From Psammoneis japonica (Eukaryota): a stretch of DNA of 64,000 nt. Under the pieces are notes generated by a model. The model did not search any database, was not told the origin of the DNA, and saw only the letters and a program-made list of their open reading frames with translations. How positions within the stretch are numbered: the stretch's first letter is position 1; each line of letters begins with the position of its first letter. Shown in pieces: positions 1 through 64,000 of the stretch. The position numbers were made by a program, and so were the translations under genes. The stretch is taken from NCBI GenBank assembly GCA_008632985.1, contig QPGO01000086.1, positions 186,001 through 250,000 of the forward strand, written 5' to 3'.

Positions 1-49
1 GGACCTGGTTGCAAACCAGTTCACAGCAGTCCCGTGTCCACCAGAGGAG

Positions 50-1705
50 ATGGGCCTCGCCGCCGCTGGCACATTTGTCCTGGACGACACGGGGATGGCT
101 GCGGAGATCACGGCGCACCCTGAAGGGTTGGTGGGCCCCGCGGACCCGAGTGCAGCAAACACGGCAGAAGTGCGTGCGCGATTCACGATGCACGTTCCGT
201 TCGCCTGCATGAACATGCTTCTCCCAGGGGGTCTGTCCCCGAAGCAAGCTTTCACACGAATTCTTGGAGCGGCTGCGGCCAGGAACGAGGTCGACGCAAC
301 ACGTCCTTTGTTGGACCATCTCAAGGTCGCGTGCACCGCCACGGCGGGGGACCCCCACGCATCGGCCGTTGCACGAGAGTGGCCAACCATGCCCCAGCCC
401 CCGAACGCGGCGCTCATGCGGCACTTCGACCAGAAGGTCAATTTCGACCTGCCGGGGCGTGACAAGCTTGTGCTTCCGCCCCATCACATCGCACCAGTGG
501 TGAGGGCAATCGATGGACTCACGACCGAGCAGTGTCAGACGCACATTGACGCGCAGGCACGCCAGCGAGCCGCCGAGCAAGGAAAGACGCCGGCACAAGC
601 GTTCGGCGATCCAGGCATGTACAAACTTGTGAGACTTTGCCAAGTGTACACCGAAGATCAGCTGCCACCCATGTGGCCACGCCTCGCGCGGGCTTCCAAG
701 GCGGGACGCATCACTGAGGTCCAGAACGCAGTTGATGAGACGCGCCGCGCCTTGGGAGCACGTTTCCGCATCCCGGTCACTGTGAGTTTGGCATCAAAAT
801 TGATGAGCCTCAACTTTGCTGGAGACAACAGAGATGACCCTGCCCAAGGAGTCAACCCGCACCAATTTGGTCTCACGACCCCAGAGCAAGCGCAGCAAAT
901 CACTCACCGTGCTGCCATGTGCCGCCAGATCCACGGAGGTGACAGTCGGCCCAGTCTCACCGATGCGATGGTGCTGGAAACGCCTGACGACGCACGCGTG
1001 ACCACCACCATCGAATTGCTCCAACATTGTTTGGAGAGCACACGTGTCGTGCTCGCAACACTGCTGGGCACGGGACACCCTGTGGTCCAGTGCTTCACGG
1101 ATTCCCGGCAGGACCTGGACATGTGCGCCGAGGACCTGGCTGTGGAGTGCTCCCGGAATCCAACACCAGCAGCAGACATCCAGCGTCATGTGCAGGTGGA
1201 GCTCATGTCTTGGTTTTGGCTGCAGGAGACAGCCTGCAACACCGCGGTCCCATTCCATGTGCACCGAGTGGTGGGCGATGCTTCAAAGGGAAACGATTTG
1301 TGGCGTCACATGCTGCCCCCTACAATTGCATTGGTTTCCGGGAGCGTGCCCGCCCCAACTGCTACGACTCCCTCGTTGGCCCAGCCCGTGGGTGGTGCCG
1401 TGCAAAATCCACGCCCAGGCGTGCCGGGCGACAACACGCCAGTGCGCAACCCCCAATGCGACGAATGCTTCAATGCCGTCCGCGATCATCCCAACATTGG
1501 GTCACGGGAGGTAAAGTGGTGTTGCACTCAGAATGGGGTCGCACTGCCAGTCGACGCGCAAGGAAACCCACGGTGCCTCCCGCACCACTTGAAAGGGCAG
1601 CACAACTCAAACTGCGGGTGTGCAGCGGACCATCACAACAACCATGCGGAGAGCGACCAGGCAAACCTCCTCACGTGGGCAATGGAGCATTGGAAGACCG
1701 AGTGG
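50..1705 (+). pseudogene. gag-like ORF1 of the YR retrotransposon with C-terminal CCCH-like zinc finger
   Basis: CLPHHLKGQHNSNCGCAADH resembles the C-x7-C-x3-C-x5-H finger of such gags; TGG at 1703-1705 may be an erased TAG stop (inference). Confidence 0.6.
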
Positions 1706-4354
1706 GTCTTCGGCAACGGCCCGAGCTTGGGGACTCTGGGCCGAGAGCCTTTTCAGCTGCCACCGGCATCGTTGGCAGTGCTGCCACCCCCGCAGGCGGA
1801 GAGATCCACAGACAGCAATGGCCGCAGCACCTCACGTGCGCAGGCTGTTGCAGACGCTGTACAGACTGACAAACTGGGCAAGCGAACACTGCGTGACACA
1901 CAATTGCTGCGTCTTAGAGGACCAAGTCACTTGTTGCGTCGCCGCAGCGGCAGAGGGGACTGGGGACCGTTGCACCGCACACGCAAGCACCCAGCCCACA
2001 GGCTGCTGCAAAACTGCAAGCACCGCGGCGTCCCCACAACCCTCGCAGACGCACCTTGGACACCTCAAGAGCTTGAAGCAAGTTTGGCCAGGGGGCCACA
2101 CAAGTCCGCTCACGAACATGTCGAGTTCCTGCGGGAGGACATGGCCGGCTACGTCGACAAGGGTTTCTGGGTGGTCCTCCCATGTGAGGACATGAAGAAT
2201 GCCCCAGGATTGCGGCTGAGCCCCATCGGCGTGGTGCCCCAGCATGGTCGGCGACCACGACCAATCGTCGACTGCACCTTTTACGGCACCAACGACGCGA
2301 CTCAGCCCAACACCCTGATGGAAGCCATGCAGTTCGGACGCACCCTGGACCGTTTGCTGTGCCGCATTTTGCTGGCAAATCCATCGCACGGCCGGGTGTA
2401 CCTCATGAAAGTGGACCTCGCTGATGGCTTCCATCGGATGCACCTTAACCCCAATGATGCCCAACGACTCGGGGTGGTTTTCCCACATTTGCCGGGCGAA
2501 CCCCCTTTGGTGGCCATGCCCACACGGTCACCCATGGGATGGGCCAATTCGCCACCGTGTTTTAGTGCCGCCACCGAGACGGCAGCGGACCCAGCTGACT
2601 TACAGCCAGTGCGCGCCGCGACGGCGCCACCACACCCATTGGAGCAATTGGCATCCAGTCGGGTGCCAACCCATGTGCCCCCACCAACTTCACCACCCGC
2701 AACAATCGCCATGCCAATTCCGACGTCACCGGACCCACACCTCAACCCGAGCCGCCGCCGGCGCCTGGCCTACATCGACATGTGCGTCGACGACTTCATT
2801 GGCGCCGCGCAGGGGTCCGCCGCAGCCCGAAGAAACACACATCGTGTGTTGTTGCACACAATCGACGATGTCTTCCGCCCCACGGATTCGAACGACGTTG
2901 CTGCCCGCAAAGAGCCCGCATCAGTCAAAAAGCTCCGCAAGGGTGACGCCACATGGTCTACACAGAAAGAGGTGTTAGGCTGGTCAATTGACACCATGGC
3001 AATGACACTCCAACTTGCCCTTCACTGGCGTGCACGTCCACACGACACACTCTACAAGGACTTCCCCCGCACATGCAAACGCGTCACCGTCCAGGATTGT
3101 CAGAAACTCCTGGGAGAACTGCGTTCCCTCGCGGTGGCCATGCCCGGCTCGTGAGGTCTGTTCTCCAAATTACAGGAGGCCCTCCGCCACACTGCACCGG
3201 ATTCACGCATCCGACTTGCGGCCAACGTACATTCCACACTGGACGATTTTCGTGATCTGCACCAGACCCTGGACTCACGTCCCGTCTGCATCCAAGAGCT
3301 CGCACCACTGCCTCCAACTGTGCATGGCTGTCACGACGCTGCCGGCCACGGGGCTGGCGGGGTGATCGCACCAACACCCACCGCAGTCCCACGAGCCACC
3401 AAGCTACGCTGTTCCTCTGGCCGGCGTCGCATCCAACGTGATGCAGGCCCTGTCGCGTGGTGCCTGCGATTCCCCAAGGACATCTCCGACTCACTCGCCA
3501 CGCATGAGAATCCACACGGCCCCATTGCCAACATCGACCTCGAACTAGTCGGCAGCATCGTCCACACCTGCGCAGCTGCCGACACTTGCGACATCCGCGA
3601 GCGCACCAACCTAAACCATGCCGACAACCTTGGCACCATGTGTTGGCAACGCAAGGGATCAACTGCCACAGTCAAACCGGCTTCAAAGCTCCTCCGGCTC
3701 CAAGCATGCCATCAACGCCAACATCGTCACACAGGCCTCCATGATCACCACCCGGGCACTTGGAACCGAGCGGGTGACGACGCTTCGCGCCTGCAACACT
3801 TGTCTGACGTCGCGTTCCTTTCTTGTTTGAGCTCCACTTGCCCACAGAGCAAGTCTTGGCGTCTGTGGACCCCGCCACCCGAACTGCGTTCTTACATGAT
3901 CTCGGCACTGCGCAAGAAGCAGTGCAACGCGGCATCACCTCTTCCCGAGCCTCCGCCGCCGACACCCACTGGAACCTTTGGATCGACTTTTGCCGCCAAC
4001 TGGCCATCAGTCCATTTCTCGAAGACACCAATGATCCCATCCTCTTCCTCCAAGTGTTCCTCCATCGATTCCGCACCGGTGTCATCACACCAAGAGGCAA
4101 TCCCGTCTGGGCGCGCACCGCTGAGGATGCCCTGCGGTCGGTTGGGCAGACGTTCGCTGCAATGGGGTCCGCGGACCCACGTCTCACACCCCAGGGCGAC
4201 ATGGATTTCCGTCTTGCCCGCCAAATCCGTTTTTACAAGAAACAGGATCCGCCGCCCGACCGCGTTAAACCAGTCCCAGTCATCGTCCTCCTCTGGATCT
4301 TGCACGCCGCTGCCCTTGGCAACAGCGCCGGCACCAAGGCCATTGCGGATGTGA
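1706..4354 (+). pseudogene. Reverse transcriptase-RNase H ORF with one in-frame TGA at 3152-3154
   Basis: RLSPIGVVPQ, KVDLADGFHRM, PMGWANSPPCF, CVDDFI, KEVLGW; reads through the TGA as PGS*GLFSKLQEAL into RNase H motifs HDAAGHGAGG, DLELVG, DN, NRAGDDASR (ORF 3320 is in frame with ORF 50). Confidence 0.9.
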
Positions 4355-5001
4355 TCGCAATCACCTTTTTCTTTTTGCTTCGCCCGGGTGAATGCACAGC
4401 CATGCCATCTGACACCACTCCGTTTCGCCTGGCAGATCTTTGTTTGACCTCGGGCGGAGCACATTTGAACCTCTTTTCCACCGAGGCCCCTGCCCTCTTC
4501 GCCGCCACCCTCAGCTCCCTCACTTTCACCACCCAGAAAAATGGCGTTCGCGGCGAAGTCATTGCGCACGGCCTGTCAGGCCACCCAGACCTGTGCCCAA
4601 CCAGGGCCCTCGTCTGCCGAGTTGTTCACTTGCGCACCTGCGGAGCGCAACCCGACACCCCCCTGGGGGTGCACTTTGAGAATGACAGGTGGCACGCCGT
4701 CTCCCCTGCCGACATCACGTCGGCACTTCGCACCGCCATTGTTGCCCCAGGTCCCGAGAACCTGGGCTTCACACTGGCCGATGTCTCATCCCGCTGCCTT
4801 CGTGCAGCAGGCGCAACGGCGCTGTTGTGTGCCCATGTCGACACCGACCTGATCCGTCTCTTAGGCCGGTGGCGCTCTGACGAGATGCTGCGCTGCTTGC
4901 ACCTACAAGCCGAGCCCACCATGCGTGGCTTTGCACAAGCCATGCTCGCTGGGGGCAATTTCGTGCTTCACCCGAATGCTGAAGCACCCATTGCCCCGTG
5001 A
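3823..5001 (+). pseudogene. Tyrosine recombinase of the retrotransposon; catalytic Tyr replaced by Cys
   Basis: FFFLLRPGEC, QKNG, LCPTRAL, CLRAAGATAL, LGRWRSDEMLRCL. Confidence 0.9.
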
Positions 5002-5100
5002 CAGTGCTCCACCAGCCCTCCAGACGGGCCCACCCGCCCAATCCCAATGCATGTTTGGCTGGCTGCTGCACCGCCTGCACATCAGTGGGTGGCGCTGGAA

Positions 5101-5310
5101 GCCCTGCCGTCCAGCTTTGGGCAGGGAGAAAACCTTCACAGCGCTGGCAAAGCCATCTCCACTCCAAGTGCACAATGCATTCCATGAAGTTTTACATCAC
5201 TTTAGAAGAGAGCGCGCGACCAGTGGTTTGAACCCACCGTTTCACCCCAGAAGCACGCTCGTCCATCCCCGATGCGAAGCGCGCATGAGCAAAGCGGTGG
5301 CAACCGCTGT
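5101..5310 (+). repeat. Split direct repeat B1 (210 bp)
   Basis: Matches 5498-5707 except at 8 dinucleotide sites. Confidence 0.95.
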
Positions 5311-5497
5311 CCTCATCCAGTGCCAGAATCGGGGAGAAGACCCATCACCTGTTGAACCACGTGCGCACGTTGAACGTGCTGCAAGGGTTGGTTGTTGTTT
5401 TTCTTCGGTCACCGGCCTGTCTCATTCTTTCAAGATCGACAAAGACAAGCCGCTGTCGTCAGCGCAGTTTGATCGCTCCCACCTCTCCCACCCTCTG

Positions 5498-5707
5498 GCC
5501 CTGCCGTCCAGCTTTGGGTGGGGAGAAAACCTTCACAGCGCCAGCAAAGCCATCTCCACTCCAAGCACACAATGCATTCCATGAAGTTTTACATCACTTT
5601 AGAAGAGAGCACGCGACCAGTGGTTTGAACCCACCGTTTCACCCCAGAAGCGCGCTCGTCCATCCCCGATGCGAAGCACGCATGAGCAAAGCAGTGGCAA
5701 CTGCTGT
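5498..5707 (+). repeat. Split direct repeat B2 (210 bp), probable element 3' end; the 5311-5497 spacer is the putative A2
   Basis: Direct repeat of 5101-5310. Confidence 0.95.
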
Positions 5708-6824
5708 GAGTCAGACGGTCATGTGGCGCACATTGAATGCAAAAATGGGACAGGCGCGGACAAATGAATGTACAATGCAGTGCAGCGGTGACTCTGCCAG
5801 CTGCCGGTAGCCAGCTGCTGCTCTCTCTAAAAGAGAGTGGCGCAGTCGAGTAAAGAGGGCCTGCTCTGGCTCTAGCTGGGGCCCCACAGCACCAGTTGAT
5901 GTTCATTGAATTCAATTTTACATGCCGAAGTTAATCGTCACTGCTTTCTCGATGACACTGGACGGCAACAATCTCTGTGTTGTGTGCTGCTGCAGCTTGA
6001 GAGTTGCGACAGTCACCGAAATTCCCCAAATCCATCAGGACTTGACTTCAGACTTTGTCGCACTCAGGGATTGGAATCTGCAACCTGAGGGGAGGGCTTG
6101 GTTCAACATCGTGGGTCATTGGCGCCAGCACTGCATCCACTTGTTGTGCATCATGAGGCTGAGTTGACTCAGAAATTGAGTCGGGAATGATCAGATCTTG
6201 TGCAGCAAACTTTGCACATGTTCCTGTGCACAAAGCTGTGCAGGTGCTGCAGGCATGTGCCTTGCACACTTGTGGAACCCAGTGCTGAGGAGGGTTTGTC
6301 TCAGCCGAGCCCAATGAAAATGGTCCAAGCAATGAGGTGGAGACCAATGAGGTGGGTTGAAAATGGCCAAGAACAACCCAAGCATGGAGGGTGGATGACA
6401 GGGAGGGGGGCTTCTGCCCACCCAGAAGGCCACACCATGACAAGCTTTGGTCGTTCTTGGCCAATGTCAACCCCATCAAGAAGTTGCAACCAAGGTGACT
6501 GCATTGATTGCAAAGGAAGTGTGAGTGGGGTCTCTGGCTGTGAGGATTTTTGTGTTAAAGCACAAACACGCAATTGCATAGAGGGCATTTCATGTGCAAG
6601 ACTTCAGTGCAGGTGCGCAACGAGGACGGTTTGGCTCGCTGTCTTTCTTGGTTCTTTCAAAACACAATCTAGTCTACTAAACTTCGAACGCCACATTTTT
6701 GTTGATCTTTTGATTTCCTGGAACAGAGAAAGACAGAAGGGACAGTTGGACGTCAAAACTAAAGGATAACAAAATGCAAGCTACTTTAAAGTCCGAGGCA
6801 TTTCAGATTTCACAACATTGCCTC

Positions 6825-8837
6825 TCAAGCAGCAGCACTGCAGTCGGCGTCGGCACAATGACGATACTCAGATTTCGAAATCATTTCCTTGGCAGCCTCA
6901 TCTCCAACCAACGCATGCAGCAGCCTACGACCTCGCAACTGTAAGTCGTCGTAATGGGGATGATGTGTAATCCCACACCACACGCAGTCCACAACTCTCT
7001 TGAGCAATTGTTCATCTTCAACACACCATCCAGTCGATTCCAGCGAGTGCTCAAGTGTCCTACAACCCGAGGAGTAGATTTTTGTCGAGTCCTTGTGGGC
7101 ATGCATGGCCTCCGCAGCGTTCTCGATAATGGCCGGGATAAATGCGCCGCCTTTCTCATAAACAAAAGATTGGATAACGGAAAGAGCTATCAGCTGCATG
7201 TCCTCATCGTTTACAAAGGATTTCATAACACCAACCATTCTTGCGAAGCCACCTCTCTAACGATTTTCCCAGTATAGTCTTCTTGTGTTTCAACCGTAGC
7301 CATGAGAGCCATAAGGACCTCGAACAAATGAAAATAGAACATTCTGGATTGGCCGAGGTGATTCATCGCACAGGTGATTGTATCCAAAAAATCAGCATCG
7401 ACGAGAGACATGGGAAATTTTTCCTCTTTGATTGCAGAAACAAGCTCCTGTGCGACCGCCAGCGCCTTGACGGGATTGCGAGATGGATGACGAAGTTCAA
7501 CTAGTTGGGAATTGAAATGTGACATAGAGTGCTTTGCCAACATCTCGTTTGAAGCGTCCGCACCAATCAAACCTTCCAGCACAGATCGACCGACTACGGC
7601 AGATTCATTGTCATCCCAATGCTTCGCAACCCCGGAAGAAACGCAGTTGATGCATTGGTCAAAGAGTGCCTCGTCTTGACAGAGAAATCAAGAGCAACCA
7701 ACGCCTCACGAATCGCCTGGCAAGATGACCTCAAGACAAACGCCGAGTCTTCATGGTTGCTCATAATCTTGATTGTGCTTTCGAGCACAGTGTTGGCAAT
7801 GTCTGCCCCCTTCTTTGCATCAATGCTATTCAAGCAGAAAAAGCGATAAAGCTCGAGCGCCGCCCACTGACGCCTTTCGTCTTCCGGAAAACTGTTAACG
7901 ACACAAAGAGCGCTTTCGAGGCCGCCAATACGAAGAATATGTTCCGTATAACCCTTGCCTTTGTCGTCGAGGCCCATGAACAAAGCGAGCATCAAACAAA
8001 GTCGTTCACAGACCTCTTGGGTCTGTCCACCATTATTCAGTGAAGCAATAGCCATTTCAAAAAATCCGCCGTCGACTAGTGCTCTTGACAAACCCGACTT
8101 GGCAACAACTGTGACTGAGACAAAGAGCCGTTGGCGTCCGACGCACTGAAAGACGGATTGCTCAGTTTCTCTAGCCGACGATGGAGAGAGAGTATTGGGT
8201 CAAACGCCTCAACCAAGACCGGAATATTCTTCTTCAATTCCTCACTATCAGGAGGGTAGTTTGAGAGCAAAACCTCGAGACAACTTTTGCACCGACGCAT
8301 CAAATCATTACTAAATGAAAATTCCAGCAAGCGCGATGCCCATACTAGAAGTGGACCACCAAAACCAGCGATCGCGGATGAGTCTTTGTGAATTTCCATA
8401 GCTGTGACAGTACATTCCGTCGCTATTTCAATGGCGCTCGTTTCGCTGCTGTTCTGTATGAAAAAGAAGAGGCACCCAACTCCCGTCATCTGAATGGTCT
8501 CGTCCGTCACAAATGTATCCATCAGACAAATTACGCTTTCAAGGCCGCCCTTTTCAATGATTTCTTCTGTACAATCTTCGTTTGAAATCATGAACATACC
8601 GAGCATCTGAATGAGATATGCGTAAAAGGAGACGCTTTGCCCATAATGATCCATTGCAGAAATGATTGTCTCAAGAAATCCGGCGTCGGTGAGTGACTGT
8701 GGAATTTTATCCTTCCATCTGCAGTATTCGAAAAGGTCGTCTACCGCTTTTTCTGAATTTGAGTAGCTCGAGGGTTTGCGAAGCTCCTCCAACGCAGATA
8801 GGATGTGAGGAGGCACTTCGCCGGGTGGTGTCGTCAT
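6825..8837 (-). CDS. ARM/helical-repeat protein with three internal repeats, broken by about 3 frameshifts (assembly error or pseudogene); paralog of 37629-39658
   Basis: ORFs 8076-8879, 7594-8091, 7223-7582 and 6825-7238 are colinear with the paralog; shared MTTPP start, repeated L.EL..PS / DAG..E.II.AM / GGLES motifs, and terminus SEYRHCADADCSAAA. Confidence 0.75.
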
Positions 8838-9299
8838 TTTCCATCGTCGCAGCGCTTCCAAAAGTGACATTGTCAACAATCAAAGCGCTACATAAAGTGA
8901 GACAATTGATGCTTTTGGGATAGAGCGACTCTTCCACGTTGTAGCTGCCGTGACGACTCAGTCCCTCGGCGGTAAGGCTCAATCATTCACGTTCGTGGTT
9001 CGTGTATGAAACATAAGGGTAAGTTTGTTCGATATTTCTTAGTTTCCGACGAAAAAAATCGACAGTCTGACAGGTAGCCTCGCTGTAGCCGCACTCTCTA
9101 TCTAAAACAAACCCTTCTCTACTGGCTATGGTGGATACTCTCCAACGGAGTCTGAACGCCCTTCGTGGAGCTCACTGTTTTCTCTTTCTCGCTTCACTGC
9201 TAACCGACAAACGGCAAGGCATGCAAGACCAAACATTCGTTCTGCTTAGGCCCTATTTTTCCCTATCTCACGCAACGCACTTGATACCTACCAGGTAAA

Positions 9300-10027
9300 T
9301 CAGTCACGATTTCTTCTCTCCATAGCTATATCCATCAATATCTTCGCCGTTTCTTTTGGAGCGGCAACCATCAAATCGTGACCAGTTTCAATTTCACGTA
9401 TCTTCCATCCATAGTCTGTTGCTCGTTTGCGTGCTCTCGTCATGGAAGGGTAGATGGGATCGACACAAACCACATAGTGCAAGAAAAGCCTGCTCCGGGT
9501 AGCTGCTGGAGGTTTAGCGGAGATTCATAGGTGGAGATTGGATGCGGCGTCAGGTTGCGCAACAACCAATCGCACCGGTCTGCATCCACCACTCCCAATT
9601 GACTGGGATGAGGCGGTGGAAAGGACATGCCGTTGCTTGTTTCCTTGGCTTGACGCTTGCGTTCCGCAACAGATGCATCTGAAAGAGAGGAAAAGGGAGT
9701 CTCGCCGTTCTCCAGTATATCCGAATCGAGGTAAACGAGTTTCTCGATCCGTTCTGGCTCTCGTTCGGCGACACCCGAGATTATCGAACCACCAAATGAT
9801 TGACCAACCAATATCACGTTGTTCAAATCTTCAAAGCGTAGTACAGCCGCAATATCCGTAACACACGTGTCCAAGGTTATATCACGAGACATGAGATGCG
9901 CACGTTCGCCGACACCCGTCATGGTGGGAGTAAACACTTGATGGCCGTGACTTTCCAGAATACGACGAACGCTCTTCCAGCACCATCCACCATGCCAAGC
10001 GCCGTGAACTAATACAAAGGTTGACAT
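9300..10027 (-). CDS. Alpha/beta-hydrolase (methylesterase/SABP2-like), intronless, one frameshift near 9480
   Basis: MSTFVLVHGAWHGGWCW, nucleophile elbow GQSFGG, LVYLD, and C-terminal TGHDLM in the next frame. Confidence 0.88.
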
Positions 10028-10422
10028 GTTCTTTACCGGCACCGGAAGCTGCATGATGGTGATGAGTGTGGCGCTTCGATCTTGTTGAATAATCGAGTTC
10101 TCTGTAATTTCAAATTAGCGAATTTCCCACCACTTTTTCGACGATACCGACGATGGCGATGGACGTATCTGATTATTACTAGATACTCATTCATTATAAA
10201 TATATATTTTATTAGATTTCCCGCCAAAAAAATGTGCCGGCCGCACCCTCTCTTCACGTGATCTTTTTGTCACACGACAGCATCCAAGACTGAATCGGAC
10301 ACACGATCGATCCATGACCCCGCCGCAACGCGACCATCATCACAGCGCGAACATCATGTCGAGAGCTTTACTGGCTCCTCTTTACGGCGCTCTTCTTTCT
10401 CATTAATTTTTTTCAAAGAAAC

Positions 10423-10974
10423 ATGTCTTATTCGTTTGAATTGAAACCACAGGAACATATTCACATGGGTATGGATCTCGACAGCATCGCATGGACAGCT
10501 CCTCGAGACACCGTGCCAGTCCTGCTCGAGGGCAGAATCTCCTTGACAACTTGGCAAGATACATTTGACAAGGTGGTCGAGAGATATCGAGTCGTTTTGT
10601 CGTCCGCGAAATGGTGGATGCTAGTTCCGTGCTTAGTCTGTTGCAGCATGCCAAAAATGATTTCCATTTCACGAGAGAATAAACGGGGTTGGTTGGAACT
10701 TGTACAAGAACAAGCGAAAATTTATCGACCTGCCGGTATTCAAGTGACGCTGGCAAAAGAACTCTATAGCTGTGGCGCAGGGAGTGACCGAAAGTTGGAA
10801 AATGAAACAGTTGGACTTCGTTTTGAGATTGGACCTAATCCCCATGCAAGCCCGAGTGCGCCTGTTGATGGTAACTTGGCGGCCCAACTAAAACAACTTG
10901 CAGACCTGCACAAGAACGGTGCTCTTTCCAATGAAGAATACTTGAAAGCAAAGGCCAAGCTGCTTAACAAGTAA
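10423..10974 (+). CDS. Small protein with a Cys-containing hydrophobic segment and C-terminal SHOCT domain
   Basis: LKQLADLHKNGALSNEEYLKAKAKLL fits the SHOCT consensus. Confidence 0.75.
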   Translation: MSYSFELKPQEHIHMGMDLDSIAWTAPRDTVPVLLEGRISLTTWQDTFDKVVERYRVVLSSAKWWMLVPCLVCCSMPKMISISRENKRGWLELVQEQAKIYRPAGIQVTLAKELYSCGAGSDRKLENETVGLRFEIGPNPHASPSAPVDGNLAAQLKQLADLHKNGALSNEEYLKAKAKLLNK

Positions 10975-11497
10975 AACAGCAACTGGAACACGTTTCTGCT
11001 TGTGACGAGCTGCTAACTACTGTAGCTACAATAGGGGGCGAACGCACCCAGTAGGTTCTTTTCCCTTTTTCATGCACCTACAGTACTTTGTGTCGACGTT
11101 TCGTCTTCTTTTTTCCTCGCATGTGCCAAAGCCTATCGTTAACTTGCATGTACCGGTACACTCCACGTCGCAGAGCGACGAGGTGTCGCGTTTCTTCCTT
11201 ACAACCGACAGACTTGTTCGCTGCAAATTCTCGCTCGATCGCTCGTCGCTCGTCGCCGCTCCCTCGTCATGATGATGGCGGCTGCTGCGTTGCTATCAGC
11301 CGGTAATAACCCTGCATTCTACCGTCGCTGATAAAATCTGGCTAGCATTAACTTACGTGCGTCAGATTGATTGGTTACTATACCTCAAGTTTGGTCGGGC
11401 ACGAGGCATAATAAACGAGGAACAACGAGCAACACCGTAGTTTCATCTGCTGCATAACCTCAGAACACCCAGCACCGGTATATGAACGAAGCCAAAC

Positions 11498-12883
11498 ATG
11501 GCAGAGCTCCTCAGCAGTACTGGTGATGGCGAAAAAGCAGCGTCGCCGCTACATGCTGAAACTATTACCGAGATTCCAGCGTCGCCTCGTCAATTCTATG
11601 AAACTTTTATTCGTAGACGCAAACCCGTCGTGCTCAAGAGTCAGGCATCGGCTGTGCTAAACAACCCTGATGTTTTGAAGCTGGATATTCCCAAGCTTCT
11701 TGATATTGTACGTCAAAATGACCAGCAAAGCAATTTGGTAGAAGTGAATCAAATATCCTCCAATTCCTTTTCGCCAACTGCCGGATCTACCGTCAGTAAA
11801 ATGCCGTTTCCAGAGTTTTGTCAAGAGTTACAGAAAAGCGACGAAACGATATGCGCTGAATATTACATGACTACTCAGACGTTTGGTACCTGTGACGAAG
11901 GACGACCGGATGTGTTTAACTGGTTGACAAAGTTGCTGCTAGAATCAAACGTTATTCCGCTTAGGCCGGATCTCTTGGGCAACCTGATTCCCATGTCGGT
12001 GGGCAATCTTTGGATGGGACGGTCATCGTCCACGGGTTTGTCTTCTTCGGGGCTGCATCACGACTTTCACGATAATCTTTATTGCCTCGTGGCGGGTTGT
12101 AAGACGATTCGGATTGCTCCACCCGATTGCGTTGTCCATCAATTTGAAATGACGGGAACCTTGCACAAGTTGTACAGCAATGGGCGCATTGTTTACAAGG
12201 AGCAGATTGGAGGAGGTCCGATACGGCCGGATGGAGCACTTGAGTCTGTGGAACGTATTGTTCAATTGGAAATACAAAAGGAAGAAATTGAACAAAAGCT
12301 AAAGGAAAATAATTGTGGCGAGAGTGACAAACAATCTCTTGAAGAAGAGCTCGATAGAATTGAAGAGGAACTCTTGGATATTGAAATGGAGAACGATGGG
12401 GATGTAAACGATGATGATGGTAGCACCGACAGCAAGGAAGAGCCATCTTTGTTTTGCGGCGATCCTGCCTCGAGTCAACAGCAACAGGATGGTGGTGACA
12501 CTGTAATCGATTCGGCTCAGGTGCAGGCCGACACTGGCGAAAATGAGAAGAACGGTGACACCTCGTCTGGATTCAAAGATAAAGAATCCAGCACACCAAG
12601 CTGCAGCAAGAAACCAAGAATCGATTCGACTCCACCAAACTTTGTGGTCCGAGAAAAGAGGCAGGATGGACAACCGCCCGTTGAATTTCAAACTCTTGTT
12701 CTGCAAGCCGGTGATGTCTTGTATCTACCCGCGGGTTGGTTTCACCAAGTATCGTCGGGGGGTGGCATTCACATGGCTTTTAATTATTGGACGCATCCAC
12801 CCGACAGTGACAGTGACTTTGACAAGCCGTACCGCTCTCATTTTTGGCAACGAGACTGGGATGCTCGGGGATTGAAATTTTGA
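11498..12883 (+). CDS. JmjC/cupin-like 2-oxoglutarate-Fe(II) oxygenase with acidic coiled-coil insertion
   Basis: NLWMG, LHHDFHDNLY (HxD), GDVLYLPAGWFHQV, AFNYW. Confidence 0.9.
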   Translation: MAELLSSTGDGEKAASPLHAETITEIPASPRQFYETFIRRRKPVVLKSQASAVLNNPDVLKLDIPKLLDIVRQNDQQSNLVEVNQISSNSFSPTAGSTVSKMPFPEFCQELQKSDETICAEYYMTTQTFGTCDEGRPDVFNWLTKLLLESNVIPLRPDLLGNLIPMSVGNLWMGRSSSTGLSSSGLHHDFHDNLYCLVAGCKTIRIAPPDCVVHQFEMTGTLHKLYSNGRIVYKEQIGGGPIRPDGALESVERIVQLEIQKEEIEQKLKENNCGESDKQSLEEELDRIEEELLDIEMENDGDVNDDDGSTDSKEEPSLFCGDPASSQQQQDGGDTVIDSAQVQADTGENEKNGDTSSGFKDKESSTPSCSKKPRIDSTPPNFVVREKRQDGQPPVEFQTLVLQAGDVLYLPAGWFHQVSSGGGIHMAFNYWTHPPDSDSDFDKPYRSHFWQRDWDARGLKF

Positions 12884-13059
12884 TACGCATTATGACAATC
12901 GCGACAATGTGGGCAACTCAACCTCGTTTTGTATATGAATACGCGAAGTTGCGAAGAATACTGTCTGCTCTAGAATGAGTCGGTGGACCGCGCATCTCTC
13001 GTGAACTCTTGAAAGGATCTAAGGTACCTCTTTTATCTGTGCAGATACGGCATTCCTCA

Positions 13060-13460
13060 CTCTTACGCTTTGGGCACGAATCGACAAGGAATAGAGACGT
13101 GCAACCTCGTCATGCGATACCCAAAAATTCTCACGACAAGATCTGGATACGGAGTAACCGAGGCTCAAATTACGGAACAAGGGAGATGGTTTGTTCTGTC
13201 GGAATGAGTGGGCAAATGTTGCTTCTGTAACGCCAGCGGTTCTCGACCGTCAGAGATAACCCCAACCCTGCGAAGCCAACAACGAATCTGCATGCGTCCA
13301 AATTGACGTCGCCATCACTACAAAGATCTTGGCGAATGTATCTAGAATCGAACAAAATGACCGCTATATAGTGACTATGAAATTTGTGTGACCAATCTTG
13401 AGATCATCGCACTGGGCTATCAATTTTTTGATACGGAGCGACGTCACCTGCTTCCATTTC
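13060..13460 (-). pseudogene. Degenerate third copy of the Cys-rich repeat downstream of the stop codon
   Basis: After TAG it reads EMEAGDVAPYQKID, then CDDLKIGHTN in a shifted frame and LVDSCPK near 13070-13090. Confidence 0.75.
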
Positions 13461-14753
13461 CTATGGAGGGTACAGTGATTCAACTTGACTACAGTTTCGA
13501 CATGCCTCACTAACGCTTTTTGGGCACGAGTCGACCAAGACACCATCAATGATGAGATATAAACGGTCATCCTCGTCTTGGCTTCCACAACACTGTAAGG
13601 ATCCAAACTTGTAATCGTTGACATCTCCTCTTGGAGGTTCTTCAGGAATTTCGCTGTATTCAAATGTTCCTTCAGATAGGAAACCATAGCAAAAGTTCCA
13701 AGGAAATGCGTTGTCTTTAAGTCCGTTTCCATCAGCAGAAACTTCCCAAACCTCGGCTACACCATAGTCGTACTCCGACTCAGGTATGTCCAGATCAAGT
13801 TTTCCATTACTGCCTAGGTCCAACTGGTAACGACTGGCGTGTGAGTCGCATGGGCGTTCATTTAAGCGACAAAGAAAGTTGTCGTTTGGCCAGTAGTAGT
13901 TTGTGTGCCCAATCTTGAGATCTTTGCATTCGGCTGGGTTATCAAGCCTTTCATATGGAGCTACGTTACATGCTTCCATTTCCTGGGAATGATCCTGTGT
14001 CTCAAACTCATCGCAACTGTGACATCCCTCACTAATGCTTTTGGGGCATGAGTCGACCAAGACGCCATCAATGATGATATAGAAACGGTCATCCTCGTCT
14101 TGGCCTCCGCAACACGCTAAGGATCCAAACTCGTAATCATTGACATCTCCGATTGGAGGTCTACCAGGAACTTCGCTGTATTCAACTTCTCCTTCAGCTC
14201 GGAAACCAAAACACAAGTCCCAGAGAAATCCGTTGTCTTTGATTTGCCCGCTTTTGTTGGCAGAAACCATCCAAACCTCGGCCGCACCATAATCTGACAC
14301 ACTCGTGTCTAGGTCGAGTTTTCCATATCTTCCAAGATCCAACTGGTAGAGACTTGTTTCTGAGTTACACGGCCGTTTATTTAAGCGACAAAAAAAGTTG
14401 TCGTTTCCCCAGTAGTAATTTGTGTGGCCAACCTTGAGATCGTTGCATTCGGCTGGGGCAAAAAGCCTTTGATATGGAGCGACCCCACAAGGGCCCGGCG
14501 TCACACTCTCTGGCGGATCGTCGATGGGCCATCCATCATTGGCGCTATCTTCATCACTATCTTGAGTAGAAGAAATAGCAATGTAGCTGATAAGGACAAG
14601 AACCACGACGACAAGGAAAACAAATAAAATAACCAAGCGACTTCTCCGTTGTTGTTGTTGTTGCGGCTGCGGTTCCAATTTGTCGACTTCCAAAGGAATG
14701 ATTCGTGCGGTTGCCCACGGGATGACGCTCTCTTCATCACTTGAGGACATCAT
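13461..14753 (-). CDS. Type II membrane protein with two tandem ~120-aa Cys-rich repeats, function unknown
   Basis: TM segment LVILFVFLVVVVLVLISYIAI; repeat C.VAPY...PAEC.DLK.GHTNYYW...DGVLVDSCPKS occurs twice. Confidence 0.85.
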   Translation of the reverse strand: MMSSSDEESVIPWATARIIPLEVDKLEPQPQQQQQRRSRLVILFVFLVVVVLVLISYIAISSTQDSDEDSANDGWPIDDPPESVTPGPCGVAPYQRLFAPAECNDLKVGHTNYYWGNDNFFCRLNKRPCNSETSLYQLDLGRYGKLDLDTSVSDYGAAEVWMVSANKSGQIKDNGFLWDLCFGFRAEGEVEYSEVPGRPPIGDVNDYEFGSLACCGGQDEDDRFYIIIDGVLVDSCPKSISEGCHSCDEFETQDHSQEMEACNVAPYERLDNPAECKDLKIGHTNYYWPNDNFLCRLNERPCDSHASRYQLDLGSNGKLDLDIPESEYDYGVAEVWEVSADGNGLKDNAFPWNFCYGFLSEGTFEYSEIPEEPPRGDVNDYKFGSLQCCGSQDEDDRLYLIIDGVLVDSCPKSVSEACRNCSQVESLYPP

Positions 14754-14959
14754 GGTGAAGTTCCTTGTTGTTACGATTGCATATGGGTAACACGGGGTCT
14801 CTCGAAGGGCAGGCGGTTCTCATTTTCAATTTTGTGTCGTTTTGTGAGTGAGAAGATAGGAGCACGTAATCAATGGTGGCGGAAGTGTCACGATTCGATT
14901 CATTCTATTTTTTTCATGTGAATGCATGTCGCATCATGATCATATCTTTTTTTCGAAAT

Positions 14960-15980
14960 TGCACCCTCCGCTCGCTGTCGGCATTTTCCATGTTGCATGT
15001 TATGTTGCCATCGTTCTGCTGCATTGATGTTGGTGGCAGCTCAACTTTTGATGGACGTTGACCTGTTAAAGAAGGGAGAGGCAACCTCAGACATGAGTGG
15101 CAACACACCAACACACAACACCAAGGACCACAAAAAGGAGCGCTGAGAAGGAATGTCATGAGTGGTGACAAAGTCTTCCAGCTCTTCTGCAAAGCCCGCA
15201 TCATCTAGCTCAAACAGCAGAACCAACCCCCGCTGGAAGGCTTCGTTGACATCGCTTCCTCTGCCGCCATTGTGCTGCAAACAGCAACGCTCTCAGACTT
15301 CCAGAAATTGTGCACAGGTGCATGAGCTGCTCCTGTGGCAGGACAATTTGTTCTGGTGACAACTTTGAACAATTGAGGTCTTTTTGGGTTAGAGAAAAGA
15401 AGTGCAAGGATTTGGTGTGCAGCTGCGGCGGGTCAGCACGACACTCCAGAGGCTCCGTTCTTGCAAACATTCTGAAGGAGAGTGGCCAGGGGAAACCAGA
15501 AAAGAAGGGGCACAGGTCTTGAATGAGCATGCCAACATTGGCGATGATGCAATGACCATCGGTGCACTGGGTCAGTCCTGTTTGTGTGACTGGGAATGCT
15601 GGAGGATGAGAAAAAGGCCTTTGAGCTTTTCAGGCATGCTTGCAACATGGGTTGTGCTCATTCTGCTGCCAACCTTGTCACCTGCTGCAACAATGGAGTG
15701 GGAGCAAAACTGCACCGAGCAATGGCCATGAAGTGAAACAAAGCAGAGGCCAAAAGAGGCTTTGCTGGTGAATGTCAGTGCAATCTTGGCAGATTGTCAA
15801 TGAGTCCTTGACCTTTGTCAAGGCCTTTGGCAGCCCATTCTTTGAGTGCTGTGAACAGTGAGGAGTTGGATGAAACAATTTGGGGCCACCAGGTTGCCAC
15901 GGGTGGTGGAAATTGATTCGAGAGACGATCCGAGGTGCACAAATCGTCTGTTGTCGTTCGCACACGTGCAGACGATTTAT
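14960..15980. other. TpA-depleted, TG/CA-rich block; probable decayed repeat
   Basis: Very few TA and reduced CG compared with flanking genes; no credible ORF. Confidence 0.6.
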
Positions 15981-16334
15981 GTGCACCGCTGGATGGAGCT
16001 GGAGGCGAGCGAGACGATGCGTTGAAGTACAGTACGGTATGAGGAGCACCGGAAGAGTGGTCATATTTCGGAGTTGATAATGGGCATAGGTGTCGAGTAG
16101 ATCAGAGGGCGAGCGTGTTTTTGAGTTATTGCATCGACTAGGTTCTGGGAACTTAGTTTAAGTTACTTTGCATGGGCAGAGAGCTGCGCATTGTAGAACT
16201 TTTCACTAAATCTTTTTATTTTTTGTCGATCGGAAGCAGATGGGATAGCTTCACGCACTGTGACTGACTTATACAACAAAATCGTCCTACAAAAGGCAGC
16301 AAAAGCATTCATACGAATCCCAAAATAAGAGCAA

Positions 16335-16880
16335 CTACACTTTATCTTCGGCCGTGTCAAGATCACCACTTAGCCCATGGTCTCGCTTGAACTGATCGAT
16401 TTCATGGATGGAATATTTTGAGCATTTGCAAATGCACCATCCGCACCAACGGTACCTCGCTTTAAGCTCTTCTACATACGCATCCGTCTTGACATATACA
16501 ATGTTACAGCAAAGCCCATTGTATAGTCCAATACGTTCGTATTTTTCCAATGGAGCATTGTAGAGAGACCTTCCCCAGAAATTGACATGCTCAACACTTT
16601 CGGGATGGCGGATAATCTTTGCAGAAATAGAGTACGAATAGTTCCAGGTGAAGATAAAGGCATTCGCAAGTAACGCAAAGGACCACCACGCATGAGGCCA
16701 CTCGTTGTTTGGTCCGCGAATTCCGAAAAAGCAACCAAAGAAAGCTCCACACTGACTCAAAAAGTAGAAAACAAGACGAAGCGTGATGTGCTTTGCATGG
16801 TAGGTGTGCGGTTTATCGCTGTCAAACGCAGGAAGATCTGACCCGTTGGTGGCTTTGGTAATGTAAGCGGCTGGTGACAT
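16335..16880 (-). CDS. Small two-TM hypothetical protein
   Basis: ORF from MSPAAYIT with two hydrophobic segments and normal composition. Confidence 0.55.
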   Translation of the reverse strand: MSPAAYITKATNGSDLPAFDSDKPHTYHAKHITLRLVFYFLSQCGAFFGCFFGIRGPNNEWPHAWWSFALLANAFIFTWNYSYSISAKIIRHPESVEHVNFWGRSLYNAPLEKYERIGLYNGLCCNIVYVKTDAYVEELKARYRWCGWCICKCSKYSIHEIDQFKRDHGLSGDLDTAEDKV

Positions 16881-17323
16881 TCTCAATAGTGGTATCGCGA
16901 ATATAGTCAAAGAGAATGTCGTTTGTTGTCGATGCGAATTTGTGAAGCACATGAAGTGAAGGTGACATTGAACATCGCACAAGGATAGTCGGCACTTCCG
17001 TGCAATGTTATGTACCGCTATTGTTCTTTACTGTTCTCGTCGTCGCGTCAGTGCGAGTTCCTGTGACGTGCGTCGTGCGTTGTATTATGCGAGTCCCGAA
17101 CACGACTCAACGGCACTTCACTTAGAACTTCCCTCCGACGCGCTCGTCACTTCTCGTCCCCATTCCTTTCTCGATACCCTTCCATTTCCAATTTGTGTGA
17201 TGACGACGCGTCTCATGAAACGCAGAAGACGTCAGGCCAGCCACTACTAGTGTATGCTGAAAGGTTTCATCCCAATTGGGACTTTCAAATAATTGCAGTG
17301 AGCGCGCAGGAGCGATCGCCGCG

Positions 17324-18463
17324 ATGAATGAGACGCAACAAGAACACGGACATGGTTGTCAACCGTCGTGGCTCTCAACAGAGTCGTATGGCTTGATCGT
17401 TTTGGTATTATCGGCCGTATTGTTTTCCGTCATGGGAACCTTTCTCAAGCTCGCGACGGACACAGGCTTACCATCCACGCAAATGGTTTTCTTTCGGGCT
17501 TTCTTTCAAGGCTCCGTGGTTGTGATTTGCGCGTGTTTTTGCAGAACCGCTCAAGGCAATCTCGTTATTACAAGACCGCTTGGTGATACACGAGAAATCA
17601 GCAAGATTGTCATATTGAGAGGTGCCATTGGAGGAATGGGGTTTTGTTTGTACTTTTTTACATTAAGCGCACTGCCTCTTGGCGATGCGATTGCGACTCT
17701 GTCCTTGTATCCAATTGCAACCATTTTCTTTGGAAGATTCTTTTTGGGAGAGCCCATCAAGTTTCTTCATGTGATTGCGGCGATTGCCAGTGTCGTTGGA
17801 ACAATATTGATTGCGAGTCCATCATTTATGTTTGGCCCACAAGAACAACAGAATAATAGCGATGTGAATCCAATTGGATACGTGACGGGTGTTTTGGGTT
17901 CATGCTTTGCGTCCGGTGTCGTGACGCTCATTCGAAAGGCAGGCATGGTGGGTGCCCATACGCTCCAACTCTTGCTTTCCTGGGCATCCTTTGGACTCTT
18001 GTTCAGCCTATTCTTTGGATTGATACCGAGTGTTGTGCTGAACAGCAATGACGACGCATCATGGCAATGGCCAAACAATTGTTGGTTGTACATTTTCGCC
18101 GCCTGCACGATTGGATCAGCGGCACACTTTATGCTCAATTACGCCGGTCGATTGACGCCCGCCAGCTTGGCAGCCATTGCACGGTCCACTGACATTTTAT
18201 GGGCCTATCTGTCTCAGGTTTGGGTCTTTGATGAAATTCCTACAAGCAGAACTTGCGTGGGCGTTTTGCTCATTTGTGCTGCCCTAGTAGTTGTCATTTG
18301 CGTTCAACGACGAGGTGTACAAGAAGAAAGCAGTGGTAATGTTCCGGTTGGAGCTGAAAAGATACCAACCCATGATTTCATCGAGGAGAATTGTCAAGTT
18401 GAAACAGGTATAGAATTGGACAGTGCAAAGGGCAAGTTAATGAACGGCTCAGCGCAGAACTAA
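17324..18463 (+). CDS. EamA/DMT superfamily transporter (SLC35G-like)
   Basis: About 10 TM segments; LRGAIG, LPLGDA, FFLGEPI, LIASP. Confidence 0.9.
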   Translation: MNETQQEHGHGCQPSWLSTESYGLIVLVLSAVLFSVMGTFLKLATDTGLPSTQMVFFRAFFQGSVVVICACFCRTAQGNLVITRPLGDTREISKIVILRGAIGGMGFCLYFFTLSALPLGDAIATLSLYPIATIFFGRFFLGEPIKFLHVIAAIASVVGTILIASPSFMFGPQEQQNNSDVNPIGYVTGVLGSCFASGVVTLIRKAGMVGAHTLQLLLSWASFGLLFSLFFGLIPSVVLNSNDDASWQWPNNCWLYIFAACTIGSAAHFMLNYAGRLTPASLAAIARSTDILWAYLSQVWVFDEIPTSRTCVGVLLICAALVVVICVQRRGVQEESSGNVPVGAEKIPTHDFIEENCQVETGIELDSAKGKLMNGSAQN

Positions 18464-18774
18464 ACGGTCTCAACGCGACACAGCGACACACCTTGTCAGC
18501 ACGCATACTCAACTGCCTACCAGGATGGGTCATTCTTCCCATGCCAATAGCGAATAAGGGGGACAAGGATTGATTATGGGGTAGGTGCACTACTTTGGAA
18601 GTCACTCTGCTACTGTCTTTGTATGTTCAATGCGAGCCACGAGTAGTTTCAGAATGTACATACGTTTATCTATGACAGGAGGTTAGTTCACCCAGTGCTG
18701 TTTTCCAACTCCGTCGTAACGGTTACATCTAACTCTGCCTTTTCCTAATCTAACTTTTAGGTCGATATCTGTAG

Positions 18775-19452
18775 CTAATCATCTGACTCGTCGTCATCGA
18801 CCTCATCTTCCAACAACAACTCATCGTCATCGAAGTCATCTTCCGACTCTTCCAACAGTAACTCATCTACTAACTCGTCGTCGACTTTATCCGCTTCCTG
18901 TTTCCCTTCTGGATCTTTTCCCCTCTGTGGTTCACCAAGCCTCCGTTTAGGGCATCTCACTGTGAATCTCTTTTGAATAATGAATCTTGTACTCCTCTTT
19001 TTAGGGGAACCGCCACAGCCGTTGCTTCCCCAGACCTCTCCGTAGACCTTCATGCTCACATCTTGTCTCCACCTGGGAAACCTGGGAAATGAACAGACGG
19101 CATCAGTAGCAATGTCGCGAAAGGGACGATCGGGGTAGTCGGAGAAAGATCTACACTTGACCGGTGGGTCGTTCCCGTTGTTTGTAGTGACGGAATGCGT
19201 CATACATTCTCTTGCTTGGCGGTACGCTCGTTCCCGAATCGTATTGGGAATGTAACTGCCTCCCAAGCCCGTTACCCTGAATTCAAAGGGCCGCACGTGA
19301 CGTGGCCGGCTGCCATAAGCTGTGGATACGGTAAGACGGTATGCCGCTTTGCAGGAGCACTTGTATGTCTTGGCGGCGCACGCCATGACAAGCAATGTGG
19401 AGAGCGACATGCGTAGGCATGAGATCCAGTTTAGGGATAGTGCAGTCTTCAT
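18775..19452 (-). CDS. Secreted Cys-rich cationic protein with RRL site and acidic tail (copy 1)
   Basis: Signal-like N-terminus; Arg-rich Cys-containing core; KRRLG followed by an Asp/Glu tail; intact paralog at 26865-27539. Confidence 0.8.
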   Translation of the reverse strand: MKTALSLNWISCLRMSLSTLLVMACAAKTYKCSCKAAYRLTVSTAYGSRPRHVRPFEFRVTGLGGSYIPNTIRERAYRQARECMTHSVTTNNGNDPPVKCRSFSDYPDRPFRDIATDAVCSFPRFPRWRQDVSMKVYGEVWGSNGCGGSPKKRSTRFIIQKRFTVRCPKRRLGEPQRGKDPEGKQEADKVDDELVDELLLEESEDDFDDDELLLEDEVDDDESDD

Positions 19453-20105
19453 TGTTCTGTTTTTTCTAAGTCACACTTGATTTAATCTTTACATCTGTTG
19501 GATGTGTGCTTTTGTAGTTTGAGCTCCGAAGCTTGCCGAAATGCAATTTTGCATCGCGTAAGCTACTGATTTTAGTGGTATATTTCACATCAAGAGTCGA
19601 CTCAAAGTCGCGATCGCGACTTTGTATCCCCATTCTAGCCAATGATGGGATAAACATGCACGAAAACGAGGAGCACTAAACCTTTGTCAATCTGCGTCAG
19701 GTATGCTATTGGTTTGAGTCTTATAATATTCTGCATCGCGAGTTGACGACTCAAAGTCGCACGAAGCGACACTTGCCACGAGCCAATTGTTGAATAGACT
19801 ACACTAGAAGACGCGATATGAAACGTTCTTTGACTAGAAGTCGCGATCGCGACATGAAACGAAATAGAATCGCACCGATGCTTAACATGATAGCAAGCTG
19901 ATTAAAGTCGCGATCGCGACATGAACGGGAAGATCAAAATTGTGGGAACAAAAAAATGTCGTAGGTCGCGGTTCTCGTGGGACTCGAAAAAGGGTCTTGA
20001 CTGTGGAAGACGGAAGGAGGGCAAGGCGAACGAGTGAAGAGGATTCTTTGTTACATGCCTGGTGCAACAAGGCGTTTCAGCCACAACAAAAGGGGCGTCA
20101 GTCGC
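19421..20105 (+). repeat. Gene-start/promoter segment, copy A (largely intact)
   Basis: Aligns with 20218-20932 and 27508-28412. Confidence 0.9.
19603..19624. promoter_or_regulatory. Perfect 22-bp palindrome CAAAGTCGCGATCGCGACTTTG, candidate cis element
   Basis: Identical at 27694-27715; core GTCGCGATCGCGAC recurs at 19840, 19907 and 28019; function is inferred only. Confidence 0.4.
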
Positions 20106-20217
20106 ATGAAGGGAAACTTGCCACGAGCAAATTGTTGAACAGACTGCACTGGAACCACTGGAAGTCACGACAGCATGAAACACGATCTTTGGCTGCTGGA
20201 AGCCACGATCATGACAC

Positions 20218-20932
20218 GAGATCCAGTTTGGGGACAGCCCAGTCGTCATCATTCTGTTTCTTCTAAGTCAAAATTGAGTGAACATTTGCATCTGACAGAT
20301 GCTTGTTTTTGCAATTTATGAGCTCCGAAGCTTGCCGAAATGCAATTTTGCATCGTGCAAGCTGTGCCACTTCAGCAAACTTTCACATCAAGAGTCAACT
20401 CAAAGCCGCGATCACGACTTTGCAACCCCATTCAATCCAATGATGGGACAAACATGCATGAAAACAAGGAGCGCCAAAGCTTTGTCAATCTGTGTTGAGC
20501 ATGCTGTTGGTTTGAGTCTGGCAATGTTCTGCATCGTGAGTTGACAACTCAAAGTTGCGCGAAGCGACACTTGCCACGAACCAGTTGTTGAATGGATTGC
20601 ACCAGAAGATGCAATGTGAAATGATCTTTGACCAGAAACTGCAATTGTGACATGAAACAAAACAGAATTGTGCTGATGCTTGACATGACAGCAGCTGCTC
20701 ATCAAGAGTTGCAATCATGGCACCATGAACAGGAAAATCAAAATTGTGTGTGAACAAAATGTCGCAGGTCACGGTTCTCGTGAGACTCAAAAAAGGGTCC
20801 TGACCAAGCAAGATGGGAGAAGGGCAAGGCAAATGAAGCAAATGAATTTCTCAGCAAAGAGAATTCTTTGCTGTGCGGCTGGTGCAACAGGTGCATTTCA
20901 GCCGCCACAACAAAAGGGGCATCTCAGTTGCA
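20218..20932 (+). repeat. Gene-start/promoter segment, copy B (TA- and CG-hypermutated)
   Basis: Colinear with copy A, with TA->TG/CA and CG->TG/CA changes throughout. Confidence 0.9.
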
Positions 20933-21499
20933 GGTGGAAACATGTCGTGTGTGAGGCTGTGTAAAAAATGCATTCTCAAGTGGAGGGAATCTCACTTTTG
21001 GATTTTTTGCTTGTCAGTCATGGCATTTTGTGGCTGTGCTGTCACCTGGGCCTGGTGTGCTTGATGGCTTCTGCTGCAGCCTCTTTTCAATGTGCTTTTT
21101 TTTCCAAATTGTGAGCTCCTCTGTCAGGGCTCTTTTTTCCAACTGATGTCCCAGATGTGTTTTTCCTCCATGGGTTTGCTGCAATGTGGGACTCTTGCCC
21201 ATGCTGCAGAGCTCATGACTGAAACTTCTCTCTGCCATTTTCCCCTCATGATCATGTCCAGATGCCATGTGTTCATCATGCTGCAATGCGGGGCTCTCTC
21301 CCCCATGCTGTGGAGCTTGTGATTGAAACTTCCCTCTGTTTTACTCTCCCCTCACGATCATGTCCACATGCCATGTTGTGCTTGTCATGGCCAACAAATG
21401 CTGCCACATGTTTCTCAAACAAAACCCAAGCTCTGCATTTGAAGGTGCTGCTGCGCTTCCACCCTGCAACTCCAGCAGCGAGCGCCAGCCCAACACACA

Positions 21500-24300
21500 C
21501 ACACACACAGCACACAAACTGCATCATGGCAGGGGCACTCAACAACTGGCCAAGATTGGTGTCACCCTCAGGTGATGCCCCACTGAAATGACTGGCAGTG
21601 GCATGCATGCTGTTGCAGCAAAGTGTCAAGCACCATGCTGATGCTTGACTTGACTGTGCAGTTCATGTGTGCAGAGTGAGCAAGATGTTCATCCGCAAAA
21701 TCCAACAAAAGCTCCCTGCCCTTTGCAAAGCCCACGCTGACGCAGGAGCAAAAAGCCTTGACTTCAGCTTTGGCACTCTGGTGTTGAGATGATTTTGCCA
21801 AGTTTCAGAGTCATGTGACCATGAGTGCAGTCATTGTGGAAATCCCAAAGTTCCTGCCATTGCCGCCCAATCCAGCCATTTCCCACTCAACAAAAGGCTG
21901 TGATGCAGTCTGCTGGCCAGAAGATGTGGCATCTGGATTTTGTCCCACAAGGAAGAGAAGTGACTTCTGAACAAATGGTGCCACCCAATGTTGCCATGAG
22001 AATGAAATGCCTTGACAAGGACACTTTGATGAATCTTGTCCAGGTGGAAAACTTCTTCACAAAACCACCAGAACACAAGAGCAGACAAGAGCAAGTCATG
22101 ATCATGCAGGGAAGGAGGTGTGTGGTGTGTGCATCAATGTTGTCACATTTCTTGCACAGGTGCCTTCCAACACCAGGCTCATCATTGTGTGGGGGCATCA
22201 AAGAATGTGGCCCCCATCTTCCATTGGGTTCTGACAGTGGATGCAGCAATTGTGGGTTGCAGCGGTGAGTGACTTTTTGTTTGTTCGCAACAAATCCTGA
22301 GTGAGCTTGACAGTGCTGATTTTCCTGCACACAATGTGTGACATCAACTTGGAGTGCACACTGTCCAGTTGATCAAAAAAAAAACCACATCAGATCTGCT
22401 GCACTTTTCTTGCATGCGCACTGCTGCAAGACAGAGCCCCAGAGGAGGGCTCTCTTCATCATCAGGTGAGGGACATGCAGCAAGGAATTTAGAGACATTC
22501 TAGACCAACAAGGAACTTTCACAAATGCAAATCTGCCCAACACAGAAAAGCCCCCTTTGGCAAAACTCTGTCAATTGAAAAAAAAACAAAGAAAGGAGAG
22601 AAGGCCACAAGCTTCAGCTTGATGTGGGGTGAATGTTGGAAGCTGAGCACAAGCCCAGTGGAGTCAACAAATGGCAAGACATTGACAGTGAGAGTCCTTC
22701 CAAAAGCACCATGAAAGTGAATGATTGAAACATTGCCACCTGCCACAGCTGGCAAAGACACCAAAGATTCTGCCATTTTGGCAAAGACCAGCACTCACAA
22801 GGTGAGAGATCAGCAGATGAGGAAAACTCCCACTCAGGCAAGGATGATGGAATTGCGTGTGAAAACAATCAAGAGTGGGAGGGCTGGATGGCAAAAAAAG
22901 GCTGTTGCACAAAAGGGCCAAATGTGACAATGGCTGTCATGTGCAGCATTTTCCACAGCTGGAGATGCCAGTGGAGAGAGAGGTCTGGAGCTGACTCCAG
23001 GTTGCTCACAGAGTCCACTGTGCCATCAGCCAGAGGAGAGTGTGCACCAAATCCCACAGCTGACCCAACACATGAAAGCTCTTCTGATGACTCACAACAA
23101 TGCACAGAGAAAGACACACACATGTCATTGGCAGCAGACACAGCCCACTGACCCAGTGGTTGCTGCAATTTCAAGGCATCATCCTTGCAAAATGGAGACA
23201 CATCATGTTTCTCAAATGGGTTCCCTGGCCTGTGTCACACTCTTGGACAGAGGTTTGGTCATCTCCACTCTCTTGTCCAAAAATGGCACCAATGGTGCCC
23301 TCCACTCCTTTCAACTCCCATCTCAGAAAATGTTGTTTCACTTGCTGGTGGTGGTGTGTGCACCCAGCAACACTCCAAAAGTCAATGTGATCCTTTGATC
23401 CTTTGTCATCCCCACACACAATTTCATGGGTGGCTTCGCTTCTAAACCTGCACCACTCAACACTCTCATTGCAAAAATCACATCATCCTGAGCAAGTGAA
23501 CAAGTTCTTGCACAGAATGATCCCATGCATCTGTTGCATGCAGCACTGCAGCCAGCATTGTCTTGTGCTGCATCAAGGAGAGTGCCCACTCCATGCGCAA
23601 AAACACATGTTCAGAGCCACTCTTGCCTGCAATCTCAAACAAATGGCTCTTGCTGCTGCCCCACTTTGTGCTCACCTTAAAACACAGTTGACAATTTGGA
23701 GTCACCCCCATGCAGCACTTCAACACAGGCTTGAGTCCCTCATGATGCACTGCTGCTGCTCCCAATGTAGATGACCTTGATGACTTCCCCACAGAACTCA
23801 ATTGTTCTGGTCACATTTGGCTCATCACACCCAGCAGTTCACCAAGAGCAACATTTCTTTTGTTCAGCCTTGCTCAACAGGTTTGTCCATGCTTTGCTGT
23901 TCACAAGAAGTGTTGTCTCACCTGTGCAGCTGCTGGGATGCTCAGCACCTTTCCTTCTGTGGCACAAATCAAATGCATCTTCAAAGCTCTGAGTCACAGC
24001 TGTTGGAGTCAGCTTTGTGCTGCCATTTTTTCAATCAACAACAACCTTGCACCCAGCATTTTTTTGAGTTCTCTGATTTCACCACAGTCAAACAAATTTG
24101 TCATTTGCTTCTCAACTTCTTGAGTGCACTGTGTTTTGGTTCACAAATGTGAGGCAACCTTCTTGTCAGCCCAAGTCAACCACAATGCGCCAACAAACCA
24201 TTTGAATTGCAAACAAGGACCAGCCTTGCTTCTTTTGTGTTTCATCTTCTTGAGCATGGCTGGGTTGATTTGAACAAGCTGCTGTTGCATTGGTGCACAC
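21500..24300 (-). mobile_element. Heavily mutated non-LTR retrotransposon (LINE) 3' relic; limits approximate
   Basis: Minus strand 22245-22189 reads CIHCQNPMEDGGHIL*CPH (CCHC knuckle with CGA->TGA), preceded by LINW..VKL..DLL and followed by IGWHHLFRSHFSSLW. Confidence 0.6.
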
Positions 24301-25755
24301 ATGGGCAGGTGTGTTCTGCGACATGCAAAATCAAATGAAGAATGGTGTCACACAGTCACCTTGGAGGTTGTGGTTGCACCCCACCAATCCCCCCCCCCCC
24401 CCCTGGGACAGTTCTTCCGATGGAGGCCATGACAACACTGCACTCGGAGTGTCAGATTCATGCCCTCTTTCAGAGTTCAAGCAGGTGGCAACTCTTTGGG
24501 CTGGGTGGCGAAGATCATCCTTGCTTGCAGCTGCTCACCACACCAAGAAAGCTTGCAAAATGCAAGAACACTGGTGTCTCTCACAGGGTTCATCCTCATT
24601 GCTGGAGGAGGTCTGCGATTGATCTGCAGATGGTTGAGGACTAGTGTGGGGAGTTGTTGATGTGCACAGAGCTGAGTTCACACTGGAGGACGAAGTCGGG
24701 CATTGTTTGGTCATCATGGTGTGGTCAGGTTGCTGTTTGCTGCTGCCTCCAGCAAAAGAAATTCTCTGCCGTGTGATGACCGTCGTCCGGTGATTTGTAA
24801 GTTGTAAGCGGCACAAAAACGAAGCACCATACGCACCACCATGGCGTGCGAGACCCAGCACTCTACTACGGTACTCCGTAACTATGAAGAGTTGGCTCAT
24901 AATACGTTGTGACCTTGTTCTATACACTATGAAGTACATTGTCATTGCTTGGAATTTTGATTTAAGGCGAAGGATTATCATGAGTATTACAACCAAAGTG
25001 ACGAATGATTTGCAAGTCGAAATTTCGATCTCGTACACAACCGAGCTCCAGTCGAAGTTGTTGAAGCCAAATTAGAATGAAACCAAGTCGTTATCAAAGG
25101 TTTATCCGGATATGTCAAAGTTGGGGGCTTCTGTGGCGCTTCCCAAGTCAGTTATTGGATGATCCAGCAACTTCAGAATCGTTGATAGAAAAATCACCAT
25201 GTTTCGCTCGGGAAGCAGCACCAAGATTTCGAGCGGCAGAAATTCAAGAATGAACAGCGTTGGGAGAGGGAAGAATACAAGAAAATTCTCGAGTACTTCA
25301 CATTATGGACCTTTTGAAAACCACTTTCAGAAAGATGCGCAAAAAACGCCCAACATGGCGAGTGCCGCCGACGCGCCAACAACCGTTGTATATTTTCCAA
25401 TGCCGCTAACAGACTACGTGACTCTTTCATCTACCGGTAAGAACACGAGGGCAGCTTCAATGTTGTCACAGAATGTCACACCCGGCAGTTCTTTGAGTTT
25501 TTCTCTCGGTCAAGCCGGGCCACACTCGATAGTGGTCTTGAAACCCTTCGTTCGAAAATAAAGTCACGCATTGTGAGAATGAAATCCACACATCTGTTTA
25601 AAGCTTTTCTGAGCCGGGTTGTACCGGAAAACATGGATTGTGTGTCTCTTGCTGCTCGCCCGGTCCGTCGCATTGCGAGGCGGCGACTCGATGTTGTGCT
25701 GCGCGGCATGCAACAACAGCGAAACGACTGAATTTACCGTATGATGCGCTTGGAC

Positions 25756-26552
25756 CAAGACCGCTCCGTGACACGCGAGAAATCAGCAACATCGTTGCAT
25801 TCAGAGGTGCCATTGGAGGAATGGGGTTCTGTTTTGCACTTTTATACAATGAGCGCGCTGCCTCTTGGCTGTGCCATTGCGACTCTGTCCTTGTATCCCA
25901 TTGCAACCATTTTCTTTGGAAGATCCATCAAGTTGCTTCATGTGATTGCGGCGACTGCCAGTGTCGTTGGAACAACATTGATTGCAAATCCATCATTTTT
26001 GTTTGGCCCACAAGAACAAGATAATAATATCGACGTGAATCCAATTGGATACATGACGGGTGTTTTGGGTGGGCGCGCGCTTTGCCTCCGGTGTCGTGAC
26101 GCTCATTTGGAAGGCATGCATGCTAGCCTGTTCTTTGGATTGCTCCCGAGTGCTGTGTTGAGCAACAATGACAATTCATCACGGCAATGGCCAAACAACT
26201 GTGGGTTGTATGTTTTCTCCACCTGCACAATTGGAGCAGCGCCACACTTCATGCTCAATTGCGCCGGACGCTTGACGCCCGTCAGCTTGGCAGCTATTGC
26301 ACGTTCCAGCGACATTCTATATGGGCCCATCTGTCTCAGGTTTGGGTCTTTGATGTAATTCCTACTAGCAAATCATGCGTGGGCGTTTTGCATTCAACGA
26401 CGAGGTTTACAATAAGAAAGCAGTAAAAATGTGCCGGTTGGAGTTGCGAACATACTAACCCGAGTTTTCAACGAGGAGAATTGTCAAGACGAAACAAGTA
26501 GAGAGTTGGGCGGTGCAAGGGGCAAGAGAATCAACGGCTCAGTGCAGTACGA
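25756..26552 (+). pseudogene. 5'-truncated, frameshifted copy of the EamA transporter
   Basis: Aligns to 17571-18463 with deletions and frameshifts. Confidence 0.9.
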
Positions 26553-26864
26553 AACGGTCTCACGGCGACACTGTGACATACCTTGTCAGCACGCATACTC
26601 AACTGCCCATCAGGCCAGGTCATTCTTCCCATGCCAAGAGCGAATAAGGAGGGATGAGGATAGATTATGGGGTGGGCGAACTACTGTGGAAGTCACTCTG
26701 CTACACTCTTTGCATGTTCAATTGAGCCACGAGGAGTTTCAGAATGTGTTTACGTTTATCTATGACAGGAGGTTAGTTCACCCAGTGTTGTCTTCCAACT
26801 CCATCGCAACGGTTACATCTAACTCTGTCCTTTCCTAATCTAACTTTCAAGTCGATATCTGTGG

Positions 26865-27539
26865 CTAATCGTCTGGCTCATCGTCATCGACCTCATCTTC
26901 CGGCTCTTCCAACAACAACTCATCGTCGTCGAAGTCATCTTCCGACTCTTCCAACAATAATTCATCTACTAACTCATCGTCGACTTGGTCCGCCTCCTGT
27001 TTTCCTTCTAGATCCTTATCTGTCTGTGATTCACCAAGCCTTCGACCAGGGCATCTCAGTGTGAATTCTTGAATGGTGAATCTTGTACTCCTCCTGCTAG
27101 TCGAACCGCCGCAGCCCTTGTTTCCCCAGACCTCTCCATAGACCGTCATGCTCACAACTTGTCCGGGGTCATTCCATGGGCAGACGGCTCCAGTAGCAAT
27201 GTCGCGAAAGTGACGATCAGGGTAGCCGGAGAAAGAACCCCCTCTACACTTGACCGGTGGATGGTTCCCATTGTTTGTAGTGACGGAATGCTTCATGCAA
27301 TCTCTTGCTTTGCGGTACGCTCGTTCCCTAATCGTATTGGGAAAGTAACCGCCTCCCGAGCCCGTTGCCTTGAATTCAAAGGGCCGCACGTTATGGCTGC
27401 CATAGGCTGTGGATACGGTAAGACGGTATGCCGCTTTGCAGGAGCGCCTGTATGTCTTGGCGGTGCACGTAATGACGAGCAGCGTGGAGAGCAACAATCG
27501 TAGGCATGAGATCCAGTTTAGGAATAGTCCAGTCTTCAT
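26865..27539 (-). CDS. Secreted Cys-rich cationic protein with RRL site and acidic tail (copy 2)
   Basis: Intact ORF; conserved SCKAAYRLTVSTAYGS, PNTIRERAYR, VYGEVWG, RRLGE. Confidence 0.8.
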   Translation of the reverse strand: MKTGLFLNWISCLRLLLSTLLVITCTAKTYRRSCKAAYRLTVSTAYGSHNVRPFEFKATGSGGGYFPNTIRERAYRKARDCMKHSVTTNNGNHPPVKCRGGSFSGYPDRHFRDIATGAVCPWNDPGQVVSMTVYGEVWGNKGCGGSTSRRSTRFTIQEFTLRCPGRRLGESQTDKDLEGKQEADQVDDELVDELLLEESEDDFDDDELLLEEPEDEVDDDEPDD

Positions 27540-28429
27540 CGTCCTGTCTCTTTTAAGTCAAACTTGAGTTAAACTTTGTTACATCTGTTGGATGTGTGTT
27601 TTTGCAATTTATGAGCTCTACAAATTGTCGAAATGCAATTGTGCATCGCGTTTGCTGCTTTTTTACTCTTATATTTCACATCAAGAGTCGACTCAAAGTC
27701 GCGATCGCGACTTTGTAGCCCCATTCGATCCAATGATGGGATAAACATACATGAAAACAAGGAGCTCCAAAGTTCTGTCGATCTGCGTCGTGCATGTTAT
27801 TGGTTTGAGTCTCATAATGTTTTGCATCGCGAGTTGACTCAAAGTCGCACGAAGCGTCATTTGCGGTGATTTAATTGTTGAAGATACTCAAAGTAGCGAA
27901 TGCGATATGAAACGAAATAGAATCGCGGCTCTTTTAAAAGCGATGCTAACCATGATTTAGAAGTCGCGATCTTGTGTTTTTTGTAACTCTTGTATTTCAC
28001 ATCTAGATTTGACTCAAAGTCGCGATCGCGACTCCTTGACTCCAATCGCGCCAACATTGGGATGCACATGCATGAAAACAAATAGCACTACATCTGTGTC
28101 GCGTGCGTTATTTGTTTGAGTCTTACACATTTTGCATCGCAAATTGACTCAAGGTCGCATGAAGCGGTTGCTGAATATAGATTGCCATACACTGCCTCCC
28201 GATCGCGATATGAAACGAAGCAGAATCGGACCTACTTTGAAAGCGATGCTTACCATGCTATTAGCTGATCGCGATCGCGACATGAAATAATGGAAAATCA
28301 AAATTGTGAGACGGCCGGCAGACGGCATTTTGTGTCTTGTGTCGGTCGCAGTTCGCGCGGTTCTCGTCGTGCGGGACTCGTCAGGTCATTAAGTCCCGAC
28401 CAAGCAAGACGGCCCATGGGGATTTGCAA

Positions 28430-31400
28430 GGCATGCAAGCAAGGAATGCGCGACGCAAATGGCAATGCGGCAAATGGCAAACCGGGATCTTTTCAGAAGT
28501 GTTTGGTGTGGTGTGGTTAGCAGCAAGGACAAACCTGTGGAAGATCGGACAGATGTGAATGACCACCAAGTTGATTTTGAGAATGGGGGGGGGGGCCACC
28601 AAGAAAAAGAAAACAAGGGTGTCGTCCATGTGCAAAAGAGCAAACCCAGCACGGGTCTTGCTGTCTTCCCTTTTCAGTTTTCAAGGTTTACCTCCTCCAC
28701 CCCCATCTTTGCACACACACTTGCACTGTCAGCACATGCTGTGGATGTGAGATGAGATCATGACAAGAAATTGAAGCCAGGAGCTTTTGATTTGATGATG
28801 GGCTGTGTTTTGCGGGGGGGGGAGGCTGGCGGTCTGCTGCTGGGGGCAGCAGCACACGTGCAAGATGAATGGCTGCTGGTCAGATCTCTTGGGAGGCCAG
28901 GAAACCCATGAAATGCATCACACTTTCAGTTTGTCCAGCGGCAGCACTTGAAAGCTGGCGCGCCTCAAGCTTTGATGAATGGCTGGGTCAAGAGCGGGGG
29001 CTGTGTGGCCTGTGATGTGCTGTTCTTCAAACTCCTCTGGCGTGCCAGTGGCACTCCTTGCACTGGAAATTGTGCAGTCATGCAAACAGGGAGAGAGGCA
29101 CAGAAGCAGACATCACTCTGCACGCACAACTTGGTTCAAGTCCAAACTTTCTTTGTCTTCCCATGAGCTGCAGAGCACCTCAGCACCAAGTTTGGCCTTC
29201 AAGTGTGTGGGGCTTGTTTGAACGGCTGGAGTTGGGAGTTGTCAAGGTGCTGTGAGATTTCACACCAACCATCATTGGGACAAGCCTGGCTGCACTGCAT
29301 CACCATCTGAGGTGGTTGGAAATGACAAATGATGCAGCGCTTGTCTCTTTTGTTGGAAACCTGCGCAATGGATCCCTTCTGTCAGCTGGTGCTTGATCAG
29401 CTGAAAGGGGGCCATGTCCAGATTGACACACTTTGCATGGACCAGCTTTCATGGATTCAGAGAAAAGGCAGCGAGAGTCACTCACACAACATGGTCTCCA
29501 AAAATGAACTGGGCCCCCCTTCTTGTGCATTGTGAAACCCTTTCAATGAGTTTGGGCTGCATGAGAGGTTTTCTGCTCCACAACCATGAGTGCAGAGGAC
29601 ATTCAAGTTCCACTCAGTGAGAAAGAGAAGCAAAATTTGGTCAATCAACAGTCTTTGTCTGAAGCTCTGGGCACACATGTGCACCAAGCAAGAAAGACCT
29701 GAGACACACCCTTGACAATGCTTGGTGTCATTGCCTCAAGAAATGGAGGAGGAGCTGTTGACAGCATCAATTGCCAAGTTGTTGAGTGACTGCATGAACA
29801 GCTTCTAGAGTTCATGAAGGCTCAGCCAGATGCACAATTCACCCCCCTTCAAGAGGAAGTGTGGCTGATCTTTTCTTGTGCCAAGGTGGCATCAGTGTGC
29901 AATTCCTTGAAGAGCACATGCAACCCTCACTTGGCAGAGCAGCTCCATGAGTGCACAGCTGAAGAAATGTCCAGCAAATTTGCAGACCCATGTTCATTGT
30001 GACAGTGAGAACCTGGAACACTTCAGGAGCAGTGCAAGTCATCACAAGCAGACTGCAGAGAAAAAGACAGAAGGATGATCCCAGCACTGCATCTTTTTGA
30101 TGAATCCTTGTTTGAGTCCACTGACCCAAACCTTTCACTTGCTTTGCATTGTTGAGCTGTTTTTGAAGGCAGAGAGACAGTGTGAGAATGTGAGAAGGAC
30201 TTCTCCAAGAACCAGGAATCTGCTTTTTTTGCCATCCTGTCAAATCAAAAACTCTGTCAAAAGCAGAGGCCATCACACTCGCCATTGTTTGCAAGTGGCA
30301 AGATTGGGTTGCAGCCAGAGCCACCATGGACACACCAACGAATTTCAGCTGATGATGTTGTCTGCTGCCTGTTGTGAGATGATGCCGACATGCTGCTTCA
30401 GGAGGAAAAAAACTTTGAGTTAAAAGAGGCAAAAAAAGTGCAGAGCTGCACAAGGAGGTGACCCTGGCTGTCTGCAAGATTGCTCTGAGCACCATGATCT
30501 TGCTGGAAGTGAGAAAGTTCACTCTGTTGTGCTGCTGAGATGATGGCAAAAGCAGCTCCTCCACTGTGCTTGGAAGGACCAAGCACAGCTCAGCATGGAT
30601 CTGGCCAGAGCTCTTGACAAATGCAGAAAAGAAGGGTGTTGGCTCTTTAAACTGTTGACTGTCTGCAGCACGAACTTGTCAGAGCAATCTTGAGCCCAGG
30701 CCACAAATGTCCAGCCAAGATTTTTGACCAAACTGCCCAGACTTGTAAAAAAGTCTTGGAGCACATTTGCTGGAGCTTGAAGCCCCTTAGAATGTGGGCA
30801 AGTGGGTGCTCACTGCAGCCCACAGCAGCCTCAGCAAATTCCTTGCTGTCTGCAGCAGAGCACTTTGGGCTGCATTGCCCACCCAATGCACTCATGATGG
30901 AAGACCAGTGTCCTCTCCACTTCCAAGCAAATTGACATGTGACAATGAGTCAGACAAGAAGAGCATGCAAAAAACAAACCACTGCCCATGTCTGCCATGA
31001 GAAGAGTTGTGAGGAATGTCAGCGGAAATCTTCTTGGAAATGATCAGCGCAGCACACAAGCCAAGCAAGCAGATGCAAGAAACTCTTGCAAAGCCCACCT
31101 GAGATGGCAGAACAAGAGACCACAAAGCAAACTCAGCACTCCAGAGCAGTGTGGATTGTGATCCTCTGCTGCTCTCTTGCTTCCTGGCATGTTCTGCCTG
31201 CCTGGTGCTCCAGCTTCAATGGCCGCCCCATCTTTCCCAGCAGCAGCCAAGGCAGCATCCTGTGCATTTTTGCAAGTTCCCAAAAGAAGAAGAAGAAGAA
31301 GAAAAAGCAACCAGGGCAACACTCCTCATTGCATCTGTCGCTGATGCAGCTGCGGCTTTTTTCAAATGTGCGCGGCAACAGATGGCTTGGCAGGTGGTGT

Positions 31401-31530
31401 GTGGTGTCATGATTTCACGATTTTCCCACACAGCAGGCACCCCTCAGTCTTGCCCAGAGAGGCTCTTGATGTTGTGGCCATGACTGAAGAACTGAACAAA
31501 TCAAAACAAATCATGTCCAAGCGTCGACTG
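28430..31530. other. TpA- and CpG-depleted block; decayed repeat of unidentified family
   Basis: Only a handful of TA in about 3 kb; ORFs are Cys/His/Met-rich noise. Confidence 0.7.
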
Positions 31531-32085
31531 CCTTGCCACATGCTAGCAACAGAAGATGACAAATGATGAGAGCGAAGAAGAATAGAGCGACATTGCGCCT
31601 GCCGATTGTCGGAGGGAAGTTCCGGGTTTTATTCCGGAGAATAATTCGTCGGAGCTACAAACATACCATGTTCAACGGCAGATACTTCGTACGTAGCTCA
31701 CAATATAATTTCTACGTAACTTCACCGCCGTGACATTTCTCCAACAGTTACGTTCGTCACCCGTAAATGGTATCTACATCGATGAATAAAACGCCATCTG
31801 TTGCAGCCATCCGTTAACAAGAAATTCAATAGCTTATTTATGGGAATAGAAAAAAGAAAACAATTTGCGTACTCGTGAAAATCACGTAGAATTCTACGTG
31901 CGTTGAATGGTGTCTTTTTCCTCGCACGTACAAATCTACACAATTCAATACCGGCAGCAAAAGGAGACACTCGCAAACAAACGCCGCAAGTCATCACAAC
32001 CCATCCGTTTTGACGCTGATATTCTGCCGCTCTCTCTCTGTTCCAACTCATCCACACTCCTATCCTACTCGTTACTGCATTCACC

Positions 32086-33383
32086 ATGTGTGTTACCAAT
32101 ACGGTCAATCGCCGCAGTGCTGTGAAGCTGCCGGCGGCATCGCTGTCGTCGTCAACGACAACAACAACAGCACCGTCCATGTTGTCTCAGCGATTGTTTA
32201 CTTCACTACCAGAATACGTAGAATCCTACGCAGCACCGAAAGCATCCACGGCTGCCATGAACAACAACAACCCCTCTGCCATGATGACGACTGTCGCTCC
32301 TTGTCCTCCCATGGTGGTGTCCTCTTCATCGGATTCGGAACACTCCTATCCACAGTTGGCCCCCGCCCCTTCGTCTCAAGTTGCCAAACGCAAGAGAAAA
32401 CGCAAACGCAAGCCTCAATTGCCCGGCAAGACGGCCAAGATGAATGATCGTCACTTTGTGGTTCACAATTACCACGATCACGCGTTGGATGTTGATGTCG
32501 TGGAGAATCAAAAGCGCCGCGGGGGTGTCGCCACGGCGTTTCCACTCAAGTTGCACGCCATGCTGGCCAAGATTGAAGAGGACGGATTGGCCCACGTGGT
32601 TTCGTGGCAACCGCACGGACGGTGCTTTGTGGTGCATCAACCCAAGGTCTTTTGTGAGTTGGTGATGCCCAAGTATTTCAAACAAACGAGGCTTACGTCG
32701 TTTCAGCGACAATTGAATCTATATGGTAAGAGTTGTATGTTTGTTTTGTGTTGTTTGTGTGTCTTTAAGTTGCTCGTTCTTCTGTATGCTTACAGACGCT
32801 CTCTCTATCTCTATTCTTCTCTCTACTAGGTTTCAATCGCATCACCAAGGGACGTGACAATGGTGGTTATTACCACGAATTGTTTCTCCGAGGAAAGGAG
32901 TTTCTTAGCAAGCGCATGACGCGCACCAAGGTCAAGGGCACCAAGTTCAAGGCGGCGTCTTCTCCCGACTCGGAGCCGGACTTTTACCAAATGCCCTTTG
33001 TGCAGCAACAACAGCCGGTAGTCAAGTATGAAGAGCAGCCACAAGAGCAGCCGGTTGTCTATCCAGAGGCCCCGTCCTTTGCCTTTGAGGCACCGCGCGA
33101 GGTTAGGTACGAACAGCCTCCCGCGGCACTCGCTCCGGTTCAACCCGTCTACCAAACAACGACGTTTGAGCAGCCACAAGTATCCTCCAGCAGCAACAGC
33201 GACACATCGGACGAGGACGATGATGCCAATTTGATGATTGACTTTGTCAATATGTGGGACGCACCCACGGAAGTTCCAACCAGACTGGAACAAGAATTGG
33301 CAGACTTTGAATTGCCCGATGGATGCATGATTGAGAACGATGCTCAATTGGGGGAACTCTTGGAAGCGCTCTTGGAAGAGTAA
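32086..33383 (+). CDS. Heat shock factor (HSF) family transcription factor, intron 32726-32829
   Basis: FPLKLHAML...VSWQPHGRCF...LTSFQRQLNLYG|FNRITKGRDNGGYYHELFLRG; GTAAG...CTAG intron. Confidence 0.93.
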
Positions 33384-34205
33384 ATTTTAGTTTTTTTTAG
33401 AAAAAATGAAATACATATATTATAAGAAACAATTTGAAACTACATAAGTCTACTAGCTTATGGAAGCGTCTACTACCACTGTAGATCAAAACTACACCTG
33501 CCCTCTACAGCAGTAGCAGATAGGTACAAAAGCAAACGTGGAGCTGTTGTTTGAATGCTACGCTCTATAGAGATGGTCGTCAAAAGACAAACCATGTTCT
33601 ACGCAATGCAGATTTGCGTCCCTATTAAAACTACAATACGGTAGAGAGAAGCGATTGAAACTAGAGATCACTTTGGACACGCGTCAATCAAACTCACGAA
33701 GCTAGAGAGAACTCTCCAGAGAGAAACACTAGCACTGCGAACGATTGCCAAGGAAATCGCAAAAACAAGAACTAGAGATAGAGAGAGAGTCTCCTTTCTC
33801 AACTCGTCAGGCCTTTAGACTTTTGCCGCATTGCGGAGAAACTTGGGTCCCGAGTTCAGTCTTGTCAAAGCGAAACCCGCGTGCGACATTTTTGTCAGGG
33901 AGAATCCCGTAGGAAATTTTTAGTATTCGATCATGTAGGAGATAGAGAATACAAATGTATCTGTCTTTGAATGTCTATATTGATCATACTCGACTCAAAT
34001 AATAATAAACATATTCAAACTCGAACATCTCTTCTCCAAATTTTTCAATCGAGAACGACAGTTATTTGATCGAGAACCCTGATTTTGAACCACGCCAGCT
34101 CAAGCTTGCGTAGCGGCAATAACAGGGCCTACGGTGTGGCGCCACACCATCAGTCTCAACGCACAAGCGAACAGCGAACCCCAAGAGCGAATACCTGCTT
34201 CCAAG

Positions 34206-35685
34206 ATGACAACCACGACGACTGTCGATGATGCCGCTAAGGACAACGACGACGAGCCATCACTACTTGTTGCTGCTCCAGAACCTGCTGTAGACGAAAC
34301 GACCAAGACCACCGTCACGGAAAACAACGACAACAACAACAACACGGCAGAAGAGCAGCTAAGTAAGCAGCAGCAGCAGCAACAACAACAACAGCATGTA
34401 CAAGTTCATCCGCAGTACAATATCGCTCCTCCCGCCACTCCAGGCAAGCAACAAGACGTAGCAACTGCAGTTCCACCTACTACTGCTACTGCTACAGCTG
34501 CTCCACCGGTCGTTCCGATTCAACCGTATTATCCACCCTATCCCTTTTATCACTTCCCCCATCCGCCCTACGGTACTGCTGCTGCTGCGCCTACTACTAC
34601 GACGACTCCGTTGGAATATACCGATGCGAGCAATCTGGCGGACCCCCCTCCCGATACCCGACGCAACCGAGGAGGCGTGACGGAGCCCTTTCCGGAAAAG
34701 CTTCATCGCATGTTGGAGTTTGCCGAACAACAGGGAAAGGCCGACGTGATTTCCTTCTTTCCGCATGGACGGGCCTTTGCCATTCACAAACCACGGCGGT
34801 TTGTGGCGGAGATTATGCCACGGTTTTTTCGACAAACGAGACTCACGTCCTTTCAGAGACAATTGAATTTATATGGTGTGTGTGTGTTTTGATTGTTGTT
34901 TGTTGTCAGTTTTTATTATGGTTGCTAGTTTTTCTTTTGTACTGACGCTATTCACATTCTGTTCTTTTTTTCTTTTCAGAATTCCGTCGCATCAGTCAAG
35001 GCCCAGACAATGGTGGCTATTACCACGAATTATTCTTGAAGGGACGTCCGGGATTGTGCGTCAATATGAAGCGCACCAAGGTCAAGGGACTTGCCAACAA
35101 GGCCAAGCGTGATCCCGACACGGAGCCCTACTTTTATGCCATGCGGCCCATTGGATCGTCTGCGGCAGCCACGGGACCACCGCCACCCCCGGGACAAGTA
35201 GGGGTTCCACCGCAAGGACCGCCGGCATATTATCCAGCACAGCCTTATCCGTACATGGCACCGCCGCCGCCACCCCAACAGTATGCTCCGCCGACTGTAG
35301 CTGCTGCTGCTCCTGGTGCAACTCCTACTACTGCTGCTGCTGGTCCTTATACCGCAGCGCAACAACCAAACGCACCTAGCCTACAGTTACTTCACCGGGT
35401 GCGGGCGGAGCACCTACTCTTCTTGCAGCAGCCGCCACCACTCCCCCACAGCAACAGCAGCCTCCTGGAGCTGCTGTTGCTCCACCACCACAACACTTGT
35501 ATCCGCCTCCACCACCCCACTATGCGGCCTATTATGGGTATTGGGGTGCATCTCCACCGGGATATCCGCCAGCACCCACGCAGCAACAACAACAACAACC
35601 TGCTGCTACGACTGCTGCTGCTGCCGAGCAGCAACCACAACCAGTCTTGCCGGCGGCACCACAAGAACAAACATCGGCGGTCTAA
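34206..35685 (+). CDS. Second HSF family transcription factor, intron 34876-34979, Pro/Gln/Ala-rich tails, probable frameshift near 35370
   Basis: FPEKLHRML...PHGRAF...LTSFQRQLNLY|FRRISQGPDNGGYYHELFLKG; same intron position as the neighbouring HSF. Confidence 0.9.
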
Positions 35686-36239
35686 GATGTTATGTTGGGA
35701 AACGCATATTATATATGTCATTATTATAATAAGGGAAAGGGTAATAATTTAGGTTTTGTTGAAAATAGCGCTGTCGCTTCCAAGTACATGATGTGTGCAT
35801 GCGAATGAATTTTCGAACGGTCGCGGTCCCTATTTACAACGCACTGTCGCTCACCATCACACCTCTACCTCTGTACTTTATGCGGCAAGTTCTAACTCAA
35901 GCCAAATGTTGGTACAGTAGTGTTTATTCGAGATGAGACTCTATTGCAACACCCTGTATCACGCGGCCCTCCACAACATACCTCCAATTGCGTGCATGCA
36001 TTTGGCGCCAGAAGTCCTTCAAATTTCCCGCGATCGACCAAATCACATCGCATGCGCGCGCAAATCCCAAGAGTCCATAACTGGCTGTCGCACTGATGAT
36101 CAGGTTCAGATTACCGGTATTATTTGCAAGCACATGATCTGCAGTGATAGTCTCTATGGTGTAGAGATCAATTCACTGGTGCGTCGAGATTGTTTTCTTT
36201 CTCTCACGCTCAGATGCCTCGTTTTCAATGTTGTCGACA

Positions 36240-37300
36240 ATGGCGCTGCATGACCATAGAAACGCCTCCGAAGACTCGTCCGAAGAAGACAGCAGAAGTC
36301 ACGAGGAAGATGAAAACATTCACATTGGAGGGTTTGAAGACACCGACGAGGCTCCTTCAATGTTTTGTATTCGATTGTTTCTTGTCGTCTTGGTAGCCTC
36401 GGGTATTTTGATGCTGACGGCGACTCATGAAGAAATCTTCAACGCAACGACACCGAATGTTGGTGCGCAGATCTGTACAGAAAACGTTTGGGGAGCTTCT
36501 ACAACGGAGCCTCCCCGACCGAGACATCCAAATATCTTCTTGGTTACACCTCAGGAAAGACTGATTATATCGTACAAGTTACAGGCAATCTGTGGCCTAT
36601 TGATCATCACGCTGATGTACTACCGGATACTGTTCCCCAACAGTTGTCGCACCTTGACAAGGATCCAGTCATGCAAGCAGCTCACTGGACTGTGTACAAA
36701 AATTACGTTTCAGAAAAGGATCGAATCATGGAGAGATATGCGCTAGCAAACATTTATTTTCATTATCATGGATCGAGATGGCGCACTTCGACGAATTGGT
36801 TGTCGCCCTCGGTTCATGAATGCGAGTGGTATGGCGTCACCTGTGCATGTGTCGAACTACCACCGCTGACTCAGTCACACCGGTCTCGAGACAACTTACC
36901 TCTTTCAGACAAGGGCAAATCGAATGAAGTTTGCAATGTCATTACGGCCATTGATCTATCCAACAATGGTTTGCATGACGGATCTTACTTTGCTCAAGAG
37001 TGGTGTCTACTCTCGTATTTGCAGGAATTGAATTTGCGAGGCAATGGCATTGGTCTAGATTATTGGTTTATGGGCTTGTCGACTCTACCCTTTTTACAAA
37101 AGGTTTCATTGAGTGGAAACCTTGAGGAGGGCAAGGATAGCCGCAGGGACAACCAGCGCTTTCGAGGTAAACAGCGCTACACATCGTCTGTTTCCCTTTG
37201 TATAATCCGACCAGTCATTTCTCACATCATCTCTCACTGTTTATTATTATAGAGAGGATTGAGTTGGATCTATGATTGCACAGAAAATGCTTTGTATCAT
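36240..37300 (+). CDS. Membrane-anchored diatom-type LRR protein, short or truncated, frameshift near 36490
   Basis: N-terminal TM; ERYALANIYF...W..NWLS..HECEWYGVTC cap; IDLSNNGL, LQELNLRGNGI. Confidence 0.7.
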
Positions 37301-37628
37301 TGAATAAGTCAAACCTCCCTCAAAGTTCGCTCAAAATTCTTACGGTATGTTGCAGCTCAACGCCATATTGCTGTCAGTAATACTGGCTTCGCTACATCGC
37401 TGTGACCAAGACAACTTCCAATAGACTGAGAGAGTCTTGCGACAGCCATTTTAGTCCCCACTCGTAGAGCAGATCAGATCAGGGAGACCGCCTCTGCTGA
37501 AGAATCGATGAGTTCGAATTGAGCTCGAGTCACGACCATCCAAGTCACGAGCTGAAAATCGCGCACAATTGCGCGCATCCCTATCGAATCTCCATCGCGT
37601 CGCACTTTCGCGTCGCGGCGATCGAACA

Positions 37629-39658
37629 ATGACACCATCAAACATCATCATGACCACGCCTCCCGACGCCTCGACGCAGTTGATCCAGTCTACGGTTGAG
37701 GAGCTCCGTAGTCCCTCGAGTGTCGAGGAGGCACAAAAAGCGGCGATTAGGATTCACAAAGCGATTCGCGGGGAGAACGGCAAAGCCGCGATGGAGTTGT
37801 ATGTCGACTCCGGGTTACTCGAAGCAATTGTCATTGCCTTGAAACACGACGATCAAACCTCTCTTTTTTACCTCGCTCTACTCATGACGATGAGGCAATG
37901 CCTACTTTTACACAAGAGCTACACCGAAGCAATCCTCACAATGGGCGGCCACGAATGTGTTGTTGGTATCATGGATTCGCGCGCCGCCGACGAGGATATT
38001 TGTACACTTGGAGTGGACGTTCTTCGTGTATTCATGAGTGATTCCCCTCAAGATACTTCAAAAGAAATTTGCCGTAGCGTCGTTCAAAGCATAGTCAAGG
38101 CGATGGAAACGCACAAAGAGTCCGTCCTAGTCTTTTCCTTGGGCTGCCGAGGTCTAATCATGGCTGCGGTTCTTCTGGAAAGGAGACTTGGTGATGAGCA
38201 TTTCATCCAAAGATGCGAGAATTGTATCACCTACGGTAATTCAAGACACGTTTTGGAAGAAAATGCTCAAGAAGCAGTTTCGATGTTGCTTGTGTTGTTC
38301 GCCGCACTGTCAGACATACGTTCCACAACGGAATTGCTCCGTAGTCCGTCTTGCAGCGCCGAAGAGGCGGACAAAGCTCTCAATGTATTGATCAGGTTAC
38401 TTGATGCGGGCTGGTGTACTTCTCGTATCGATGCAGGCGTGTTTGACACCGCCATAACTGTCTTGAAAGCGAACGGACAACCTTCGGAGGTCTACCATCG
38501 AGTCTGCCAGATGCTCTCGACCTTCATGATGGATGATGAAAGAGGTCGAGATAATACTGAAGCAATACTTGATGCTGAGGGACTTGCTGGCGTAACTTGT
38601 TTCATGAATCGATATCCTTCTGACGAGGTTGTACAATTAGCTGGCATGGCATTATTGGGCGTTTTCTACCTAAGAAGGAGGGCAGCATTCACAGGCATCA
38701 TTGTTGAAAGTTCGCTCAAGACAATGGAGAGCCATCAAGACTCAGAACTCCTGTTTTTGCAAGGTACAGTTTTACTTCATGATGCGCTTTGCTTGCAGGG
38801 GTTTTCCCATGCTGTTGATAAAAATACCAGTGCCCGGTGCATCGATTGCATTTCCTACGGACTCACAAATCTTTGGAATATCAACGAGATCGCGATCGAG
38901 AGCAGTCGATTGGTACTGGATGGATTGTTGGGTGTTGAAGCAGCCACGGAAATGACTGCAGACCTTTCGCTGTCACGTCAAGTCTCCCAACTGGAGGAAG
39001 TGCGAAACCCGTCTCGCAATCCGGCGAAGGCGCGAATAGCAGCCAAGGCTCTTCTTCCTGCCATTCGTGACGACGTTTCAAAAACCCTTGTTGATGCTGG
39101 TTTGTTTGAAAGTATCATCAACGCTATGAAAGAAACTGGTCAGCCTCCCGCTTTCTACGGCGACCTCTGCGGGATTCTCTTAGCTTGTATGAGTCCGGAA
39201 CGAGATTACACGGAGCAGATTCTTGATCTCGGCGGACTTGAAAGCCTTCTTGACTTGATGCATTCATTTGCAGACGACACGGACATTCAAGAGTCAGCTC
39301 TAAGCTTGCTTCACGTTTTGCCAGCGCAAAGCACAAAGAGATTTCAACATCTATTATCGAGAGCACGGTGACGTCAATGGACACCCACAAAGACTCGGCG
39401 GAGCTCTACTTGAAGGGCTGCGTGACACTCGAATCCGCTTTGGAAGCGGTTGAATGGAATGTTGAAGACAGGGAACTCTTCCAGCGAGCTATTGATTGCG
39501 TTTGGGGTGGAGTAACAAAGCACCCATACGATGAGGAAGCGCAATTGTTTGGTCGTAGGCTTCTACATTCATTGGCCGGCAAAGAGGCTGCCAGTGAAAT
39601 GATCGCGTATTCTGAATATCGTCACTGCGCTGATGCCGAATGCAGCGGTGCCGCTTGA
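37629..39658 (+). CDS. ARM/helical-repeat protein with three repeats; a single T missing near 39318 shifts the frame
   Basis: Restoring one T gives HVFASAKHKEISTSIIESTVTSMDTHK, colinear with the paralog; ends SEYRHCADAECSGAA. Confidence 0.8.
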
Positions 39659-39729
39659 GCCCGAGGTCTTTTCAGTTTGGCTATTCTCTGCTGTGCAGGA
39701 AGTAGTAGAAGCATATACCTATATGGTAC

Positions 39730-40890
39730 TTAGTAAGATCGAAATATGTACTGTACCACATTATTCGAAATTCTCCTTGTTCTGCGCCCCGTAAGACGCG
39801 AAACCAACATGTCGCGCGTTCCGTCCACCTCCAGCCTTAGTTTCTCGAGTTCGCGACGGAGGTTCGCAACGCATACACTGCCATCTACACCAAACTGCAT
39901 GGCGTGAAAAAGCTCTGACGTGACCGTGTTGGATTCAAGCAGGTTGATGTATCCTTCAGTTTCGACAACGCGGTGCCGGAAAGAAATATAAAAGCGGATG
40001 GCTGCCTCTTTGAGCAAAGCACAGCTCAAAGCATCTGCCAAAAGAAGCAATTCACACACGTTGTCAACGGTGATGCCAGATGCGACAAGTTTCGATTCTT
40101 CCAGAAGCTTGAGAATTGTGCAGCCAAACTTGTCGGCAACTATCAACATGGCAGTAGGATTCTCTTGAGTGTCGAGAGTCGCGGGGAGAGACCCCGTGTA
40201 CACAAAGTGCAACAATGCTTCGAAATGACAGGCGTCCACTCCGTCAATGGGAATTGCTTCGCCGCCGGTCGCGTTTTTCGAAAGCTCGACAAGGAGGGGA
40301 GCACGTTTGGCGATGATAGTGCGATGAGCTGGGAACTTCCGTTCACCGACTGCAAAAGTGACGTCTGAGAACTCTCCCGAACGCAACATCTCCAACATGT
40401 CATGCTCGGGGATAATTGATGGTTTCCAAACTCCTAACGGGTATACCTTAGAGGAAACCTGAAGATCAACATCAATTGTGAAAGTTCCATCGTCGTCAAG
40501 GTCACGACGCCTCCATGGTATACAGAAATTGGGATTTTCTCGGTTGAAGACAACAGAGCAAGCAGGAAGACCAGGAAATCCGGGAGAACGAAACTGGCAT
40601 TCGACTGTAATGGGATTCTTTCGGATTTCCTCCGAGTCGCAACAGCTGAGGCAAAGACTCAGACCAATGAAACGGTTATTATCTTCGCCATAACTTGGAA
40701 GGAATGACAGACACCACATATGTCCGAGGCATGGCAAGGGTGGAGAGGTCAGGCCCGCACGCGCCCTGTTGCCGGCCAGCACCACAAGTTTTGTGTACCC
40801 ATGGAAATGAAAACGCATGGTGCGCTTTTCAGACAGCACCTCTGTATGGCCAAAATGCACTTCATTGACGTGTTCGTGAGCAGTCGCCAT
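39730..40890 (-). CDS. MATH-like + BTB/POZ protein (SPOP-like) with C-terminal SAP-like motif
   Basis: GHMWCL; FSDVTFAVGERKFPAHRTII; FEALLHFVYTG; ADKFGC; VANLRRELEKLRLEVDGTRDMLVSRL. Confidence 0.9.
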   Translation of the reverse strand: MATAHEHVNEVHFGHTEVLSEKRTMRFHFHGYTKLVVLAGNRARAGLTSPPLPCLGHMWCLSFLPSYGEDNNRFIGLSLCLSCCDSEEIRKNPITVECQFRSPGFPGLPACSVVFNRENPNFCIPWRRRDLDDDGTFTIDVDLQVSSKVYPLGVWKPSIIPEHDMLEMLRSGEFSDVTFAVGERKFPAHRTIIAKRAPLLVELSKNATGGEAIPIDGVDACHFEALLHFVYTGSLPATLDTQENPTAMLIVADKFGCTILKLLEESKLVASGITVDNVCELLLLADALSCALLKEAAIRFYISFRHRVVETEGYINLLESNTVTSELFHAMQFGVDGSVCVANLRRELEKLRLEVDGTRDMLVSRLTGRRTRRISNNVVQYIFRSY

Positions 40891-41512
40891 GGTAAGTTCG
40901 CCGTTGCTATGTGGAGCGTCGTTCCAAAAGAGTTTACCGCCGTGTCGCTAATAAAAGTGCCACGAAAGTCGATTTTGTTGTGTAGTCTTTAGCGAGAGAG
41001 TCGGTCGTGGATGCGCAAGGGTTTTACACATACGTTATTCGGAAATTTCCAAATTGGATTCTTCGTCGTGGGAACCCTCCGTCTTCATTAAAAAAAAAAC
41101 GTAAGCCGCTGCATGCCAAGGTCTCGAAGAGCTTGTCTCCGACCATTTGCCTTACTTTGTACGCATCAAATGGACCACGTGCTTTCCCATGGAATTTTTC
41201 ATAGCTGCTTTCGACAAGGAACATGGAAGGCCAGTGCGGCGCATCTATCGTTCTCTTGCAGAGAGCTAAGAGAATATCCTTAACGGCACTCACGTTCAAG
41301 TGAAAAAATTCCTTCCAGACACAAGGCATTGACTGCGCTTTGGTCGACCATGCGGCACAGTGTACAGTGCGACCTCAAAAAATAATTCATCCACTGCAAA
41401 ACATGCTGATGAATTAGGACATAGTATGTTTTGTCGTGTCATTCTAATTTTTCAAAGGAGGAACTCGATATTCTTTCGCCGATCAACTGATGATAGCATG
41501 GCACGGACATCC

Positions 41513-44500
41513 TCATGTGGAGAGGGCTGCCGGCGCTCCGTGCGATTTCCTTGTTCGGCTCCGTTTCTTACTCTGAACCACGTCCGAAACCTGCATTCCA
41601 TGGTCTCGAAGAACGTCTCTCAACGCGTCGCACGCATCAAAAATATCAGACCGTTCTCCTCCGCCATCAAGTGCCGCCAAAATTTTCCTGTGAAAATCCA
41701 ACGCAGCAGTTTGCAAAGGACAAGTAGAACATCGATTGATCTCTTTCAGAAGTCTAGAGAGAGCTTCTTTCAGCTGGGCTCTGTTTTTTGTTTCTGATCC
41801 CTTCTTTGAGAGAGCATACTGTCTTGCAGCCAATCGGCAATTGAGGGCTTCTTGCTGAAGGGCTGGGTTCTCGGGATAACTCGGAGATGTTGCTTGCCGT
41901 TTTCCCTCGCGTTTCAGCGCGGCTCGTTCCGCCAGTATGTTGCGAGCTTCTTCCTCGTCTCCCATTTCTTTTGCACACTTGCGTAGCCAAGTAAAATTTG
42001 TCAAACGGGCTTGAAACAGGCGATCTCGATGGCTAGAAGTCTCCGAGAGTTGGTCTAATATTCCTTTTTCTGATTGAAGCATTTCACGTGCTTTTGAAAC
42101 TCGTTTCTGGGCAAACGCAACACAGGCCAGCTCATGCAACACGGTTGACACCTCTAAATGATTACCTTGAGCGTATGCGTATACATGGCGTCTTGCACGG
42201 AGGCACTCTGAGAAATGATGCCAGGCATCCTCGAACTGTTCTCGCTGACAGGCCATCGCACCTTGCTGGAATCTAACCGCGGCGACGTTAATGTGCATGG
42301 TACTTTCGCCGTAGAGTTCGAAATATAATTCAAGGGCCATGTCTAAGCAACTCTGTGCTCTATCGAAATCGCCTCGTCGCAATGCAACTCTTGCGAGCTG
42401 TCGAAGAGTTGCGGCACGCTGTCCAATTTGCATGTTAAGGCCAAGGGCTTCCTTCAGCAGTGCTTCGGCACGGTCAAGGGACGGCGGTTTTAGTGCAACC
42501 TGTACTGCGGCTAGCTGATGCAAGGTAGAAGCACAATGTGCCTCGATACCAGGGATTGGTGATTCCACCTCAAGGCGACGACGCAGGTCTAATGCCTGTT
42601 GCAAAAAGGTTGCCGCAGTGTCTAGACAATGCTTCTTGACTTCCAGGACACCGAGTTCGTGGAGCGTCGCAGCCACTTCATGGAGCAAATGCTTGTCTTT
42701 ACTCGCAAGCTTGTTGCGAAGAGCAAGCGCCCGGGCAAGGCTCTCTTCTGAATATTGAAACCTACCCTCGTATCGAAAGACTCGACCAAGCTCGTGAAGA
42801 GCAGCTGCGCGAGCCTTTAAATGAATCGAATCTGTCCTACTTATGCCGTCAAGCACTCGTAACGACTGCTCAAAAGAGCGCTGTGCCTCTTCGAAACGAT
42901 TTAAGGCCATAGCGGAGAAAACACCAGCTTCACGCGAAAGAATCGCCGCCTCGATGCTGCAAAGGTTCTGCTCTTCTACGTGCTTTACAACAGCCTTCAC
43001 ATGCTCCAACACAGGTATACTCTCTTCCCATGTGTCAACATTTTCCGCCTTAAATGTCCAAACCTGTTGTACGGCATGGGTGCATATCTCAAGATTTCGT
43101 TTACTCTCGTCCTTGTCCTGTGACAATCGAAGTGCCTGCGCCAAAAGACGATGCATTGTTCCGCTTCCCTCCTTCACTGCAACCAATGAGAAGGATTTTA
43201 ATAGATTCCAAGTTAGGTCTGTCTGTTCAAACACATCGGCCGAAAAGCTTATGTTTCTTATGATTCCTGCGGACGTGTCAGGTCCATCGCCTTTGACAGA
43301 ACCAACCTTTTGGCTAGAATGAATCAAAAGAGTCGCAACTGTAGGTATAGATATGATTCCTACCGTGTACAGAGCGATTTGGCGACGATTCTTCATGCTC
43401 CGTTGAAAGAAATTTACTCCCATCACCGCTGAACAAAGTCCAACACACACGACAAAATAAGTGAGACGCGAATTTGCAAGGAGGGTGTCCTTTCTGCGGC
43501 CAGTCTCTTCCAAATTGCTGTCGAAGGAGACATACGCATTCTTAGAGGCAAGCAGAGATCGCAAGAGCTTCTTGGTGATTTGGTCTGGTCCAAGCCAACC
43601 AAATAATCGAAGTGCTTCCCATGCAACAGGATTTTCCGTCTTAATTGCCTCGAGACTTAGTGATAAACTACTCGAAACCGCTTCGTGTCCCAAATGATCT
43701 CCCGTAGAAGTCTCGGATTTGACATAGCGATCAAGATACTCGGCGGCATCCACATCACATCGTCGCATGTACGCTGCAGCCATACCGAGTGCCAGTGGCA
43801 AATGCCCGAGATGCTCCGACAGCTCATTTGCAGCTTGCACGTGCGCATTGCTGCTTATGTTCTGTTGCCCGGCGGCTCGAACCAGCAATTCGACCGACTC
43901 TGAAGGATCGAAGCACTCCAGAATCATTGTATTTTCCCCATAGTCAAAAACATTGTCAGTATTTACGAGTCTTGTTGTCACCAATACATGCCCAGTACCA
44001 CCGTTTGGAACAAACTTCTGTAATAGAGAAGGATCTTCAAGGTTGTCAAAAACAAGCAGCCACGGCACTTTGCTTCGAAACAAGCGAGCCTTCACTCCAG
44101 CCACTACCTCGTCTGTATCCTTGTCTTGAACATCTACACCAGTAGTGTCTGCCATGAGCTGTCTATACTCCGCTGCAATACTTTCTGCTGAAGGTGCACG
44201 AAGCCAAATCACAAGACCGTAATACAAAGGAAAGTATCTGTAGCAGTATTCAATACATAGCTGCGTCTTTCCAACTCCCGCCATTCCAGCTACCTCCAAC
44301 TTTGCCACTCCACTAAGAAGTGATTGCTCTGTCCTTTGTGATGTCAGCCTGGCATGAATTTGTCCGATTTCAGTATCGCGGCCGGTGAATACACGGTTGC
44401 GCCGTGGAATAGACCACGCGCCTCTCATCATCTTTATCAAAAAGGCAGATGCGAACTTCTTCAGGATGCCGTCGATCCGCATAATGAGTAGAAGGGTTTG

Positions 44501-45232
44501 CACTAAGAATTCGATCAATTGTATTGTATTCCTTTCGAAAGAGCCACGGCCGCCTAGAAGATGGCGTATCATTTAGAAAGTACGCACTCCACTCGCTCGT
44601 TGTCGCTACAAATTCCATTGCCATATCCTCTCCTCCCCATTCCAAGCATCCCTGCATGACTGTATCCACATATGACTGCAATATGGGATGATCCTCATTA
44701 GCATACGCGCAATAGGCTGGCTGTGGAATATAAACCCATATTCTGTCATGCCGTTGAACTCTACATGGGTCATTCAAGAATGATCATGCACCTCAATGCA
44801 ATCAATTGGAATCTCCACACGATCGTAGCCCACCTCCCTTCGATCGAAACCCGTCAACATTTCGGGCGAAATTTGAAAGATAACGCCATTAATATCCGCG
44901 GCAGATTCGGGATCTTTCGAGATACCGAGTGCTGTAAATCCAGTGTTGCTTCGGAAAGCTCCACCCTCGCCTGTATCCAAACTTCTTCAATATCTTTGCC
45001 CTTAGGCCGGGTAGCGATGCTGTAGCTTTGGTATCTGAGTCGGAGGAAAGCCATGGGGCGTGAGTTTCGGTATTTATGATGGACCCGAACCTATCAGAGT
45101 CGACAGAAACGAAAAAATGGTTGGAGGGCATCGAATGGTCGCATGTTCCGCATTTTGAGCACAAAACACCTACCCAAAGATAAAATCTTTCGGCTCTTCT
45201 TGCGAGCTTTCTTTACTGCTATTCATACTCAT
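41513..45232 (-). CDS. NLR-like STAND protein: GGCT-like N-terminus + NB-ARC + TPR repeats; intron 45091-45173; several 1-bp frameshifts between about 44455 and 45000
   Basis: Spliced FIFGFGSIIN, NGVIF, FDRREVGYDR, PILQSYVD; then PRRNRVFTGR, Walker A GMAGVGKT, Walker B WLLVFDN, VLVTTR, GHLPLAL, MHRL, and TPRs (ATLHELG). Confidence 0.8.
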
Positions 45233-45614
45233 CTCGGGATGATACCTGATGGGTTATTCCTACTGCGAGTAAATGCCAGAATGTGAAATGGTTCCTCTTC
45301 CTGAATAGCGGTATCGCCCATGGTTGTGCGTCGGGCAGACGCACTGTTGAAATTTTAGTCGTGGTAAATGAAATTTCTGTAGGATTTGTACGGATTGAGT
45401 GGCGATTTCAATCGTGTGCTCTTCCCTGAGGACCAAGTTCAAAGTGCCAACAATGCAGGAGGGCCTACTACTACTGTACTCTATCTACTAGAGCTATCTC
45501 TCTCGCTCTAGCTACTCTCTACTAGAAAAGAGTAGAGAGTAGCTAGAACTGCGATGTTTACCAGGAACACATTCCTATATTCTAATAATGACATTCCTAT
45601 ATTCTAATAATGAA

Positions 45615-47451
45615 TTATCTCTTACTAACGAGCCCATTGTGATATCTTACACTCAAGGATCGTCCAAAGAATGGAAGGCCATCGTCTCGCGTAACATCAA
45701 AACACTTGCCAGAGTTTTGCAGGCAAAAATACATGTGCTCCCCGTTGGGGCTGAAGGTTAGCCCCGTCGTTTCATCCTGCCACCCTCCAAATGGTAAAGA
45801 ACCGTCCCAGATGGTCCCGACCGTGGATCCCTGTTTTCGAGCCTGATTCCTCGGTGAAGTATAAAATGTCGCTATTTGTCCCATTTCCCAGTATGCGCTC
45901 AATTTGATCTGGCTCTCCATCGAATACACCATGTGTCGTCGAGTGCCGCAAATAAGTGAACTTGTCCAAGTTCAGAATGTTCATTATCTTTATCTCCTTG
46001 CAGACGAAATAAAGCATTCCATTAGACACGTCAATGCCTTCCGAATTTGGGTAGTTCAGTGCAGCATTGACTTTGGCAGTCTCCCAATCGGAAACCCACT
46101 GGAACGTTTTGTTCTCGGGATGCAATACCAGATACTCAATGGTGCCTGCACCGTGAAGCATTTGCCACGGGTCTCGCCAGTTTGGCGTCGTGGGTGTAAA
46201 TCGTCGAAGAGCCCCACGTTTGCGATCTTCTGTCGCAAAGAACCGAGGCAACGCCTTGTCTCGAACATCGTAGGCAAACGATTCAAAGACGCCGACGCCA
46301 AAGGAAGTCACTTGAGCGGCTCGCCTTCCAAACGGATCCACCTGATAAATGACACCGTCCCCATACTCTTCACACGAGACCCAAGAACTCCAAGGCGTTG
46401 GTCCACCGCCTATTTGAAACAAACGTACGGAGAAAAGGGGTTGAGTAAGATGACATTGGCAAACAAGCGTCGCGTAGCTGAAAAACAAACGTACCGCAAT
46501 TCATGGTGGAATTCTTGAGCACCATTTTGTAGTCAAGGACATTGCCAGCCTTGTCGAACGTGATTGCTCCAACGCCCCCTTTGCTGTTTTCTTTCATTTC
46601 AGAATTGATAGCGTACACCCATCCACCGGGATTGTACACCTTTGACGTAACTTCAAAAGTCGCTCCAAAGTCGGGACGGCCATGAAATGGAATGGTGGAT
46701 TGACCACCGTTTGCATACGTGACATTTTCACCGGTCCGTGCAATCATCTTGGCAGATAGTCCTTGTGACAGTAACAATCCATTTTGCTCGACTGTTAGTT
46801 CCCCAGGTCGATACGTCACCCCTTCATAATACTCGGGTGAATACGTTGGCTCCTCCAGAGTTATGACTGGACGGCCCATTGATGGTTGCGAGGGCGATGG
46901 TGCTGTTGGTCGCGAGGGCGACGGCGCTATTGGACTCCATGTTAGCTCCTGAACCAACGAGGGTGCCTGAGTAGGGTTTGGACGTTGTTCCATAATATTG
47001 TGGGGCTGTTGTGGCGCAAGGGAAGGAGTGGGCGATGTAGGAGAGTGTGTGCTTGTTTCGCCGGGTGCGTCTGTTTTTACTCCTTCCTCAACTGTAGGCT
47101 GCAAGGATCAAACGAAACATATAAGATGACAAGGATAAAAAAACAGGCGGTATGTAATAAAAGGAGAACCTATCAACGTACCTCTTCCTGAGAGGAACTC
47201 CCATTTTTGCCTCGCTGTACTCCAGTCGCGATCAAGATTATACCCATAATAACCACAGCGACACTCAACAGCAAAATAAGTTTTGTTCTTCTACTCTTGC
47301 GGGCCTTTGTTGGCTGGTCATCATTGTCGTGCCGCCGCGGACACATCATCATTCCCATGGTAGCTGCGCGTTTCCCTTCTCCGTCATTGTCAAATGCTAT
47401 TATCTCAATGTTAGAAGCGTCGTCGACAACACACAAACCCTCCGTCGGCAT
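45615..47451 (-). CDS. phoX: PhoX-type (DUF839) alkaline phosphatase with N-terminal TM anchor; introns 47099-47181 and 46410-46494; frameshift near 45790
   Basis: FHGRPDFGA, NSE, MNCG|GGPTPWSSWVSCEE, FESFAYD, EGID, PDQ, ETTGLTFSPNG. Confidence 0.85.
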
Positions 47452-47858
47452 GGTATGTTGTTCGGTTGTTAGCTTTTCTCTTTTCTCGTCGGCGGCAAAA
47501 CCGTTGGAAAAGATGGAAAGCAGTAAGCAGTATGTGAAATTCAGCAGACTTGAGGTGTGGCATCCAATGAGAGATGACTCTCCATTGTTTTTCGAAGCCG
47601 GTGATGAGGTGGTCGGGTGTTGAAAACAGTGGGGGGGAGTGAAGGGGTGAGCGATAGTGAGATGATAGGGCTCAACAAAATTTTGAAACGCAAATATTTC
47701 GAAAATTCAATATACAAAATAAACTCTGTATATACATGATCCATATTCAACGGACATTCATACTTATCGCTTGATACACAAAATTTGATAGTACAGCCAA
47801 AATTAGCCAATTCCAACACCTCACATTTTTTCAACTGAAATTTGACGTTTCTCTGCAC

Positions 47859-49578
47859 TCATCGGCTACTCAAGGGTCCACTGTGATACTTGACATTCAA
47901 GGTCGTTCCAAAAAATGCCATTCCATCGGTTCGCCACACATCAAAACACGTTCCAGTCTCTTGAAAGCAAAAGTATATGTGTTTGCCATTGGGACTAAAG
48001 GCCAATCCGGTTGTTTCTCCACGATAGGCGGCGCTCTCCAAAATGGTAAAGAATCGTCCGTCGGGATCACGTCCGTGAATGCCAGGCACGTCACCGTGTT
48101 CTTCGGTAAAATACAAAATGTCACGCTTGTCGCCATCCGAAAGGATCCGCTGTAATTGATCCGGTTGGCCGTCAAACAATCCGTGCTCTGTCGATTCTCG
48201 TGTATACGTGAAATCATCCAGATTCAAAATGGTTAGCATCTTGATGCCTTTGCAGACAAAATAGAGAAAGCCGTCATTGACATCCATTCCTTCCGATTCG
48301 GGATAGTATTCTTTAGCATTGTCCTTTGCCGTCTCCCAATCCGAGACCCATTCAAAGGTATTGTTTTCTGGATGCAACACCAAATAGTCGAGCGTTCCAT
48401 TGGTGTGAAGTATGCTCCACGGATCATTCTTCCAATCGAGCATTCCATGTGGCGTAAAACGTCGTAGCGCTCCTCGGGTACGATCCTCTGTAGCAAAAAA
48501 TCGTGGCTGTGTCTTGTTTCTCACATCAAACGCAAAATTTTCAAAGCGTCCTTGACCAAGGGTTGTAATTTCGGATTTTCGGACACCAAACGGATCCACT
48601 TGATAAATGTGTCCCGACTTGTCGTCTTTTTCTTCACACGACAACCACGTGTTCCACGGCGATCGGCCGCCGCCTATATTCAATGGTGTGTGTTAGATGA
48701 ATAGTAATGAATGTAAAGAGAAAAGGAACGTTTCATATGAAAATGGCAAAACACAAGCGTCGAGTAATTGAAAAGTAGACCAAGCAAAGAACAAAACGTA
48801 CCGCAATTCATGGTTGTATTTGTCAAGACCATGTTGTAATGAATGACATTGCCGTCCTGATCAAATTCGAGTGCTCCGACACCACCCTCACCTTCCTCTT
48901 TAGCTTCGCAATTTATTGCATAGACCCATCCATTAGTATCGAGATTAGTATGGATAGAATCGTTTGGAACGGCAAAGGTAGCTCCAAAGTCGGGTCGTTT
49001 ATGAAATACAATGGACGAGTTTTGGCCATTCTTGTATGTCACATACTCTCCCGTCCTGGCAATCACCTTGACGTCCAAACCTTGCGACAATAGTAGACCC
49101 TCCTTTTCCGCGAGAAGAGTACCCGGACGATAAAAGATATATTGCAAGGTTGGTTCCGAGTTGGGTGCAGGAGATGCGCTCGGGCCTGTAGAATTGTCGT
49201 CGTTTGCTGTTGGTGTAGGCGAGACCGTTGCTGTGCCATTACCATTACCGGGCTGCGGGGCAAAGAACAAGAGAAGCGAGAATGTGAGATGAAGGATATG
49301 AAACACAGATAAAGATGATACGATGCTGCGTAATGTGTCTATCGTATTCAATTCGTCAATCAACAGAAAACACTTACCTGTACATTATCATCACCATGAT
49401 TGTTCGTTTGTTTGGATGATGGCTGCTGTACAAGAAGTCGAGTTGTGATGGCTGCAAGTCCACCCACAAGAACCAACACAAATAGAAACAGGTACCAGTA
49501 CCGCCTTTTTCGCTTATGGCTGGGTATGGCATATTTGTCGGGTGGCAGTTCGTCTTGAAGCGTTTGAAAAGTCGTCAT
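47859..49578 (-). CDS. phoX: Second PhoX-type alkaline phosphatase with N-terminal TM anchor; introns 49253-49377 and 48674-48801
   Basis: FHKRPDFGA, MNCG|GGRSPWNTWLSCEE, FENFAFD, PDQL, GETTGLAFSPNG. Confidence 0.88.
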
Positions 49579-49938
49579 GGTGGTGTCTGTGAAAAAGAAA
49601 AATGACATGCCGATCCTGTCAAAACCGGAGCATCATTGAATGTATATATGCCTGAATAAATTTTGAAATTGAATAAACTCGGAACATTGGTTTGTCTTTG
49701 TTTCTGTATGTTGTTCATGAAATGTCCTTCTGCCGTCCGCGTTCACGTCTTTTTTTGCGCGTGACGTCCGTCGACGACCATGAACCGCATGACGACAACA
49801 ACTTGCATGTGCGGTTCGCAGCTCGCAGCGGCTTCTCATTGAAGGTTCTCATACAAGGCGGTTCTGGATTCGGATTCTCTATCTTCATTGTAATATTACA
49901 GCAACACTATCAACGACATTCACTACACACAAACAATT

Positions 49939-50889
49939 ATGTTTTCAGCAAATGAAAACATTACTCTGCGTCAAGACAAGCGTCGCATTATCGCACTCGT
50001 GGAGGAATGCATTCCCGAAGACGCCCTCGACATGGGCACGTCCGTCATGGTGATGCAAGTATCGTGTCGTGCTCAGGGATGTGTTCCACTCGAGACACTC
50101 GTGTGTATTGTCTTTCCCAAGGTCGGTTATGAACTAATTCAGGGATTGCCGGATAGTAAAGGTGGGACGTTTAAAACGAAAATCCTCATGCCCATGGCAG
50201 AAGTGACCCATCAAGACGTGTTGGAATCGTTGCCACCCGAATTTCCTGGAGGACAACGGAGTATGTCGAAATTATGTCTCAAGGTACGCGACGTGATGCT
50301 GTCTCAAGTGGAACAAATCATGAGTGATACACAGGGGAAGAAACTCATGGCGGAGTATTTGCAAACATGCCTGACGCAATACATGGAAAACGGCTGTGTA
50401 CCACCCGAGTGGGGAGAAGAATACAAGAATGATACAAAAACTGAACAGTTGGATGAGAAGAAGCAAGAAGATGCTGTGATTGTTGCGAATGGTGCTGCCG
50501 CTGGAAAGGATGCAACAACAACAGCGTCACAAAATGCTGTAGGAGGAAACGAGAAGGAACACAATAAGACAGAGTTTCCGTCGGGAAACTTTGTCGTCAA
50601 GCGTGTCTTGGATGATGACGAAACGGCACCATCACCTTTAGTGAGTAATGATTCTCAGACAAAGATGAAAAGCAACGCTGCTGCTTCCAACAACAACAAG
50701 ACGGAAACAGCCACGGATTGGAGACGACGAACCAACATGCAACAACAAGTCTCCCTATCGATGCAACAGCAGAATATTGTAGCTCGTTTAGAAGAACGCC
50801 AGCATGAACCGGGCGTAAGGCGTCCGGGCTGTCCATGTTGTGATCCAGACAGCACGACGAACTATGTGGATAGCATGATGATGTTGTGA
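49939..50889 (+). CDS. Hypothetical protein with C-terminal CPCCDPD motif
   Basis: 316-aa intact ORF of normal composition; C..GCVPLET and RRPGCPCCDPD. Confidence 0.75.
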   Translation: MFSANENITLRQDKRRIIALVEECIPEDALDMGTSVMVMQVSCRAQGCVPLETLVCIVFPKVGYELIQGLPDSKGGTFKTKILMPMAEVTHQDVLESLPPEFPGGQRSMSKLCLKVRDVMLSQVEQIMSDTQGKKLMAEYLQTCLTQYMENGCVPPEWGEEYKNDTKTEQLDEKKQEDAVIVANGAAAGKDATTTASQNAVGGNEKEHNKTEFPSGNFVVKRVLDDDETAPSPLVSNDSQTKMKSNAAASNNNKTETATDWRRRTNMQQQVSLSMQQQNIVARLEERQHEPGVRRPGCPCCDPDSTTNYVDSMMML

Positions 50890-51069
50890 GAGAAACATTT
50901 TTATTTAGAATCGTATGATGGTGGAATTTCATAGGGTAGGTTCAGAGTTTTGGGGCTGGGAGATCAAGAAGAAAAAAAAAGAAAAATGCTACATCGATAA
51001 ACTAGTAGAACAAGATGCCTTTCAATCACTCTCACTCTACTAGAGAGCTACCGTACTGGCACCTTCTTG

Positions 51070-54000
51070 CGTTCAAGAAAAGAGCGTCGCAAGCGCCCGA
51101 CTGGGCCGTCCATGCGATGACGTGGTGACATGGTGCCCCATTTTGTTTTTTCATTCACAACACAGCCATCATTGTTCCTTGAGGTGTTCGTCTCGGCATT
51201 TCAGGTGCTGTGACCGGTGCAGCAAAGGCTGGCAAGCTGTTTGATGAAATGTTGTGCTCTCAGTCGTCGTGTTGCACAGATGAAATGGCCAGCGTGGGTC
51301 GACTTGCTGTGTTGGTGTGGGAGAGACTCTTGGCATTGGACAGAATGTTGGTCTCAGCATTTAAGATGTTGCATCTGGTGCAGGTTGAGTGGGTCAAGGC
51401 ACTGGACCCAGTGTCATCAGCTGGCCAGTCAATTTGGAGCTGCTGCAGCCAGAGAGGCCTTGGAGGTGGCGGGGCTGGCACGGGCACGCGCAAGCTGTGC
51501 TGCCAGCACAGCTCAACTCAACGAGCAAGCAGGGTTGAGGGTCACTCAAGGAGAACATGCATCATTTGATTTTTGTGCAAGCTGGAGTGACCATGGGTGT
51601 TGTGGGCACTGACATCCTTTGATGAGCAGGGGTGCCCATTGGCATTTTCATTTCGTGAGTGCTGGAGCAGCTCCCCCACTCCATTTGCAAGTGTGCACTC
51701 CTGGACAAGAGTGTCCAGAATCACCATTGGGAAGAAAGGAAAGGAGAAACAGCATTGACAAAAAGGCGCACATTGACTCTGGGAACTCAGACACAGTTGG
51801 GTCTGTGCAAACACTGGGAGAGATGCAGCCTCATTTCAAGAGTGCAAGGGAGTCAATGAGAGACGTTTCTTCCCCAGACAGCACAAGTTGCTGGATGACA
51901 AGGGGCTTGTGCCACTTGTCTCTTTTGCCATGGATGCAACCTGAACACCTTGCCCCCATGTCTTGTTGGGACAAGGAGAAATTTTCAGACAGAGGGAGAA
52001 AATGGCACCTGCCAGTCTGCAAACAGGTGATTCCCTCTTCAGCAAGTTAGGGTGAAATGGAAAGAACAAGAGAGCAAGAGTGTTGGGGCAATGTGTGATG
52101 ACTCAAAAAATTGCCCCATCAAGGGTGGAAACCCCCTTGTTTTTGCCTGTTTCAAGCTCTCTTTTTCTCATCTGTCAAATTTGTTTGCTCAAATGACCCT
52201 CTCGACAAATCACATTCAATGCCAAAAATGCCCAGAAGAGTCTTCAATGTGAGCTCACAGTGGTGGCTCACTCATCCACAAAAACAAAACAATGCCCATC
52301 ATCATCTGATGTCAGCATGCACTTTCAGATTTCCCATGCTGCTTGTTCATTTTGTTCTTGCCACCAGCACCTCATGGCTTGCTCAAGCACAAATGAATGC
52401 TTTCAGGTGTGGCAACACCTGAAAAAGCTGCTGGCAATGTCTGAATTCCCTCCTGAGTGCAAGAAGAAGTTTTGGTTGCCGCAACAACTCCAAAAGGCTC
52501 TTGTTTCATGCAGTGTCGACCCCTGACTTGCAGTTGCGGATTTCAGCATGGTCCTTGGGAGCGTGCACAGTGAAGGGTCAATTGCTTGTGAGATTCTTGG
52601 CATGGAATCAACTGCCTCTGCTTGGATTTGACTGCACATGATGTGTCAAGGAAATTTCAGAGCCGGGCATCCACACCCGAGGCCAACACAGAATTTCTGT
52701 CACTCAGTGCAGATTTGCGCGATGCTGTGAACATGACATTTGAAGAATTTGAAGTCCTCAATGGCAAGGAAAGCAACAAGGAGAACCAAGCTCCTCAAGC
52801 AAAATCTGACAAGTTGCCAATTGATTTTCACAGGCACGTGCTGGATGGTGCACGGCACGTTGAAACCCGTGCATTGGGGCTTCTGCCATTTTGGGCATTT
52901 GATCATCACAAGCATTGCAAGCGCAAAAGGCACCTCAGCGCAAATGTCAAGCTGCTTGAATTCAAGAAGGATGGGTTTGGCTCTGCAGACACTTGCTGCT
53001 GTGCTGCGTGTGGGGAGAAATGTGAGTTTCACATGGCTGAACATGTGAAGACTGCCAGTGTGTTGGAAGGAACGCGTTTCTTGTGAACACAGTTTAGGCT
53101 CAATGTGTCTGTGCCAGCAAGCATCAAGTGCGCTGGACTCAACTCACTGCAAGCCATTGAACTTCATGGTGAGGCTGGGATCATTGCCCTGACAACAAAC
53201 AATCTGGGCAAAAGGATGAAGAAAGTGCACATGGCACTGCTGCAGGAAACAGAAGATGCCTCAATGGAAAATTGCAAGTGGGAGATCAAAGCAACACAGT
53301 CAAGCCCCAACTTTGATGAGGATTGTGGCACAATCAAATGGAAGGGTCCCAAGGGTGATGAGCGGTGCGCTGCCAAGGTGTCAGCACAAATGGATGGATG
53401 CGGGACAACACGATCGCACGGGAATTGCTCGACAGGTGCAGATGCACTGTCGTGCTCACAGATGTGTTGTGGCCACTGCCATGCATGCTCAGTGTGGTTT
53501 CTGGGTTTTCTCTCACCGCGCGTGACTCCTCCTGCGCGCAGCACCCAATTCTTCAAAATCTGATTGGACGTTTTGCTGATCAGACATCGGAGCAGACATT
53601 CAAGACAAGACGGGTTCCAGCCCCAGGTGGGACTTTTTGTGACATTTGCCCTGCAGAATTCCACATGCAAGCTCTGCAGTTTGCACTCTGGTCAATGGAT
53701 GCACTTGTCTTTGACATGAAATGAACGGCCAAGTTTGCAGCAGAGGGGCGTGCGGTTGTTGCAAACTCGGCCCATTTTTCACTCCAACGGTCAAAATGCT
53801 TTCCAAAGTCACGAAAACCATCAAACAAATCACACAGATCGAAAGTTCAGAATCAGAGCTAAAAATCGATGTGGGCATGTCACATGCTGCCCAAGAGTCT
53901 TTGTGCCTGAATGAAGCTGCAAAAGCAGTGCGCACGAAACCAAAAATCGAGCGAAACGCGACAATGAGACGTCTCGTCCCGGTTTGCGTTGATTGTCATC

Positions 54001-57000
54001 ATTGCTCTAATTTGCATCTTGCTCAGATCATCCTCAGTGGACATGTGAACAACAGCAGCTTCAGCAGCATGAAAAACACCTCATCTGGGTGATTTTCATC
54101 ACCATGAAGCACTCCATTGTGGTGCTGCATGAGCTCACGTGAGTGAAAATGTGGCTCAAAGTTTGTGAGCCAATGTCTCAACAACCACACAAACAACAAT
54201 GAAGCCACTGCACAGCATCACTCTGCATCATTTGCAGAACACGTTCATTGACTTAGCCATGCAACAGAAGCTGTTTTGAAGGATGAGAAACGTTTTGCGT
54301 CAAGGCACTTGAGTCATGTCAAAAGCACAAAATCTTCTTCACAGTGCAACAGCGAACATCTGTGCGAGCACAAGAGCAACCCCCAAAAACCCCAACTTGG
54401 CATTGTTCTTCATTGTCCACACAACACATTCAGCCTCTTGCCAGTGTGATGCAACCATTGTTGAAGGACGAGATGCATTTCGCATCAAGAGGGTGCATTT
54501 GTTGTCGAAATCATGGTGTGTGTCAAAACTCGTTCAGAACTCCGCGAGGATTGCTGCCCGAGATTCGGGCCTTCACCGGTTGAGTGTTCAGACTGAACAT
54601 TTTCATTGATGGTCAGCATTGATGGTTTGCCACTGACTGCCAGTGGTCAGTTCTGTTGGCGATCCATTGCCAAAAAAGTGCGCAAAAAGCGCACTCTGGT
54701 TTGCATCAACCCCGCGCCCCTCTGCACTCAAAGTTTTGGACAACACGCCTGCCCTGCGCCATTCTTGAGACACTCGAGAATGGCGCAGAAGGAAAAAACA
54801 TTGAAAGTTGTTGAATGGATTGCCTGATGATTGTGCCACAAAATCACACAAAATTTTGCCAACATCACGTGGAAATGCATGTGCGCGACACACAGTGCGA
54901 CGTGATTCAAAAAACCATCAATGTCACAGTTCAGCAGCATGAGGTCCCACCCAGACCTGGAACACATCACAAAATGTTCAATGCCGCCGATCCACCAAGA
55001 AGGAGGGCATCCAAATGGCTGGGTTGATCAAACTCAGAGGAAGCCACAAATTTGGACATGGTCCAGTGTGATGGGGTGAGACTCTTTTGTTCAAAGAAAA
55101 AACAAGCAAAAAGATGTTGGCACAAGTCAAAATGAACATTGCAACGGACAGCGTCAGCTCCATGAACTGCTTCAAACATGCCAACCAACACGCACAAGTG
55201 GCCCAGTTTCAGAAGGATGGGTGTGAACATGGCAAGATGCAGAATGACAGCCAGCCAAACATTTTCCAAAGTCTGCACAGTTGGAACTTGTGACAGCATG
55301 TGTCCCCACATGGAAGCACCAGCAGCAGCTTTTGCACTCAAAACAGCTTTTTTTGCAGATTTCCCTGGACTCAAAGGCTGTTGTGAAAAAGCTTTGCAAC
55401 AACTTCTTCATGTCAAAGCAGGACAAAGAAGCACAGCAAGTCTTGCCAGGTGGGGTGCAGAGCTGGCTTGATGGAGATGATCACGTCATTGGCTGCAGGC
55501 AGCAGCACAACAAAACCATCATTTGAAGGAACCAGCAAAATGAGAAATGTCGCCATTCCTTGACCACAAACTGAGCCACTCTGGACATCTGCCAATGCAC
55601 CAGATGCAAGCTTGATCCAGTGCAAGAAGTCTTGGTCAATGCTGTTTGCTCATTGTTGGCAAAAAAAAAACCACAGACAACATGTTCCCAAAATGGCTGT
55701 GCACCAAGGATGTGATGTCCACACTGCGCACAGCTTGACCCATCTCCTCAGAAGCAGAGGCTCCACTCTCCAAGTGGCCCCTTTGCAATCCCCACAGATG
55801 GTGCCACAAATTCTGCAGCATTTGGCTTTTTGGCAACATTGCCAGGCAAAAAAACAATGTCTGGGGCTTTTGCACCAAGAAACAAGCCACTGGGCAGCCA
55901 CCAACTTTGAAGCCAGGAAGAAGAACTTTGTTGGCTTGTCCTGAGTGAGACCCTTGCAAGAGCCATGGCCTGACAGACTTTGGCATCTTGCAAACCACCG
56001 GGCAAAGGCAAGGTGCAGAGCCCTTGCCAGAGCTCCATTTTTGCAAAAAGAAGAGATTGAAATGGACCTGGGCTTTGAGGTGGCAAGACACATCAGGCTT
56101 GTTGACAACTGCTTGGGTGTGGTGCAGCCAACAATTTTGCACCAGGTTTGGCAAGGAGCACCTGTGGCAGCTTTGTGCACTTTTTGGTCTCCTGAAAAAT
56201 GCAAGAGCTCCACAATGCAACAGGCAACAAATTGGGCTCATCTGACAGAGAAGAGCTCCTCCTGTGCTTGTCAACAAAGATTGTGACAGGACCACACAGT
56301 GCAAAGACATGTGCAAAGGTTTCTTTGACAGCAATGCCAGGTGGTGGCAGCACTTCTGTGTCCTTGGCTCCTTTGGCATGCTGAAAATTGATTTGGGCAC
56401 CTGTGGACAGAGGCCGTTTGGGCAAATGGGTGAATGGGTGAATTGCTTTCTATGATTTGCAACTGCAGCTGAACAAAACTTTGCCACACCTTCCTGATGG
56501 ATCAACCCATGGAACAGGCTGCAGCATTTGGCACTGGGGCTGCAGCTTGCCAGTGCAGCATGACCAGAGCACACTTTGGTTTGTGGGCTGCACACCATCT
56601 TTGAGCCTGCAACGCCAACAACAGGTCCTGTGAGAGACCTCTGCAGCATCAAAAACCTTGGCATCCTCACCTTGCCTGACACAGTCTCTGTTGTGTGCAG
56701 GGCCCAGCTTTGGCTCAACAGCAAGTGTGTTGCCCACAAACATTTGCAGCGATGAGGCTCATGATCAGAGCATGCACTGCAGTGATCCAGACCACCTTTC
56801 TCACAGCAACATTTTTAAAATCCATCACAGTGCAAAATTCTGTTGTTTCAAACCTTGACAGTCATGCAGTGCATGGCGATAATTTGTCAAATGTGAAAGA
56901 CAAAAAATTGTTGCTGTGGTGCCCCACCCTGTGCTGTGAGACAAAACCTTCAACTGTGAAATTGCACCCTGTTTCCCCTTCAGAGTCCCTGCCTTTTTCA

Positions 57001-59950
57001 CCTGCAGACTTTGACATTAAAAAGCCTTTTGACAAAAACAATTTGTGCCAACAAACACGTTTGATGTTTTTTTTTTAAATGCATGACACAAGTTGTTTGT
57101 CAATCAATGGCGTGAAACATCTCTCAATGAACACAAAATTGCTGCACTCCCAGGTTGTAAATGTTTTCAATGAACACCAATGCATTGCTTTGTGGTTTTT
57201 CATTCTCACACTGACAAAAGGCTCCACTCCCTCTCTGTGCCGGAGTTTGCTCCATTTCTGCATCTTCTTCATCCTCGGCTCCTGCTTCACTTCCTTCTTC
57301 CTCTTCTTTGCCACCCTTGTTGTGCTGGTCCTTTTCCATTTTCCTCTTTCTTGTCCTCCCAGTCAGAAAACTCTGTTGTTGCCTGTTTTTCTTGCCTCCT
57401 TCTCCACTGACATTTTCTTCTTTTTTGCTCCCTTGCCCTTTTCATCGTGCTCTCCCTCTTCTTGCTGCCACCATGCCATGTGTTGCACTGCACACCTTCC
57501 TCACTTGCCCTGTCCTCCTTCACTTTGCTGCAAACAACGCACCTGACAAACATGTCTCTGTTCACACATTTTGAAATCTCAGAGCTGACAACAGAGAGTT
57601 CAAGAAGAACTTGGTGGCACTGACAACTGCCCGTTGCAACTCCAACAAGGTCAGCTTCCAAATGGGAAAGTTGGCATGGCAGCGTGCACACCCCTGACAG
57701 AGGTTTGTTCCTTGTGGCTGTGCAGTGTGCCAGGCAATCATGTCAAGCCATCCAAAAGAGGCGGCGCGCCAGCCACTCACACCAACAGCACAAATTTTGC
57801 CAAGCTGTTGGATGAAATGCACAGGAGCTGCAGCTGGATGGAATTGTGGTTTGGTGCCCAATGTGCCCAGGATGTGTCATGCCTTCAGCAGTTGGAGGCG
57901 GTGTTTTGCAAGCATCTGCGTTGCTCCAGAAGTGTTGTGGGGGATTTTGCAGCAACCATCCATGGCAGCACGCATCGCACAGATGGACAGACTGCCCCCC
58001 TGCTGCGATCTCGTGCGCGCGTGCCCAGCACTCGCCACTCGTCAGCCATCGTCAGTGCGCAGCAATGACATCATGCAGCACTGTGCCACAATGCTGCAAC
58101 CGGCAGACTCTCTGCTGCCAGTGGTTGTCGGTGCAAATGCCACAATGCCATGTGCAGCATTTCTTTCTGCGGCAAAGCTGGTGCTGATTCTGTGCAACGC
58201 CACATAAAATGCCATGTTTTGCATGTGAAAAAGCGTGCCGGCGATTGATTCGTAGCCCCCGACTGCGACAAACTCATTTCTCATGTGTGCAGAAGCCTTG
58301 GAATGCCACTTCCAATCAATTTTCCCTTGTGCATTTCATGCGCCCCTGTGCCCAGTGGTGTTTGACGCTTTGCTGTCAATGGAAAAACAGCTGGGGAGCA
58401 TTGGAAAAACAGTGGTGGCATCTGGGATCAAAATGCCATGTTCATGCCATGTTCAGGGCAAATGTGGCATTTGCGTGGATGACCAGGGGATCCCGCATTC
58501 CCGCATCTCAGATCAGCTCCAGGGGACCCCAGTGGGAAGATGGCGCAGGTCTGTCCCTCTGCAAACACTGAATGACCCGGGTGCAATCGACCACCACCTG
58601 CCCAGACCGCACACCAAACGACAGTCTACAGAGCACACTGACACCACGCCTGGAAGACAACAAAACCCACCATCACAAAGGAACACGGTGCCAGAATCAG
58701 CTCAAAATTCTCGCGCACCGCCTGCGAAAATGCGCGCGTCAACTGCCCCTTGCTCGCGCAACTGCACCAACTGTGCAGTGTCCATTTTCCTTGAAAAAAA
58801 AAAAAGCAGTGGAGAGCAAGGCACATTCCCACCCTGACAATTTTGGCTGCAAAACAAATGTAATTTCGTTCTACACAAAATTCCTGTGGAAACCCTCGCA
58901 CAAGAAAAGTCGCGCATCTGTTTTCCATCCTTCAATTTGCAGCCGCAATTGTCAGCAAATTGCGATGACAGGTGTCGGTCGTCGTAAATTCTCTCCCACA
59001 AACATGATTTTCATGGCAAATTTGGCGTTTTGGGAGCTCGAACATGCCACGTCACAAGCTCTCCCATTTTGTTTGTTTCTTTCTCCGCTCCCATCCGCAC
59101 AACAACCATGATGGCTGCTGCCATGAACGGACCCATTCACACACGAACGACCGTCCTGTCTACGAAGGTGAGAATGTAGAGACAGGTCAACAAGACTGCA
59201 CTTGATGCAATCAATTGGTCAGAATCTTGAGTTTTTGTTGTTGTTGTGGCTTGTGACGACCGTGTGGACCAAAGGCATTTTTGATGTCTTCGTGTTTCTC
59301 TTGCTCAGATTTTGCGTTGGGATTCTTCACAACTCACACGTCTGCAGACTTGAGGCCAAATCTTCGTGGCAATGTGTGATCTGACATTGCATTGAGGTGG
59401 TTCTTTGGTGTGTGCTCAAGGTTGTCACTTGGTTGACGGCCAAGAGTCAAGAACACAAGAACTTTGGTCGCGTCAACAACAGCAGCACTTGTGCTCCGTT
59501 GTGATGGAACATGACTGTGAAGAAGGCTGTGTGCACTTGTTTCGTTAACCTTGTCGCAATCTGGGACAATGATGCTGGTGGGGGTCAATGTTTTGCACAA
59601 CAGCGCCCCACAGTGCCTTGCTCCATTTCCTGCAGCCCTTCTCTGCAGCTTGCTGTGTGCATTTTTGCTCTTTGAAAATGGGCCCAGGCCATTGGTCAAC
59701 TGCTGGAGTTAAGAACAGTGCCTTTTAGCACCTTGTGTGCTGTGGAAATTTCATTTAGCAGTTTTACATGCTGCAGTCTTGCTGCGTGCCATCGTTCGGT
59801 GCGTCTTTCTGCTCTCTCTGCAACTCCTGCCAGTGGATTGGATGTTGGGTGCTTTTCTTCTAGCCTTCACTGGTGTTATCATGAGTCTTTGGTTGCCGCA
59901 GAGCAATCGCAAAATGGACAACGATGGTCACTGACAATGTTGTGATGTCT
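51070..59950. other. Large TpA- and CpG-depleted block of nested decayed transposons
   Basis: Abrupt loss of TA after about 51060 and return at about 59950. Confidence 0.8.
52622..53563 (+). mobile_element. Mutator-like transposase relic
   Basis: E..DGFGS...C..C, LN.......G, EDASMEN..EI, and VSAQMDGCGTTRSHGNCSTG resembling V..DG.W..RSYG..Y.S.G. Confidence 0.5.
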
Positions 59951-60139
59951 CTCTAGCAGCTCTAGCTGCCAGAGAGTGGCAGTGAAAACAGTGCTGTAGC
60001 GTGTAGCGTCCTCGCCGAGCTAGACATGAGATTTTGATCTTTTTTACCGATCGAATTCGTTCCCAGCCTGACGCCCGTAAATAGGTACGTAAATTTGGCC
60101 AAATTATATTTATTTTACGGCCGAAATTATCAGGGTGGG
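58828..60139. mobile_element. About 1.3-kb non-autonomous TIR element with 39-bp TIRs (58828-58866 and 60101-60139)
   Basis: CCCACCCTGA... inverted repeats with 33/39 identity; no clear TSD. Confidence 0.75.
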
Positions 60140-60166
60140 AACGTCCTAAGAGTACAGGGGTCACCG

Positions 60167-60540
60167 ATCTAGTGTTTATTATTTATTATGCCGGACGATT
60201 ACTTATTGCTTAGACAATATCGGCAAAGAAAGGTGACAACTTCATTTAGGTAACTTTTATTCGAACATTAAGCACAATGACGTCATAGAGGTCTTTCTGG
60301 GTAGGCGTGCGTCAGAACTGCCTGACATGGCCTCGTTGGGCGTCGAATGCTTAATTAATATAGTAAAGCTGATGTCAGCAACATATGTAAGAAAATGTCC
60401 GGCGTGTCTTCATGCCTCGCGGATTTTATTTATGAAAATAATAAACACTGTATTTACTGTCAAATAGGAAATAATATTATTTGAATTCATTAGCAATACA
60501 ATGCTCGCGGAAATAATACGAAAAACAATAAACACTAGAT
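60167..60540. mobile_element. AT-rich MITE-like element with 14-bp perfect inverted ends ATCTAGTGTTTATT
   Basis: Inverted repeat at 60167-60180 and 60527-60540; additional internal end-like copy near 60437-60450. Confidence 0.6.
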
Positions 60541-60790
60541 GTGCGCGCTGCGCGATTTCGATTAGATCAGCGATGCCTGTAGAGCAGCAGCAGCAACAAG
60601 ATTAAATTACATCAGCACTGTCTATTGTCACTGACCCTACTGTTAGTGATACCCTCCTTATAGAGGACCGATTGTCGAATCGCCACGCCCTCACAGTCGA
60701 GAGTCACTTCATTCCTCAGTGACGCGGAAAGCCATCACAACAGCGACAACAGCAAATCCGCTACGTGAACGTTCCTCCTCCCATCTCGAC

Positions 60791-62035
60791 ATGATGTCTT
60801 ATGCCGTTTACACCAACAAGCGCCGCCGTGTGTCTACCGCGCTGAATGCTCGAGAGCGCCAAGACTTGTTTGCAAACAAAATTCTCCCGCTCTTGGTGGC
60901 AAACGAGTGGCTTGGTGTTGCTGAATTGGCGCGTCTCAACCAGCTCTCGTCATCACGTGAATGGGTGATGGAAGAATCGTGGGCTTTGGTGGCTCGTCGT
61001 ACGTGGCCTGAAACCAACATTGACGACTTTGTCGGTGACGGCGAAAAGTGCCTCTCGCCTAGCTTTCGTGGATTGTTTGGTATCAACTTTCCACGGAACT
61101 GGTTAACGCTCGAGATGCAGCGCGTGACTGCCAAGGAGGAATGGCAAACGCTCCGCCATATGAATCAATACGGCGAGATAGAATGTATTCAATGTGGCTG
61201 TAATTGCAGAGAATATTCCTGGGATATGGATTGTCCTGGATTCCCGATTTACACGGAATTCCGCTACGAACGTATGGAAAAACTCGAATGGTTTATCGAT
61301 GCGTTTGAACCAGGACGTGCCAATAATTATTGTCAATCATGCTTCGAACACTACTTACAAGAAGGAGATGTCAAGCAAGAAGAGTACGAAAAGATGGCTC
61401 CTTGTTTGCTCAAGGATCTTGTCATGGAACATCTTTGGTCCGGTGAGGGATGTTTACTCTGCAGAGGAATCGACCGTGAGACCTTTCTCAATGATCTCTA
61501 CCTCCTTGACAGCTACATTTGGAGCGAAAAACTCAAGGATAACGGCCAAGAAGCCGAGGCTGATGACTATCCGGGTCAAGAAATCACCTTGGATGACTTT
61601 CTCGTGGTTCTTGCGTACGGCCTTGCCGACGAAAAGTGCACCAAGTACAAGACGTTGGATCTTTCCAGCTGCGCTGGTGCTAGCAGCAAGCACTATGGAG
61701 AACTCGGTATCAAGGCGTTGGCTTTCGCATTTTCCATGAATACGTCCGTGGAAAATTTCTTCATGTATGATGATGACTGGGGTGATACGGGTGAAGGGAA
61801 TCCGTGTTGCGAAACGTACCCAATGAACGCAGACCTATCGGGTGGCTTGTTCCTCAAGGCCCTACAGCATAATACTGCTTCCAAACTAAAGAAGCTACGC
61901 CCCTGTCCCACTACCTTTGGGACCAAGGTTGTCAACAAACTCACTCAGTACGTGGAGGTAATTGGGACACCCCACCACCACATACGACTTTATGATGAAC
62001 GACCGGAAAGGGTCGAACGAGTAGGTAGGCAATGA
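60791..62035 (+). CDS. Hypothetical protein with F-box-like N-terminus, Cys clusters and RNI-like LRR C-terminus
   Basis: WLGVAELARL..W.LVARRTWP; CxxC motifs; TLDLS..GELGIKALAFAFSMNTSVE. Confidence 0.6.
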   Translation: MMSYAVYTNKRRRVSTALNARERQDLFANKILPLLVANEWLGVAELARLNQLSSSREWVMEESWALVARRTWPETNIDDFVGDGEKCLSPSFRGLFGINFPRNWLTLEMQRVTAKEEWQTLRHMNQYGEIECIQCGCNCREYSWDMDCPGFPIYTEFRYERMEKLEWFIDAFEPGRANNYCQSCFEHYLQEGDVKQEEYEKMAPCLLKDLVMEHLWSGEGCLLCRGIDRETFLNDLYLLDSYIWSEKLKDNGQEAEADDYPGQEITLDDFLVVLAYGLADEKCTKYKTLDLSSCAGASSKHYGELGIKALAFAFSMNTSVENFFMYDDDWGDTGEGNPCCETYPMNADLSGGLFLKALQHNTASKLKKLRPCPTTFGTKVVNKLTQYVEVIGTPHHHIRLYDERPERVERVGRQ

Positions 62036-62272
62036 GGCTGGCTCTGGGGAGGGATGTGACTGCCCACGCCACAACTCAATATTTTGGTCATTGAGATCCG
62101 GGTTACTAAGAACGTTACAACATGATACTTACCCGTACAAAATCATTTTACGGGGTAATAGACTACCTTGAACCTGTACATTCGATGCGTCGATGCGATA
62201 GAGATAATGAAATCGTCGTGATAAAGGACTTATATATCCTACTCTAAATCCTAAGCGCCATAAAGGAGCAAC

Positions 62273-63109
62273 ATGCGTGCTTGTCAGTTCTTGTTTTCTA
62301 TAAAGTGCGTTGCTGTAACGACAGCAGCGTTCACGTTCACAGGCAAGGACAGAATTAAAAGCGCACAGGTGACGACAACGACGACTCCATCACGACCTTG
62401 TTCTACTACATTTTCTTTTGCGCTTCAGGAATCGGTACGAGTAGGCAACAACGGTTCAAACGACATCGTGCCCTTCAGCTCTCTGAAACGTCGCGATGTG
62501 TTAGTTTCATCGGTTTTGAGCGGTATTCTGTGGATCGACACACCTCCTCGTACTGCGCAAGCACAAGAAATGCCACGTGAATCTGCCTTGTCTGCAGGAC
62601 GACGACAATGCAAAACCACATCGGATCCATCCAAAACGACGGTAACTTGTTTGGGTGATTTGCGCCAATTCAATGCCGATGGTCGGTTATCGTCCATTTC
62701 GGCAACCACCAATGGCATTTCCACGTCAGCCATCAAGAATCCGGAACGATACCGACTTCCATGGACCTATGTTCCACAAACGTCCGACCCAAACGTGGCG
62801 TGGGAGTCTCTCGTCCAAACCATAAAGGACGATCCTACACTGGAAATTGTAGAATTGAACAAGGACGATTATTATTTACACGCGACATCACCAACCCAAT
62901 ACCCTCCGGGCTTTTCTTCGGAGCAAGCAGCCGGATTGGATGACTTGGAGTTTTTGCTCAGGCCGGATGACAATTTAGTCTTGTATCGGAGTGCCAGTCG
63001 AAGCTCACTCTTTGTGTATCCCATTACCCAACCCGTGAGTGATCGAGATACTAATTTAAAGCGACTCGACAAGATTCGAAATGCATTGGGATGGGGTGAA
63101 CTGGGATAA
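62273..63109 (+). CDS. DUF1499-like protein, predicted plastid/thylakoid-lumen targeted
   Basis: Signal peptide ending TAA-FT (ASAFAP-like); RR-DVL...AQA Tat-like signal; YLHA, DDLEFL, YRSASR, SD..TN.KRL..IR..LGW. Confidence 0.8.
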   Translation: MRACQFLFSIKCVAVTTAAFTFTGKDRIKSAQVTTTTTPSRPCSTTFSFALQESVRVGNNGSNDIVPFSSLKRRDVLVSSVLSGILWIDTPPRTAQAQEMPRESALSAGRRQCKTTSDPSKTTVTCLGDLRQFNADGRLSSISATTNGISTSAIKNPERYRLPWTYVPQTSDPNVAWESLVQTIKDDPTLEIVELNKDDYYLHATSPTQYPPGFSSEQAAGLDDLEFLLRPDDNLVLYRSASRSSLFVYPITQPVSDRDTNLKRLDKIRNALGWGELG

Positions 63110-63395
63110 AGATGAACAAAGCGAGGCTTCTTGCTGGCATTCCACTTACAAGCCTTGTCCGTTATTTTTTATGCTACTACCGCAAGCTAGTTATAACACG
63201 CTAAGGCCTTTTCATGCAATGTAATTCACTAGTAGAGGGACTGTGAAACGATGACTAGAGAGAAAACCGAATCAATCGATGCAAACTTGGAAACGGTTAT
63301 ATAGTCGAAAGTCGCGTTGTTGTGGCATTGCTACCTTCTCTTCAGAGAGACTGCATATAAAAGTACCGGCATGTATTGACCACGCCCCCTGCTCA

Positions 63396-63735
63396 ACATG
63401 CAAAGTCTCTTGAGAATATTCATATAATGAATCTTCAGGGGTATCTCGTAAAATAGGGAATAAAGAAAATATACGGCAAGTATCTGTAGTTTCGCACCTC
63501 TAGCTACTTTCCTCCACTAGAAAAAGAGCTGCTGCTCGTATCCATACCTACTACTATCCAAGGTACACACTGTCGGGTTGAGCGTTCGAGCATGACATGC
63601 AAGTCTCTTTTAATGAATCATTAGAGGTACCTCGTACGTACAATACGGAATAAAGAAAATATACGGCATGCACTTGTAGTCTCACCTAGTAGCCATTTTT
63701 CTCTGGAAAGAGAGCTGCCGCTCGTGTCCATACCT
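63396..63735 (+). repeat. Diverged direct repeat of about 150 bp (63396-63549 and 63595-63735)
   Basis: Shared ACATGCAA(A)GTCTCTT, GGAATAAAGAAAATATACGGCA, GCTCGTRTCCATACCT. Confidence 0.8.
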
Positions 63736-64000
63736 GCAAACATCCAACATACAAACTGCAGAGTTGACAGGTTGAGCAAGACCTTTTTAGCTACCACGAT
63801 AGTAATCCCACGCATCGCCGAAATGAAGCCACTTGAAACCTCCAAATGCTGCTCCACTATCAATCTGCTTGACTAGAATGTTTGCACAAATCAACCAGAC
63901 TCGTTCGTCCGCTCCGGGCAATAGACCCCTCTTGATTGCATCTACAGCCCACAATTCGGACTTGGCCAATTCAAGCGCTCGCAACACCTTGAGACTGTGA

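What the first reader, a model, noticed from the sequence alone, without database searches (positions are those of the whole stretch)
1..59950. TpA-directed hypermutation of transposon domains: a RIP-like process acting on adenine (TA->TG and TA->CA)
Seen: TA is nearly absent from 1-6600 (first TA at 620), 14960-15980, 20110-24770, 28430-31530 and 51070-59950, but plentiful in neighbouring genes, with fairly sharp boundaries. Homologous copies inside the window show the lost TAs became TG or CA, meaning A->G on either strand. Known: fungal RIP and 5mC deamination give C->T, APOBEC gives G->A, and ADAR editing would affect one strand of retro-copies only. None of these predicts strand-symmetric TA loss that also hits a DNA-transposon TIR and a duplicated promoter. 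Inference: a DNA-level process confined to silenced domains, possibly a genome defence. Candidate mechanisms are a TA-preferring DNA adenine deaminase, Pol eta-type error-prone repair (WA A->G) coupled to turnover of methylated DNA, or a mutagenic modified T/A base. I know of no description of it but cannot search.
Basis: partly seen in the sequence, partly recalled or inferred. Interest (0 to 1): 0.95.

Follow-up and report, generated by a model that had tools for sequence, protein, structure and literature searches.

The report
TpA-erasing hypermutation in silenced algal DNA
In five sharply bounded stretches of what is probably a diatom chromosome, almost every TA step in the DNA has been rewritten to TG or CA, a targeted mutation pattern that runs opposite to fungal RIP and that I could not find described in print.

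Summary
In five domains (about 23.8 kb) TA is 0.04-0.14 of expectation against 0.61 elsewhere. CA/TG rise to 1.5-1.8, the total number of pyrimidine-purine steps stays the same, and other dinucleotides barely move.

Four independent comparisons show that TA became TG or CA in place:
- A mutated paralogue next to its normal copy.
- Two 210-bp repeats inside a retroelement, which differ only at such steps.
- An inverted-repeat pair that straddles a domain border.
- Seven of 7 conserved Tyr codons of the reverse transcriptase, now Cys or His.

All 80 fetched metagenomic relatives of that element have normal TA, so the family is not TA-free.

Exact k-mer contigs of a DNA run match the mixed TG/CA pattern at flank-level depth. 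That argues against a base-calling artefact.

CpG decays to the same TG/CA in four of the five domains, but this is separable from the TA loss.

What I infer but have not shown: an enzyme or lesion specific for symmetric TpA in silenced chromatin, either adenine deamination or thymine oxidation. Pol eta, ADAR-like editing and RIP do not fit.

Only domain 1 is a proven transposon. Nine literature searches found no description.

The parts
1..6550 (.). Domain 1: TA-depleted (o/e 0.14), GC 59.5%, CpG nearly normal (0.81). Holds a retroelement that runs off the window's left end. The tail 5932-6556 is also CpG-poor.
   Evidence: homology to the element family over about 79-5148 by tblastx
2..3151 (+). 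Open frame of the retroelement with a divergent reverse transcriptase. The catalytic motif reads CVDD where relatives have YVDD. The same frame stays nearly open to 5581.
   Evidence: 7 of 7 majority-Tyr columns are Cys (TGY x4) or His (CAY x3)
5101..5310 (+). First copy of a 210-bp direct repeat at the 3' end of the retroelement
   Evidence: differs from the second copy at 11 positions, all at YpR steps (3 TG/CA double swaps, 5 CG versus CA/TG)
5498..5707 (+). Second copy of the 210-bp direct repeat
15000..15975 (.). Domain 2: TA- and CpG-depleted block of about 1 kb. A multi-copy, TA-normal repeat abuts its right end.
   Evidence: depth and loose ends at 15932/15964
20110..24640 (.). Domain 3: TA o/e about 0.03, CpG 0.04-0.7, TG/CA up to 2.0
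   Evidence: X1 contig 21448-24403 matches with 0 other letters
20215..20923 (+). Copy B: hypermutated paralogue at the left edge of domain 3
19418..20099 (+). Copy A: unmutated tandem paralogue of B, just outside domain 3 (31 TA, 44 CG)
27485..27882 (+). Copy C: second unmutated paralogue, used as the outgroup to polarise changes
21177..21376 (+). 104-bp tandem duplication inside domain 3 whose copies again differ by CA/TG swaps
28430..31540 (.). Domain 4: TA- and CpG-depleted, single-copy depth in the DNA run
51060..59700 (.). Domain 5: largest TA-free block (21 TA in 8.6 kb). CpG depletion is patchy (0.03-0.87). A transition zone runs to about 59950.
   Evidence: no Pfam hit; ORF 55639-56814(-) has no homologue
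58823..58866 (+). Inner arm of a 44-nt inverted repeat, inside domain 5
   Evidence: 6 of 6 differences from the outer arm are TA->CA/TG (4) or CG->TG (2)
60101..60144 (-). Outer arm of the inverted repeat, outside domain 5, with TA and CG intact

Best explanation
A real, DNA-level, dinucleotide-targeted hypermutation has acted on discrete chromosomal domains of a stramenopile alga, probably a diatom.

Shown:
- Nearly every symmetric TpA step was converted by one transition into TpG or CpA (A:T to G:C).
- Each site was resolved independently and on either strand.
- No other dinucleotide was touched, apart from the slower, separable decay of CpG to the same TpG/CpA.
- One hit destroys the palindrome, so the products are immune and accumulate.
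- The number of YpR steps stays constant.
- The process happened after integration or duplication. It hit a retroelement, a duplicated piece of ordinary DNA and one arm of an inverted repeat. It stops at sharp borders that can lie inside a repeat unit.

Inferred:
- The target is TpA in chromatin marked for silencing. CpG decay, the footprint of 5mC, co-occurs in 4 of 5 domains.
- The agent is sequence-specific. ATA/TAT is removed most completely and TTTA least.
- I favour direct enzymatic deamination of adenine in 5'-TA (A to inosine, read as G).
- Second choice is oxidation of thymine at TpA by a TET/JBP-type dioxygenase to a miscoding base.
- The consequence would be irreversible inactivation. 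Tyr codons become Cys or His, and TATA-like and AATAAA-like signals are lost. No AT-rich DNA and no new TAA/TAG stops are created.
For: (1) Depletion and redistribution.

(2) Direction and in-place origin:
- Pair A/B: of 31 TA, 24 became CA/TG and 1 was kept. Of 44 CG, 31 became TG/CA.
- Polarised with outgroup C: 1 of 11 ancestral TA kept and 8 of 16 CG kept, against 75-100% for most other dinucleotides. GT (12 of 22), AT (18 of 26), GG (5 of 8), GC (12 of 17) and AC (8 of 11) kept fewer.
- The 210-bp repeats of the retroelement differ at 11 positions, all YpR: 3 TG/CA swaps and 5 CG versus CA/TG, with 0 other changes.
- Inverted pair across the domain 5 border: 6 of 6 differences are of this type, in the inner arm.
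- Swaps also occur in the 104-bp tandem.

(3) Not an intrinsic composition:
- 7 of 7 majority-Tyr columns of the RT alignment are Cys or His in the window copy, while 230 of 289 majority columns are retained overall (also 4 of 4).
- 80 of 80 fetched metagenomic relatives have TA o/e 0.42-0.84.

(4) Not a read artefact:
- Contigs of DNA run X1 cover genes and domains at similar k-mer depth (about 57-82, except the repeat bins). They match the mixed TG/CA pattern exactly, for example 21448-24403 with 0 other letters.
- A modified base read as G would give all-TG and all-CA read populations at half depth. It would not give mixed 31-mers.

(5) Site-by-site independence: 33-36 runs among 55 events against 28 +/- 3.6 in shuffles.

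(6) Context specificity of survivors. Relative survival is ATA 0.11, GTA 0.98, CTA 1.33, TTA 1.95, TTTA 3.35 and AATA/TATA 0. The same two TTTA-type sites survive in both 210-bp repeats.

(7) Separability from CpG decay: domain 1 has TA 0.14 with CG 0.81, and CpG o/e in domain 5 ranges from 0.03 to 0.87 while TA stays near 0.

(8) Six of 9 differences between X1 contigs and the window inside the domains are at YpR. At two of them the reads have TA where the window has TG or CA. This hints at recent or polymorphic events.
Against: - No whole genome is held. Genome-wide extent, a link to methylation or silencing, and candidate enzymes could not be examined.
- The platform of run X1 is not on record and X1 may be the source of the assembly, so the read support is not fully independent.
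- Only domain 1 is a demonstrable transposon. For the interiors of domains 4 and 5 there is no ancestor to compare, so conversion there is inferred from the identical signature.
- In the polarised comparison some T>C changes lie outside TA (G[T>C]G 3 times; GT to GC 6 of 22). The numbers there are small: 50 changes on the B lineage.
- Copy B also carries about 11% other divergence from A. In that old pair a slow process cannot be told from a burst.
- No natural TA-specific DNA adenine deaminase is known to me. 5hmU-rich dinoflagellates are not known to me to lose TA (both points recalled).
- The chemistry is inference only.
Confidence: 0.75

Rival explanations
1. Passive by-product and not a dedicated system. 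In late-replicating, methylated heterochromatin, an ordinary polymerase or repair pathway has a strong TpA-context A:T>G:C bias. TA drains slowly into TG/CA alongside CpG decay.
For: TA loss co-occurs with CpG decay in 4 of 5 domains. Copy B is old, with about 11% other divergence from A. The non-domain copy 25756-27914 also shows more TA loss (26) than its partner (8), as if a milder version acts elsewhere.
Against: In the 210-bp repeats of domain 1, 8 YpR events stand against 0 other changes. The rate at TA is therefore orders of magnitude above background. Borders are sharp to within 100-300 bp. AA is not affected, which excludes the Pol eta WA spectrum. Domain 1 lost TA while keeping CpG.
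Confidence: 0.13
2. Sequencing or assembly artefact. A modified base at TpA (and 5mC at CpG) in silenced DNA is misread, so TA exists in the cell but is called TG or CA.
For: The pattern is symmetric and sits in domains that probably carry base modifications. Long-read consensus errors at methylated motifs are known (recalled). The platform of X1 is not on record.
Against: X1 contigs built from exact 31-mers at depth about 57-82 match the window over the domains with 0 other letters, at the same depth as the flanking genes. Error-prone reads could not give that. Strand-specific misreading would give all-TG or all-CA reads at half depth, not the mixed pattern seen within 31 nt. The non-YpR sequence of these domains is normal.
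Confidence: 0.04
3. Intrinsic composition. The domains are foreign or transposon DNA that was already free of TA and CG when it arrived, for example from a donor that avoids these palindromic steps.
For: Domains 2-5 have no recognisable protein domains or homologues. No ancestor is available for the interiors of domains 4 and 5.
Against: Where an ancestor or relative exists, it has TA: copies A and C, the outer inverted-repeat arm, 80 of 80 family relatives and the conserved Tyr codons. Repeats inside a domain differ by TG/CA swaps, which requires conversion after duplication. The YpR total is conserved.
Confidence: 0.04
4. RNA-level A-to-I hyper-editing (ADAR-like) of double-stranded transposon RNA, fixed in the genome by reverse transcription.
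For: Domain 1 is a retroelement. Adenosine deaminases prefer a 5' U (recalled).
Against: The two 210-bp repeats of one element were resolved independently. A duplicated non-retro segment and one arm of an inverted repeat are affected, and the border lies inside that pair. AA, CA and GA are untouched despite near-complete loss of TA. There is no strand clustering. ADAR is a metazoan family (recalled).
Confidence: 0.02

Closest known systems
Repeat-induced point mutation (RIP) of filamentous fungi (RID / DIM-2 dependent)
   Same: Near-saturating, dinucleotide-biased transition mutagenesis confined to defined stretches with sharp borders. It inactivates transposons irreversibly and leaves a diagnostic dinucleotide index.
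   Different: RIP is C:G>T:A, mostly CpA>TpA. It makes TpA and AT-rich DNA and creates stop codons. Here the flow is the reverse (TpA>CpA/TpG): GC is kept or raised and TAA/TAG stops are not created. RIP needs duplicated DNA and mutates both copies. Here duplicates A and C are intact and most affected DNA is single-copy. The organism is a stramenopile and not a fungus. Diatom DNMT4 is related to RID and its function is unknown (passages of PMC9998398).
CpG decay by deamination of 5-methylcytosine in methylated transposons (known in diatoms and many eukaryotes)
   Same: A symmetric YpR dinucleotide in silenced DNA is converted by one transition on either strand to TpG/CpA. This very process is present in domains 2-5 (CG o/e 0.30).
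   Different: It cannot remove TpA. TA loss is more complete than CpG loss and occurs without it in domain 1 (TA 0.14 with CG 0.81).
5-hydroxymethyluracil / base J: TET/JBP-type thymine modification in dinoflagellates and kinetoplastids
   Same: It is a eukaryotic DNA modification with a reported preference for thymine in TA (and TC) dinucleotides. It is enriched on repeats together with 5mC and linked to transposon silencing (passages of PMC11572971).
   Different: It is an epigenetic mark and is not known to erase TA from the genome. The window gives no evidence that the modification exists in this organism.
Deaminase hypermutation of mobile elements (APOBEC3/AID on DNA; ADAR on RNA)
   Same: Context-specific enzymatic deamination acts as a defence and leaves hypermutated copies.
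   Different: APOBEC/AID give C>T (G>A) in TC/WRC contexts with strand-coordinated clusters. ADAR edits RNA with only a moderate 5' neighbour preference. Here A:T>G:C occurs strictly at TpA, on both strands and without clustering.

Membership tests
Fungal RIP | C:G to T:A transitions, typically CpA>TpA, raising TpA/ApT and lowering (CpA+TpG)/(ApC+GpT) | tested here: not met
   The direction is opposite. TA o/e is 0.04-0.14 and CA/TG 1.5-1.77 inside the domains. TA>CA/TG is seen in the paralogue pairs.
Fungal RIP | Triggered by sequence duplication, with both copies mutated | tested here: not met
   Duplicates 17571-19825 / 25756-27914 and copy A keep their TA. Most of domains 3 and 4 is at single-copy depth in X1. 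TA-normal multi-copy repeats abut the domains.
Fungal RIP | RID/DIM-2 dependence and premeiotic timing in a fungus | not testable with these tools
   No genome is held. Named homologues point to diatoms.
5mC-driven CpG decay | CpG deficit balanced by TpG/CpA excess in silenced DNA | tested here: met
   CG o/e is 0.30 in domains 2-5. CG>TG 16 and CG>CA 15 of 44 in pair A/B. Methylation itself was not measured.
5mC-driven CpG decay | Accounts for the whole signature | tested here: not met
   TA loss is not produced by C deamination. Domain 1 has TA 0.14 with CG 0.81.
ADAR-type RNA hyper-editing of retro-copies | A>G clustered on one strand per molecule, limited to retro-transcribed units | tested here: not met
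   The runs test shows no clustering. Repeats within one element were resolved independently. Non-retro DNA is affected and a border lies inside an inverted pair.
Pol eta (WA-motif) error-prone repair | A>G at both TA and AA | tested here: not met
   AA o/e is 1.17-1.26 inside against 1.14 outside. Ancestral AA was kept in 20 of 21 cases, against TA in 1 of 11.
TET/JBP thymine modification (5hmU/J) or TpA adenine modification | Presence of the modified base at TpA in these domains and of the enzyme in the genome | not testable with these tools
   No genome, raw signal data or mass spectrometry is available. There is only the context bias of surviving TAs.
Base-calling artefact at modified bases | Accurate amplified reads disagree with the assembly at the affected sites | tested here: not met
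   X1 exact-k-mer contigs agree with the window over the domains at flank-level depth. The platform is not on record, so this test is strong but not final.
Retroelement with reverse transcriptase (domain 1 only) | RT homology and terminal or split direct repeats | tested here: met
   282 homologues at E<=0.001, the best at 4e-183. RVT_1 matches are weak and below the Pfam cut-off in both the window copy and its relatives. The superfamily (DIRS/PAT-like) is my guess and was not tested.

The most novel reading that the evidence does not exclude
The organism has a dedicated genome-defence editor that converts A:T to G:C specifically at TpA in double-stranded nuclear DNA of silenced domains. This would be a natural TA-specific adenine deaminase or a miscoding thymine oxidase. 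Functionally it is a mirror image of RIP: it kills transposons by erasing Tyr codons, TATA-like and poly(A)-like signals, without creating AT-rich DNA. Its enzyme would be a new kind of natural base editor.
Probability: 0.4. Interest if true: 0.95.

Novelty: new variant of a known kind. Interest (0 to 1): 0.85.

Why it matters
Targeted hypermutation as a genome defence is known only as cytosine-directed chemistry (RIP, APOBEC/AID). It is thought of as largely fungal or vertebrate. A saturating, TpA-specific A:T>G:C process in a major group of marine algae would add three things:
- A second chemistry for mutational silencing.
- A new and easily computed genomic index, TA o/e together with CA/TG o/e.
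- A concrete place to look for a natural enzyme that makes A:T>G:C changes in double-stranded DNA, which so far exists only as engineered editors (recalled).

There are practical consequences too. TA-free DNA lacks TAA/TAG stops, so it yields long spurious ORFs. Mutated transposons escape profile searches: the window's RT scores E 0.042 against Pfam RVT_1, while three of its relatives score 2.6e-06 to 1e-04.

Tried and rejected
- Whole genome: none is held. No genome-wide scan or proteome search was possible.
- Pfam on 56 stop-free ORFs of the five domains: 0 families.
- Six frames of 54001-57600 read through with X at stops: 0 families. Domains 3 and 4 and the rest of domain 5 were therefore not scanned frame by frame.
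- The longest ORF of domain 5 (55639-56814, minus strand, 392 aa) against 1.84 billion representatives: 0 hits. I take it as a by-product of the lack of TAA/TAG.
- blastx and tblastx of the window against the fetched proteins and loci: only domain 1 is related to the retroelement. Isolated short tblastx hits elsewhere were judged spurious.
- Terminal repeats for domains 2-5: none found, apart from the 44-nt inverted pair at the domain 5 border.
- Rfam, tRNA and tandem-repeat scans: nothing relevant except the 104-bp tandem.
- RNA evidence: no RNA holder is listed. Run X2 carries a contig with a 79-nt GT..AG skip at 18679-18759 and so looks like RNA. It has no cover on the depleted domains.
- Protein atlas look-up for taxonomy: uninformative.
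- Earlier findings of this scan: nothing on this genome or this sequence. The word search returned only phage dinucleotide biases, which did not affect my reading.
- Literature: nine full-text searches found no description of TA>TG/CA hypermutation. One search was poorly targeted. Two further requests failed on term format.
- Pol eta, ADAR, APOBEC and RIP were considered and rejected on the spectra (see the membership tests).


Full report
**What the window is.**
It is a gene-dense eukaryotic stretch of 64 kb with 49% GC and long ORFs. These include a JmjC/Cupin_8 protein, an EamA transporter, a BTB protein, an NB-ARC-TPR protein and a DUF1499 protein. A run laid on it shows one short GT..AG intron. 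The JmjC protein has no close database relative: the best hit is 44% identical. The few named hits are from diatoms and brown algae (Fragilaria, Skeletonema, Ectocarpus, Pylaiella). The retroelement described below has named relatives in the diatom Cyclostephanos. I therefore treat the organism as a stramenopile alga, probably a diatom. No whole genome is held.

**Check of the observation.**
- TA counts against base-composition expectation are 40/271, 5/62, 10/314, 7/196 and 27/576. The first TA is at 620, and TA-free runs reach 2197 bp.
- Measured against the TA density of the rest of the window, Poisson log10 P lies between -12.7 and -124 per domain.
- Strand-symmetric observed/expected values show that only pyrimidine-purine steps change. 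TA is 0.14 (domain 1) and 0.04 (domains 2-5) against 0.61 outside. CG is 0.81 and 0.30 against 1.04. CA=TG is 1.50 and 1.77 against 1.17. The remaining dinucleotides stay within about 0.2 of their outside values.
- The fraction of all YpR steps is the same inside (0.230-0.258) and outside (0.2465). TA and CG were converted into TG/CA and not deleted.
- Borders are sharp, within 100-300 bp.

**Direction: four independent comparisons.**
1. A tandem paralogue pair straddles the left border of domain 3. The normal copy A (19418-20099) has 31 TA. In the depleted copy B (20215-20923) these align to CA 14, TG 10, TA 1 and other 6. Of 44 CG, 16 became TG, 15 became CA and 13 were kept. With a third, normal copy C as outgroup, 1 of 11 ancestral TA and 8 of 16 ancestral CG survive on the B lineage. 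Most other dinucleotides keep 75-100%. GT (12 of 22), AT (18 of 26), GG (5 of 8), GC (12 of 17) and AC (8 of 11) keep fewer.
2. Two 210-bp direct repeats lie at the 3' end of the retroelement in domain 1 (5101-5310 and 5498-5707). They differ at 11 positions, all at YpR steps: three TG/CA double swaps and five CG versus CA/TG, with no other difference. A TG/CA swap is what independent resolution of one ancestral TA (or CG) in two copies produces. Three discordant sites imply about six ancestral TA in 210 bp, close to what normal TA density predicts (my arithmetic). The same two TAs, both in T-rich TTTA-type contexts, survive in both repeats.
3. A 44-nt inverted pair has one arm inside domain 5 (58823-58866) and one outside (60101-60144). 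All 6 differences are TA>CA/TG (4) or CG>TG (2) in the inner arm. It also shows that a domain border can fall inside a repeat pair.
4. The reverse-transcriptase frame of domain 1 was aligned with 26 homologues. All 7 majority-Tyr columns are Cys (TGY, 4) or His (CAY, 3) in the window copy, including the catalytic YVDD, which reads CVDD. Overall, 230 of 289 majority columns are retained. A 60-homologue alignment gave 4 of 4.

A 104-bp tandem inside domain 3 again differs by CA/TG swaps, though it also has other differences and its alignment is poor at the ends.

The family is not TA-free. All 80 metagenomic relatives fetched have TA o/e 0.42-0.84, and the window copy at 0.14 is an outlier. These 80 are the best of 386 confirmed relatives and were found through conserved peptides. 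That choice favours unmutated copies, so the result says nothing about how common mutated copies are elsewhere.

On the artefact question, contigs of DNA run X1 are built from exact 31-mers. They cover genes and depleted domains at similar depth (about 57-82, except three repeat bins). They match the window over the domains, for example 21448-24403 with 0 other letters.
- Error-prone long reads could not give such k-mer depth.
- A modified adenine read as G would give all-TG reads from one strand and all-CA reads from the other, at half depth each. It would not give the intermingled TG and CA found within 31 nt, and the order of outcomes along pair A/B is random.
- X1 may be the source of the assembly and its platform is not on record, so a Sanger or raw-read check is still worthwhile.
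- X1 is not identical to the window. Of 9 listed differences inside the domains, 6 lie at YpR steps. At 30165 and 30292 the reads have TA where the window has TG or CA. This looks like allelic or strain polymorphism for the same process.

**Anatomy of the process.**
- Outcomes are independent from site to site. Among 55 TA or CG conversions in pair A/B there are 33-36 runs against 28 +/- 3.6 in shuffles. There is thus no strand-coordinated clustering of the kind deaminases leave on single-stranded DNA.
- The surviving TAs are not a random sample. Relative survival by 5' neighbour is ATA 0.11, GTA 0.98, CTA 1.33 and TTA 1.95. With two bases it runs from 0 (AATA, TATA) to 3.35 (TTTA). The agent therefore reads more than the dinucleotide.
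- TA loss and CpG loss are separable. Domain 1 has lost TA but kept CpG (0.81), and its GC is 59.5%. Within domain 5, CpG o/e ranges from 0.03 to 0.87 while TA is near zero throughout.
- In the 210-bp repeats every non-T-tract TA is gone, only about a fifth of CpGs differ and nothing else has changed. The rate at TA is therefore well above that at CpG and orders of magnitude above background.
- AA is untouched.

**What the domains are.**
Domain 1 is a retroelement. 282 homologues were found at E<=0.001, the best at 4e-183. The Pfam RVT_1 match is weak in both the window copy and its relatives. Homology runs over about 79-5148 and the element has split direct repeats. I guess it is DIRS/PAT-like but did not test that.

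Domains 2-5 could not be identified.
- There is no Pfam hit in 56 ORFs or in six read-through frames of 54001-57600.
- The longest ORF has no homologue.
- No terminal repeats were found.
- Most of domains 3 and 4 sits at single-copy depth in X1. Repeats occur only at 21212-21812 and next to the borders.

'Transposon domains' is therefore proven for one of five. The multi-copy repeats that abut domains 2 and 3 have normal TA, and the large duplication 17571-19825 / 25756-27914 is not depleted. Repetition alone is not the trigger. Copy 25756-27914 does show more TA loss than its partner, 26 against 8, which may be a mild exposure.

**How it most likely works.**
Shown: the target is the symmetric TpA step in double-stranded chromosomal DNA of delimited domains. 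One transition on either strand gives TpG/CpA, which is no longer a target. The process therefore runs to saturation and stops.

Inferred: the domains are silenced chromatin, because CpG decay, the footprint of 5mC, accompanies TA loss in four of five. The agent is a sequence-specific enzyme or an enzyme-made lesion.
- I favour deamination of adenine in 5'-TA to inosine, which is read as G. My reason is that the change is direct, saturating and free of collateral damage.
- Second choice is oxidation of thymine at TpA by a TET/JBP-type dioxygenase to a miscoding base. Thymine modification with a TA preference, on repeats together with 5mC, is documented in dinoflagellates (passages of PMC11572971). 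That 5-formyluracil mispairs with G is recalled and comes from no call.
- My rough split is adenine deamination 0.35, thymine modification 0.25, a repair or polymerase by-product 0.15, and other or unknown the rest.

Consequences that can be read from the sequence:
- Tyr becomes Cys or His, including in the RT active site.
- AATAAA-like and TATA-like words disappear. For example, AATAAA in the outer arm is AACAAA in the inner arm.
- TAA and TAG cannot arise, so dead DNA keeps long open frames.

**Comparison with what is known.**
- RIP is the closest in logic but fails its defining tests. The direction is opposite, there is no dependence on duplication, and the organism is not a fungus.
- Diatom DNMT4 is related to fungal RID and has no known function (passages of PMC9998398). 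It could bear on the CpG part only.
- CpG decay is present but cannot explain the TA loss.
- ADAR-like editing, APOBEC/AID and Pol eta are contradicted by the spectra.
- Nine full-text searches and passages of PMC2806351 gave no report of such a process. Subscription journals are not covered by the library.

**Verdict.**
Its labels 'transposon', 'RIP-like' and 'adenine', and its Pol eta option, are not established or are contradicted.

I rate it a new variant of a known kind: mutational inactivation of silenced DNA, with a chemistry not known from any described system. Interest is 0.85. The main gaps are genome-wide extent, proof of silencing or methylation, and the enzyme.

Noticed in passing
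17571-19825 and 25756-27914: A 2.2-kb segmental duplication (81% identity) that includes part of the EamA transporter ORF. The second copy, which lies between domains 3 and 4, has lost more TA to TG/CA (26) than the first (8), with the excess strongest at 25756-26005.
   Followed up: partly
18679-18759: A contig of run X2 skips 79 nt with GT..AG ends, so X2 (labelled 'DNA?') behaves like RNA. This is a spliced intron just downstream of the EamA ORF (17276-18463).
   Followed up: no
15803-16403, 21212-21812, 24818-25418: Bins with summed k-mer depth of about 500, 720 and 240 against about 60 elsewhere, with loose ends at 15932/15964, 21445 and 24758. These are multi-copy repeats. Those at the right borders of domains 2 and 3 have normal TA content.
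   Followed up: partly
55639-56814 (-) and other long frames in 1-6550 and 51060-59700: TA-free DNA has only TGA as a stop, so it yields long ORFs (up to 392 aa in domain 5) without any homologue. This is a trap for gene callers.
   Followed up: yes
30165, 30292, 30339, 30386, 21171, 31190: Run X1 differs from the window at YpR steps inside the domains. The reads have TA at two sites, TG at two sites where the window has CG, and CG at two sites where the window has TG. This may be allelic polymorphism of the same process.
   Followed up: partly
13383-13964 / 13900-14483 and 45623-46751 / 47867-49070: An internal tandem repeat (78% identity) lies within the 430-aa ORF 13461-14753(-), which has no Pfam family. 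There is also a diverged duplicate pair (65% identity) downstream of the NB-ARC-TPR gene.
   Followed up: no
39730-44572 (-): A BTB/BACK protein and a 1019-aa NB-ARC plus TPR protein sit next to each other on the minus strand. Both appear to lack introns.
   Followed up: no

Follow-up and report, generated by a model that had tools for sequence, protein, structure and literature searches.

Introduction

Genome defences that work by mutation are known from C→T change, as in fungal RIP or by APOBEC. RIP introduces dinucleotide-specific transitions on both strands of repeats, spreads to neighbouring DNA and kills transposons. It turns CpA into TpA and makes stop codons, responds to duplicated sequences during the sexual cycle and depends on RID. 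For a TA-specific A→G process, the papers searched contain one close precedent, a preprint of 2026 dealing with viral DNA of a rhizarian alga; here, such a process is described near saturation on the transposons of a diatom.

In the rhizarian, Bigelowiella natans, the preprint text examined here describes hypermutation restricted to TpA in integrated DNA of NCLDVs and virophages, with a TpA o/e of 0.45 in an NCLDV region, a per-generation rate raised approx. 1000-fold in some mutation-accumulation lines only, and an ADAT2-like candidate enzyme advanced as a hypothesis (Mettrop et al., bioRxiv 10.64898/2026.01.13.699255). The word “diatom” is absent from this part of the preprint, and a literature search, with subscription journals and bioRxiv supplements outside its scope, returned no report of TpA hypermutation in diatoms. 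An enzyme reading T before A is TadA, which acts on RNA with the motif YTACGAA, requires the 5′ T, needs TACG and typically changes Tyr to Cys (PMC12255301). In diatoms, DNMT5 is described to methylate CG in transposon islands (PMC9998398). Ngaro elements (order DIRS) are given as approx. 6.4 kb long, with the layout A1-ORFs-B1A2B2 and gag-like, RT/RH and YR frames (PMC8547959, PMC6681497); terminal repeats are expected to be near-identical at insertion (PMC6681497).

Results

Layout of the element

The window, i.e., the whole stretch analyzed, comprises 64,000 nt of Psammoneis japonica (GCA_008632985.1, QPGO01000086.1, positions 186,001–250,000, forward strand). It begins within the following element:

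1–5707, + strand: retrotransposon with a tyrosine recombinase, laid out like Ngaro with split direct repeats and depleted of TpA (TpA o/e 0.14, CpG o/e 0.87)
2–1702, + strand: 3′ part of a gag-like ORF1, named from its position
1703–1705, + strand: gag-pol junction codon TGG, probably a former TAG stop; the 15 copies compared, from two families, have TGG or CAG
1706–3154, + strand: pol segment with the reverse transcriptase, in which the conserved Tyr columns 2183, 2273, 2432 and 2783 hold Cys/His
3155–4354, + strand: remaining pol frame, presumed RNase H by position
3808–5001, + strand: tyrosine recombinase frame, open, 397 aa, with Cys at 4393 and 4894 (predicted nucleophile) and His at 4672
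5101–5310, + strand: repeat B1, 94.8% identical to B2
5297–5477, + strand: repeat A2, matching the 5′ A1 of four sister copies
5498–5707, + strand: repeat B2, the 3′ end of the element

The 5′ part extends approx. 647 bases upstream beyond the window start, and most of A1 is absent from this copy. Thus, of the layout A1-ORFs-B1-A2-B2, the window holds B1, A2 and B2, and A1 was found in the four sister copies. A second family in the same genome has the layout complete; it also shows the same ORF1 frame. Pfam searches of the three frames yielded a single sub-threshold match, RVT_1 in the RT part (E 0.042), for which 376 relatives were found at 1e-30. The gag protein search returned zero relatives, and consequently the end of gag cannot be read from proteins. 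No Pfam match was obtained in 3155–4354, which we presume to contain RNase H from its position and motifs. The recombinase frame had no Pfam match either, and SRCLRA stands where HxxR is expected.

The original prediction had named the element Ngaro-type. It agrees with Ngaro in size (approx. 6.4 kb), repeat layout and the order of gag-like, RT/RH and YR frames, although gag and RNase H are assigned by position and RT by the weak match and its relatives. The name is used here for the layout; PAT-like and VIPER-like elements share the arrangement of repeats. In contrast to Ngaro, gag and pol here share one frame, with a probable TAG formerly between them.

Tyrosine codons and conserved residues

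A loss of Tyr by single TA→TG/CA steps, including catalytic motifs, had been predicted. All five codons concerned are present (TGG 1703, CAT 2432, TGC 2783, TGC 4393, TGC 4894), as are the motifs IVDCT, DGFHR, SPPCF, CVDD, RPGEC and GRWRSDEMLRC. Tyr accounts for only 7 of 1050 residues in the long frame and for 1 of 397 in the recombinase frame; among 120 recombinase relatives the Tyr count is 2–12, with at least 5 in 116. These relatives keep Tyr at RPGEY (115/120) and at the nucleophile (118/120), and three RT positions have Tyr in 141/149, 107/140 and 81/124 relatives. Tyr is the top residue of the relatives (at least 40%) in 11 columns; seven of these hold Cys or His in the window, three Tyr and one Phe. 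At equal positions, sister copies read TGY, CAY or TAY; codon 4894, for instance, reads TGC, CAC, TGC, TAT, CAT, CAT and TAC in seven copies. Hence the Cys/His residues are not common to all copies, and their origin from Tyr is corroborated.

Some parts of the prediction fared less well. SPPCF is not a firm former Tyr site (Tyr in 49/133 matches, TGY in 7/7 copies). Regarding catalytic motifs, the recombinase has indeed lost its predicted nucleophile; however, the Tyr of YxDD is not known to be a catalytic residue, and Phe occupies this slot in 41/124 relatives. Neither is every Tyr codon hit, as 8 Tyr codons and 31 TA steps survive in the element. Changed conserved residues number 45: a TA step removed Tyr at 5 and altered a different residue at 5, the changes at 11 are CG-type, and those at 24 are other. 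If tyrosine recombinases and YxDD polymerases are hit especially effectively, as supposed, this is a by-effect, because non-coding DNA and a host duplicate are also struck (see below): what is targeted is TA as a dinucleotide and not Tyr. Tyr codons (TAY) and the stops TAA and TAG begin with TA and so turn into Cys, His, Trp and Gln codons. Consequently, frames remain open or are fused, and the recombinase is deprived of its predicted nucleophile. All 30 recombinase loci sampled are TpA-poor (o/e 0.02–0.27); six retain the predicted nucleophile, three the Tyr of RPGEY, and none both.

The gag-pol junction and CpG decay

The long frame (2–3154) comprises 1050 aa and is open at its 5′ end, or 1034 aa from the ATG at 50; pol relatives align from ORF residue 574 onward and no earlier. 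The junction codon is TGG in 5 and CAG in 10 of 15 copies and never CGG, from which a fusion of gag and pol through a lost TAG, as predicted, is most likely. The expected restoration across copies was thus seen in part: single copies have TAY at Tyr positions, but TAG was found at the junction in 0/15. A read-through hairpin past the junction is unsupported, since the 96 following bases of one sister copy fold no better than shuffled sequences (z +1.0).

A decay of CG to TG/CA runs parallel to the TA change on the same DNA, with comparable damage. It also created the pol stop TGA at 3152, which is a CpG-type change, as five sister copies read CGA and one CGG. CG sites retain CG in 0.735 of copies. 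Heavy CpG decay is no precondition of the TA change, given a CpG o/e of 0.87 at a TpA o/e of 0.14.

TA depletion among copies and alleles

Four gene-rich stretches have TpA o/e values of 0.55–0.77, well above that of the element, in which TpA is down and CpA and TpG are up. Swaps of CA versus TG make up 1622 of 2991 adjacent double mismatches in 21 non-independent pairs of copies; six of the seven other double-transition classes number 39–176, and CG/TA 14. Even the closest copy (0.28% transversions) disagrees with the window at 48 of 139 CA/TG sites. Between terminal repeats of the same insertion, 125 TA/CG-type events were counted versus 33 others (22 pairs, 3967 columns). In a probable allelic pair, 6/43 TA and 48/567 CG sites differ in repeat DNA, compared to 0/108 TA and 2/170 CG sites in the flanks; allele and copy counts reuse identical sites across copies and are non-independent, so that p-values computed for the allele comparison come out too small. 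Based on these results, the TA changes arose largely per copy, after insertion, and still separate two probable haplotypes; the process appears to be ongoing. Some states predate insertion, since agreement is higher within clades (0.64–0.77) than across them (0.55–0.68).

In the second family, CAC at the catalytic Tyr in 8/9 insertions might indicate spreading after loss of this residue. We did not accept this, as TGC stands in one copy and 4/4 tested subfamily copies have 25 non-synonymous sites in common, so that site bias can explain the pattern.

Non-coding and host targets

The remaining window contains further TA-poor DNA:

58819–60149, + strand: Harbinger-type MITE, non-coding, with inverted ends of 48 bases; TA is erased in its left part but not at its right end
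19418–20099, + strand: one copy of a local tandem duplicate, with normal TA, serving as control
20215–20923, + strand: TA-erased copy of this duplicate, within the TA-poor block 19892–24830
51039–59756, no strand assigned: largest other TA-poor block, TpA o/e 0.03
5852–6675, 14944–16038, 19892–24830 and 28263–31642: further TA-poor blocks

The MITE has no ORF above 104 aa. Seven pairs of closely similar MITEs have 347 TA steps, of which 260 are changed, to CA in 151 and to TG in 109 cases; among the other sites open to A>G/T>C, 36 of 2771 are changed. The TA-rich copies set the direction as TA→TG/CA. In the host duplicate, 25 of the 29 TA steps listed read CA (15) or TG (10), and 30/43 CG steps read TG/CA. 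A:T→G:C change is thus confined to TpA and affects both strands, as both products show. Each of the 14 TA-poor MITE copies is flanked by TA-poor DNA. Among 15 TA-rich copies, 10 lack such a flank and 5 adjoin TA-poor DNA. Half of the MITE loci (15/30) are TA-rich despite near-identical copies. The TA change is confined to mobile DNA, with the host duplicate inside a block as an exception, and gene-rich DNA is spared. Many MITE copies are untouched although nearly identical to others, and so the target seems to be set by where a copy lies and not by its duplication. Pfam searches of 66 frames from the TA-poor blocks gave one real match, the endonuclease of a LINE-like element lying upstream; four others (E 0.017–0.034) were regarded as chance.

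Discussion

We consider it quite probable that the locus is a broken Ngaro-type retrotransposon, its TA changed to TG/CA on both strands, likely by a host enzyme deaminating A in silenced chromatin. Such an enzyme would act on A of TpA in repeat-rich DNA, on both strands; TA would become TG or CA, Tyr and stop codons would become Cys, His, Trp or Gln, and CpG would decay on the same DNA in parallel. An adenine deaminase is the likely enzyme type. We lean slightly towards A-to-inosine on DNA as the lesion; a TadA/ADAT2-like enzyme is conceivable, with some doubt. A 5′ T, the Tyr→Cys outcome and a strand lean towards YTAC, the core of the TadA motif (CTAC 129 vs. GTAG 35; TTAC 113 vs. GTAA 56), are shared with TadA/ADAT2, which, however, reads TACG in RNA, whereas DNA in all TA contexts is affected here. 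Moreover, YTAC/GTAR duplex sites are most often intact (MITE, 59/197 kept vs. 9/82 for TTAT/ATAA and 0/33 for ATAC/GTAT), which counts against YTAC as the best substrate. The deaminases found in the genome look ordinary (five PF14437 matches, two PF02137 loci). One ADAT2-like locus encodes HAE, GCRNDRFGG and, interrupted by an intron, PCIMC, but HxE, PCxxC and Asn are usual in eukaryotic ADAT2 and do not discriminate.

The rival that deserves most attention, though we think it improbable, is in-place mutation of TpA through a thymine lesion pairing with G, or through error-prone repair or translesion synthesis in heterochromatin, maybe as a by-product. A→G on one strand is indistinguishable by sequence from T→C on the other, the most fully erased contexts are A/T-rich (ATA, TAT) rather than the TadA motif, and the ordinary look of the deaminases fits as well. 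On the other hand, an absolute dinucleotide rule with a YTAC lean suits a motif-reading deaminase, and the authors of the B. natans study prefer A-deamination, as a hypothesis. Editing of element RNA by an ADAR-like enzyme, fixed by reverse transcription, would agree with a retrotransposon, the two PF02137 loci and the 5′ U favoured by ADAR. It is very unlikely nonetheless, because both strands are struck about equally (sense Tyr→His occurs), the MITE and the host duplicate are also hit, and probable alleles, as well as both ends, of one insertion differ.

Ordinary CpG deamination is real here and gives the same TG/CA products, but as an explanation of the Cys/His residues, or with these being natural to the family, it is highly improbable: relatives have Tyr, copies show TAY, TA-rich MITE copies give the direction, and CG is never seen at the junction despite its retention elsewhere. 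Miscalls of long reads at modified bases may follow a motif, which could suggest an assembly or base-calling artefact. This has a negligible probability, as contigs of run X1 match the TA-poor stretches 5663–6009 and 5985–6227 without difference and 138/644 records show 99% or higher likeness, although X1 is perhaps the source sample itself and thus no independent check. Further, probable alleles agree at 147/147 TG/CA sites, and one record each of the 120 recombinase and 150 RT relatives has the same pattern (P0002, P0305).

Returning to deamination of A in silenced DNA, the similarity to B. natans, as far as described in the preprint text, is close: TpA→TpG/CpA only, both strands, confined regions, TpA-poor reverse transcriptase and DDE genes, and a candidate ADAT2-like gene with a putative role. 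In contrast, P. japonica belongs to another supergroup branch, its targets are transposons of several classes plus a host duplicate, and depletion is near-saturated (o/e 0.03–0.14 vs. 0.45) and joined by CpG decay. Furthermore, a rate was measured there, whereas the evidence here is comparative, with haplotypes as a proxy (6/43 vs. 0/108). RIP resembles our case in its dinucleotide-specific, two-strand transitions, which accumulate in repeats and reach adjacent DNA, and in transposon killing, but its direction is opposite; TpA falls and stops are removed here, and its signature of C→T at CpA with rising TpA was not found. DNMT5 methylation would account for the CG→TG/CA decay that these blocks also show and cannot remove TpA; this putative mark could guide the TA process, and guidance by methylated heterochromatin is somewhat more probable than not. 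We lean slightly towards the process having been selected as a defence, and what the locus bears is likely the trace of a genome defence that edits DNA and is still active. Quite speculatively, diatoms might possess a chromatin-guided adenine base editor (TadA/ADAT-type, acting on TpA in silenced DNA) as a mirror of RIP, shared with Rhizaria and perhaps old in SAR.

Tracking site by site makes target choice and enzyme testable in a group with CRISPR tools, and a natural DNA adenine deaminase, if true, would be of interest to base editing. As stops are removed rather than made, dead elements resemble intact long ORFs and mislead annotation, transposon dating and GC-content models. In keeping with a diatom, the host genes are intron-poor and HSF-rich, and one of them has two named relatives, in Craspedostauros and Pseudo-nitzschia heimii (36–43% identity).

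Tyrosine loss and TpA depletion

The loss of tyrosine codons in the Ngaro-type element at 1703-4896 is real, and it is one of the outcomes of a TpA hypermutation that extends across the genome. All five codons named by the original prediction were found at their window positions, and the named motifs were located in frames 2-3154 and 3808-5001. Tyr occupies position 4393 in 115 of 120 recombinase relatives and position 4894 in 118 of 120. In alignments from 150 RT relatives, Tyr is present at column 2432 in 141/149, at 2273 in 107/140, at 2183 in 83/136 and at 2783 in 81/124 (Phe in 41). The motif SPPCF is likewise present, but its origin from Tyr is weaker (Tyr in 49/133), and the claim that every Tyr codon was hit fails, since Tyr is still encoded at eight codons and 31 TA steps remain. 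Conserved residues are changed at 45 positions: 10 by TA-type steps (TA to TG/CA; five are Tyr), 11 by CG-type steps (CG to TG/CA) and 24 by others. The observed/expected (o/e) ratio of TpA is 0.14 in 1-5707 and 0.17 in 1703-4896, whereas four gene-rich stretches have 0.55-0.77; in the depleted element region, TG and CA rise to about 1.45.

Sister copies and recombinase loci

A genome search with the element gave 41 matches, including six other near-full copies of 88-94% identity; the rest are mostly near 70%. Had Cys and His been ancestral, all copies might share them; instead, the residues differ, and some copies read TAY at 2432, 2783 and 4894.

Codons in seven copies (order: window, C82, C145, C22, C294, C9, C7)
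1703: TGG TGG CAG TGG CAG CAG TGG
2432: CAT CAT CAT TGT CAT TAT TGT
2783: TGC TGC TGC TAC TAC TAC TGC
4393: TGC CAC TGC CAC TGC TGC TGC
4894: TGC CAC TGC TAT CAT CAT TAC

This mixture of TG and CA is the expected product of TA struck on either strand, and CA-versus-TG swaps make up 1622 of 2991 adjacent double mismatches (21 non-independent copy pairs). Thirty recombinase loci were fetched out of the 41 matches, all with a TpA o/e of 0.02-0.27. Their predicted nucleophile is Tyr in six, Cys in seven and His in 17, and none of the 30 retains both this Tyr and that of RPGEY. Agreement of states is 0.64-0.77 within subfamilies versus 0.55-0.68 between them, and states shared by copies are enriched for synonymous changes (odds 2.0-3.5, p 0.0006-0.09). 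The higher subfamily agreement reflects either inherited, tolerated TA losses in active lineages or admixed ordinary subfamily divergence.

In a second family (L121-L129, nine separate insertions), the predicted nucleophile is CAC in eight and TGC in one; L125 lacks about 2.2 kb of its interior. Two database proteins also have Cys/His for Tyr, with 2 Tyr in 391 aa (P0002) and none in 283 aa (P0305), hinting at the process in other material as well.

The gag-pol junction

TGG or CAG at 1703 is derivable from TAG or from CGG. Nine insertions of the second family (about 70% identical) were fetched, and the eight spanning the junction codon read CAG (seven) or TGG (one). Elsewhere, CG sites are still CG in 2103/2861 cases. 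Since CG occurs at the junction in none of the 15 copies of both families, and alignments of pol relatives start only at residue 574, a former in-frame TAG is likely. The predicted gag-pol fusion by TAG loss is thus likely, the junction always being TGG or CAG, although TAG itself is intact in none of the 15. The stop at 3152 is confined to the window copy and is a CpG-type change.

Bases around the inferred gag stop (window 1691-1735; L121-L129) are kept in both families although identity between them is otherwise only about 70%, and pol follows gag in the same frame; together, these may represent a stop read-through signal. Folding of the 96 bases after the junction in one sister copy gave no support for a simple hairpin.

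Element architecture

The element begins about 647 bases before the window does, reaches 5707 and ends with three repeats:
5101-5310, repeat B1
5297-5477, repeat A2
5498-5707, repeat B2

Repeat A1 is found at the 5′ end of four sister copies; the window copy has TA-poor LINE-like DNA there. The order matches the Ngaro layout A1-ORFs-B1A2B2 given in PMC8547959. Because PAT-like and VIPER-like elements also use this layout (PMC6681497), "Ngaro-type" is a structural label only.

The LINE-like element just upstream of the window, in the expected place of A1 (L031:2-5327, minus strand), carries a PF03372 endonuclease domain (E 1.8e-8) and two long ORFs of 1115+ and 634 aa, with only 3 Tyr in 1115 aa and a TpA o/e of 0.17.

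Change in place on DNA

We could show that the process is TA-specific, two-stranded, regional, recent and acts on DNA. A MITE was compared among loci:
MITE, 1.33 kb, 48-base inverted ends, 3-base TNA target duplications (judged by eye)

Of 30 loci, 15 are TA-rich, 14 TA-poor and one intermediate. In the seven of 14 pairs with <2% transversions, 260/347 TA steps are now CA (151) or TG (109), compared to 36/2771 A>G or T>C sites outside TA. Each of the 14 TA-poor copies is bordered by a flank at TpA o/e ≤0.24; 10 of the 15 TA-rich copies lack such a flank and five have one. TA loss in the window's MITE copy weakens toward the gene-side end.

A host tandem duplicate, with one copy inside a TA-poor block and the other outside, shows one-way change at 25/29 listed TA and 30/43 CG steps. 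Across 22 pairs of terminal repeats, the differences comprise 35 swaps between CA and TG, 35 single changes of TA type and 55 of CG type, next to 18 other transitions and 15 transversions. Over 10 kb including flanks, sister copies C294 and C9 share 99.3% identity and are therefore probably two haplotypes of a single insertion; the same picture would result from a recent segmental duplication. They differ at 6/43 TA and 48/567 CG sites in repeat DNA, and at 0/108 and 2/170 in the flanks. Contigs of run X1, which may be the source sample, match TA-poor stretches exactly.

An older local duplication (81%; 17571-19825 and 25756-27914) has a mild one-way loss of TA, with 26 versus 7 changes to CA/TG, which suggests weak spread past block borders. 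Blocks 20100-24450 and 28500-31500 (TA o/e 0.03-0.04, CG 0.15-0.18, no Pfam match) are probably the end state of both TA and CG processes.

Mechanism and candidate enzymes

The A of TpA would be deaminated to inosine and then read as G. Per duplex site, change favours YTAC over GTAR on the opposite strand (129 vs 35; 113 vs 56; sites counted more than once), a preference resembling the TadA motif YTACGAA (PMC12255301). However, ATAC exceeds GTAT (26 vs 14), contrary to a simple pyrimidine rule, and YTAC/GTAR sites are also those most often left unchanged. The genome encodes one TadA-like and one ADAT2-like gene, dCMP deaminases and two PF02137 loci; no fusion was apparent on visual inspection of the frames covered. 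The ADAT2-like gene carries the Asn highlighted in a B. natans preprint, whose TpA signature matches the one found here. The host here is probably a diatom. No diatom report of TpA hypermutation was found in a literature search mostly without subscription papers and bioRxiv supplements; this kind of process has barely been described before. CG decay in the same blocks would fit DNMT5-methylated transposon islands, as described for diatoms (PMC9998398), but young elements have lost TA well ahead of CG.

Other genes in the window are:
41516-44572, minus strand, gene-rich part, 1019-aa NB-ARC and TPR protein of NLR-like architecture
32020-32826 and 34089-34889, HSF-domain genes, a neighbouring local duplicate pair

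Follow-up and report, generated by a model that had tools for sequence, protein, structure and literature searches.

One of three copies of a host sequence of Psammoneis japonica lies in an island almost free of TA and CG and has lost nearly all of its TA and most of its CG steps

The window considered here, a stretch of 64,000 nt of Psammoneis japonica (assembly GCA_008632985.1, contig QPGO01000086.1, 186,001-250,000 of the forward strand; positions below are those of the window), holds islands that are nearly devoid of TA and CG dinucleotides. This raises the question of whether such DNA arrived with its composition or acquired it in place. The locus offers a natural control, as it carries three copies of one sequence family of which just one is converted, that is, has TG or CA where the others have TA or CG. 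A three-state segmentation of Y-R steps, with emission values set by hand from the window's own counts, delimits the islands:

20054..24767, no strand, island 1, 4.7 kb; TA is lost and CG partly kept in 20054-20577, both are lost in 20582-24767
20933..24767, no strand, body of island 1, adjoining copy B
28494..31518, no strand, island 2, free of TA and CG, beginning about 20 bases past the end of copy C

Per kb of 21001-24000, observed/expected ratios are 0.02-0.05 for TA, 0.04-0.14 for CG and 1.9-2.1 for TG. The islands occupy gaps between genes, and in both of two paralogous loci the island edge lies where the gene-proximal unit has its distal end.

The original prediction described the island next to the converted copy as a TE block, a label that the searches do not support, as no transposon domain was found there. 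None of the 22 ORFs of at least 90 aa in the body of island 1 matches a Pfam family, nor does either island when its six frames are read through stops (stops as X). A scan of 90 of the 124 island ORFs of at least 90 aa found no Pfam family; the remaining 34 belong to the block at 1-6800, three long ORFs of which were scanned with Pfam separately. No homologue of the island 1 body was detected in the window by BLAST, purine/pyrimidine-coded BLAST, transition-tolerant local alignment or tblastn (404 island ORF pieces), and the two islands are not homologous to each other, their alignment score falling in the range of shuffles. Apart from a (CA)n run (21481-21520), word depth over the island 1 body resembles that of single-copy DNA; a depth peak at 21008-21508, considered as the end of a repeat element, was rejected because it is this run. 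The block at 1-6123 is a TA-depleted retroelement that keeps its CG, so the processes that remove TA and CG are separable; an RT profile built from homologues of this block matches the window only at 1775-4330. Two further segments, 6824-7658 and 38834-39659, form an old paralog pair (63% identity) that gives no polarity.

The three copies lie beside two paralogs of an orphan gene, and a partial unit separates the two tandem copies:

18775..19452, - strand, orphan gene paralog 1; copy A comprises its 5' end and upstream region
19421..20110, + strand, copy A, gene-proximal unit, unconverted, segmented as host-like to 20052; 690 bases with 31 TA and 45 CG
20100..20205, + strand, partial unit, converted, aligning to 19755-19860 of copy A; its left end is both a rearrangement junction and the island edge; 0 TA and 3 CG, counted over 95 bases
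20206..20932, + strand, copy B, distal tandem copy, converted; 727 bases with 2 TA and 20 CG
26865..27539, - strand, orphan gene paralog 2, with copy C at its 5' end
27508..28474, + strand, copy C, outgroup copy, unconverted, with an internal tandem duplication (27659-27971 / 27980-28276); 40 TA and 63 CG in the 905 bases of 27508-28412

By self-BLAST, A (19418-20099) and B (20215-20923) are 77.6% identical over 713 columns, B (20197-20592) and C (27485-27882) are 78.1% identical, and the two units of the internal repeat of C are 72% identical. A and C sit in a larger duplication (17571-19825 and 25756-27914, 81.1% over 2286 columns), and the homology of C to the tails of A and B stops near 28474. 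B has the same orientation as A, lies directly beside this source and includes upstream sequence. The region contains two rearrangement junctions, that between A and the partial unit falling at about 20100-20115.

The word pairs by which the original prediction compared the copies all occur in the sequence at the places given. Its account of three copies with one converted holds, A and C being normal and B, together with the partial unit of about 100 bases, being converted; its description of them as promoter segments holds only in part, since the copies start 32 bases within a coding sequence that has its conserved ATG at 19452. The short fourth converted fragment that it placed at 20116-20154 is real but longer (about 20100-20205), and all five TA steps of A in this part have been lost (5/5). 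The adjacent gene starts with MKTALSLNW, which by eye resembles a signal peptide. The ORFs of the two paralogs, of which that of paralog 1 spans 18775-19470, are 73% identical and all indels between them are in frame; dN/dS of the pair is 0.39 over 206 codons. The gene matches no Pfam family and has no homologue at E <= 0.001 in the protein collection (proteins of 118-377 residues). Run X2 has a spliced contig with its end at 19470 and none over 19505-24514, a gap that carries no information on silence. Both a 79-base intron (about 18682-18760) and host intergenic DNA retain many TA steps.

The alignment of A with B comprises 682 columns and 125 substitutions. Where A has an aligned TA step (n = 30), B has CA in 15 cases, TG in nine, another dinucleotide in five and TA in only one; 24 of the 29 losses are thus to CA or TG, and three of the five non-transition losses lie within the poorly aligned 20373-20380. 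The 43 aligned CG steps of A have become TG (16) or CA (14) or have been kept (13), so that all 30 losses are transitions to these two steps. In the opposite direction (TG or CA in A), B has no TA and three CG, and site by site no TA has turned into CG and no CG into TA. TA steps lost in the partial unit are counted as two CA and two TG, the fifth being a CA next to a gap; CG steps of A face TG (2), CA (3) and GG (1) there. A has a GC content of 44.6% and B one of 45.0%, and Y-R steps per base are equally dense in host DNA (0.24) and in the islands (0.23-0.25), consistent with transitions alone.

The heavy TA and CG conversion originally claimed for B is therefore nearly complete for TA but only partial for CG (30/43), and the CG loss is graded, 10 of the 19 steps before 20580 being kept against three of the 24 beyond it (Fisher p = 0.007, the cut having been chosen post hoc; Mann-Whitney p = 0.027). 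TA loss has no such gradient. Given that one stretch of 727 bases lost 29/30 TA and 30/43 CG steps in one span of time, TA erasure is the faster of the two. The fates of TA in B carry no signal of strand bias (15 CA vs 9 TG, p = 0.31). Counts bearing on an outcome rule (ATA to ACA, TAT to TGT) are small: six CA and one TG at ATA sites, two CA and one TG at TAT sites.

The direction of change was assessed on the 490 columns common to A, B and C1, which stands for copy C. Transversion differences number 27 between A and B, 42 between A and C1 and 45 between B and C1; identity after purine/pyrimidine coding is 94.3% for A-B, 91.7% for A-C and 91.2% for B-C; and with the second internal unit of C as a fourth sequence, nine of 11 transversion-informative sites join A and B. 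By transversions A and B group as sisters with C as a genuine outgroup, which places the changes on the lineage of B, as the original prediction had proposed in setting the direction as TA to TG/CA. The comparison that it suggested as a check, of TA sites with other A/T sites on this branch, gives 19 changed of 38 against 19 of 234 (odds ratio 11.3, Fisher p = 3.7e-9). CG sites on branch B behave likewise (17/54 changed vs 7/150 other G/C sites, odds ratio 9.4, p = 1.4e-6). There is no excess on branch A (TA 0/38, CG 3/54) or on branch C1 (TA 5/38, CG 4/54).

Counted as ancestral steps lost, branch B has lost 18 of 19 TA (14 of the 18 are now CA or TG) and 17 of 27 CG, while A has lost 0/19 and 3/27, respectively, and C1 has lost five of 19 TA, just one of them to TG. 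Copy A has changed at 20 of 384 non-TA, non-CG sites; since it evolves, yet not at TA sites, promoter selection is not what keeps its TA. At non-TA A/T sites, too, branch B has more transitions (15/234) than branch A (6/234). Nine sites have TA or CG in A and TG/CA common to B and C1, which reflects either gain in A or loss in parallel.

As only one of three copies of the same family is converted, composition at origin cannot explain the TA- and CG-free islands. The change took place on the DNA itself and probably where the DNA now lies. The trigger is neither foreign origin nor duplication as such. Copy B forms the first 0.8 kb of island 1, whose edge is sharp: ahead of the island TA steps persist to 20052 and CG steps of the tail of A to 20103, and the first demonstrably converted sites are at about 20105-20138, so that TA loss rises from 0% to about 95% in less than 90 bases. 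The edge lies within some 35-85 bases of the A/B rearrangement junction. Conversion halts within tens of bases of the working promoter unit.

The explanation that we consider probable is that B, a local tandem duplicate, was converted inside a silent island by two position-targeted, DNA-level transition processes. B and the partial unit would represent a tandem DNA duplicate of the first coding bases, 5' UTR and upstream region of the orphan gene, made later than the split of the A and C loci, and the distal copy would have ended up within the silent 4.7-kb island. One process would turn TpA into TpG or CpA (A:T to G:C at 5'-TA-3' on either strand) and the other CpG into TpG or CpA. As both would end in TG/CA, which would be immune to further attack, these steps would accumulate among the Y-R steps with GC unchanged. 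Because A, of the same sequence family, is untouched, the targets would be set by position, with no part played by sequence, foreign origin or duplication. The data show the spectrum and direction of the changes, their action on DNA, the sharpness of the edge and the contrast between A and B. The island may correspond to a domain of silent chromatin; deamination of 5-methylcytosine in CpG-methylated DNA plausibly accounts for the CG part, and the TA part appears to be enzymatic. The most likely candidate for the latter, by analogy with a proposal made for Bigelowiella natans, would be a TpA-preferring deaminase that converts adenine to inosine, read as G.

The alternative that survives best, though we think it unlikely, is that conversion of B, the partial unit and the island took place elsewhere or at an earlier time and that ectopic or unequal recombination then joined them to A, in which case the sharp edge would be the junction itself and no spreading would have occurred here. 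The conversion edge (20053-20138) does coincide with the junction between A and the partial unit, the region holds a second rearrangement junction, and B might have converted before or during its joining to A. Against this, the nearest relative of B is the adjacent A and not C, as a local tandem duplication predicts, and the paralogous locus has an island start at the equivalent place without such a junction. Even if this history were true, host-derived DNA would still have been converted at the DNA level.

Far less probable is a neutral, genome-wide bias against TA and CG, with the islands as old DNA that is free of constraint and has reached equilibrium, and with selection keeping the TA and CG of A and C. 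The position of the islands in intergenic gaps would suit such a bias. It would leave unexplained why branches A and C1 have no TA or CG excess despite 5-11% divergence, and it is at odds with the TA steps retained by the intron and host intergenic DNA and with the abruptness of TA loss at the island edge.

A mutation system that recognises homology in duplicated DNA, similar to RIP, is slightly less probable still. RIP, known from Neurospora and other ascomycetes, ruins repeated or selfish DNA by context-specific transitions at the DNA level that leave a dinucleotide signature; it changes CpA to TpA, mutates both copies of a duplication and requires a cytosine methyltransferase of the RID type. 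The DNA-level, context-specific transitions and the dinucleotide signature are shared with the present case, and B, a duplicate of about 700 bases, was highly similar to A at its origin. The direction is opposite, as RIP makes TA and TA is destroyed here; no TG/CA of A is TA in B. Both copies should have been mutated under RIP, and A has kept all of its ancestral TA steps; the internal tandem pair of C is likewise intact. Unlike in RIP, unduplicated DNA is also converted, the island body having single-copy word depth and no other relative in the window.

The view that the changes were made in an RNA or cDNA intermediate before it integrated (through editing of ADAR or APOBEC type, or reverse-transcriptase error) is very hard to sustain, even though the TA-depleted block at 1-6123 is a retroelement. 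The original prediction had argued against it on the ground that the converted copy is host DNA that was not retrotransposed, and this is borne out: B is a tandem, DNA-level duplicate in the orientation of its source, which it abuts, it carries upstream sequence, and we saw none of the hallmarks of a retrocopy (poly(A) tail, target-site duplications, intron loss). Comparison with run X1 points the same way. Over 15 kb, X1 and the window differ by 12 single letters, most of which fall at CG/TG and TA/TG sites; ten of the 12 lie inside the two islands, and seven of these ten oppose TA or CG to TG/CA, which points to changes made once the DNA was in position. The conversion process is real and probably recent. 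These same differences could be read as a sequencing or assembly artefact of modified bases in the island, an equally improbable account, as X1 contigs, from a run that may be the source sample and hence is not fully independent, reproduce 19597-24403 with one substitution and one inserted letter (19597-20348 with no difference, 20326-21474 with one) at a word depth of about 57-73.

The closest known parallel is the chlorarachniophyte Bigelowiella natans (Rhizaria), in which TpA-targeted hypermutation of integrated giant-virus and virophage DNA has been described (Mettrop et al., bioRxiv 10.64898/2026.01.13.699255). According to the main text of this preprint, the TpA spectrum was measured experimentally and the de novo rate in mutation-accumulation lines is about 1000 times background (bioRxiv 10.64898/2026.01.13.699255). 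As in our diatom-like window, A:T to G:C changes there are restricted to TpA, giving TpG or CpA on either strand, and are confined to discrete regions, with TpA scarce and CpA+TpG abundant as the long-term outcome. The differences are several. The viral inserts targeted in B. natans retain much TpA (Rho 0.45), whereas TA is almost gone here (0.00-0.1); the target there is viral, whereas here it includes a host-derived duplicate and an island body without viral or transposon domain; the mutation rate was measured there and is inferred here, with saturation giving no more than a lower bound; and CpG loss, which accompanies TpA loss here, is not mentioned for B. natans in the main text of the preprint. 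A comparison with RIP is also drawn in its discussion (bioRxiv 10.64898/2026.01.13.699255).

In other diatoms, methylation falls mainly at CpG sites and over repeated DNA (PMC5124317; PMC2806351). Decay of 5-methylcytosine at CpG resembles what we see, as CG losses in B are without exception to TG or CA and are graded, being heaviest deep in the island; it accounts for the CG half only. In the literature searched, diatom transposon papers included, we found no description of TpA erasure in diatoms, and the B. natans preprint is the sole account of this kind that came up.

A broader reading, which we put forward tentatively and regard as somewhat less likely to be right than wrong, is that of a domain-wide DNA adenine mutator. 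It would rewrite TpA (ATA/TAT best) in any DNA of a silent domain, including the organism's own duplicated regulatory DNA, and an adjacent active promoter would set its limit. With the same system in Rhizaria (B. natans), it would be an old, SAR-wide genome defence, opposite to RIP and independent of CpG methylation.

The islands have consequences for how this genome is read. They inflate repeat ages that are based on divergence, they yield long false ORFs because TAA and TAG stops vanish, and they conceal transposon proteins from domain searches. Should an adenine deaminase act on the DNA, this enzyme would constitute a natural A-to-G editor of DNA with specificity for TpA, and Psammoneis japonica would provide a second lineage for a defence that has been reported once so far.

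Self-BLAST of the window identified a 2.3-kb duplication (17571-19825 versus 25756-27914, 81%) that includes the 3' portion of an EamA gene and a 231-aa ORF on the minus strand, together with the upstream region of this ORF (copies A and C). Copy B is a tandem copy of A (19418-20099 versus 20215-20923, 77.6%), and a further tandem pair is internal to C (27659-27971 and 27980-28276). The original prediction described three copies of which only B has its TA and CG steps heavily converted to TG or CA; this holds among the three, and every sequence string it quoted is found in the window. The partial unit between A and B, then reported as a fragment at 20116-20154, aligns to A 19755-19860 and is indeed converted (five of five TA steps are gone), with a larger extent.

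TA and CG steps in the copies
19421-20110: copy A, 690 bases, 31 TA, 45 CG
about 20100-20205: partial unit, 95 bases, 0 TA, 3 CG
20206-20932: copy B, 727 bases, 2 TA, 20 CG
27508-28474: copy C, 905 bases counted, 40 TA, 63 CG

The A-B alignment contains 125 substitutions in 682 columns. The 30 aligned TA steps of A correspond in B to CA (15), TG (9) or other steps (5), with one kept, and the 43 aligned CG steps to TG (16) or CA (14), with 13 kept. The reverse pattern (TG or CA in A, TA or CG in B) occurs at no TA and three CG steps, and no change from TA to CG or from CG to TA was found among aligned steps. Non-transition outcomes account for 5 of the 29 TA losses in B, three of them in a badly aligned patch. 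GC content is the same in A and B.

Purine/pyrimidine coding, which is blind to transitions, gives identities of 94.3% (A-B), 91.7% (A-C) and 91.2% (B-C), and transversion differences over 490 columns number 27 for A-B, 42 for A-C1 and 45 for B-C1 (C1 being the C sequence in the three-way alignment). Since both measures join A with B, C is the outgroup, and any state that A has in common with C is the ancestral one for B, which confirms the proposed direction of change, TA to TG or CA on the B lineage. When C's second unit is added as a fourth sequence, A and B are joined by 9 of 11 transversion-informative sites. On branch B, 19 of 38 TA sites changed versus 19 of 234 other A/T sites (odds ratio 11.3, p = 3.7e-9), the strong TA excess that the prediction had called for; at CG sites the figures are 17 of 54 versus 7 of 150 (odds ratio 9.4, p = 1.4e-6). 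Ancestral TA was lost at 18 of 19 sites in B (nine to CA, five to TG, four otherwise), at 0 of 19 in A and at 5 of 19 in C1, one of these to TG, while ancestral CG was lost at 17 of 27 sites in B and at three each in A and C1. Like the non-transition TA losses above, two results of the three-way alignment run against this pattern: transitions at non-TA A/T sites number 15 of 234 on branch B versus 6 of 234 on branch A, and nine sites have TA or CG in A alone.

The conserved ATG of the minus-strand ORF lies at 19452, 32 bases into copy A. The ORF shares 73% identity with its paralog, all gaps being in-frame, and dN/dS is 0.39; Pfam assigns it no family, and no homologue was found in the database. 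A contig of sequencing run X2 (17166-19470) omits a 79-base GT..AG interval and is thus cDNA-like; the skipped bases (about 18680-18760, GT..AG on the plus strand) lie downstream of the EamA stop codon. The contig stops at 19470, a transcript end 18 bases upstream of the ORF's ATG, and there seems to be overlap between transcripts of the EamA gene and those of the orphan gene convergent with it. Given the conserved ATG inside A, the paralog match and this transcript end, A and C are the 5' ends and upstream regions of paralogous genes, and B is an orphan copy that breaks off roughly 20 bases into the coding sequence. The label of promoter segment needs correcting in that the copies also include the coding start. 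The palindrome TCGCGATCGCGA has six exact copies in the 64 kb (about 0.004 expected), three in A (19608, 19841, 19908) and three in C (27699, 28020, 28269), while none of the three corresponding sites in B is intact; this palindrome may have a regulatory role in the orphan gene pair.

The window is eukaryotic, with JmjC/cupin, EamA, BTB and NB-ARC/TPR domains (Pfam) in long intron-poor ORFs. Per-kb observed/expected ratios are about 0.4-0.9 (TA) and 1.0 (CG) in host-like DNA, versus 0.00-0.1 (TA), down to 0.04 (CG) and 1.7-2.1 (TG/CA) in blocks. We segmented the pyrimidine-purine (Y-R) steps into three states, with emissions hand-set from the window's own dinucleotide counts.

Three-state segmentation of Y-R steps
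up to 20052: host-like
20054-20577: TA lost, CG partly kept
20582-24767: TA and CG both lost
24770-28483: host-like
28494-31518: TA and CG both lost
6-6553, 15017-15898, 51123-59704: other islands

Y-R steps per base are equally dense in host DNA (0.24) and islands (0.23-0.25), and GC is maintained at about 48% in TA-poor blocks, so transitions within Y-R steps suffice to explain island composition. The small 0.9-kb TA/CG-free island at 15017-15898 lies between two genes and is without terminal repeats; one frame looks Sel1-type by eye, with Cys at the expected Tyr, and Pfam returned no family. At 24758, the right edge of the first island (which contains B), several X1 and X2 contigs match rightward and carry different sequence leftward, a break that suggests island-less related copies elsewhere.

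In the tail of A the last TA is at 20052 and the last CG at 20103, and the first converted sites lie at about 20105-20138, which places the island edge on the junction of A and the partial unit. At the paralogous locus, unit-tail homology stops near 28474 and the second island begins at 28494; the two islands share no homology. TA is fully erased from the very start of B, and the loss of CG follows a gradient (10 of 19 steps survive before 20580 versus 3 of 24 after, a post hoc cut). B may have been converted in place or, less probably, joined to A already converted; the coincidence of edge and junction is compatible with both orders of events.

Other explanations were rejected. Selection preserving TA in A was set aside (20 of 384 other sites in A changed versus 0 of 38 TA sites), as was a genome-wide bias, since branches A and C1, an intron and host intergenic DNA retain TA. 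Duplication as the trigger is ruled out by the sparing of A and of C's internal pair.

The DNA beside B had been called a TE block, which is at most a putative identity: neither a recognizable domain of a transposon or virus nor a relative within the window turned up for this island body. The block at 1-6123 (GC 61%, TA lost, CG at host level) is a retroelement, whose 1050-aa ORF (2-3151) encodes a reverse transcriptase; it has 269 homologues (best 8e-187), many with RVT_1, and Pfam itself gives RVT_1 at E = 0.042 only. At all four columns where Tyr is conserved it reads Cys or His, and the homologue search found named relatives in a diatom. A downstream ORF looks by eye like a tyrosine recombinase (DIRS-like), which Pfam did not confirm. 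Within this block, the tandem pair 5100-5310/5497-5707 is young, with 12 differences, transitions only; TG opposes CA at three sites, which fits ancestral TA or CG converted independently per copy, and CG opposes TG/CA at five more.

The B sequence is real, as contigs of X1 (maybe the source sample) reproduce it. Conversion acted on DNA, because B is in tandem, with upstream sequence and no sign of retroposition, which bears out the earlier argument against RNA editing or reverse-transcriptase error. The erasure of TA can be separated from the decay of CG, given that block 6-6123 is TA-poor (38 of 1591 Y-R steps) yet keeps CG; TG/CA is an absorbing state for both processes. The CG component is probably ordinary 5-methylcytosine decay, diatom methylation being described, in the available text of PMC5124317, as mostly CpG and located on repeats. 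The TA component is probably enzymatic, an A-to-G conversion of the kind put forward at TpA for Bigelowiella natans in the available text of bioRxiv 10.64898/2026.01.13.699255. Surviving TA in five islands has A before or T after in only 4 of 79 cases, versus 867 of 1694 host TA (about 35-42% for island TG, CA and CG; Fisher p = 2e-18), so ATA/TAT, rather than any TA, seems to be the mutator's best, most efficiently erased context. X1 contigs differ from the window at 12 single letters over 17000-32000, 10 of them inside the two islands; TA or CG stands against TG/CA at 7 of these 10 (21171, 29428, 30165, 30292, 30339, 30386 and 31190). Seen at contig level only, these differences may be alleles, traces of a recent or still-active process.

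Full-text literature searches and diatom transposon papers yielded no description of TpA erasure in diatoms. The nearest precedent, as far as its available text goes, is the 2026 B. natans preprint, whose system belongs to another supergroup. To this, the locus contributes a host-derived three-copy control, an island edge at the promoter unit in two paralogous loci, and the relative speed of TA loss and CG loss.

Follow-up and report, generated by a model that had tools for sequence, protein, structure and literature searches.

Mobile DNA is a known target of point mutation in fungi, through RIP, and in animals, through editing by APOBEC and ADAR enzymes. RIP changes C to T at CpA, thereby yielding TpA, and is triggered by sequence duplication. 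A quite different signature is described in the text of a recent preprint on mutation-accumulation lines of Bigelowiella natans, where region-confined A:T>G:C hypermutation, at TpA only, was seen directly; the authors propose that adenines are deaminated as a defense against invading DNA (Mettrop et al., bioRxiv 10.64898/2026.01.13.699255). For diatoms, the published text reports CpG methylation of retrotransposons, and Harbinger-like elements in Thalassiosira pseudonana (PMC2806351); PIF/Harbinger elements are described as having terminal inverted repeats (TIRs) and a 3-bp target duplication (PMC2213677). The Bigelowiella preprint aside, our literature searches turned up no account of TpA being erased, whether in diatoms or at transposons.

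Here we describe a 64,000-nt stretch of the Psammoneis japonica genome (assembly GCA_008632985.1, contig QPGO01000086.1, positions 186,001 to 250,000; hereafter the window, in whose coordinates all positions are given) in which a block almost emptied of TA ends inside a transposon, with one of the element's two arms in the block and the other outside it.

The element and its arms

The original prediction placed a pair of 39-nt TIRs at 58828–58866 and 60101–60139, and both were found there. Six of the 39 positions differ, and the claim that all six are TA>CA/TG or CG>TG was borne out letter by letter (letters given as left/right arm): three are TA>CA (58838, 58850 and 58855, each C/T), one is TA>TG (58860, G/A), and two are CG>TG (58844 and 58848, each T/C). 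Four of the five TA and both CG of the right arm are thus converted in the left, and the surviving TA of the left arm (58861) is followed by A, also as described. A degenerate pattern fitting both forms of the arm has two sites in the window, these arms themselves, and none in each of 100 shuffled sequences.

The arms reach farther outward than this (Table 1); the inverted-repeat search by itself gave 44 nt, and the rest was added from read contigs and pairwise comparison. The extension adds a seventh mismatch, at 58825 (A versus G, CG>CA), and one 1-nt indel, the right arm being without a G that is present in the left arm and in another copy. Because of this indel, the statement that no other base differs stands for substitutions and fails for the arms overall. 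All seven substitutions are signature changes, four of them TA>CA/TG and three CG>TG/CA. The chance that seven random transitions would all strike TA- or CG-destroying sites is P = 3.0e-4, or P = 1.7e-5 with a transition share of 2/3; were the left arm assumed to be ancestral, 0 of the 7 differences would be TA- or CG-destroying. The predicted specificity is supported by these seven and by the difference between the two flanking trinucleotides, which is of the same kind. All three conversions in TAA context in the arms are to CAA, matching the prediction of the TA-pyrimidine rule given below.

The flanking trinucleotides are equal once TA>CA is allowed, a match that is short, weak by itself and in a register picked after inspection; TAA likewise follows another copy (a loose contig end at 60144, run X2). 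With its extended arms and putative 3-bp duplication, the element appears, to judge from its sequence, to be a non-autonomous, PIF/Harbinger-like transposon that inserted once. The duplication of PIF/Harbinger elements is of the TWA type. The assignment is made from the ends, because no transposase relative was found: the element has no ORF of at least 200 aa and no transposase-bearing ORF.

No further copy was found in the window, either by pattern search with up to 3 mismatches, which returned the two arms only, or by BLAST of 58001–60700 against the window, which returned the arm pair and nothing more. A metagenome scan with a 22-letter arm pattern gave two loci, which match the element over 22–23 nt only, have no other sequence in common with it and were treated as chance, and a scan of viral contigs with a 27-letter pattern gave no matches. 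Run contigs from other copies of the element show joints and opposite-strand pieces at 60081–60155.

Table 1. Coordinates in the window of the purged block, the transposon with its parts, and the neighboring element.
Feature	Coordinates	Strand	Remarks
TA-purged, CG-poor block	51057–59704		Two-state HMM, change-point analysis, 500-bp counts
Whole element	58820–60146	+	1327 bp; multi-copy; non-autonomous, PIF/Harbinger-like by its ends
Left copy of putative target-site duplication	58817–58819		CAA, versus TAA on the right (a TA>CA difference)
Left terminal inverted repeat	58820–58866	+	47 nt, inside purged block; 7 substitutions versus right arm
Subterminal inverted partial arm copy	58936–58955	-	20 nt, 90% complementary to 58834–58853; CA/TG forms
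Edge zone inside element	59705–59999		TA back, CG still sparse
Subterminal degenerate arm copy	60058–60100	+	Adjoins right arm, forming near-palindrome; unmutated, CG and TA kept
Right terminal inverted repeat	60101–60146	-	46 nt, outside purged block; 5 TA and 3 CG kept
Right copy of putative target-site duplication	60147–60149		TAA
Small inverted-repeat element	60167–60540		374 bp, 18-nt arms, 94% complementary; multi-copy, unmutated

The purged block and its right edge

The block retains 21 TA among 1922 TA+CA+TG sites (TA observed/expected, o/e, 0.04), and its CG o/e is 0.39 against 1.04 to its right; CpA and TpG are enriched in purged DNA (odds 1.6–1.9). The HMM places the TA edge at 59704 and change-point analysis at 59710; the 2-lnL support for the TA boundary is 59685–59954. 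CG density climbs only at ~60000, also inside the element. The boundary had been predicted at about 59950, within the element; it does lie within, but the best position is 59705–59710 for TA and ~60000 for CG, with 59950 falling between them. Along the element TA o/e rises from 0.10 in the purged part through 0.48 in the edge zone to 1.10 at the right end, and is 1.00 in the flank at 60150–60649. The purged part of the element (885 bp) holds 6 TA, those at 58861, 58872 and 58985 among them, and 32 CG (CG o/e 0.64). In the edge zone TA makes up 9 of 67 TA+CA+TG sites (13%; P = 5e-8 versus the purged share, P = 0.049 versus the normal share), and there are 7 CG in its 295 bp (o/e 0.42); at one edge-zone site, 59862, the window has TA and 12 other contigs have TG.

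The loss of CG and the loss of TA are separate processes and are not co-extensive. All three CG of the left arm have been lost though CG o/e in the purged part of the element is 0.64, which again speaks for two processes and not one. A loss of three out of three fits chance if about half of all CG are gone.

The HMM found seven purged segments in the 64 kb, with abrupt edges. Two of the seven have near-normal CG (o/e 0.87 and 0.92); such a segment at 32231–32670, within a long ORF, may be just TA-poor coding sequence. None of 23 ORFs of at least 90 aa taken from 51183–59708 matched Pfam, nor did any of 26 from the other purged blocks of the window, and no viral marker was seen among these 49; since none of the 49 matched, the case for a transposon origin of the purged blocks is made up of copy number and the present element. 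Eukaryote-type domains occur in 5 of the 14 long ORFs of the window. The next ORF to the right of the element (60650–62035), searched against the Atlas, gave weak leucine-rich-repeat leads only (best score 0.90), with no useful taxon.

Copy number and read support

Read evidence came from contigs of public runs, all from one sample in one study that may be the assembly's own source; they exclude a slip of base calling and do not represent an independent individual. No RNA run was listed among them, and run X3 contributed no contigs to the stretch. The left junction and arm are spanned by an exact 209-nt contig of run X1 (58671–58880, 0 other letters) at depth 69, about single-copy, so that the read check proposed with the original prediction came out in favor of the left-arm letters. 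The right arm was covered by none among the best 16 of 752 contig pieces.

On 58000–61000 there are 711 X1 contigs of at least 80% likeness. Their summed depth over the element is 590–4000, against 70–80 in flanking single-copy bins, and the whole of 58100–60600 is multi-copy; the peak, 4008 at 60020–60120, falls on unmutated sequence. The neighboring small element has a summed depth of 290–1040, and a 358-nt contig shows 9 other letters over 60153–60449. A 392-nt contig belonging to another copy spans 59645–60037, so that copies of the family run through the edge. Variants were compared in 40 rows out of 579, none of them at an arm position. Of these listed rows, 27 concern positions up to and including 59704; among them the window reads TG or CA where other copies read TA (3) or CG (6), with reverse polarity in 3 and other changes in 15.

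Direction and flanking context

The arm pair had been offered as an internal control for direction as well as specificity. It gives no direction, because a comparison of two sequences is symmetric. The direction TA>CA/TG is supported instead by the composition of the block, by the other copies and by the B. natans experiment. The window also contains a second pair, lying across another edge: between 19418–20099 (outside) and 20215–20923 (inside) there are 25 TA>CA/TG changes with 0 in reverse, and 30 CG>TG/CA with 4 in reverse.

Among the TA that survive in purged blocks, 31 of 41 stand in TAA or TTA; for background TA the figure is 653 of 1692 (P = 2.5e-6). The direction of the product at polarized sites fits a TA-pyrimidine preference at 23 sites, with 4 against and 8 tied (P = 3e-4); the rule reads equally well as 5'-RTA. 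Large strand-coordinated tracts were considered and rejected: taken in bins of 300 bp, the skew between CA and TG varies no more in purged DNA than it does in normal DNA (variance of z, 1.29 and 1.67 respectively).

Interpretation

We favor, with a probability of roughly 0.7, a single transposon insertion followed by position-confined erasure of TpA and CpG that stopped inside the element. A 1327-bp non-autonomous cut-and-paste transposon with matching 47-nt ends would have inserted once, with a TAA duplication, at a site that today forms the right-hand limit of a silent block of repeats 8.6 kb long. Later, two region-confined mutation processes would have struck the block, and with it the element's left two thirds. 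The faster would act on either strand to convert TpA to CpA or TpG; this A:T>G:C transition is most simply explained as adenine deamination at 5'-TA and would proceed more quickly at an A with T or C after it. The slower process would convert CpG to TpG or CpA, as deamination of methylated cytosine would. Erasure of TA would have halted at ~59705 and loss of CG at ~60000, both within the element, leaving intact its right 150–440 bp and the multi-copy DNA on toward the ORF at 60650. The target would be set by the location of the DNA, presumably a silent-chromatin domain, and not by its sequence or repeat number. With 7 of its 47 bases altered, the left end would probably serve a transposase poorly, and it is reasonable to suppose, in line with the original prediction, that the changes disable transposase binding.

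That the process is positional had been part of the original prediction, and it gains support from a purge that stops inside one insertion and from the unmutated state of both the multi-copy right end and the 60167–60540 element. As the TA and CG edges both fall within one element, the target appears to be a place rather than a sequence or a copy number, and the untouched multi-copy DNA to the right of the edge favors positional over homology-based targeting. A homology-triggered, RIP-like process, with the edge marking the end of homology to a partner copy instead of a chromosomal position, strikes us as improbable. It would call on the best-known repeat-directed point mutator, all the purged DNA around the element (58100–59700) is multi-copy, and short repeats such as the 374-bp neighbor or the ~150-bp right end common to short derivatives might miss a length threshold; yet the part of the element with the top summed depth is unmutated, as is the multi-copy neighbor, the 392-nt contig of another copy continues straight through the edge, and the chemistry is opposite to that of RIP, with TA lost rather than made. 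We consider it just as improbable that the element is not one insertion, being instead an old, right-truncated, mutated copy beside a younger fragment, or a copy whose right end was restored by gene conversion. The near-palindrome of the right end (60058–60100 with 60101–60146) might be taken for a mini-element in its own right, joints and deletions occur in other copies at 60081–60122, and the 1-nt deletion of the right arm is absent from the left. However, the inner arm-like copy is without the terminal bases and its divergence is much greater than that of the distal left arm, the flanking CAA and TAA match once a signature change is permitted, the staggered edges (TA at 59705, CG at 60000) do not resemble one recombination junction, and another copy is contiguous over 59645–60037.

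Imperfect inverted repeats are common in transposons, and arms naturally unequal throughout the family would make the six original differences the consensus state; we give this very little credence, since the seven substitutions, without exception, are of the same kind as those of the surrounding block (P = 3e-4 or less), the CA/TG letters are always on the arm inside the purged block, and the in-block subterminal copy has CA/TG forms where the out-of-block one has CG/TA forms. Least credible of all is an artefact of assembly or base calling in a heavily modified domain: miscalls at modified bases could yield domain-confined transitions, but an accurate-read contig matches 58671–58880 without one other letter (the longest X1 record is 315 kb, at a depth of ~70), X1 contains 74% of the sampled 31-letter words of 56500–62500, and the pattern recurs in paralogous pairs alongside ordinary substitutions. 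A different matter is which base is attacked. Because TA is its own reverse complement, T>C is indistinguishable by sequence from A>G on the opposite strand, and the same positional process might act on the thymine of TpA. Oxidation of thymine to a uracil derivative could give mispairing with G, and the flank rule in its 5'-RTA reading would suit such a target as well. This is a tentative alternative, less doubtful than those above, set against which the only experimental report, in its preprint text, reads the signature as adenine deamination, the enzyme being unproven.

Returning to deamination, we would give about even odds, taken jointly, to a mutator guided by chromatin position that turns the A of 5'-TA into G on both strands, with 5'-TAY attacked fastest; that saturates silent blocks while CpG decay is only about half done; and whose reach is fixed, with a precision of a few hundred bases, by the domain border rather than by repeat identity. 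With its reach so bounded, a single transposon could be half destroyed, one transposase-binding end included. If this is true, pairs of purged and unpurged repeats would be a two-clock record, fast for TA and slow for CG, of when each piece of DNA entered silent chromatin.

Comparison with known systems

The element resembles non-autonomous PIF/Harbinger (Tourist-like) transposons in its TIRs, its lack of coding capacity, its many copies and, if the flanking CAA and TAA are a duplication, its 3-bp TAA flank. Arms of 47 nt with subterminal arm-like copies are long for this kind.

The loss of CG in the block (o/e 0.32–0.64, as CG>TG/CA in presumably silent repeats) is like the CpG decay of methylated transposons; such decay accounts for the CG part only, for it has its own edge (~60000) and has advanced to a different extent from TA erasure. 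Shared with RIP of Neurospora and other fungi are transitions that are dense, specific to certain dinucleotides and ruinous to repeated or mobile DNA, with genes spared. Unlike RIP, the process here destroys TpA (A:T>G:C) and enriches CpA and TpG, and it has spared multi-copy DNA at 60000–60600 just outside the block, where a RIP length threshold is possible.

There is a close likeness to B. natans, whose changes, as the preprint text describes them, are nearly only TpA>TpG/CpA and are confined to regions with TpA-depleted clusters enriched in CpA and TpG. That organism belongs to a different eukaryotic supergroup, and its mutating regions are described as inserts of giant-virus and virophage DNA; at the present locus a TIR element and gene-free multi-copy DNA are affected. 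The main text of the preprint gives no CG loss, edge anatomy or flank rule (its supplements may hold flank-context data for its 231 mutations) and makes no mention of diatoms, whereas here the loss of TA is almost saturated (o/e 0.04) and accompanied by loss of CG, and the edge cuts through one insertion. The element thus provides a natural experiment with an internal control that is lacking in the Bigelowiella report: two once-alike arms of one insertion, separated by 1.2 kb, the left inside the affected block and the right outside it. It shows an edge defined to within a few hundred bases and heedless of element boundaries and copy number, a loss of TA ahead of the loss of CG, and changes at TA and CG sites only, pointing the search for a mechanism to a chromatin-coupled enzyme rather than a homology sensor.

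Terminal inverted repeats

We compared the two arms of the element, 58828-58866 and 60101-60139, and found mismatches at six of 39 positions. Read from the right arm, the left arm carries TA to CA at 58838, 58850 and 58855, TA to TG at 58860, and CG to TG at 58844 and 58848; this confirms, by sequence comparison, the arm pair and the classes of change given in the original prediction. The sole TA left in the 39-nt left arm, at 58861, is followed by A. These two sites are the only matches of a degenerate arm pattern in the window, and each of 100 shuffles gave none. That no other base differs holds within the 39 nt; longer arms add a CG to CA change at 58825, which is the seventh mismatch in the 44-nt arms from an inverted-repeat search, and a lost G in the right arm. 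In a contig of another copy, built from public sequencing run X2, the match to the window runs to 60144 and is followed by G, CC, TAA and then unrelated sequence, so that the arms extend to 58820 and 60146, one G is missing from the window's right arm, and TAA directly follows the element both here and in that copy. The triplet at the left flank is CAA; as read from the sequence, a 3-bp duplication (TAA/TAA) would flank the element, with one further TA to CA change on the purged side. Ten bp left of this duplication are 13 consecutive A (58795-58807).

The element (1327 bp, without a long ORF) has partial arm-like copies just inside both ends. Judged by its ends alone, it tentatively resembles a non-autonomous transposon of the PIF/Harbinger superfamily, for which the available text of PMC2213677 gives terminal inverted repeats and a 3-bp duplication; that of PMC2806351 reports Harbinger-like elements from a diatom.

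Under a null for the 44-nt ungapped arm, in which 16 of 44 possible transitions destroy TA or CG, the probability that all seven changes do so is 3.0e-4 with transitions only, and 1.7e-5 with one third of changes as transversions. With the left arm taken as ancestor the count is 0 of 7. As an internal control the pair thus upholds specificity, all seven changes being at TA or CG sites, while direction needs the evidence from outside the pair that is set out below; the special merit of the element is that of a single-insertion control anchored by its duplication. The changed arm would be expected to have lost transposase binding.

Read support and other copies

Of three listed public runs, two contain the stretch; all three derive from a single sample of a single study, which may be the source of the assembly itself. 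Run X1 contains 74% of the 31-letter words sampled from 56500-62500. A 209-nt X1 contig over 58671-58880 shows no other letters and one gap, which probably falls in the A run at 58795-58807 as length variation. Its depth of 69 is close to that of flanking single-copy bins (70-80), so it runs across the unique junction on the left and through the entire left arm. The left-arm bases thereby agree with a public run, and a base-calling artefact there is excluded, the individual not being an independent one. The right arm is covered by none of the 16 pieces listed among 752.

At 80% likeness or more, 711 X1 contigs align to 58000-61000. Summed depth is 590-4000 across 58101-60625, so multiple copies exist of the element, of its left flank and of the small inverted-repeat element at 60167-60540. 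Copies differ mostly by transitions (97-117 places per transition type vs. 12-26 per transversion type). Arm positions do not occur among the 40 variants listed of 579; 27 of those 40 lie at or left of 59704. Of these 27, nine show TG or CA in the window against TA (3) or CG (6) in nearly all other copies, three show the reverse pattern, and 15 are other changes. The edge zone has one site, 59862, at which TA is retained in the window and 12 contigs have TG. Neither pattern search nor BLAST of the window found a further copy in it. A metagenome scan with the arm pattern gave two 22-nt matches, taken as chance; one of them, an exact outer-arm match at 1851-1872 of metagenome contig L001 (43% GC), had no further similarity or inverted partner. 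A viral contig scan gave no matches.

Edge within the element

TA content along the element and its purged block (TA steps nearly all rewritten to CA or TG; o/e, observed/expected)
Feature	Coordinates	Length (bp)	TA	CG	TA o/e	CG o/e
Purged segment (HMM)	51057-59704		21/1922 TA+CA+TG sites		0.04	0.39
Element part	58820-59704	885	6	32	0.10	0.64
Element part, edge zone	59705-59999	295	9	7	0.48	0.42
Element part	60000-60146	147	12	13	1.10	1.77

Change-point analysis of TA gives 59710 as the best position (2-lnL support 59685-59954), and the HMM places the edge at 59704. The predicted boundary near 59950 does lie inside the element, falling between the return of TA (59704/59710), about 440 bp from the right end, and that of CG (about 60000), about 150 bp from it. 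In the edge zone the share of TA is sharply different from that of purged DNA (P = 5e-8) and departs only marginally from the normal one (P = 0.049). CG o/e inside the block is 0.32 at 51057-57899 and 0.65 at 57900-58819, with a window-scale CG change point at 57971; TA erasure has therefore almost run its course in DNA that has lost only part of its CG, and the two are separate processes, or two rates. Counts of CG per 300 bp in the block are 0-4 at 55201-57600 and 10-18 at 53401-54900 and 57901-59400. Such patchy retention might reflect layers of the block that were silenced at different times.

Positional targeting

The purge ends within one insertion. Summed contig depth peaks (4008) in the unmutated right end of the element, another copy's contig continues through 59645-60037, and the multi-copy neighbor at 60167-60540, like the full flank as far as the ORF at 60650, is TA-normal (o/e 1.00). 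Repetition alone is therefore insufficient for purging, and positional targeting, as originally proposed, holds. The neighbor, with the purged block to its left and the ORF to its right, is a small TA-rich, unmutated element, multi-copy in the runs, with 18-nt inverted ends and an additional inner end-motif copy at 60436-60449.

Repeat copies also straddle a second block edge near 20054-20200, and a further pair is 27485-27882 and 20197-20592. Between 20215-20923, inside the block, and its sister 19418-20099, outside, there are 25 TA to CA/TG changes and none in reverse, 30 CG to TG/CA and four in reverse, and 66 other substitutions (36 transitions, 30 transversions); TA counts are 2 inside and 31 outside. 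This pair is an older analogue of the arm pair. A pair that served as control, neither of its copies lying in a block (17571-19825 and 25756-27914; TA 27 vs. 8, CG 26 vs. 25) indicates that mild TA asymmetry can arise without a block. The control pair is a dispersed, TA-normal 2.2-kb duplication (81% identity) overlapping an EamA-type ORF, and a purged block follows each copy.

Purged segments and flank rule

The window is eukaryotic DNA; five of 14 long ORFs have eukaryote-type domains (NB-ARC with TPR, JmjC/cupin, BTB/BACK, EamA, DUF1499). TA-normal DNA alternates with near-TA-free blocks, and a two-state HMM (TA vs. CA+TG sites) found seven purged segments. Block 6-5769 is TA-poor (o/e 0.14) with GC 0.61, yet its CG o/e is 0.87; it has overlapping ORFs of 293-399 aa (Pfam match in none of four scanned). 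TA erasure alone would not make ordinary DNA this GC-rich, and the block may therefore differ in origin or kind. A 441-bp stretch flagged by the HMM at 32231-32670 (2 TA, CG o/e 0.92), within a 269-aa ORF (32020-32829), is probably TA-poor coding sequence rather than a purged block.

Purged blocks retain 41 TA in 17155 bp. Survivors are enriched over background in TTAA (7.7-fold), CTAA (3.3-fold) and CTAG (1.9-fold) and absent from ATAT, ATAC and GTAC; 31 of the 41 are in TAA/TTA context, vs. 653 of 1692 background TA (P = 2.5e-6). The 48 polarised ancestral TA sites became 22 CA, 13 TG and nine other, with four kept. Strand choice fits a preference for A followed by T or C in 23 cases, with four against and eight tied (P = 3e-4), and all three arm TAs in TAA context became CAA, as this rule predicts.

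Comparison with known systems

RIP has a purpose similar to TA erasure here, with opposite chemistry and trigger; CpG decay of methylated repeats accounts for only the CG part of the changes. Among the papers listed by full-text literature searches, none was seen to describe TA erasure of this sort in diatoms or at the ends of transposons. The closest known case, in the available text, is that of Bigelowiella natans (Mettrop et al., bioRxiv 10.64898/2026.01.13.699255), whose main text, as available, is silent on CpG, diatoms, boundaries and flanking context. In mutation-accumulation lines of that species the mutation rate of two integrated viral regions is raised about 1000-fold, 230 of 231 changes being A to G or T to C and all 230 on TpA, for which its authors propose adenine deamination.
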